Origin: Selaginella moellendorffii | Lineage: Eukaryota; Plantae; Lycopodiophyta | Direction of reading: 5' to 3' | Length of the DNA: 34,486 nucleotides | NCBI RefSeq assembly: GCF_000143415.4 | Contig: NW_003314424.1 | Coordinates: forward strand, 1-34,486 | Part shown: positions 1 to 34,486 of the stretch, piece after piece | Layout: the number at the start of each line of letters is the position of its first letter | Numbering within the stretch: position 1 is the stretch's first letter | Translations under genes and position numbers: made by a program | The notes under the pieces: generated by a model | What the model was told of the DNA's origin: nothing | Seen by the model: the letters and a program-made list of their open reading frames with translations, nothing else | The model's database searches: none

Positions 1-267
1 ACCCTAGACCCTAACCCCTAGGCCCTAAGCCCTAAACCCTAAACCTTAAACCCTAAACCCTAAACCCTAAACCCTAAACCCTAAACCCTAAACCCTAAAC
101 CCTAAACCCTAAACCCTAAACCCGGGCCCTAAATCCTAAACCCTAAACCCTAAACCCTAAACCCTAAACCCTAAACCCTAAACCCTAAACCCTAAACCCT
201 AAAACCCTAAACCCTAAACCCTAAACCCTAAACCCTAAACCCTAAACCCTAAACCCTAAACCCTAAA
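1..267. repeat. Terminal telomeric array (CCCTAAA)n, Arabidopsis-type TTTAGGG
   Basis: Near-continuous CCCTAAA heptamers from base 1, with a few variant units. The C-rich strand is on +, as expected for a left chromosome end. Confidence 0.97.
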
Positions 268-781
268 AGCCTCTATGTCGTAAAAAAAAGGTACTAGAGA
301 AATTCCTTAATAATATGAATGTTATTTAGTTTCATGAAAATACACTAAGGGTCAAATGAGTTAAATGACTTCTCCAGACTAGCAATGCCTCTTGCTACAC
401 CTTCACAATTAGATTCGTTAGAAAAAGATAACATTGAATAATATCTAAATGTTCTCACCATTAAGTTATATGTCTGGCTAATAGGAATGACGTTCATCTT
501 GGAAAGCTCACCACACGCTCAATGAACAAACAAATAGTGTGTGCGCGCATGCCATCGCTCTTCTTTAGCTTCAGATTCGGCTTGTTCACCTTGACAATGA
601 GATTTATTATACAACCAGATGGACTCAGTCTGGACACAAAGTCACCGCACTAGTCACCATGCCCCAGATATGTCTAGCCCCTGGACAAAAAACATATAAT
701 TTCATGTCATTTTCAAATACTTGAAAATTTGTACCTAGTCCCATTTTACTGAATAAATCCCACTTTAACGAAATAGAGCTT
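268..781. mobile_element. Terminal fragment of a putative TIR DNA transposon, truncated by the telomere (TIR 758-781)
   Basis: 758-781 TCCCACTTTAACGAAATAGAGCTT is the exact reverse complement of 34094-34117. A subterminal TCCCATTT echo lies at about 739-746. Composition switches from AT-rich to LINE coding sequence right at 781. Superfamily not assignable. Confidence 0.6.
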
Positions 782-2075
782 AGACCAAAATGTTGGGCGT
801 CCTTTTCGAGTCTTGAGAGGCGACATGCTGTTGCCAGCAGGGGACGAACAGGTCATGCCGATGGTGACGGATGACGAGGTCAAGGGTAGGATTCGAGTAA
901 TACGACAGGCTCCGAAGCAATCGGTGGTGGTTCAATCGTTGGCAGCACTAGAGGGGGAAGGCATTCTTAGATGGTGGCGACAGCAGCTCATCGAGGATCT
1001 GGATTGGGACCCCGCAGCATGGAAACGAGGAGCGAGAAGCTTCTTCTCCTTCGGCGTCAAGGAAGCAAGGGATGGTCTCTTGACCGGCAGGGAGGAGGCC
1101 CGAGGGGAGATCCCCAAGCTCTGGAAGAAATGGATCGAGCAAGGAGTTGAAGCAAATTAGGTGGTGGGCAACACGCTTGCGTTCTAGAAACTACCGGTAC
1201 AGGAGAAAGTCAAGGCCACCTCTTGGTTGGTGGCAAATAACGGGCTGCCGATAGGACAGTGGTTCCAGGAAGAAGCATGCCGACGGTGCAAGGAGTGTGG
1301 CGAGCTGGAGACAACGCGACATGTCCTATGGGAATGTGACGTGGCGAGAGAAGTTTGGCGACAGATCTTCAAGGCGACGCAGGAACTCGGCGATATTCCA
1401 GAGTTTGAGGCTCGGAGTGGGGATATCCTCCACTAGTTTGAGGGAGCTAGAGGCCCAGCCATTGGTCCAGCTTGGAGGCGTATTCGCTGCTACGGACGGC
1501 ACCGATGGAACATGCGAGTCCGGTGGGACGTGACAGGGGCTGAAGTTGGGATGTCAATCTGGGAGGCGTTGGGCCATGAGCGCTGGTCCATTTGGAGGGC
1601 AACAGGACTACAGGCACTTTGGGAGGCATGGAACCACTGTCGCTTTAATGGGCAGCAAGCGAGAATATCGGCAGTGGTGGTATCATGGTGGAGACTCACT
1701 CTTGCAGCGGTGCATCTTCACTACACCATCCTGAAAGAGCAGGCGAAACTGAGACAACTCGAGGAGTGGAGATCTAGGTGGCTCCCATGCTTCGGCAAAT
1801 TGGGAGGTGGCGAGATTCGCTGGCAATGGCGCCCCCCAGACTCTGTTCTAAGATCAGCTCGTGGGGGAGACTTGGACATCGACATGATTCGCTCGAGACG
1901 ACCATGTCCACTTCTACTCCAGGACTAGGTCTAGCTGTGGCATATGAGGATCACGTAGAGTAGCTCATTGAGAGGGCGGCACGCCAATTTTTTGTATTAG
2001 TCCCATTGGGACATGGGGAATGTACATACACGTTCAGCGATCTCGCCGGATTGCAGCACCGCGGGGAGTCTTTGA
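782..2075 (+). mobile_element. 5'-truncated non-LTR retrotransposon (L1/Tx1-like LINE): ORF2 C-terminus with zf-RVT zinc finger, plus 3' UTR; pseudogenised
   Basis: ORFs 813-1160, 1227-1436 and 1512-1928 share one frame, broken by TAG codons that are probably mutated TGG. The translation includes KLPVQEKVKATSWLVANNGLP...CKECGELETTRHVLWECDVAREVW (zf-RVT pattern) and ALWEAWNHCRFNG (W-x-W-xx-RN-xxx-F-like motif). Confidence 0.85.
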
Positions 2076-2157
2076 CCCTAAACGCCTAAACGCGCCTAAA
2101 CCCTAAACCCTAAACCCTAAAACCCTAAACTAAAACCCTAAACCCTAAACCCTAAAC
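2076..2157. repeat. Internal telomeric tract (CCCTAAA)n, about 11 units, same polarity as the terminal array
   Basis: CCCTAAA CGCCTAAA CGCGCCTAAA CCCTAAA... lies directly between the LINE 3' end and the truncated Gypsy RT. Confidence 0.95.
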
Positions 2158-4627
2158 TGGTGCTCCGGTCTTGCTTGTGAAGAAGAAGGACGGTTCAATG
2201 CGAATGTGTATTGACTACCGCACTTTGAACAAGAAGACAATGAAGGATAAGATGCCGATGCCACATGTGGATGATATCCTAGACAAGCTTGGTGAAGCAT
2301 AAGTGTTTACCAAGATTGATCTGAGGAGGGGATATCATCAGATTGCAATGGATGATGCATCTATCTCCAAGACGGCATTCAACACAAGCTTCGGACATTT
2401 TGAGTTTGCAATTATGCCGTTTGGTTTGACAAATGCACTGGCCACATTTACTCGGTTGATGACGGAGGTATTTGGGCGTTATCTTCATGAGTTTGTGGAG
2501 ATTTTCTTGGACGTCTTGTTTTTAGCAAGAATATGGAGGAGCATAAGGTGCATTTGTGCAAGGTTCTTTTGAGACAGCAAACTTTATGCAAAGAAGAGCA
2601 AATGTGAATTTGCAAAGTCGGAGGTGGAATATCTAGGCCATATTGTGACATCTCAGGGTGTCAAGACAGATCCAAGGAAGGTGGCTGTGGAAAACTAGCC
2701 TACACCGACTACAGTGGCCGAGTTGCGCAATTTTCTTGGTATGGCTAGTTACTACCGACGTTTCCAACTTAAGTTTGTAGAGGTGGCTATTCCTTTGACG
2801 CAGTTGTTACGCAAGAATGTGCCATTCGAGTGGAAGAAGCCACAAGAGGAGAGTTTTGTGGTGCTGAAACAATTGTTGAGCGAGACTCCAGTGCTTTGCA
2901 TTGCTGATCCATCAAAACCTTACGAGGTGACATGCAATGCGAGTGGTTATGCACTGGGAGGAGTTCTCATGCAAGAGGGACAGCCTATTGCATATGAGAG
3001 TCAAACTTTGAATTCTGCGGAGCAACACTATTCCACATATGAGCAAAAGTTACTCTCTATTGTTCATGCTTTGCGGACGTGGTGGCACTATCTTTATGGT
3101 GCAATGTTCGTGGTGTTGACAGATCACAAACCACTTGTGTATCTGTTCACACAGAAGGAGTTGAACACTAGGCAAGCTCGTTGGATGGTCAAACTCATGG
3201 AGTTTGGGGAGTTTCCTATTGAGCATCTTCCGGGAAAATTAAATGTGGTGGCATATGCTTTATCTCGTGTTTGTCATGTGACGACGTTACGAACACGATT
3301 TTGTCATCATTTGAGTAAGGTGGTCAGCGAGTTTGGGTAGTTGGTTGAGCATGCTTAGGCTCAGGATGCTGAGGTGGCCTCTTTGCAAGACCAGATGGAA
3401 GCCCCTTTCTCATTGGTGGATGGGATTCATTACTACAATGGCCGTGTATATTTGCCATGGGTGGATGCGTTAATTACTCAAGTTTTATTCCACTATCATG
3501 ATCGTCTAGAGGCCGGTCATTTTGGGGGGAAAAAGACGTATGAGTTGATTAAGCGCAACTTTTATTGGAGGAATATGAAGGCTGATATCCTCAAGTATTA
3601 TAAATCATGTGAGCTTTGTCAGCGGGTTAAGGTGCCACGGGAGAAGCCAGAGGGACTTTTGCAACCTTTACCTATTCCTCAGAGCCGTTGGTGTAGTATC
3701 TTTATGGACTTCATCACTTGTTTGCCACGAACACAGAGGCAAAAGGAGCAGGTATGGGTCATAGTGGATCGGTTGACGAAGTATGTGCGGTTGTTGGCTC
3801 TTCGGAAGACTGTCACTGCCTCAGACTTGGCTGCGGTTTACTTGGAGAAGGTTTTTCCTGATTTTGGTTTGCTGGAGGACATCATTAATGATCGAGATTC
3901 AAAGTTCACCAGTGGATTTTGGAAAAGCTTTGCAAAAGCTATGCAAGTGACTTTTAAACTCTCGAGTGGAGATCATCCTCAGACAAATGGGCAAACCGAG
4001 TGGGTGAATCAGGTGGTGGAGGATATGCTACGTTGTAGCATTGGTCAAAGGCAAGGACAGTGGGATCTATATCTTCTGTTGGTGCAATTTGCTTACAACA
4101 ATAGCCAACACAATGGAACCAAGCTAAGTCCTTATTTTGCCATGTTTGGAAGGCATCCTCGAACAACGGTGGAGTTGGGTTTGCATTTGAGTAAGGACGT
4201 TCAAGATAAGCTTGATTCCGAGGTGACTGATTTGGCCACAGAACTTGATGAGATTTTGGTGGTGTGCAAACGGAATTTACAAGCAGCTCAGGATAGAGCG
4301 GAGAAGTTTGCCAATGAGCATCGCCAATTCCGGGAATATAAGGTGGGTGATCTCATCTTTGTGCGTGTGATCTTTCCGTCAAGTGAGCGGCGGAACACCT
4401 TAGTGCCTTTACGGACAGGGAAGAGTGATAAACTTTCCCATCGATATGCTGGTCCATATGAAGTGCTGGAGTGCATTGGTAATGCAGCTTATCAAGTGCG
4501 GCTGCCAGCTGGGGTGAAAATTCATCCGGTATTTTATGTCAGCCAGTTGAAAGGCGTACTATCTCGGAGTGACGGGCCCAATGCCTCCTTGATGTATACG
4601 GCTGTGGAAGATGGACCAGGAGCTTGA
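2158..4627 (+). pseudogene. Ty3/Gypsy pol (RT-RNaseH-integrase) of element A, 5'-truncated at the telomeric tract, with stops and frameshifts
   Basis: Motifs in Gypsy order: [46 protein letters not shown] (RT); VTCNASGYALGGVLMQ, TDHKPL (RNaseH); H..GHFG..C..C, MDFIT, DRDSKFTS, HPQTNGQTE, GPY..HPVF (integrase with GPY/F). Confidence 0.95.
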
Positions 4628-4688
4628 GTAGGGTTCCCCAGAAAGGGTGATCACCGGTACAAGTCGTCCTTGGGACAAGGACTTTGTT

Positions 4689-4934
4689 GGGGGGGAAGAA
4701 TTGTTAGGCATCAGCTTTGACTATGTGGTCAACGTTAGTCAAAGGGAGGCTCAAGGGTATATTAAGGCATGTTAGGGTAAGGGACTTAACCTACCCTAGA
4801 GCTCACAATGGAGCGGCGGCACAGTGGAGCTTTTGAGGTAGCTCGGGGGTGGTTGGGTGGTGAGGAACCTCAAGAGGTGGCGTAGCATAATCTAGGGCGA
4901 CTAGATCTCTGTCTTTTTGTGCTGGATCATAACA
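4689..4934 (+). mobile_element. Polypurine tract (4689-4700) and 3' LTR (4702-4934) of Gypsy element A
   Basis: GGGGGGGAAGAA is followed by a 233-bp TGTTA...TAACA unit. The same unit recurs at 23781-24013 and inverted at 31898-32130. Confidence 0.85.
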
Positions 4935-5014
4935 CAAGCCCACTCCTAGGACCTTCTGATGCCAACACTAGTGGTGATATACTTCAGCACCAATAAAAGT
5001 GGGACTAAGGTACA

Positions 5015-5026
5015 GCTCCGATACCA
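5015..5026 (-). other. Primer-binding site (tRNA-Met type) of LTR element B
   Basis: The minus strand reads TGGTATCGGAGC, 3 nt after an LTR end (...TTTACA). This matches the canonical plant TGGTATCAGAGC with one change. Confidence 0.85.
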
Positions 5027-5029
5027 AAT

Positions 5030-6490
5030 TGTAAACGACTAAAGTTTCCATTCTACTTTCGTCACTTAACCACACCTTTGACCCCTTGGAGGAGTCTCAT
5101 TCACAACCTCCTTAAGTCCAATTTAGGACTTGGGACTTGCTAGTCCCAAGAATGGCATCCATGCCACTCATCCCTTGCACTTGGTCCAAGTGCTCCACGT
5201 GTCCAATCCCAAGACTGACACCCAAAGGTACCACTGACATATTGGCCCATTACACTAAGGCCATGCCCATTCACCTTTGCCACACTGGTGGTCCAATACG
5301 ACTTGCATCACAATCCCGTCTCTCCAAGACTGAGCTATCTGTCCACGAGTGGTCATCCTATATCCACTCCTTAGCATCCTTAGGATGCCCACAGAAATGG
5401 GGAATAGCCTTCCCCAACATCCCTTTGTCAGTTCCTGCCAAGTCCCTTTTCTGTCCATGGCCATGTTCACCAATATTGCTACTAGATCAAGGCCCGCAGG
5501 CCCGGCCACTAAGTCCCATTGTCCTCTGGGACTTCCTCACCATGTGACCATATCCGTAGTCACTACACTAGAGGACTTCTCCTCCTCCTTTCCCCCATTT
5601 GGGACTTCGGGACAACATTTCGGAACACCGTGGCCCTACGCGAGCCCCGTGGGTACTCTCCCCACCTTTCGCCTTTAGGTGCTCTAGCCATGGGCTTAGA
5701 GCGAGGTTCCGTTGAGCCACACCAGGTATCCAAGTAGGTAGTGCCACCCACACTTGGACTGGGAGCATCAGCCAGTCGATCTCCCGGGGGAACTAGAGCC
5801 GGCTCTTGAACACTTCACCAAGCTACCCCGCTTGTCGGTTCGTATTCACTCTAGTCTTGGACTTCCCAGTGGTCAGTTCATCACCCAACACTGGGTCTGG
5901 CCTTCCTGGGCCAAATTGGCCTTTCCTGGCCAAATTGGCTCCATTGCAGTCCTCCCCCTCACTATACTTTTGGAGCTCACCAAACCCCCCAGGGTCTGGG
6001 AGACGAACGCTTTGGGCTTTCACCCTCTTAGACTCGAACTCGGACTTGGACTCAGACTCAGACTCGGCCTCGGCCGCGGTCTCGGTCCCGGTCTCGGTCC
6101 CGGTCTCAGTCCTGGTCTCAGTCTCGGTCCCGGTCTCCTCGGTCTCGGTCTCGGTCTTGGTCTCAGTCCCGGTCTCTCCATCTCGGACTCCATCTCGGAC
6201 TCCACCTCGGACTCCAACTTGGGTCCATCTCAGACTCCAACTTGGGTCCATCTCGGACACTTCCACGTGTCATGCGTTGGTCCTTTTGGGTCCCTTTTTT
6301 GGAGCCTCGCTTATTGCTCGCTTCATGCTCGTTCCTTGAGCACTCTGTTGGGAGTTCCATTCCCGCTCTCAACCTTTCAAGTCAAAGCCTTTTAGTCCAA
6401 ACGTGTTACGCTTGTTTGGCTTTTGCTTCGGCCACTACCACGTGGCACCCTTTCGGCTCCACTTTGGGGCTTAGGGATTTGCGTCTCAGA
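5030..6490 (-). mobile_element. 5' LTR (about 1.46 kb) of LTR retrotransposon family B, containing GGTCTC and GGACTCCATCTC minisatellites
   Basis: The ends are TGTAA...TCTCA(G/C)A with an adjacent PBS. It is homologous to the TSD-flanked solo LTR at 16643-21362. Gypsy A is inserted about 90 bp into its leader, in the opposite orientation. Confidence 0.85.
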
Positions 6491-6499
6491 CTGTGGTGT

Positions 6500-7360
6500 C
6501 ATCATTTCACCCTTTTGCTCCTCTCTATGGAACCTTCATTTCTACCATCTCTTGGTTTATTTATTGTGTGACACTTTGTTTTCTTGCTTTGTATGGAGGT
6601 TTTTGTCCCTAGCTCGTCCATGCATTATTGCTTGCAACCTTGCTCCAAAGTTCACATCTAACCCTCTTCTGTGGTGGTTCATCATCATCTTCTTCTTCTT
6701 TTCATGATGAGGAAGGACTCTTGTCTTGAATTTCATCACTTGTCACTTTTTGTCTCACTATTACCCTCTTCATTATCATTGTGTTGTACCTTGTCTTCAT
6801 CGTCCTCACACTCCTAATCATTTGACGTTGATGTTAATGAGGATGTATCGCTTAATGTATGTTTATCATCAACAACCTGATCGACATTATGTCTATCATT
6901 TGGATTGTAGTTGGAGAGGTCATGGAATGGATGCTCCAATTCTTCTATTTCCCTCTGATAAAAAAGTCTCTCAATTAGAATCCTATTGTTGACTATCCAC
7001 AACAACAATGCCGGTTAGTTTGTCCTTGAGGATTCCATAAGCAGTGAAGGTTGTATCAATTCCTTCTCTACAGACTGTATTGTAATTGATGGAACCCTAA
7101 ACTCTGAGTCTTGAACAATATTCCTGATGAATGTCTTTTGAAGCTCTGTATAAATGGCCTTCCTTCCCTATTCATGTCTTTGTTAGGAATCTCCTCTTCT
7201 TTGATGACAATCCCATAGACTATTGGACTGTTTGGGTTGGTAAGATCCACCAACACTAGATCATCATCTTGTATCTCTAACGTCCACTTTTGTGGTTGTG
7301 TGGAGTTGCAGCCTCTTTCACTCTGATGGACTCATGTAGAAGTGTTTTAGATTGCTGGGC
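6500..7360 (-). pseudogene. Highly degenerate unidentified coding relic with an acidic low-complexity tract; possibly a DNA-transposon accessory ORF
   Basis: The minus strand is purine-rich with D/E-rich pieces (EDDEDK, KEEEDDDEPPQKRVR) and LVDLTNPNSPIVYGIVI, but has many stops. Mirror at about 29460-30320. Confidence 0.3.
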
Positions 7361-7426
7361 CTAGAAACATGAAAGAACTTATTAGAATTACTTAAAATAT
7401 TTTTGAAATGGGAGAGAATGGATCCT

Positions 7427-8010
7427 AGTGTGAGGCCTCATGCTAAGTGAAAGGGGTAATGGAAGTAATTCTATAGCAGGTTAATAGCATGAGGACTCAA
7501 GAATGGATAGGGTGTATGAAAGGGGTAGTGGAGGTAATTCTATAGGAGGTTATTAGCATAAGGCCTCACACTTAAGAATGGATGGGGTGTGTTTGCCAAT
7601 TCCTTGATAATAATATTACTTGTCCCATGGACAGATGTTCAAGCAAGATTACCATCAAGAAACTAGACAAACCAAAATCTTTTTAGCACTTTAGCATAAG
7701 GCCTCATGCTAATCCTTAAGCATGAGTCCAGTCACAATGTGTTGATGGAGATTACTAGCATGAGGCCTCACACTTAGATTGCTTGTGATATTTTTCCTAG
7801 TTTCTTGATGACAATCTTATTCACTTATGCAATAAACATGCATGCAAAGGAGATTGGTGTCGAGAAACTAGGCTAGAGGAGGTGGGTGGGCTTTTTTTCA
7901 TGGTGTGAGGCCTCACACTAATGTTTTTGTGTGAGGTTGGACACCATCCAGATTGGATTAAGGTATTATGGAGGGATGAAGTCATTTTCTTGGCATGAGG
8001 CCTCATGCTA
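7427..8010. repeat. Cluster of about 7 dispersed 18-bp palindromes, consensus AGYRTRAGGCCTCAYRCT
   Basis: Copies at about 7427, 7486 (partial), 7556, 7693, 7757, 7903 and 7993, with irregular spacers. Confidence 0.85.
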
Positions 8011-8643
8011 TTCATTTATATACATTTGTTTCTTACTACTTTAGGTGTCTAGGTGAGTAATCTTACTCGCCAATTCATCGTTGGGGTAAATGTTCAAACA
8101 ATATTGCTCCCCAAACACTTGCAAGACTGGGGAAACAATGGAAGGTTGTACGTTTAGATGCTTGTTTAGCCATTGCCATATTTGTAGTGTCATTTTTATT
8201 TCACTTTAAGTTCACAAGTTACACACTTTATTTCTATTCCTATCTATAGTGCCTAAGGAAACTGTTTGAAGGCAGCTATGTCGTGAATGTGACTTCGGGT
8301 ATCGAAAGTTACCTGTCGACCAGTCCTTACAGACACTCTTACCTTACTGCCACGACGGCAGGAGGTCCGTATTGCTGGACCCTTTATCAGTCACTCTTGT
8401 GCTAGTGGAGTTAACTGGGCATTTCGAGTGTACTTAGACCGGACGAGCATAAGGACGGAATTCCTACGTGTTATTAGCTAAGCATACTTAGCCCGGTAAG
8501 GAGTTCCCGTCTCGTTATGTCTTGCCCTGGCTAGTGACAAGAACCCTCGCGTATTGAGATTGGTCCCTCAATATCGCTACATGATAGCTTACCGTGTCTG
8601 CCAAACACCCTCGCTATCATGCCCTTTGTGCTAGTCTCATTTC

Positions 8644-8917
8644 AGCACACGCAAGCAGTGTTTGACTCCATGGAGCGACACGATTGCCACTTGTGGGTCA
8701 TTATGTTCTTGGCACACGCCCAAGAAGGGCATCTCGCCACTACCAAGGATCGAGGCAAGGTTACTGCTGCATGGTGGATTTCTTGGGGCGAGCTGGGTGT
8801 GTGGAAGAGGCCGAGGAACTTGTGAGGAGTATGCCTTACAAGCCAGTTTCAGTGGATTGGATGTGCTTGCTGGGAGCAAAGTTTTGTGCTAGAACAAGCT
8901 TTAAGTGTAGATTCTAG
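8644..8917 (+). pseudogene. PLS/E-class PPR gene remnant, 5' part deleted in this arm
   Basis: QAVFDSMERHD..W.IM..AHAQEGHL and YCCMVDFLGRAGCVEEAEELVRSMPYKPVSVDWMCLLGA lie in different frames. Confidence 0.85.
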
Positions 8918-9119
8918 GAATTCTACTAGCAAATAGTAGCAATTTTGTTTGAAACTAGTGTGAGTGTAGATTCTGTGTCCTCGTGATTAAAGAGGGTATT
9001 CTTTGACAGATCATCATGTATGATTAAAGAGAAAATTCTTTGCTCATTTCCAATGGTCGAGTACAAGAGCCAGCTTTTGGACTATATAAATTTAGGGTTC
9101 TTGGAGGTTAGTGGCGCAG

Positions 9120-10429
9120 TGATGGCACAGGGCTGCGCAGCAATCTCCAGTGCAGGCGGCCATGGCAGGAGCTCAGCGGCTCGCTGGGCGACCTGGGCAC
9201 ATTCATCCCAATCGTCATGGCTGTAGCTCTCGTCAATGGCATGGATCTTGGTCTCTCATCACCACGAGCATCTACAACGTTCTCACCAGCGTGCTCTTTG
9301 GCGTGCCAATGCCTGTCCAGCCCATGAAATCCATCACAGCGGTGGCCTTCACCGAATCCAAGCATCTCAGTGTGGATGAGATCATGGCCGCGGGGATCAG
9401 TGTGTCTGCGATCGTGTTTGTGCTTGGAAGCACGGGCTTGATCACAGGTCGTGGCTTGGATCGTGCCATTGCCGGTGGTTCGTGGCATCCAGCTTGCACA
9501 TGGGCTCTTTTGCAGTCAAGGCTGTCAAGTACGTGATGAAGGATCAAAATCTCTCTAGGGACAAGGCAATGGGTGATCGACCATGGCTGGGCTTGGATGG
9601 AATTCTCCTCGCAGTGATTTGCTTCGCATTCATCGTGCTAGTGAATGGATCCGGCGAGGGCTACGAGTACTTCGTGACGAACAGTGAAGGTGATCGTCAT
9701 CACGATGATCATGAAGAGCACCGTGAAGAACATCAAGCGAGATCGTCAAAGCTCGTGAAGTTTTTCCAGAGGATCCTGACTGCCTTAGCAGTGTTCGTGC
9801 TCGGGATCATCCTGGTGTTCGTGAGGAGGCCACACATTCTCAAGGAGCTCCAGTTTGGCCCAGCCACGCCACGGATCACTAGAATCTCTTCCCACGACTG
9901 AAAGATGGTTTGTGAGAGCCACAATCCCACAGCTCCCTCTCACTATCCTCAACTCGGTGGTGGCGGTTTGCAAGCTCTCGAGCGATCTCTTCCCGGCCAA
10001 GAAGGACGCCGTGACTCCGACCAAAGTCTCGGTGAGCGTGGGGCTCATGAACTTGGTGGGCTGCTGGTTTGGAGCTCTCCTGGTTTGCCATGGCGCTGGA
10101 GGACTGGCCGGGCAGTATCGTTTCGGAGCCACGAGTGGGGTAGCGGTGGCAAGCTTGTGCTGGGGCTTCTCTTGGGAGGCTCACTGGTGAGAATTCTGCC
10201 AGCATTTCCAGTGGGACTGCTGGGGATCTTGCTGCTCTTCTCCGGGGTGGAGCTGGCGATGGCATGCCCGGATTGAACTAGTAGGAGGGACTTGTTTGTG
10301 ATGCTCTGCTGCATTGCCATCTCGCAGGGATCCAATCTCGCGGTGGGATGTGTTTGTGCCATACTCTTGTATGTGCTGCTCCAGGCGAGAGAGATGGATT
10401 GTTGGGTGGTTGCAAGCTTTTGGTTGTGA
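9120..10429 (+). pseudogene. Molybdate transporter (MOT1/MOT2, former SULTR5 family) pseudogene, intronless and frameshifted
   Basis: Hallmark motifs ELSGSLGDLGTFIPIV, FGVPMPVQPMKSI, IPQLPLTILNSVVAVCKLSSDLFP, SVGLMNLVGCWFGA..VCHGAGGLAGQYRFG and FPVGLLGILLLFSGVELAMA are spread over several frames, with an in-frame stop. Confidence 0.92.
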
Positions 10430-10896
10430 GGTTCCTCAATGTAAATAAAGCTTTGAAAAGTTTGGGAGAACATCATGGTAACACACTTGCCTGAAACCAC
10501 ATCCATGCCATCTTCTCAAAAGCCTGCGAGGCCTGGCTACAACCACCGTTAGCGGCATATGAAGCCAGGGATGTTATCTGCAACAAAGACGGTGCAGAGT
10601 AAGTGGGGCTTCATCGAGGTCTTCATGTCGAAATTGATTCAGAGTGTAAATTTTAAAACTATGTACTTTTCACTCAAGAGTAAAATGGATTCCATTCCTC
10701 ACCGTGTGGAATGAGAGCAATTCGGCCCGGCCTAGCAAACGAGAGAGTGAAACATTGGAGGGATGTGCGCTTCTATATCCCAACCTTTTCCACGAGTCCC
10801 GCCTTGTCGTAGCACTTGGCTTGGCTCAGGCCTGTATAGCAGGTATAATTTTGGGGTGCCGCTGTGCTCTTTGAACTTTGGGTAACGCTTTACCAT

Positions 10897-11781
10897 TCCA
10901 TCTCGGGTCCATCTCAGACTCCATCTCGGGTCCATCTCAAACTCCATCTCAGTCCATCTCGGACTCCATTTCAGGTCCATTTTGGATTTCATCTTGGACT
11001 CCATTTCAGACTCCATCTTGGGTCCATCTCGGACTCCATTTTGGTCCCTCTCAGACTCCACCACGTGTCATGTAATGGTCCTTTTGTGTCCTTTTTCTAG
11101 AGACTCTTTTATTGCTCGCTTCATGCTCATTCCTTGAGCACTCCGAAAGGAGTTCCACTCTCGCTCTCGACTCTTCAAGCCGGAGCTTTTAGTCCAAATA
11201 TATTACGCTCATTTAGCTTTCACTTTGGCCACTACTACGTGGCACCCTTTCGGCTCTACTTTGGGGTTTAGGGATTTATGTCTCACACTATACTTTTGCA
11301 ACTTACCAAACCCCCTAGGGTCTAGGATATGATTGTGTTGGCCTTTCACCCTTGGACTTAGACTTGGACTCGAACTCAGACTCGGACTCGGGCCCGGTCT
11401 TGGCTCTAGTCTCAGTCTTGGTCTCAGTCTCGGTCCTCATCTTAGATTCCTTCCTAGACTCTTCAAACTCCATCTTGAACTCCATCTCAGACTCCTCGGA
11501 TTCTATCTTGGACTCCTTCTTGGACTCCATCTCAGATTCCTTTTTAGACTGGATCTCAACACTTCCATGTGTTAGTCCTTCTTGTGTCCCTTTTTAGAGA
11601 CTCATTCACTGATTGTTTCATGTTCATTCCTTAAGCATTTTTTTCAGAGTTTCATTCCTGCTCTCAACTTTCCAAGTCAAAGATTTTAGTCCAAACATGT
11701 TATGTTTGTTGGACTTCTTCAACCACTACCATATAGCACTCTTTTGGCTCTATTTTGGGGCTTAGAAATTCATGTCTCACA
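10897..11781 (-). mobile_element. Two tandem partial, more diverged copies of the family-B LTR (10897-11287, 11288-11781)
   Basis: Both end in TCTCACA on +, and both carry the GGACTCCATCTC minisatellite and the CCACTAC..CGTGGCACCC-like block. Confidence 0.8.
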
Positions 11782-11994
11782 ATCTCGTGATGCTGGCATT
11801 TTCTTGTTTTCTTTGGCAAATCCTAAAGAGATTAATTTTTTTTCAAAGATCATTTATTTGAAGTAGCAATTCATGTTGATGTTGATGTTGAGATTTCTTC
11901 ATCCACTATTTCTTGTAGTGGAGCTTGACTAAGTGGGCCTTAAAAGTCAAAGCCCTTAACAATTGCCCCACAAAAGCATTTATGTAAGCTCTTA

Positions 11995-12841
11995 AGATTG
12001 AGTTTGGACTTCTCAAGAGGTCACCCAAAATGGAATTGCTAAATGTCAATCAACATATGGTGCGATTCCTCTCGCCAACCAATAGAGTCAAACTTGAGAC
12101 CCTCTCTAATACCAAATGTAAACTTATAAGGTTGGACTTCCCGAAATGTCACCCAACCCAATACTATTTAAACCCAAGGACACTTAACCCCAAGTATTTC
12201 AATACCCTTAACTTACTTTTATTCATAGGTTTTTTTCCTTTATATTTAAATCCCATATAAGCAACCAAAAGGAACAATTTGAAAGATAATCTATAGGGTT
12301 CAAATATAGAAGGAAAATGTTTATGAATAAGAGTACACCCCCTTTTCTAATCGGTTAAAGGTCTTGAAATATTTGGGGTTAAATGTCCTTCGGTTTAAAT
12401 AATACTATATTAAATGACCTCTCGGGAAGTCCAAATTCAAGAACTTACATTTGGTATTAAAGAGGGTCTCCAATCTGACTTTGTTGGTTGGGTAAGGGAA
12501 TTGCATCACATGTTAATTGACATTTGGCAGATCCACTTTGCTCCGACTGAGCTTGACCCGAGGGGTAGGGTGTCAAGAGAGCAGGGCTCTCAGGAGAGTT
12601 ATGGCTCTCAACTTTTATTCACAAGGGTATGAACTTGCAAGAAAGCATATTGGATTATAAGCAACCAAAGGGAACAACTTGAGAAATGATCCATAGGGTT
12701 CAAATATAAAGGGAAAGGGACTATGAATAAGAGTGCACTTCCTTTTCCAATCGGTTAAAGGTTTTGGGATATTTGGGGTTAAGTATCTTTAGATTTGAAT
12801 AATACTGAGTTGGGTGACCTCTTAGGAAATTTAAATTCAAG
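11995..12841. repeat. AT-rich foldback element with long imperfect inverted repeats (MULE/MITE-like)
   Basis: About 12037-12210 is the imperfect reverse complement of about 12355-12529. About 12255-12440 is directly repeated at about 12655-12840. The outer ends (about 11997-12027 and 12810-12841) are also inverted. Confidence 0.7.
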
Positions 12842-12959
12842 TTGTTGTCCTCAAGTTGTTCTCTTTAATTCTTTACAATTTTTTATCACTATACTAATTG
12901 TGAATGTTTTCCCCTATCCTTCACATTGGTTTGTAAGAAAAGCTCTAGTCCTTCACTAG

Positions 12960-14241
12960 AGTGTCAAGAGTGACATTGGAATGCCTTCTAGATGGACCAT
13001 GACCTAGCAAATAAGTGTTGGATTTGCTGCTTGCAGCAAATGCCTAGATAAGGCAATTGTTGTGGACTATAGAGCTTGGCTCACCCAAGTGCTAGAGCAA
13101 TATAGTGCTTAATATTTGTGTATCCACTATCTCTTGTATACTCTACTGAAATCTCTTAACAAGTTGAGGAAGGGCTAGTACATACCCACACTGGTAACAA
13201 CTGAGAAAGAAGCACTTTAGTTAGCAAGTGCCCTCTCAATGCCTAAGTGACCCTAAACTCTAAACCTACACCTTTTCTTCTAACCAAGTTCCTATACTTT
13301 AATATATGGTCAAAGATAGTGCTTAATAGGCCACCACTTTGGCAAACAAAAGGGCACTAGGGGTAGTTTGAGCTCTCACCTATGGTGTAATGACAATGGA
13401 ATAAAATGGAGTCAAGATTTTATACTTGACATAAGGCCTCAATAAATGGCCCCAACCACTCACTTGACTGCATCACTATCATCTACTATATGAGGGCTAG
13501 GATTTCCATGGATCAGCTGTATTGCCGCTGCTGCCACAATGGCCCTATCAAGGAATCTCTCCAGCTCGTGATGAGGGAGGAGGGATTGGAGCTCTACGAG
13601 GACATGATCCTTGGGCCGATGTATTACACGAGTAAGATGTTTGTATTCATCCAATAATGAACAGGAGGCCATGTCCACAACCGCCGATGGCACATAATCC
13701 TTGTCTAGAAAATCCACAAATGCTGAAACAACATGCTTATTAGAATCATGAGAAGAGAGTGAAGAAGGAAGAAGATCTTGAGAAAGGGTATTAGCATCAG
13801 CCATAGAACTTCCCGGGGGTGAACAACACTAAAATCATATATCTGAAGCTTCAAAGCCCACTAAACAGTATGACCAACTAGGTTCTTCCTCTTTAATAAT
13901 GAAGTAATGGCAACATGATCACCTTTTAGTAACATTTTGAGAACCATGTAAATATGCATGAAGTTTCTCAAAACCCTAGACTGCTACTAAACACTCTTTC
14001 TTTGTCATGGAGTAGTTCACCTCCGTTAGTTGTAATGTATGACTTATATATGCAATGGAATGGCATTAACCAGGCACACTCAAGCTCTCTTGCATCAACA
14101 CTCCTCAAAGATCAATATGAGAAGCATTCACACGCAAAATGAAAGGTTGAATGTGGTTAAGATATGCCAAAACTGGAGGAGTCGTCAATAACTTTTTGAG
14201 ATCCATAAATTCCCACTCACAATCCGGAGACTAGATGAAAG
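12960..14241 (-). pseudogene. Inverted copy of the 3' part of old degenerate Gypsy element C (RNaseH and downstream remnants)
   Basis: Mirror of 21363 to about 22640 (coordinate sum 35604). ORF-track translations are identical. Confidence 0.7.
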
Positions 14242-15517
14242 TGTGAGACACAAAATCCCTAGGCCCCAAAGTGGAGCTGGAAAGGGTGCCACGTGGTAGT
14301 GGCCGAAGTGAAAGCCAAACGAGCGTAACACGTTTGGACTAAAAGCTCCGACTTGAAAGGTCGAGAGCGGGAGTGGAACTCCCAACAAAGTGCTCAAGGA
14401 GCGAGCACAAAGCGAGCAATAAGCAAGGCTCCAAAAAGGGACCCAAAAAGGACCAACACATGACACGTGGAAGTGTCCGAGATGGAGTCCGAGACGGACC
14501 CTAGTTAGAGTCCGAGATGGACCCGAAGTGGAGTCCGATATGGAGTCTGAAGTGGAGTCCGAGATGGAGTCCGATATGGAGCCTGAGATGGACCCGAAGT
14601 GGAGTCCGAGGTGGACAAAGACGGAGTCCGAGATGGACCTGAGATGGAGTCCGAGTTGGACCCGAGATGGAGTCCGAGATGGAGTCCGAGGTGGACCGAG
14701 ACGGAGTCCGAGATGGACCCGAGATGGAGTCTGAGATGGAGTCTGAGATGGAGTCTGAGATGGACCCGAGATGGAGTCCGAGGTGGAGTCCGAGGTGGAC
14801 CAAGACGGAGTCCGAGATGGACCCGAGACGGAGTCCGAGATGGACCGAGACGGAGTCCGAGATGGAGTCCGAGATGGACCGAGATGGAGTCCGAGATGGA
14901 GTCCGAGAAGGACCCGAGATGGAGTCCGAGATGGACCGAGACAGAGTCCGAGATGGAGTCCGAGATGGACCGAGATGGAGTCTGAGATGGACCCGAGACG
15001 GAGTCCGAGATGGACCGAGATGGAGTCCGAGATGGAGTCCGAGATGGACCGAGATGGAGTCCGAGATGGAGTCCGAGAAGGACCCGAGATGGAGTCCGAG
15101 ATGGACCCGAGATGGAGTCCGAGGTCGAGACCGAGACTGGACCAAGACCGGGACCGAGACCGAGACCAGGACCAAGACCGGGACCGAGACCGAGACCGAG
15201 GCCAAGGCTGAGACCGAGCCCGAGCCCGAGTCCGAGTCTGAGTCCGAGTCTGAGTCTGAGTCTGAGTTCGAGTCTGAGAGGGTGAAAGCCCAAAGCGTTC
15301 GTCTCCCAGACCCTGGGGGGTTTGGTGAGCTCCAAAAGTATAGTAACGGGGAGGACTGCAGTGGAGCCAGTTTGGCCAGGAAAGGCCAGTTTGGCCCAGG
15401 AAGGCCAGACCCAGTGTTGGGTGATGAACTGACCACTAGGAAGTCCAAGACTAGAGTGAATACGGACCGACAAGCGGGGTAGCTTGGTGAAGTGTTCAAG
15501 AGTCGGCTCTAGTTCCC
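14242..15517 (+). mobile_element. Partial family-B LTR with expanded minisatellite; inner end of the left palindrome arm
   Basis: Starts TGTGAGACA and mirrors 20099-21362. It breaks abruptly at ...CTCTAGTTCCC|AAAATAATAAAGG. Confidence 0.9.
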
Positions 15518-16642
15518 AAAATAATAAAGGAGTCACAAGATTACCCTCATATAGTTGAGGCCGGTGCTCATAACTTTGAGACCGGAATTGATGACCATGG
15601 GAGGTCAAATATAGGAGAGGACACAAGTCCTCAAAATGGTAGCTGAGGTTACCCTTGATAAATGCTAGAACAACCCAAGGAGTTAGGGATGTACTTAGAG
15701 GATGAGTTGGTATTCTCATCACATGGACTATTCACTACTGGGCATATGATGAAGTTGGTCACACTTATCGGCGTTGTCAATGTTTTCCAGATTGGCAGCC
15801 TCCATTTCCTGGGTGGAGACCTTGGCATCAACAATGTCCTATTGGTGCTACTGCAGTGAAAGGTTTGGACACCGAGATGCATTTGGGAAACGAGGAGTCG
15901 CACAAGTAATGGAGGGACTTTGCGCGAATAAGTCAATAACCCCTCCATCTTTCTTTTGGGAATATCATAAAAGGGTTCACTTGGCACTAGTTCATCCAGT
16001 GTTTACTTTTAAGCTCATTTTTATAGCAAGAGGTTTTTTATTATTCTCTCCATATTGGTTGATATAGATTTGAGTTTATCTTTTATTGCTCAACTTATTA
16101 CTATACATTACTGTCTACATTTGCATCTTGCAACAAAGCCAATTTTCATTCTTTATGGCAATGGCCATACACATGCATGTGCATGGGATGAGGTGGACCT
16201 AATAGTGCATGTGGGCAATTTTGAGCTTGGGTTGCAGTCATTGCGGGTGGTGCCGAGTCAAGCTTTTGACTTCATCCTTAGTATAGATTAGTTGCAGTGC
16301 AATTATACTAAATGTGACTTTGAGGCTTCTCCCCCTTGTCTCATACTTCCTTATATTTCATAGATTCCTCACTTTCGTACGTTTTTATCTCTCTACTTGA
16401 AGTGGTTGAAATGCATATTGGGGTTCAAGAACATGACTTATCTTGGGTACTGTATTTCTCGTAAGGGTTTACAAGTTGATCTTGACAAACTTGTGGCTAT
16501 TTTAAAGTTCCCTACTCTAAAGTGTGTGAATGATATACAACACTTCCTAGGCAAGGTGCAATATCTTGGTAATTTTGTGGATCATATTTTTTATTGCACT
16601 ACACCATTGCAAGCATTGCTGAAGTAATAAATATCATCTTTC
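15518..16642 (+). pseudogene. Old degenerate Gypsy element C, gag-protease-RT remnants; single-copy part of the palindrome spacer
   Basis: Protease-like LRVVPSQAFDFILSID and RT C-terminus KCILGFKNMTYLGYCISRKGLQVDLDKLVAI...FLGKVQY...PLQALLK. Confidence 0.8.
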
Positions 16643-19600
16643 TGTAAGTGACTAAATTTTCCATTCTACTTTAGTCACTTAACCACACCTCCGACCACTT
16701 GGAGGAGTCTCATTCACAACCTCCATCAGTCCAATTCAGGACTTGGGACTTGCTAGCCCCAAGAATGGCATCCATGCCACTCAACACTTGCACCTGGTCC
16801 AAGTGCTCCACGTGTCTGGTCCCAAGACCGACACCCAAAGGTACCACTGACATCTCAGCCCGTTACGCTAAGGCCATGCCCATTCACCTTTGCTGCACTA
16901 GTGGTCCAATACCACTTGCATCACCATCCCGTCTCTCCAAGACTGGGCCATCTGTCCACGAGTGGTCATCCTAGATCCACTCCTTAGCATCCTTAGGATG
17001 CCCACAGACCTGGGGAATCGCCTTCCCCAAAGTCCCTTTGTCAGTTCCTACCAAGTCCCTTTCTGCCCCTGGCCGTGTTTGCCAACACTGTCACTGGATC
17101 GAGGCCCACAGGCCCGACCACTAAGTCCCATGGTCCTCTGGGACTTCCTCACCACACGACTGTGTCCTTGGTCACTACCCCAGAGGACTGCTCCTCTTCC
17201 TTGGGACAACATTTTGGAACACCGTGGCCTTACGCGAGCCACCTGGGTACTCTCCCCGCCTTTCGCCTTTAGGTGCTCTAGCCATGGGCTTAGAGCGAGG
17301 TTCTGTTGAGCCACGCCTGGTATCCAAGTAGGTAGTGCCACCCACACTTGGACTGGGAGCATCGGCCAGTCGATCTCCCGGGGGAACTAGAGCCGACTCT
17401 TGAACACTTCACCAAGCTACCCCGCTTGTCGGTCCGTATTCACTCTAGTCTTGGACTTCCCAGTGGTCAGTTCATCACCCAACACTGGGTCTGGCCTTCC
17501 TGGGCCAAACTGGCCTTTCCTGGCCAAACTGGCTCCACTGCAGTCCTCCCCCTTACTATACTTTTGGAGCTCACCAAACCCCCCAGGGTCTGGGAGACGA
17601 ACGCTTTGGGCTTTCACCCTCTCAGACTCGAACTCAGACTCAGACTCGGACTCGGACTCAGACTCGGACTCGGGCTCGGGCTCGGTCTCAGCCTTGGCCT
17701 CGGTCTCGGTCTCGGTCCCGGTCTTGGTCCTGGTCTCGGTCTCGGTCCCGGTCTCGGTCCAGTCTCGGTCTCGACCTCGGACTCCATCTCGCGTCCTTCT
17801 CGGACTCCATCACGGACTCCATCTCGGTCCATCTCGGACTCCATCTCGGACTCCGTCTCGGTCCATCTCGGACTCCGTCTCGGGTCCATCTCAGACTCCA
17901 TCTCGGTCCATCTCGGACTCCATCTCGGACTCTGTCTCGGTCCATCTCGGACTCCGTCTCGGTCCATCTCGGACTCCGTCTCGGGTCCATCTCAGACTCC
18001 ATCTCGGTCCATCTCGGACTCCATCTCGGACTCTGTCTCGGTCCATCTCGGACTCCATCTCGGGTCCTTCTCGGGGGAACTAGAGCCGACTCTTGAACAC
18101 TTCACCAAGCTACCCCGCTTGTCGGTCCGTATTCACTCTAGTCTTGGACTTCCCAGTGGTCAGTTCATCACCCAACACTGGGTCTGGCCTTCCTGGGCCA
18201 AACTGGCCTTTCCTGGCCAAACTGGCTCCACTGCAGTCCTCCCCGTTACTATACTTTTGGAGCTCACCAAACCCCCCAGGGTCTGGGAGACGAACGCTTT
18301 GGGCTTTCACCCTCTCAGACTCGAACTCAGACTCAGACTCAGACTCGGACTCAGACTCGGACTCGGGCTCGGGCTCGGTCTCAGCCTTGGCCTCGGTCTC
18401 GGTCTCGGTCCCGGTCTTGGTCCTGGTCTCGGTCTCGGTCCCGGTCTTGGTCCAGTCTCGGTCTCGACCTCGGACTCCATCTCGGGTCCATCTCGGACTC
18501 CATCTCGGGTCCTTCTCGGACTCCATCTCGGACTCCATCTCGGTCCATCTCGGACTCCATCTCGGACTCCATCTCGGTCCATCTCGGACTCCGTCTCGGG
18601 TCCATCTCAGACTCCATCTCGGTCCATCTCGGACTCCATCTCGGACTCTGTCTCGGTCCATCTCGGACTCCGTCTCGGTCCATCTCGGACTCCGTCTCGG
18701 GTCCATCTCAGACTCCATCTCGGTCCATCTCGGACTCCATCTCGGACTCTGTCTCGGTCCATCTCGGACTCCATCTCGGGTCCTTCTCGGGGGAACTAGA
18801 GCCGACTCTTGAACACTTCACCAAGCTACCCCGCTTGTCGGTCCGTATTCACTCTAGTCTTGGACTTCCCAGTGGTCAGTTCATCACCCAACACTGGGTC
18901 TGGCCTTCCTGGGCCAAACTGGCCTTTCCTGGCCAAACTGGCTCCACTGCAGTCCTCCCCCATACTATACTTTTGGAGCTCACCAAACCCCCCAGGGTCT
19001 GGGAGACGAACGCTTTGGGCTTTCACCCTCTCAGACTCGAACTCAGACTCAGACTCGGACTCGGACTCAGACTCGGACTCGGGCTCGGGCTCGGTCTCAG
19101 CCTTGGCCTCGGTCTCGGTCTCGGTCCCGGTCTTGGTCCTGGTCTCGGTCTCGGTCCCGGTCTCGGTCCAGTCTCGGTCTCGACCTCGGACTCCATCTCG
19201 CGTCCTTCTCGGACTCCATCACGGACTCCATCTCGGTCCATCTCGGACTCCATCTCGGACTCCGTCTCGGTCCATCTCGGACTCCGTCTCGGGTCCATCT
19301 CAGACTCCATCTCGGTCCATCTCGGACTCCATCTCGGACTCTGTCTCGGTCCATCTCGGACTCCATCTCGGGTCCTTCTCGGGGGAACTAGAGCCGACTC
19401 TTGAACACTTCACCAAGCTACCCCGCTTGTCGGTCCGTATTCACTCTAGTCTTGGACTTCCCAGTGGTCAGTTCATCACCCAACACTGGGTCTGGCCTTC
19501 CTGGGCCAAACTGGCCTTTCCTGGCCAAACTGGCTCCACTGCAGTCCTCCCCGTTACTATACTTTTGGAGCTCACCAAACCCCCCAGGGTCTGGGAGACG

Positions 19601-21362
19601 AACGCTTTGGGCTTTCACCCTCTCAGACTCGAACTCAGACTCAGACTCAGACTCGGACTCAGACTCGGACTCGGGCTCGGGCTCGGTCTCAGCCTTGGCC
19701 TCGGTCTCGGTCTCGGTCCCGGTCTTGGTCCTGGTCTCGGTCTCGGTCCCGGTCTTGGTCCAGTCTCGGTCTCGACCTCGGACTCCATCTCGGGTCCATC
19801 TCGGACTCCATCTCGGGTCCTTCTCGGACTCCATCTCGGACTCCATCTCGGTCCATCTCGGACTCCATCTCGGACTCCATCTCGGTCCATCTCGGACTCC
19901 GTCTCGGGTCCATCTCAGACTCCATCTCGGTCCATCTCGGACTCCATCTCGGACTCTGTCTCGGTCCATCTCGGACTCCGTCTCGGTCCATCTCGGACTC
20001 CGTCTCGGGTCCATCTCAGACTCCATCTCGGTCCATCTCGGACTCCATCTCGGACTCTGTCTCGGTCCATCTCGGACTCCATCTCGGGTCCTTCTCGGGG
20101 GAACTAGAGCCGACTCTTGAACACTTCACCAAGCTACCCCGCTTGTCGGTCCGTATTCACTCTAGTCTTGGACTTCCCAGTGGTCAGTTCATCACCCAAC
20201 ACTGGGTCTGGCCTTCCTGGGCCAAACTGGCCTTTCCTGGCCAAACTGGCTCCACTGCAGTCCTCCCCGTTACTATACTTTTGGAGCTCACCAAACCCCC
20301 CAGGGTCTGGGAGACGAACGCTTTGGGCTTTCACCCTCTCAGACTCGAACTCAGACTCAGACTCAGACTCGGACTCAGACTCGGACTCGGGCTCGGGCTC
20401 GGTCTCAGCCTTGGCCTCGGTCTCGGTCTCGGTCCCGGTCTTGGTCCTGGTCTCGGTCTCGGTCCCGGTCTTGGTCCAGTCTCGGTCTCGACCTCGGACT
20501 CCATCTCGGGTCCATCTCGGACTCCATCTCGGGTCCTTCTCGGACTCCATCTCGGACTCCATCTCGGTCCATCTCGGACTCCATCTCGGACTCCATCTCG
20601 GTCCATCTCGGACTCCGTCTCGGGTCCATCTCAGACTCCATCTCGGTCCATCTCGGACTCCATCTCGGACTCTGTCTCGGTCCATCTCGGACTCCATCTC
20701 GGGTCCTTCTCGGACTCCATCTCGGACTCCATCTCGGTCCATCTCGGACTCCATCTCGGACTCCGTCTCGGTCCATCTCGGACTCCGTCTCGGGTCCATC
20801 TCGGACTCCGTCTTGGTCCACCTCGGACTCCACCTCGGACTCCATCTCGGGTCCATCTCAGACTCCATCTCAGACTCCATCTCGGGTCCATCTCGGACTC
20901 TGTCTCGGTCCACCTCGGACTCCATCTCGGACTCCATCTCGGGTCCAACTCGGACTCCATCTCAGGTCCATCTCGGACTCCGTCTTTGTCCACCTCGGAC
21001 TCCACTTCGGGTCCATCTCAGGCTCCATATCGGACTCCATCTCGGACTCCACTTCAGACTCCATATCGGACTCCACTTCGGGTCCATCTCGGACTCTAAC
21101 TAGGGTCCGTCTCGGACTCCATCTCGGACACTTCCACGTGTCATGTGTTGGTCCTTTTTGGGTCCCTTTTTGGAGCCTTGCTTATTGCTCGCTTTGTGCT
21201 CGCTCCTTGAGCACTTTGTTGGGAGTTCCACTCCCGCTCTCGACCTTTCAAGTCGGAGCTTTTAGTCCAAACATGTTACGCTCGTTTGGCTTTCACTTCG
21301 GCCACTACCACGTGGCACCCTTTCCAGCTCCACTTTGGGGCCTAGGGATTTTGTGTCTCACA
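16643..21362 (-). mobile_element. Family-B solo LTR with 5-bp TSD, expanded internally to 4.7 kb
   Basis: TGTAAG...TCTCACA is flanked by CTTTC at 16638-16642 and 21363-21367. The host Gypsy frame resumes after it (SPDCEWEFMDLKKLLTTPPVLAY...VLMQE). Confidence 0.92.
17379..21120. repeat. Tandem array of LTR-internal units starting at 17379, 18072, 18788, 19380 and 20096 (periods 693, 716, 592, 716 bp), each with 6-, 11- and 12-bp minisatellites
   Basis: Each unit begins CGGGGGAACTAGAGCCGACTC. The repeated MNTSPSY ORF starts in the track give the same spacings. Confidence 0.95.
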
Positions 21363-22640
21363 CTTTCATCTAGTCTCCGGATTGTGAGTGGGAATTTATG
21401 GATCTCAAAAAGTTATTGACGACTCCTCCAGTTTTGGCATATCTTAACCACATTCAACCTTTCATTTTGCGTGTGAATGCTTCTCATATTGATCTTTGAG
21501 GAGTGTTGATGCAAGAGAGCTTGAGTGTGCCTGGTTAATGCCATTCCATTGCATATATAAGTCATACATTACAACTAACGGAGGTGAACTACTCCATGAC
21601 AAAGAAAGAGTGTTTAGTAGCAGTCTAGGGTTTTGAGAAACTTCATGCATATTTACATGGTTCTCAAAATGTTACTAAAAGGTGATCATGTTGCCATTAC
21701 TTCATTATTAAAGAGGAAGAACCTAGTTGGTCATACTGTTTAGTGGGCTTTGAAGCTTCAGATATATGATTTTAGTGTTGTTCACCCCCGGGAAGTTCTA
21801 TGGCTGATGCTAATACCCTTTCTCAAGATCTTCTTCCTTCTTCACTCTCTTCTCATGATTCTAATAAGCATGTTGTTTCAGCATTTGTGGATTTTCTAGA
21901 CAAGGATTATGTGCCATCGGCGGTTGTGGACATGGCCTCCTGTTCATTATTGGATGAATACAAACATCTTACTCGTGTAATACATCGGCCCAAGGATCAT
22001 GTCCTCGTAGAGCTCCAATCCCTCCTCCCTCATCACGAGCTGGAGAGATTCCTTGATAGGGCCATTGTGGCAGCAGCGGCAATACAGCTGATCCATGGAA
22101 ATCCTAGCCCTCATATAGTAGATGATAGTGATGCAGTCAAGTGAGTGGTTGGGGCCATTTATTGAGGCCTTATGTCAAGTATAAAATCTTGACTCCATTT
22201 TATTCCATTGTCATTACACCATAGGTGAGAGCTCAAACTACCCCTAGTGCCCTTTTGTTTGCCAAAGTGGTGGCCTATTAAGCACTATCTTTGACCATAT
22301 ATTAAAGTATAGGAACTTGGTTAGAAGAAAAGGTGTAGGTTTAGAGTTTAGGGTCACTTAGGCATTGAGAGGGCACTTGCTAACTAAAGTGCTTCTTTCT
22401 CAGTTGTTACCAGTGTGGGTATGTACTAGCCCTTCCTCAACTTGTTAAGAGATTTCAGTAGAGTATACAAGAGATAGTGGATACACAAATATTAAGCACT
22501 ATATTGCTCTAGCACTTGGGTGAGCCAAGCTCTATAGTCCACAACAATTGCCTTATCTAGGCATTTGCTGCAAGCAGCAAATCCAACACTTATTTGCTAG
22601 GTCATGGTCCATCTAGAAGGCATTCCAATGTCACTCTTGA
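21363..22640 (+). pseudogene. Continuation of old Gypsy element C (RNaseH, degraded integrase region)
   Basis: LKKLLTTPPVLAYLNHIQPFILRVNASHIDL*GVLMQE fits the RT connection and RNaseH start. The right boundary is approximate. Confidence 0.7.
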
Positions 22641-22762
22641 CACTCTAGTGAAGGACTAGAGCTTTTCTTACAAACCAATGTGAAGGATAGGGGAAAACAT
22701 TCACAATTAGTATAGTGATAAAAAATTGTAAAGAATTAAAGAGAACAACTTGAGGACAACAA

Positions 22763-23609
22763 CTTGAATTTAAATTTCCTAAGAGGTCACCCAACTCAGT
22801 ATTATTCAAATCTAAAGATACTTAACCCCAAATATCCCAAAACCTTTAACCGATTGGAAAAGGAAGTGCACTCTTATTCATAGTCCCTTTCCCTTTATAT
22901 TTGAACCCTATGGATCATTTCTCAAGTTGTTCCCTTTGGTTGCTTATAATCCAATATGCTTTCTTGCAAGTTCATACCCTTGTGAATAAAAGTTGAGAGC
23001 CATAACTCTCCTGAGAGCCCTGCTCTCTTGACACCCTACCCCTCGGGTCAAGCTCAGTCGGAGCAAAGTGGATCTGCCAAATGTCAATTAACATGTGATG
23101 CAATTCCCTTACCCAACCAACAAAGTCAGATTGGAGACCCTCTTTAATACCAAATGTAAGTTCTTGAATTTGGACTTCCCGAGAGGTCATTTAATATAGT
23201 ATTATTTAAACCGAAGGACATTTAACCCCAAATATTTCAAGACCTTTAACCGATTAGAAAAGGGGGTGTACTCTTATTCATAAACATTTTCCTTCTATAT
23301 TTGAACCCTATAGATTATCTTTCAAATTGTTCCTTTTGGTTGCTTATATGGGATTTAAATATAAAGGAAAAAAACCTATGAATAAAAGTAAGTTAAGGGT
23401 ATTGAAATACTTGGGGTTAAGTGTCCTTGGGTTTAAATAGTATTGGGTTGGGTGACATTTCGGGAAGTCCAACCTTATAAGTTTACATTTGGTATTAGAG
23501 AGGGTCTCAAGTTTGACTCTATTGGTTGGCGAGAGGAATCGCACCATATGTTGATTGACATTTAGCAATTCCATTTTGGGTGACCTCTTGAGAAGTCCAA
23601 ACTCAATCT
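22763..23609. repeat. Mirror copy of the foldback element
   Basis: Reverse complement of 11995-12841. Confidence 0.7.
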
Positions 23610-23682
23610 TAAGAGCTTACATAAATGCTTTTGTGGGGCAATTGTTAAGGGCTTTGACTTTTAAGGCCCACTTAGTCAAGCT

Positions 23683-24013
23683 GTGGAAGATGGACCAGGA
23701 GCTTGAAGAGGATTCCCCAGAAAGGGTGATCACCGATACAACTCGTCCTTGGGACAAGGACTTTGTTGGGGGGGAAGAATTGTTAGGCGCCAGCTTTGAC
23801 CTCGTGGTCAACATCGGTCAAAGGGAGGCTCAAGGGTATATTAAGGCATGTTAGGGTAAGGGACTTAACCTACCCTAGGGCTCACAGTGGAGCGGCGGCG
23901 CAGTGGAGCTTTTGAGGTAGCTCGGGGGTGGTTGGGTGGTGAGGAACCTCAAGAGGTGGCGTAGTATAGTCTTGGGCAACTAGATCTTTGTTTTTTTGCG
24001 CCGGATCATAACA
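23683..24013 (+). mobile_element. 3' end of a third Gypsy-A copy (about 100 bp internal, PPT, LTR 23781-24013), right arm only
   Basis: Homologous to 4604-4934 with its own variants. It occupies the place of left-arm 11610-11921. Confidence 0.9.
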
Positions 24014-24822
24014 ATGAATGAGTCTCTAAAAAGGGACACAAGAAGGACTAACACATGGAAGTGTTGAGATCCAGTCTAAAAAGGAATCTGAGATGGAGTC
24101 CAAGAAGGAGTCCAAGATAGAATCCGAGGAGTCTGAGATGGAGTTCAAGATGGAGTTTGAAGAGTCTAGGAAGGAATCTAAGATGGGGACCGAGACTGAG
24201 ACCAAGACTGAGACTAGAGCCAAGACCGGGCCCGAGTCCGAGTCTGAGTTCGAGTCCAAGTCTAAGTCCAAGGGTGAAAGGCCAACACAATCATATCCTA
24301 GACCCTAGGGGGTTTGGTAAGTTGCAAAAGTATAGTGTGAGACATAAATCCCTAAACCCCAAAGTAGAGCCGAAAGGGTGCCACGTAGTAGTGGCCAAAG
24401 TGAAAGCTAAATGAGCGTAATATATTTGGACTAAAAGCTCCGGCTTGAAGAGTNNNNNNNNNNNNNNNNNNNNNNNNNNNNNNNNNNNNNNNNNNNNNNN
24501 NNNNNNNNNNNNNNNNNNNNNNNNNNNNNNNNNNNNNNNNNNNNNNNNNNNNNACTCCTATCGGAGTGCTCAAGGAACGAGCATGAAGCGAGCAATAAAA
24601 GAGTCTCTAGAAAAAGGACACAAAAGGACCATTACATGACACATGGTGGAGTCTGAGAGGGACCGAAATGGAGTCCGAGATGGACCCAAGATGGAGTCTG
24701 AAATGGAGTCCAAGATGGAATCCGAAATGGACCTGAAATGGAGTTCGAGATGGACTGAGATGGAGTTTGAGATGGAGTTTGAGATGGACCCGAGATGGAG
24801 TCTGAGATGGACCCGAGATGGA
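24014..24822 (+). mobile_element. Mirror of the partial family-B LTRs (spans the assembly gap)
   Basis: Reverse complement of 10897-11609, with SNPs and a 12-bp unit indel. Confidence 0.8.
24454..24553. other. Assembly gap (100 N)
   Basis: Run of N. Its flanks mirror 11170 and 11153, so the other arm has only 16 bp here. Confidence 1.
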
Positions 24823-25289
24823 ATGGTAAAGCGTTACCCAAAGTTCAAAGAGCACAGCGGCACCCCAAAATTATACCTGCTATACAGGCCTGAGCCAAGC
24901 CAAGTGCTACGACAAGGCGGGACTCGTGGAAAAGGTTGGGATATAGAATCGCACATCCCTCCAATGTTTCACTCTCTCGTTTGCTAGGCCGGGCCGAATT
25001 GCTCTCACTCCACACGGTGAGGAATGGAATCCATTTTACTCTTGAGTGAAAAGTACATAGTTTTAAAATTTACACTCTGAATCAATTTCGACATGAAGAC
25101 CTCGATGAAGCCCCACTTACTCTGCACCGTCTTTGTTGCAGATAACATCCCTGGCTTCATATGCCGCTAACGGTGGTTGTAGCCAGGCCTCGCAGGCTTT
25201 TGAGAAGATGGCATGGATGTGGTTTCAGGCAAGTGTGTTACCATGATGTTCTTCCAAACTTTTCAAAGCTTTATTTACATTGAGGAACC

Positions 25290-26599
25290 TCACAACCAAA
25301 AGCTTGCAACCACCCAACAATCCATCTCTCTCGCCTGGAGCAGCACATACAAGAGTATGGCACAAACACATCCCACCGCGAGATTGGATCCCTGCGAGAT
25401 GGCAATGCAGCAGAGCATCACAAACAAGTCCCTCCTACTAGTTCAATCCGGGCATGCCATCGCCAGCTCCACCCCGGAGAAGAGCAGCAAGATCCCCAGC
25501 AGTCCCACTGGAAAAGCTGGCAGAATTCTCACCAGTGAGCCTCCCAAGAGAAGCCCCAGCACAAGCTTGCCACCGCTACCCCACTCGTGGCTCCGAAACG
25601 ATACTGCCCGGCCAGTTCTCCAGCGCCATGGCAAACCAGGAGAGCTCCAAACCAGCAGCCCACCAAGTTCATGAGCCCCACGCTCACCGAGACTTTGGTC
25701 GGAGTCACGGCATCCTTCTTGGCCGGGAAGAGATCGCTCGAGAGCTTGCAAACCGCCACCACCGAGTTGAGGATAGTGAGAGGGAGCTGTGGGATTGTGG
25801 CTCTCACAAACCATCTTTCAGTCGTGGGAAGAGATTCTAGTGATCTGTGGCATGGCCGGGCCAAACTGGAGCTCCTTGAGAATGTGTGGCCTCCTCACGA
25901 ACACCAGGATGATCCCGAGCACGAACACTGCTAAGGCAGTCGGGATCCTCTGGAAAAACTTCACGAGCTTTGACGATCTCGCTTGATGTTCTTCACGGTG
26001 CTCTTCATGATCATCGTGATGACGATCACCTTCACTGTTCGTCACGAAGTACTCGTAGCCCTCGCCGGATCCATTCACTAGCACGATGAATGCGAAGCAA
26101 ATCACTGCGAGGAGAATTCCATCCAAGCCCAGCCATGGTCGATCACCCATTGCCTTGTCCCTAGAGAGATTTTGATCCTTCATCACGTACTTGACAGCCT
26201 TGACTGCAAAAGAGCCCATGTGCAAGCTGGATGCCACGAACCACCGGCAATGGCACGATCCAAGCCACGACCTGTGATCAAGCCCGTGCTTCCAAGCACA
26301 AACACGATCGCAGACACACTGATCCCCGCGGCCATGATCTCATCCACACTGAGATGCTTGGATTCGGTGAAGGCCACCGCTGTGATGGATTTCATGGGCT
26401 GGACAGGCATTGGCACGCCAAAGAGCACGCTGGTGAGAACGTTGTAGATGCTCGTGGTGATGAGAGACCAAGATCCATGCCATTGACGAGAGCTACAGCC
26501 ATGACGATTGGGATGAATGTGCCCAGGTCGCAAAGCGAGCCGCTGAGCTCCTGCCATGGCCGCCTGCACTGGAGATTGCTGCACAGCCCTGTGCCATCA
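25290..26599 (-). pseudogene. Molybdate transporter (MOT1 family) pseudogene, second copy
   Basis: Mirror of 9120-10429 (sum 35719), with the same frameshifts and a few private SNPs. Confidence 0.92.
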
Positions 26600-26801
26600 C
26601 TGCGCCACTAACCTCCAAGAACCCTAAATTTATATAGTCCAAAAGCTGGCTCTTGTACTCGACCATTGGAAATGAGCAAAGAATTTTCTCTTTAATCATA
26701 CATGATGATCTGTCAAAGAATACCCTCTTTAATCACGAGGACACAGAATCTACACTCACACTAGTTTCAAACAAAATTGCTACTATTTGCTAGTAGAATT
26801 C

Positions 26802-27243
26802 CTAGAATCTACACTTAAAGCTTGTTCTAGCACAAAACTTTGCTCCCAGCAAGCACATCCAATCCACTGAAACTGGCTTGTAAGGCATACTCCTCACAAG
26901 TTCCTCGGCCTCTTCCACACACCCAGCTCGCCCCAAGAAATCCACCATGCAGCAGTAACCTTGCCTCGATCCTTGGTAGTGGCGAGATGCCCTTCTTGGG
27001 CGTGTGCCAAGAACATAATGACCCACAAGTGGCAATCGTGTCGCTCCATGGAGTCAAACACTGCTTGCGTGTGCTGATCTTGCCCAGCTTGCCATACCGA
27101 AGGATGACGAGATTGGAGAGGTAGCAGCAATCGCCAGGCAGCATTTGCTTCTGGGCGATCTCGATCCGGGAATGGGCATCAATTGCCTGCGTGGAATTGG
27201 TCGCGGAAGTGATGAGATCCACACACTCGGACTTGGACAGCAT
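26802..27243 (-). pseudogene. PLS/E-class PPR pseudogene with retained N-terminus and large internal deletion
   Basis: MLSKSECVDLI...YLSNLVILRYGKLGKI, then a frameshift to AVFDSMERHD...AQEGHL, then directly YCCMVDFLGRAG...MPYKP..W.CLLGA. Confidence 0.85.
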
Positions 27244-27392
27244 TAGTTTCTCTCGACACCGAAGCTAGCCTCTCATGAGATTAGAGAGAAGGGAGAGATT
27301 AGGGAAATTCTCGATGGCATCCTTCCAAAGTAGCCCCTAGCTTGGTTTGTTCATTCTAGTGAGCCAATGCATTGCAAAGAGCTTTTCCTAGC

Positions 27393-28570
27393 TGTAGCGT
27401 ACGTGGTTTTGACCCTTTATCCTATGGTGATTTACCATAGGATAACACCACGAAGCGGAACCTAAACCCTCTTTGTGCCACGTGACAGATGCCACGTGTC
27501 ACATACCACGTGTCCATGCCACGTGTCCATAGGAACCCGAGGTTCAGGGCCTTGGGCCACTGAACGAAGGAACGGTGCCAAACTCCCAAGCGTGACGCCA
27601 AGGAGTGATGGAACTGGACCACGGAGCAACTCCCGAGCATATAGCCCAAGGAGCGAAGGGACAGGAGCCCAGAGCGACTTGGAACAGTCCTGGAGCAACC
27701 AGCATCCCAATGCCAGGACCGGCACGCAAAACGGAGCCAAACGGAGTCTGGCGCTATTTCGGCATACCGGTGGCCTAACGTGAGGATATGGGTACTCCAC
27801 CAGCTAGCATGGAATGGAACTTGGGCTTAGACCCAAGCCGGACGCAGGACAAGGACAGGCACGCAAGCGGGAGCTAGACTATGCCTCAGGTTGGTCGGCC
27901 ATGCCCGACCTACCCACTATCCCTACTATACATTTGGAACCCCCCATAGCCCCCCCCCCCCCTTGAGGAACACACGCTTTGGGCTTTCACCCCAAGCCTC
28001 CCTTAGTATCAGGAGTTAGTCTCTGGGACAAGCTCGAAACCTACTAAATATGGAATGTCCCTAGATTGTGAATTTGGACACGGGACGAACACCATTGTGT
28101 TCAGGCCAACCTCTACATTCCGTAGATATGCCAAATGAGCAAATCTGGACACTTTCCATAATTAGCATTTGGGACCGAAATGAGACTAACACAAAGGGCA
28201 TGATAGCGAGGGTGTTTGGCAAACACGGTAAGCTATCATGTAGCGATATTGAGGGACCAATCTCAATACGCGAGGGTTCTTGTCACTAGCCAGTGCAAGA
28301 CATAACGAGACGGGAACTCCTTACCGGGCTAAGTATGCTTAGCTAATAACACGTAGGAATTCCGTCCTTATGCTCGTCCGGTCTAAGTACACTCGAAATG
28401 CCCAGTTAACTCCACTAGCACAAGAGGGACTGATAAAGGGTCCAGCAATACGGACCTCCTGCCATCGTGGCAGTAAGGTAAGAGTGTCTGTAAGGACTGG
28501 TCGACAGGTAACTTTCGATACCCAAAGTCACATTCGCGACATAGCTGCCTTCAAACAGTTTCCTTAGGCA
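27393..28570. mobile_element. GC-rich LTR-like repeat with G-box cluster, poly-C run and hairpins; only the distal part (about 8250-8643) remains in the left arm
   Basis: Four CACGTG within about 27478-27527, a poly-C run at about 27950, and a compositional break from the AT-rich flank. Termini are uncertain. Confidence 0.45.
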
Positions 28571-28809
28571 CTATAGATAGGAATAGAAATAAAGTGTGTA
28601 ACTTGTGAACTTAAAGTGAAATAAAAATGACACTACAAATATGGCAATGGCTAAACAAGCATCTAAATGTACAACCTTCCACTATTTCCCCAGTCTTGCA
28701 AGTGTTTGGGGAGCAATATTGTTTGAACATTTACCCCAAAGATGAATTGGTGAGTAAGATTACTCACCTAGACACCTAAAGTAGTAAGAAACAAATGTAT
28801 ATAAATGAA

Positions 28810-29393
28810 TAGCATGAGGCCTCATGCCAAGAAAATGACTTCATCCCTCCATAATACCTTAATCCAATCTGGATGGTGTCCAACCTCACACAAAAACATT
28901 AGTGTGAGGCCTCACACCATGAAAAAAAGCCCACCCACCTCCTCTAGCCTAGTTTCTCGACACCAATCTCCTTTGCATGCATGTTTATTGCATAAGTGAA
29001 TAAGATTGTCATCAAGAAACTAGGAAAAATATCACAAGCAATCTAAGTGTGAGGCCTCATGCTAGTAATCTCCATCAACACATTGTGACTGGACTCATGC
29101 TTAAGGATTAGCATGAGGCCTTATGCTAAAGTGCTAAAAAGATTTTGGTTTGTCTAGTTTCTTGATGGTAATCTTGCTTGAACATCTGTCCATGGGACAA
29201 GTAATATTATTATCAAGGAATTGGCAAACACACCCCATCCATTCTTAAGTGTGAGGCCTTATGCTAATAACCTCCTATAGAATTACCTCCACTACCCCTT
29301 TCATACACCCTATCCATTCTTGAGTCCTCATGCTATTAACCTGCTATAGAATTACTTCCATTACCCCTTTCACTTAGCATGAGGCCTCACACT
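28810..29393. repeat. Mirror copy of the AGGCCT-centred palindrome cluster
   Basis: Reverse complement of 7427-8010 (sum 36820). Confidence 0.85.
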
Positions 29394-30329
29394 AGGATCC
29401 ATTCTCTCCCATTTCAAAAATATTTTAAGTAATTCTAATAAGTTCTTTCATGTTTCTAGGCCCAGCAATCTAAAACACTTCTACATGAGTCCATCAGAGT
29501 GAAAGAGGCTGCAACTCCACACAACCACAAAAGTGGACGTTAGAGATACAAGATGATGATCTAGTGTTGGTGGATCTTACCAACCCAAACAGTCCAATAG
29601 TCTATGGGATTGTCATCAAAGAAGAGGAGATTCCTAACAAAGACATGAATAGGGAAGGAAGGCCATTTATACAGAGCTTCAAAAGACATTCATCAGGAAT
29701 ATTGTTCAAGACTCAGAGTTTAGGGTTCCATCAATTACAATACAGTCTGTAGAGAAGGAATTGATACAACCTTCACTGCTTATGGAATCCTCAAGGACAA
29801 ACTAACCGGCATTGTTGTTGTGGATAGTCAACAATAGGATTCTAATTGAGAGACTTTTTTATCAGAGGGAAATAGAAGAATTGGAGCATCCATTCCATGA
29901 CCTCTCCAACTACAATCCAAATGATAGACATAATGTCGATCAGGTTGTTGATGATAAACATACATTAAGCGATACATCCTCATTAACATCAACGTCAAAT
30001 GATTAGGAGTGTGAGGACGATGAAGACAAGGTACAACACAATGATAATGAAGAGGGTAATAGTGAGACAAAAAGTGACAAGTGATGAAATTCAAGACAAG
30101 AGTCCTTCCTCATCATGAAAAGAAGAAGAAGATGATGATGAACCACCACAGAAGAGGGTTAGATGTGAACTTTGGAGCAAGGTTGCAAGCAATAATGCAT
30201 GGACAAGCTAGGGACAAAAACCTCCATACAAAGCAAGAAAACAAAGTGTCACACAATAAATAAACCAAGAGATGGTAGAAATGAAGGTTCCATAGAGAGG
30301 AGCAAAAGGGTGAAATGATGACACCACAG

Positions 30330-31816
30330 TCTGAGACGCAAATCCCTAAGCCCCAAAGTGGAGCCGAAAGGGTGCCACGTGGTAGTGGCCGAAGCAAAAG
30401 CCAAACAAGCGTAACACGTTTGGACTAAAAGGCTTTGACTTGAAAGGTTGAGAGCGGGAATGGAACTCCCAACAGAGTGCTCAAGGAACGAGCATGAAGC
30501 GAGCAATAAGCGAGGCTCCAAAAAAGGGACCCAAAAGGACCAACGCATGACACGTGGAAGTGTCCAAGATGGAGTCCGAGATGGACCCAAGTTGGAGTCT
30601 GAGATGGACCCAAGTTGGAGTCCGAGGTGGAGTCCGAGATGGAGTTCGAGATGGAGAGACCGGGATTGAGACCAAGACCGAGACCGAGACCGAGGAGACC
30701 GGGACCGAGACTGAGACCGGGACTGAGACCGGGACCGAGACCGGGACCGAGACCGCGGCCGAGGCCGAGTCCGAGTCTGAGTCCAAGTCCGAGTTCGAGT
30801 CTAAGAGGGTGAAAGCCCAAAGCGTTCGTCTCCCAGACCCTGGGGGGTTTGGTGAGCTCCAAAAGTATAGTGAGGGGGAGGACTGCAATGGAGCCAATTT
30901 GGCCAGGAAAGGCCAATTTGGCCCAGGAAGGCCAGACCCAGTGTTGGGTGATGAACTGACCACTGGGAAGTCCAAGACTAGAGTGAATACGAACCGACAA
31001 GCGGGGTAACTTGGTGAAGTGTTCAAGAGCCGGCTCTAGTTCCCCTGGGAGATCGACTAGCCGATGCTCCCAATCCAAGTGTGGGTGGCACTACCTACTT
31101 GGATACCTGGTGTGGCTCAACGGAACCTCGCTCTAAGCCCATGGCTAGAGCACCTAAAGGCGAAAGGTGGGGAGAGTACCCACGGAGCTCGCGTAGGGCC
31201 ACGGTGTTCCGAAATGTTGTCCCGAAGTCCCAAATGGGGGAAAGGAGGAGGAGAAGTCCTCTAGTGTAGTGACTACGGATATGGTCACATGGTGAGGAAG
31301 TCCCAGAGGACAATGGGACTTAGTGGCCGGGCCTACGGGCCTTGATCTAGTGGCAATATTTGTGAACATGGCCATGGACAGAAAAGGGACTTGGCAGGAA
31401 CTGACAAAGGGATGTTGGGGAAGGCTATTCCCCATTTCTGTGGGCATCTTAAGGATTCTAAGGAGTGGATATAGGATGACCACTCGTGGACGGATAGCTC
31501 AGTCTTGGAGAGACGGGATTGTGATGCAAGTCGTATTGGACCACCAGTGTGGCAAAGGTGAATGGGCATGGCCTTAGTGTAATGGGCCAATATGTCAGTG
31601 GTACCTTTGGGTGTCGGTCTTGGGATTGGACACGTGGAGCACTTGGACCAAGTGCAAGGGATGAGTGGCATGGATGCCATTCTCGGGACTAGCAAGTCCC
31701 AAGTCCTAAATTGGACTTAAGGAGGTTGTGAATGAGACTCCTCCAAGAGGTCAGAGATGTGGTTAAGTGACGAAAGTAGAATGGAAACTTTAGTCGTTTA
31801 CAATTTGGTATCGGAG
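30330..31816 (+). mobile_element. Family-B 5' LTR (30330-31802) and PBS (31806-31816)
   Basis: ...TTTACA ATT TGGTATCGGAG; mirror of 5015-6490. Confidence 0.85.
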
Positions 31817-31897
31817 TTGTTCCTTAGTCCCACTTTTATTGGTGCTGAAGTATATCACCACTAGTGTTGGCATCGGAAGGTCCTAGGAGTGGGCTTG

Positions 31898-34093
31898 TGT
31901 TATGATCCAGCGCAAAAAGACAGAGATCTAGTTGCCCTAGACTATGCTACGCCACCTCTTGAGGTTCCTCACCACCCAACCACCCCCGAGCTACCTCAAA
32001 AGCTCCACTGTGCCGCCGCTCCACTGTGAGCTCTAGGGTAGGTTAAGTCCCTTACCCTAACATGCCTTAATATACCCTTGAGCCTCCCTTTGACTAACGT
32101 TGACCACATAGTCAAAGCTGGTGCCTAACAATTCTTCCCCCCCAACAAAGTCCTTGTCCCAAGGACGACTTATACCGGTGATCACCCTTTCTGGGGAACC
32201 CTACTCAAGCTCCTGGTCCATCTTCCACAGCCGTATACATCAAGGAGGCATTGGGCCCGTCACTCCGAGATAGTATGCCTTTCAACTGGCTGACATAAAA
32301 TACCGGATGAATTTTCACCCCAGCTGGCAGCCGCACTTGATAAGCTGCATTACCAATGCGCTCCAGCACTTCATATGGACCAGCATATCGATGGGAAAGT
32401 TTATCACTCTTCCCTGTCCGTAAAGGCACCAAGGTGTTCCGCCGCTCACTTGACGGAAAGATCACGCGCACAAAGACGAGATCACCCACCTTATATTCCC
32501 GGAATTGGCGATGCTCATTGGCAAACTTCTCTGCTCTATCCTGAGCTGCTTGTAAATTCCATTTGCACACCACCAAAATCTCATCAAGTTCTGTGGCCAA
32601 ATCAGTCGCCTCGGAATCAAGCTTATCTTGAACGTCCTTACTCAAATGCAAACCCAACTCCACCGTTGTTCGAGGATACCTTCCAAACATGGCAAAGTAA
32701 GGACTTAGCTTGGTTCCATTGTGTTGGCTATTATTGTAAGCAAATTGCACCAACGGAAGATATAGATCCCACTGTCCTTGCCTTTGACCAATGCTACAAC
32801 GTAGCATATCCTCCACCACCTGATTCACCCACTCGGTTTGCCCATTTGTCTGAGGATGATCTCCACTCGAGAGTTTAAAAGTCACTTGCATAGCTTTTGC
32901 AAAGCTTTTCCAAAATCCACTGGTGAACTTTGAATCTCGATCATTAATGATGTCCTCCAGCAAACCAAAATCAGGAAAAACCTTCTCCAAGTAAACCGCA
33001 GCCAAGTCTAAGGCAGTGATAGTCTTCCGAAGAGCCAACAACCGCACATACTTCGTCAACCGATCCACTATGACCCATACCTGCTCCTTTTGCCTCTGTG
33101 TTCGTGGCAAACAAGTGATGAAGTCCATAAAGATACTACACCAACGGATCTGAGGAATAGGTAAAGGTTGCAAAAGTCCCCCCGGCTTCTCCCGTGGCAC
33201 CTTAACCCACTGACAAAGCTCACATGATTTACAATACTTGAGGATATCAGCCTTAATATTCCTCCAATAAAAGTTGCGCTTAATCAACTCATACGTCTTT
33301 TTCCCCCCAAAATGACCGGCCTCTAGACGATCATGATAGTGGAATAAAACTTGAGTAATTAACGCATCCACCCATGGCAAATATACACGGCCATTGTAGT
33401 AATGAATCCCATCCACCAATGAGAAAGGGGCTTCCATCTGGTCTCGCAAAGAGGCCACCTCAGCATCCTGAGCCTGAGCATGCTCAACCAACTACCCAAA
33501 CTTGCTGACCACCTTACTCAAATGATGACAAAATCGTGTTCGTAACGTCGTCACATGACAAACACGAGATAAAGCATATGCCACCACATTTGATTTTCCC
33601 GGACGATGCTCAATAGGAAACTCCCCAAACTCCATGAGTTTGACCATCCAACGAGCTTGCCTAGTGTTCAACTCCTTCTGTGTGAACAGATACACAAGTG
33701 GTTTGTGATCTGTCAACACCACGAACATTGCACCATAAAGATAGTGCCACCACGTCCGCAAAGCATGAACAATAGAGAGTAACTTTTGCTCATATGTGGA
33801 ATAGTGTTGCTCCGCAGAATTCAAAGTTTGACTCTCATATGCAATAGGCTATCCCTCTTGCATGAGAACTCCTCCCAGTGCATAACCACTCGCATCGCAT
33901 GTCACCTCGTAAGGTTTTGATGGATCAGCAATGCAAAGCACTGGAGTCTCGCTCAACAATTGTTTCAGCGCCACAAAACTCTCCTCTTGTGGCTTCTTCC
34001 ACTCGAATGGCACATTCTTGCGTAACAACCGCGTCAAAGGAATAGCCACCTCTGCAAACTTATGCTGGAAACGTCGGTAGTAACTAGCCATAC
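31898..34093 (-). mobile_element. Gypsy element A mirror copy (LTR 31898-32130; integrase and RNaseH 32205-34093), interrupted at the TIR
   Basis: Mirror of 2739-4934 (sum 36832), including a 428-aa integrase ORF. Confidence 0.95.
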
Positions 34094-34486
34094 AAGCTCT
34101 ATTTCGTTAAAGTGGGAATTGTCATTATCCCACTTGTAAAATAAGGTTTCTAAACCTTTATATAGTATATAAATATAACAAAATTCAACTGCATTGAGGC
34201 ACATGCCATTTTATTTTAAACAAGGAAATGTCTACTCAATCACTTCTCCTCCCCCTGCCACTGCTTCACCTCTCTCTTCTCCTTGTCATCGTCGTCCAAT
34301 TTCTTTCCATCCTTTTAATACTGGCTCAGTTGCTCCAAGTCTAGGTGGAGCCCAAGTCCCCATTCAATCTTTACTTTCCCCTTATTAATAAAACAACTTC
34401 GTAGACTTCCAATAACATGCTGTAACACTTCTAGTATAATGCAAATCCTCTCAAAGAATTGTCTTTTAATATTAATACAATGGTTT
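34094..34486. mobile_element. Other end of the putative TIR DNA transposon (TIR 34094-34117), running off the window
   Basis: AAGCTCTATTTCGTTAAAGTGGGA cuts the Gypsy frame. The interior differs from the 268-757 interior. A subterminal TCCCACTT motif lies at about 34128-34135. Confidence 0.6.

Follow-up and report, generated by a model that had tools for sequence, protein, structure and literature searches.

Organization of the chromosome end

The window, a stretch of 34,486 nucleotides of Selaginella moellendorffii DNA that begins at position 1 of contig NW_003314424.1, opens with a telomere and continues inward through a series of mobile-element pieces, interrupted by a second tract of telomere repeats. 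From the tip inward its features are the following.

1–266, plus strand: terminal telomere, (CCCTAAA)n, found by pattern scan and by TRF (38 units, 92% match, extending to 267 in the TRF call)
267–781, plus strand: complete MITE-like element of 515 bp with terminal inverted repeats (TIRs), lying between the terminal telomere and the LINE and forming no part of the LINE
782–2036, plus strand: L1-type LINE, 5'-truncated and decayed, recognized by its reading frame, a Pfam zf-RVT match and homology to the protein P0001 and its locus L001 (see below)
783–1928, plus strand: C-terminal region of ORF2, within the LINE
1197–1358, plus strand: zf-RVT CCHC domain, within ORF2
1929–2036, plus strand: 3' UTR of the LINE
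2037–2074, plus strand: 3' part of a putative telomere-docking tail, 38 bases, also found in non-LINE contexts
2075–2156, plus strand: internal, former telomere tract of 82 bp, found by TRF and pattern scan, in the orientation of the terminal tract
2157–4627, plus strand: Ty3/gypsy pol, broken in its RT domain, recognized by the pol domains downstream and by other copies that extend upstream of 2158

In the terminal tract the C-strand reads inward from the contig end, as it does at a left chromosome end. The internal tract (2075–2157 in the TRF call) comprises 11.3 units with a TRF score of 100, and for both tracts the number of such matches expected by chance in the pattern scan is 0. Its opening units are variants, CCCTAAA CGCCTAAA CGCGCCTAAA, as had been noticed in an initial sequence-only reading of this DNA. 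The pol sequence that adjoins the tract is interrupted within the RT domain at 2157/2158; sequence upstream of this point is present in other copies (loose ends in four of four sequencing runs), and RT_RNaseH, Integrase_H2C2, rve and SH3_Tf2-1 matches follow downstream. The junction of gypsy and telomere lies at 2156/2157, the T at 2157 being assignable to either side, and the interruption of pol at 2157/2158 is most likely the point at which a broken chromosome was healed.

Read on the minus strand, 5' to 3' toward the tip, the order is gypsy, (TTTAGGG)n, tail and LINE, so that all sequence to the left of 2075 is joined to the former G-strand at its 3' end. The LINE turns its 5' end to the tip, and the internal tract is oriented like the terminal one (TRF). 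This is the polarity of priming on a G-strand overhang, and in this respect the sequence-only reading, which had described a LINE joined by its 3' end to a former telomere, was correct.

The LINE and the 38-base tail

The segment 782–2036 can be assigned to the 3' part of an L1-superfamily LINE because of its zf-RVT domain, its homology to P0001 and L001, and the structural neighbourhood of P0001 to L1 ORF2p. Positions 783–1928 form one reading frame, broken by stops at 1158, 1185 and 1434, in which the ORF piece 1188–1433 carries zf-RVT (PF13966) at 1197–1358 with 32.8 bits against a curated cut-off of 27.5 (E 1.1e-7). In a protein search of 1.8 billion representatives the sole real relative was P0001, the S. 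moellendorffii “uncharacterized protein LOC112341605”, which has the domains RVT_1 and zf-RVT. At the DNA level, window positions 948–1769 are 69% identical to the locus of this protein (L001, GL377652.1), where the LINE frame goes on across the region homologous to window 1437–1800. The nearest solved structure to P0001 is human L1 ORF2p (E 5e-24, against 1e-7 for R2); the RT itself is missing from the 5'-truncated window copy. Farther relatives, of about 40% identity, combine APE (PF03372), RT and zf-RVT, and both the window copy and L001 are truncated at the 5' end. As protein queries, the C-terminal piece of ORF2 gave no small relatives and P0001 gave no additional S. moellendorffii copies. 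The L1-type ORF2 end that had been suspected from the letters alone is thereby borne out.

The window copy is, by comparison with other copies, genuinely truncated at 782: a contig of run X6 that differs from it by 1 mismatch in 222 bases extends upstream of 782 with LINE coding sequence matching P0001. It is also decayed, since its three stops take the place of Q, W and W in P0001, and in contigs of other copies 1435 A>G restores the tryptophan codon at the 1434 stop. No poly(A) or A-rich 3' end is present, again as first described, and the end of the LINE reads ...acacgttca|gcgatctcgcc...; this does not exclude membership in the L1 superfamily, because some site-specific LINEs lack poly(A). 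At L001 the LINE is broken off before its own 3' end by a copy of the TIR element.

Two minor observations concern the family as a whole. The LOC112341605 gene model leaves the LINE ORF at its C-terminus, and the conserved ORF2 frame runs on for about 45 codons, to the TIR element (L001 8640–8775); the annotated C-terminus is probably wrong. Differences between 782–2036 and other copies are mostly C>T and G>A, an excess that would fit a silenced copy whose methylated cytosines have been deaminated.

The relation of the LINE to the telomere repeats was approached by comparing window positions 300–3000 (2,701 letters) with the contigs of four public runs from the same organism (X1, X2, X6 and X7). 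The LINE had been taken to pass from its 3' UTR straight into the telomere, and here the comparison leads to a different description: the last 38 bases before the repeats, 2037–2074, also occur in non-LINE contexts, and their contig count exceeds that of the LINE body, which in X6 and X7 is covered by just one to three. In one X7 contig, with 255 unlike letters upstream, and in two X1 contigs the match to the window starts exactly at 2037, the non-LINE sequence before it reading ...CACAAAGTGGTGCC or ...GGATTGCACAAAGTGGTGCC; this non-LINE context is known from these three contigs and 30 upstream letters. A single substitution, 2067 A>T, is found in every covering contig (26 in X1, 13 in X2, 5 in X6 and 1 in X7). 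In X1 contigs, moreover, stubs of the tail of 11–14 bases stand between telomere repeats (joints 2121->2062 and 2121->2068). A tail followed by (CCCTAAA)n, with truncated tail copies among the telomere repeats, is what characterizes telomere-attaching Penelope-like elements (PLEs). The segment 2037–2074 behaves as a unit separate from the LINE.

Its secondary structure points the same way. The 38 bases contain an inner hairpin, GCGATCT/CGCC/GGATTGC, together with GCACCGC, which is the 3' strand of an outer stem. When the non-LINE upstream sequence is added, a two-tier hairpin of 7+7 bp results, GTGGTGC-C-GCGATCT / CGCC / GGATTGC-A-GCACCGC, whose 5' half is ..GTGGTGCC and which has a folding energy of -32.4 kcal/mol (z -2.7, with none of 200 shuffles as stable). 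For LINE and tail as joined in the window the fold is not significant (z +0.4), and the 5' arm of the hairpin is divided at 2036|2037, where the LINE meets the tail. That the structure is intact in the non-LINE context and loses half of itself beside the LINE points to a tail already in place when the LINE arrived, and does not fit ownership of the tail by the LINE. A likeness between the last bases of the LINE and the upstream part of the tail was also considered and dismissed as not significant, 601 of 5000 shuffles being as good.

In an X6 contig a LINE copy 3.3% diverged from that of the window crosses 2036|2037 by 19 bases, to 2055, and a more diverged LINE subfamily is common with the window from 2001 onward; two LINE contigs depart from the window sequence, at 2034 and 2042, and not every LINE copy runs into exactly this tail. 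The first two observations speak for a site-specific insertion, the two departures against a strict specificity. In at least two diverged copies the LINE passes at its 3' end directly into the tail, and this continuity, together with the lack of poly(A), could be understood if the LINE family owned the tail; it would then be an L1-type family directed to telomeres, its 3' end annealing to the overhang, and the non-LINE contexts would represent non-autonomous partners sharing the tail. LINE/SINE pairs with common 3' tails are, after all, well established. Such ownership is nevertheless quite improbable, as the hairpin is complete in the non-LINE context only and is interrupted where the LINE begins, more contigs extend over the tail than over the LINE body, and the relatives of the family possess an APE endonuclease, which is unexpected in elements that prime on chromosome ends.

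Less probable still, and indeed very unlikely, is a one-time origin of the junction, whether an L1 inserted at an uncapped telomere independently of an endonuclease or a LINE 3' end came to lie beside telomere repeats by end-joining or recombination. The window does hold just one such junction, and the chromosome end is clearly rearranged, with a TIR element and an extensive inverted duplication in addition to the healed break; yet many contigs show the junction sequence 2037–2074 joined to telomere repeats, and this recurrence disfavours a unique repair product. Two origins had first been suggested for the locus, a LINE family that targets telomeres or one terminal retrotransposition of an L1; both are disfavoured by the non-LINE contexts, the hairpin and the contig counts. 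The accompanying idea of a tail that primes on the telomere fares better: such a tail was probably involved, although it appears not to be that of the LINE.

The most likely owner of the tail would be the endonuclease-deficient PLE published for S. moellendorffii, and the LINE may habitually target this site within it. The window contains no PLE RT, no hammerhead ribozyme and no complete tail; Rfam returned neither a hammerhead nor any other RNA family in the window, even at E<=5 over 1–2600, and a metagenome scan with the tail and telomere as query gave no match. Attached copies may end upstream of the hammerhead motif, and its absence is weak evidence.

A possible history and its relation to known systems

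The observed anatomy and polarity, the independence of the tail with its higher contig count and the split hairpin favour, with reasonable though limited confidence, a history in which a telomere-docking retroelement, probably an endonuclease-less PLE, lengthened the chromosome after a break had been healed, and an L1-type LINE inserted later in the tail of this element. A break within the Ty3/gypsy pol (2157/2158) would first have been healed by telomerase, of whose product 2075–2156 would be the remnant. The RNA of a telomere-attaching retroelement, with a C-strand-like 3' end, would then have annealed to the G-strand overhang and been reverse-transcribed onto the end, leaving as its trace the tail 2037–2074 and possibly also the variant first repeat units. 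Within this tail, at 2036|2037 and in the same orientation, an L1-type LINE would have inserted, and it is because of its position in the tail that the LINE appears to end in telomere repeats. The LINE itself probably did not prime on the chromosome end. Subsequently, sequence distal to 782 may have been lost or replaced, and the end would have been capped anew, these last steps following one another in a presumptive order. The 515-bp TIR element now adjoins the LINE, and the new telomere starts exactly at the outer TIR of this element.

A different route to the same arrangement would be a chimera formed in trans, in which a transcript made up of LINE, half tail and telomere repeats, read from a LINE already lodged in a docking tail, was copied onto the end by the RT of the telomere-attaching element, the LINE fragment itself thereby extending the chromosome. 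The polarity fits this route as well, and the upstream half of the tail is indeed missing from the window; under insertion into a resident tail, the truncation at 782 accounts for the lack of this half and of any target-site duplication. An X1 contig, in which telomere repeats and TTGCTTCAG are followed by the LINE from about 810 (joint 2119->810), represents a second junction of telomere and 5'-truncated LINE elsewhere, of the kind that terminal addition followed by telomerase capping would yield. This evidence, however, is a single contig joint, which erosion into a LINE in situ followed by healing explains equally well, and recognition by the RT of a half tail that lacks the 5' strand of the outer stem is doubtful. 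The chimeric route is accordingly considered unlikely, and the broader idea to which it gives rise, that L1-type LINE fragments with a half tail hitch-hike on PLE-like end extension and so add DNA to the tips of plant chromosomes, must be regarded as a speculative one of comparably low probability.

Insertion of a LINE into the tail of a telomeric retroelement, the history preferred here, has partial parallels in several known systems. Elements at the ends of chromosomes such as Drosophila HeT-A/TART, as well as endonuclease-independent L1 insertions at dysfunctional mammalian telomeres, have the 3' end toward the centromere and the 5' end toward the tip. The LINE described here has the same polarity; it differs in that telomerase repeats are present and active here and in that the LINE is probably not the end-priming element. 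TRAS and SART elements, for their part, have the telomere repeat itself as their cleavage target and end in poly(A). The LINE family considered here resembles those telomere-specific Bombyx elements (PMC7265360, PMC2868851) in its association with telomere repeats and, to judge by its distant relatives, probably in being of APE type. Direct joining to the repeats at a fixed phase, as expected for elements that cut them, is not what is seen in the window, where the LINE has no poly(A) and is separated from the repeats by 38 non-telomeric bases of another unit, shared with non-LINE contexts.

The closest counterpart of the end-priming component is already known, namely the telomere-attachment mechanism of PLEs. 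Endonuclease-deficient PLEs attach to G-rich overhangs via reverse-complement telomeric repeats beside a hammerhead ribozyme (PMC8557442), and such elements reside at the telomeres of S. moellendorffii (PMC8557442, PMC4209133, PMC12477314), a finding that these papers attribute to Gladyshev and Arkhipova (2007). As in Athena/Coprina-type telomeric PLEs, the 3' end of the tail is here followed by C-strand telomere repeats with the polarity expected of priming on an overhang, very short units that lack their 5' part occur among telomere repeats, and the species matches. Unlike those elements, the window sequence has no PLE RT or hammerhead, and what is left are 38 bases of tail interrupted by a LINE.

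For the insertion step, the Tx1 clade offers the best comparison. LINEs of this clade insert in other transposons, Xenopus Tx1 in Tx1D and crocodilian Tx1-Mar in Mariner-N4_AMi (PMC4494074). The LINE of the window likewise appears to lie at a defined point in another mobile element, whose sequence then looks like the 3' end of the LINE itself. It differs in its host, a lycophyte, the Tx1 clade having been described from animals, and in its target, the tail of a telomeric retroelement, and its own clade can be placed to the level of “L1 superfamily” only. The literature searched yielded no plant or telomeric-PLE example of a LINE nested in a transposon at a defined site.

Among plants, transposons associated with telomeres are rare, the standard example being the PLEs of S. 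moellendorffii. If it is true that an L1-type LINE habitually lands in the docking tail of a PLE, chromosome ends would constitute a nested niche occupied by two classes of retroelements, and the arrangement would be a plant counterpart of the targeting of one transposon by another that is known from Tx1. Taken on its own the locus is a decayed relic; the window would nonetheless record, base by base, a healed break, an extension and a second capping, and is useful in this respect for the study of chromosome-end repair in plants.

The TIR element, an inverted duplication and repeat arrays

The 515-bp element is bounded by the TIRs AAGCCTCTATGTCGTAAAA and AAGCTCTATTTCGTTAAAG and has a copy, 98% identical, at L001 8775–9289 (S. 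moellendorffii GL377652.1). Its contig depth is very high, and the right flanks differ in other copies. In the window it is flanked by telomere on one side and by the LINE on the other, the terminal telomere starting exactly at the outer TIR (...CCCTAA|AAGCCTCTATG). No target-site duplication accompanies the element, either in the window or at the L001 copy. A break made by a transposase at the end of the element and then healed by telomerase is a speculative explanation of the present terminus.

At L001, too, the element meets a LINE of this family, and does so with the same TIR and likewise with no target-site duplication; in both copies the motif ACCAAAA lies in the right flank, 2–3 bases from the end of the element; this shared motif could reflect a target preference or a recombination hotspot.

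Farther inward the window contains an inverted duplication, 2735–15517 / 20099–34096, with arms of about 12.8 kb that are 98.5–99.6% identical, with indels, and that are separated by a 4.6-kb spacer of tandem arrays. The imperfect identity of the arms argues against a fold-back artefact of assembly. The right arm ends exactly at a TIR of the 515-bp element's family (34094–34120, 27 bases, 96%), and the duplication may have arisen by alternative transposition or by a breakage-fusion-bridge process.

A 12-base unit, TCCATCTCGGAC or its complement, is repeated in extensive arrays at 5898–6258, 10897–11532, 14475–15278, 17621–21129, 24065–24822 and 30562–30801, and also at L001 12393–12995. These arrays show higher-order periods of 23, 57, 79, 91 and 101 and probably belong to an abundant repeat or LTR-like sequence.

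Follow-up and report, generated by a model that had tools for sequence, protein, structure and literature searches.

Does the long palindrome in the Selaginella moellendorffii contig NW_003314424.1, one arm of which runs up against telomere repeats, record a chromosome end that broke, was duplicated in inverted orientation and was healed, or does it reflect the way in which two copies of one region were assembled? We analyzed positions 1 to 34,486 of the contig, a stretch of 34,486 nucleotides hereafter called the window. The features on which the answer depends are listed in Table 1.

Table 1. Features of the window, in order along the forward strand.
Feature	Coordinates	Strand	Remarks
Terminal telomere array	1–267	+	About 38 copies of (CCCTAAA); C-strand, directed inward
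Z1	268–781	+	TIR-type transposon, right-end fragment; 24-nt terminus TCCCACTTTAACGAAATAGAGCTT at its end
LINE fragment	782–2075	+	5'-truncated; zf-RVT domain at 1188–1433 (PF13966, E = 1.1e-7)
Inner telomere tract	2076–2157	+	(CCCTAAA)n; same orientation as the terminal array
Gypsy-A reverse-transcriptase part	2158–2736	+	Continuous with the left arm
Left (distal) arm	2737–15517	+	Inverted self-homology
Gypsy-A RNase H and integrase (left-arm contents)	2699–4624
3' LTR of Gypsy-A, X1 (left-arm contents)	about 5033–6492		Nested LTR debris also present in this arm
Inner part of left arm	14242–15517		Last 1.27 kb of solo LTR X2; the arm also holds, outside these coordinates, Gypsy C from RNase H onward, in reverse
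Single-copy spacer	15518–20098	+	Gypsy C reverse-transcriptase remnant (15518–16642), then 5' part of solo LTR X2
Solo LTR X2	16643–21362	+	TG...CA; lies within pol of Gypsy C; runs from the spacer into the right arm
Right (proximal) arm	20099–34095	-	Inverted counterpart of 2737–15517
Right-arm-private block	23683–24011	+	329 nt; 93–94% copy of a Gypsy-A internal region
Assembly gap	24454–24553		100 N; left-arm counterpart is 16 nt long (11154–11169)
Right-arm-only segment	27078–28178		1,101 nt; 2-nt TC repeat on its flanks
Z2	34094–34486	+	Left end of a TIR transposon, inserted in the Gypsy-A of the right arm; same 24-nt terminus as Z1

Two inverted arms and a single-copy spacer

Self-comparison of the window defines a left arm of 12,781 nt and an inverted right arm of 13,997 nt (including 100 N), separated by a spacer of 4,581 nt. 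These lengths match the arms of about 12.8 and 14 kb and the 4.6-kb spacer described in an earlier note on this DNA. The inverted homology is far above chance level within the window, and the arms differ by 101 substitutions over 12,454 aligned bases in addition to several indels. In a protein homology search with the Gypsy-A integrase the best match was 59% identical and no match came from this genome; the search confirms Gypsy-A as a plant Ty3/gypsy element. Rfam and tRNA scans of the window gave no matches, and exact look-up of ten ORFs, including one that runs across 15517/15518, found no match in the protein collection.

Within the window the homology ends at 2737/34095 and not at the telomere tract. 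Position 34095 is ruled out as the edge of the duplication: it coincides with the conserved 24-nt transposon terminus and is therefore an insertion site. Because the transposon end interrupts the right arm at the equivalent point, the window contains no counterpart of the 579 bases between the paired part of the left arm and the telomere tract (2157/2158). The left arm does reach the tract as had been claimed, in that telomere repeats abut a truncated reverse transcriptase at 2157/2158, but its last 579 bases are unpaired.

Several further differences distinguish the arms. The 329-nt private block of the right arm stands in place of 310 nt of the left arm (11612–11921). The left-arm sequence at this site continues an LTR to its normal end, indicating that the right arm carries the derived state. 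The 1,101-nt segment is either an insertion in the right arm or the remainder of a microhomology deletion in the left arm. There are also slips in a 12-nt minisatellite. The assembly gap is flanked on both sides by sequence colinear with the left arm; as the LTR in which it lies is non-coding, the gap does not affect any reading frame.

The telomere tracts and the central junction

Telomere repeats are found at two places. The array at the very start of the window is presumed to be the end of both the scaffold and the chromosome. The inner tract is internal: distal to it come the LINE and transposon fragments, about 1.8 kb in all, and then the terminal array. It is degenerate distally and perfect where it contacts the Ty3/gypsy reverse transcriptase (Pfam RVT_1, RT_RNaseH and integrase), which is cut at 2158. 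We read this tract as a former chromosome terminus and the site of healing. The LINE fragment faces the distal side of the tract with its 3' end, the polarity expected for priming by a G-overhang, which suggests that the tract was once terminal. No significant structure was found in the folding of the LINE 3' end (z = -0.4). Z1 is truncated distally, where it meets the terminal telomere array.

At the centre of the palindrome, the solo LTR is flanked by a 5-bp target-site duplication, CTTTC, at 16638–16642 and 21363–21367. Aligned with one reference pol, Gypsy C matches residues 46–123 before the solo LTR and residues 131–167 after it, in colinear order. Because the Gypsy C pol is colinear across an LTR that carries its target-site duplication, the spacer and the right arm are one uninterrupted stretch of ancestral sequence. 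The left arm begins inside the same LTR, at 15517; this point is 740 nt inside the LTR, with no homology further on. The direction proposed earlier, in which the right side is ancestral and the left arm is an inverted copy of it, therefore holds at the centre. A transposon insertion is ruled out as the origin of the central junction, as the left arm does not end at a TG/CA terminus.

The junction at 15517/15518 contains no inserted bases. Microhomology used at a fold-back junction is absorbed into the arms in the product. One of the tandem units that make up the solo LTR has its edge just 6 nt away from the junction. There are five such units of about 600–716 bp, four of them in the spacer, and three of the five share an identical 604-nt start. 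Given these identical starts, the length of the spacer is uncertain. On the spacer side, the sequence from 15518 to 16642 is without a second copy in the window and has nothing in common with the LTR. The upstream part of Gypsy C, which would lie distal to 15518, is absent from the window.

Divergence between the arms

Transitions outnumber transversions among the substitutions, 85 to 16 (43 of CpG type; split 42 to 43 between the arms). Most are of the C-to-T type, and derived states are found in both arms. Because derived, transition-biased changes occur on both sides, the arms are two physically distinct copies of DNA and not a single folded-back read, in agreement with the earlier note. 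A missed adapter or a read folded back on itself would be expected to leave no spacer. We rejected such an artefact on account of the 4.6-kb spacer and of substitutions that are transition-biased and balanced between the arms; the transposon insertion, the 1.1-kb indel and the 310/329-nt replacement also speak against it.

The divergence is patchy, reaching 1.8–2.1% in some blocks against 0.1% or less in others (heterogeneity along the arms, G = 100.5, p = 4e-20). The contig that bears the junction shows 0.12% divergence and the next contig 1.14%, about a ninefold difference (Fisher p = 2e-11). The step falls at the assembly gap, with 2 mismatches in 442 nt on the inside and 7 in 223 nt on the outside. 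Only three bases differ in the inner 3.6 kb of the arms. A second quiet block, with one mismatch in 1,814 nt, lies within the second contig, and both quiet blocks abut heterologies. Mutability is ruled out as the cause of the patchiness, as the CpG density of the quiet inner block equals that of the divergent blocks. The two nearly identical blocks fit gene conversion from arm to arm; a mosaic of haplotypes, considered below, fits the same pattern.

The outer parts of the arms are 98.5% identical, and the same figure has been reported for the two haplotypes co-assembled in the 212.6-Mb S. moellendorffii assembly. The differences described as private to each arm may therefore be allelic. With divergence that is patchy, that jumps at the gap and that equals the haplotype figure in the outer arms, the claim that private SNPs demonstrate the persistence of the palindrome was overstated.

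Origin of the locus and its significance

Judged from the sequence, the locus is probably a real inverted duplication beside a terminal deletion that was healed by telomere addition. A rearrangement of this kind is already known. Several traits of a fold-back inverted duplication with terminal deletion are present in the window: inverted copies of one contiguous segment, a single-copy spacer of kilobase scale that is ancestrally continuous with one of the arms, and a distal copy that ends in telomere repeats on non-telomeric sequence.

The order and mechanism of events that we infer, with all parts on one molecule, would be as follows. Counted outward from the centromere side (right), the ancestral chromosome would have carried Gypsy-A, the nested LTR debris, Gypsy C with X2, and more distal DNA. 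A break at the present position 15518 would have removed all of the distal DNA. The broken end may then have folded back, or sister chromatids may have fused after unequal resection, so that 15518 was joined to the complement of 20099 and 4.6 kb remained as a single-copy spacer. The inverted copy would have ended about 13.4 kb out, in the Gypsy-A reverse transcriptase, by dicentric breakage or stalled synthesis, and telomerase would have added CCCTAAA/TTTAGGG repeats at 2157/2158. Later, the LINE may have been copied by its 3' end onto the healed telomere, a transposon would have landed distally and the present terminal array would have formed. The transposon insertion (34095/6), the 1.1-kb indel, the 310/329-nt replacement, the minisatellite slips and the 101 substitutions would have arisen in the arms since the duplication, or between haplotypes.

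Against this reading stand the scaffold gap inside the right arm, with its sharp change in divergence, and an outer-arm identity equal to that of the co-assembled haplotypes. In addition, three differences are below the resolution of reads, so that the path of the assembler through the inner 3.6 kb, and with it the way round in which the spacer is placed, depends on mate pairs. The step in divergence at the gap and the outer-arm identity lend some weight to a haplotype mosaic, which we consider possible but rather doubtful. The fold-back would then be real but young; the junction and the near-identical inner arms would belong to one haplotype, and the outer right arm would be the allele of the other, unrearranged haplotype. 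This foreign part would comprise the contig beyond the gap and might begin as far in as the 329-nt block; mate pairs would have placed it there because the real outer right arm had been merged with the left arm in the assembly. The SNPs, the 1.1-kb indel and the transposon insertion would all be allelic and silent on how long the palindrome has persisted. A mosaic would account for divergence that differs by contig and steps at the gap, and for an outer block at the published haplotype identity. The contig break, only about 16 nt wide, resembles a conflict between reads more than a lack of coverage, and large haplotype-specific LTR indels have been reported in another Selaginella, S. lepidophylla. 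However, the quiet block within the second contig indicates that the patchiness is not only a contig effect, and the 310/329-nt replacement, which lies in the first contig between near-identical flanks, is an arm-specific change on the junction contig too. Moreover, both quiet blocks border heterologies, as conversion tracts would.

The gap in one arm and an arm difference at haplotype level are also what would be seen if the arms were two haplotypes, or paralogous copies, of one chromosome end that a chimeric clone, or a wrong path through the LTR units, had placed head to head. The junction also sits where assembly from reads of roughly 800 nt would be hard, just 6 nt away from the border of a tandem unit, the first 604 nt of which occur in three identical copies. 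We nevertheless regard such a mis-join as unlikely. The sequence at 15518–16642 is unique in the window and unlike the LTR, so no overlap could have made the join, which must be present in actual reads. Chance formation of a chimeric clone would hardly ever connect two points only 4.6 kb apart and invert one against the other, and a linearised bubble of two haplotypes does not duplicate 3.6 kb onto the far end of a shared stem. The 329-nt replacement, in turn, shows that where the junction contig covers the right arm, it represents a physically separate second copy. Less probable still, and in our view quite improbable, are two unrelated events, namely an interstitial inverted duplication by replication template switching and a later, separate terminal deletion in the distal copy that was then healed. 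A junction without inserted bases does not discriminate between mechanisms. Nevertheless, two rare events would be needed within 13 kb, whereas one known pathway gives exactly this product (PMC3907307). An interstitial event would also leave the ancestral distal flank beyond the copy, and this flank, the remainder of Gypsy C upstream of 15518, is absent from the window.

In the chromatid type of breakage-fusion-bridge described by McClintock in maize, the fusion of sister ends gives an inverted duplication, and a second break can be stabilised by a new telomere. The spikemoss locus resembles these chromosomes in combining an inverted duplication with a probable new telomere at a broken end. 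It differs from them in that the window holds one fold-back junction and two copies of the segment, with no stepwise amplification, and in being known from sequence and not from cytology. No bridge would be needed if the end folded back and synthesis was then aborted, and the product would be the same. Thus, the two inverted copies, the spacer continuous with one arm and the telomere repeats inside coding sequence bear out the inverted duplication and terminal deletion put forward in the earlier note, but not its cycles of breakage-fusion-bridge. To explain the locus it is enough that an end folded back once, or that sister chromatids fused once, and that a single break or aborted synthesis came next.

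Other known systems share single features with the locus. The arms of large palindromes, such as those of sex chromosomes, are kept alike by arm-to-arm gene conversion. Here as well, long arms are separated by a spacer, and blocks with 0.1% divergence or less lie beside blocks with about 2%, bounded by heterologies; unlike in those palindromes, no genes are maintained in the arms, only transposon remnants, and the patchiness could be due to haplotype mosaicism. Chromosome ends can also carry telomere-attached retroelements, both Penelope-like elements that lack an endonuclease and LINEs. The LINE fragment, joined to the inner tract by its 3' end, has the polarity of such G-overhang priming, but it would be a later addition to a healed end, outside the inverted duplication, and not its cause. 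The closest comparison is with human fold-back inverted duplications with terminal deletion, the sequenced junctions of which enclose spacers of 766–70,466 bp, with a median of 3,428 (Hermetz et al., 2014; PMC3907307). The spikemoss spacer, at 4,581 bp, is within these limits. The human rearrangements likewise consist of inverted copies with a spacer of kilobase scale, continuous with the proximal copy, and of a distal copy that ends in telomere repeats on non-telomeric DNA (PMC3907307). They span from about 10 kb to tens of megabases (PMC3907307), whereas only about 13 kb of transposon debris is involved here. The human cases are de novo, unlike the spikemoss locus, which is old or polymorphic and known from the assembly alone.

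Plants provided the first descriptions, mostly cytological, of how broken chromosome ends heal after breakage and fusion. To our knowledge, the scar of a fold-back and its healing has seldom been seen letter by letter in a plant, and in the literature that we searched, no natural case resolved at the sequence level was found for any land plant. As a tentative account of the whole, one lycophyte chromosome end may keep a full chronology of repair, from the break, the fold-back or sister fusion with a 4.6-kb spacer and the second break in a retrotransposon gene to healing by telomerase and the arrival of the LINE, the transposon and a new terminal telomere. The palindrome would then have lasted long enough to diverge by about 2%, and gene conversion from arm to arm would have made parts of it alike again. 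If the arms are two haplotypes, the locus is a warning about structural history read from the two-haplotype Selaginella assembly. If the palindrome is confirmed, both junctions would be open to PCR surveys of accessions, and it would offer a natural system for measuring arm-to-arm conversion. Confirmation by reads would mean that the fold-back pathway of human germline rearrangements and of yeast also shapes the chromosome ends of wild plants.

Architecture and direction of the inverted duplication

Self-comparison and global alignment of the arms return the arm and spacer sizes proposed in the earlier note, with 101 substitutions between the arms in 12,454 aligned bases. On the left side lies Gypsy-A, a Ty3/gypsy element that starts mid-reverse transcriptase at 2158, directly proximal to the inner telomere tract, and continues via RNase H and integrase (Pfam, reading frames) into its 3' LTR, X1. 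In a protein search the nearest match to its integrase is only 59% identical. An exact look-up of ORFs from the window gave no match, nor did Rfam and tRNA scans.

Features of the palindrome and divergence between its arms
Feature	Position	Strand	Detail
Terminal telomere array	1-267		CCCTAAA, ~38 repeats, opens window
Transposon end	268-781	+	514 nt; finishes in 24-nt terminus TCCCACTTTAACGAAATAGAGCTT at 758-781
LINE, 5'-truncated	782-2075		zf-RVT domain at 1188-1433, E = 1.1e-7
Inner telomere tract	2076-2157		same repeat and orientation as 1-267
Left arm	2737-15517		self-comparison, global alignment
X1, 3' LTR of Gypsy-A	about 5033-6492		
Spacer	15518-20098		4,581 nt; self-comparison, global alignment
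Solo LTR X2	16643-21362		TG...CA; CTTTC flanking both sides
Right arm	20099-34095		self-comparison, global alignment
Divergence, left-arm block	2738-6254		63/3,517 mismatches/length, 1.79%
Divergence, left-arm block	6255-8068		1/1,814, 0.06%
Divergence, left-arm block	8069-8641		12/573, 2.09%
Divergence, left-arm block	8642-11153		20/2,512, 0.80%
Divergence, left-arm block	11170-11611		2/442, 0.45%
Divergence, left-arm block	11922-15517		3/3,596, 0.08%

The centre is occupied by X2, a solo LTR inserted in an old gypsy pol gene, Gypsy C. The pol gene is colinear across X2: in an alignment with a reference gypsy pol, 16364-16624 matches residues 46-123 (E = 1e-13) and 21374-21496, beyond X2, matches residues 131-167 (E = 1e-6). 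The second segment is also the start of Pfam RT_RNaseH_2. With the pol gene reading across an LTR flanked by CTTTC, the spacer and right arm are thus a single uninterrupted ancestral stretch. Of X2, the left arm has just the final 1.27 kb and ends 740 nt inside the LTR, where the edge of an internal tandem unit is 6 nt away; past its X2 portion, it runs directly into unrelated Gypsy C sequence. At the centre, the argument that the right side is ancestral and the left arm an inverted copy is thus borne out. X2 owes its length of 4.7 kb to five copies of an internal unit of about 600-716 bp, apparently arranged as two double units and a single one. The first 604 nt are identical in three of the units, and a (TCCATCTCGGAC)n minisatellite closes every unit and is also present in related LTRs (6063-6258, 10897-11060, 24647-24822 and 30562-30793).

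Telomere tracts and outer ends

The earlier note placed the outer end of the left arm at the telomere tract. The reverse transcriptase is indeed cut there, at 2158, but in-window homology between the arms ends at 2737/34095 instead. This stop is due to an insertion in the right arm: that arm is broken exactly at the conserved 24-nt terminus of a transposon (34094-34117, minus strand), a terminus that also occurs at 758-781, and the left-arm reverse transcriptase is uninterrupted at the equivalent position. Past the inserted transposon, outside the window, the right arm very probably resumes. The 24 nt terminate two otherwise unrelated stretches, apparently the right and left ends of a single TIR transposon family. 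At 268-781 the copy is truncated by the terminal array, through a second healed break or because the telomere tract belongs to the transposon; if the tract is the transposon's own, 1-267 is not necessarily a genuine chromosome end.

CCCTAAA is the plant-type telomere repeat. The LINE points its 3' end toward the inner tract and is joined on the tract's distal side, where the nearest repeats are degenerate (GACCCTAAACGCCTAAACGCGCCTAAACCC). Such an orientation is consistent with a telomeric G-overhang having primed reverse transcription, and the attachment by the 3' end supports the inner tract having once been a true chromosome terminus. Two-unit telomere-like motifs with one mismatch (CCCTAAACCCCAAA, CCCTAAACTCTAAA) also occur inside the arms, one pair each (11260-11273/24350-24363 and 13251-13264/22340-22353), and are probably chance or transposon-internal.

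Divergence between the arms and the central junction

Differences between the arms are biological divergence, not sequencing noise, because transitions prevail over transversions (85 versus 16, with 43 substitutions of CpG type), the T/A state is balanced (42 sites in the left arm, 43 in the right), and derived states, polarized with a related LTR and a 329-nt fragment, lie on both arms (11 left, 15 right). The arms are really two copies; with the 4.6-kb spacer, this excludes a simple read fold-back, as the earlier note had held. They also differ in content. The TCCATCTCGGAC minisatellite shows three 12-nt slips. A stretch of 1,101 nt (27078-28178), single-copy in the window, containing a run of 13 G and giving no Pfam match, is restricted to the right arm and bounded by a 2-nt TC repeat, probably reflecting a microhomology deletion in the left arm. 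A non-homologous block (left 11612-11921, 310 nt; right 23683-24011, 329 nt) has near-identical flanks in both arms. The left LTR runs on to its normal ...TCTCACA end plus flank, and the right carries 329 nt from a 93-94% relative of Gypsy-A, the local copies not being the source; the right arm is thus the derived state there, and the block looks like a break mended with filler DNA.

Divergence is strongly heterogeneous from block to block (G = 100.5, p = 4e-20); CpG density was rejected as the cause, since it does not account for the pattern. If all of it arose after duplication, 1.8% would correspond to roughly 0.5-1.3 million years at mutation rates of other plants. One possible source of the patchiness is arm-to-arm gene conversion within an old palindrome, which is fitting because both quiet blocks adjoin heterologies. 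It is also possible that the scaffold is a haplotype mosaic. It consists of two contigs. One, 1-24453, contains the left arm, junction, spacer and innermost 4.35 kb of the right arm; the other starts at 24554. Divergence from the left arm is 0.12% for the first versus 1.14% for the second (Fisher p = 2e-11), with a step at the gap from 2 mismatches/442 nt inside to 7/223 nt outside. Moreover, the outer block is 98.5% identical, equal to the figure reported between both haplotypes of the 212.6-Mb S. moellendorffii genome, which were assembled together (PMC7801247; PMC3680378). With a mosaic, a young fold-back is possible, and the "private" arm differences would be allelic. The gap itself (24454-24553, 100 N) stands opposite left-arm positions 11154-11169 (16 nt) and lies within non-coding LTR, so no reading frame is affected; its flanks run colinear with the left arm, which is continuous there, and order and orientation across it are therefore consistent with that arm.

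A pure mis-join would be an unlikely origin of the junction (15517/15518). On its spacer side the sequence is unique in the window and has nothing in common with the LTR, so no overlap could create the join and there must be reads that contain it. A chimeric clone formed at random would not be expected to link, in inverted orientation, two points separated by 4.6 kb, and palindromes from missed adapters would lack a spacer, unlike here. Orientation and exact length of the spacer depend on mate pairs, because the inner 3.6 kb of the arms have three base differences only and three X2 units start identically. One fold-back junction remains under either orientation, both being possible products of sister-chromatid fusion.

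Mechanism and related rearrangements

The most likely course is a fold-back of the end broken at 15518, or else a fusion of sister ends that had been resected unequally; the inverted copy would then have terminated 13.4 kb out and been healed by telomerase at 2157/2158. Any microhomology at the junction would be absorbed into the arms of the product. Breakage-fusion-bridge cycles, as earlier proposed, are too strong a reading: there is a single junction with two copies, and aborted fold-back synthesis gives the same product without a bridge. The observation of the palindrome is thus confirmed and its interpretation partly supported. In 21 sequenced human cases of inverted duplication next to a terminal deletion, all junctions have a single-copy spacer (766-70,466 bp; median 3,428 bp), and a new telomere often forms the distal end (PMC3907307). 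The locus is a further example of this known kind of rearrangement, wholly in transposon debris and in a draft two-haplotype assembly. Searches of the literature found no naturally occurring land-plant example resolved to sequence, so it would be of moderate interest if reads confirm it.
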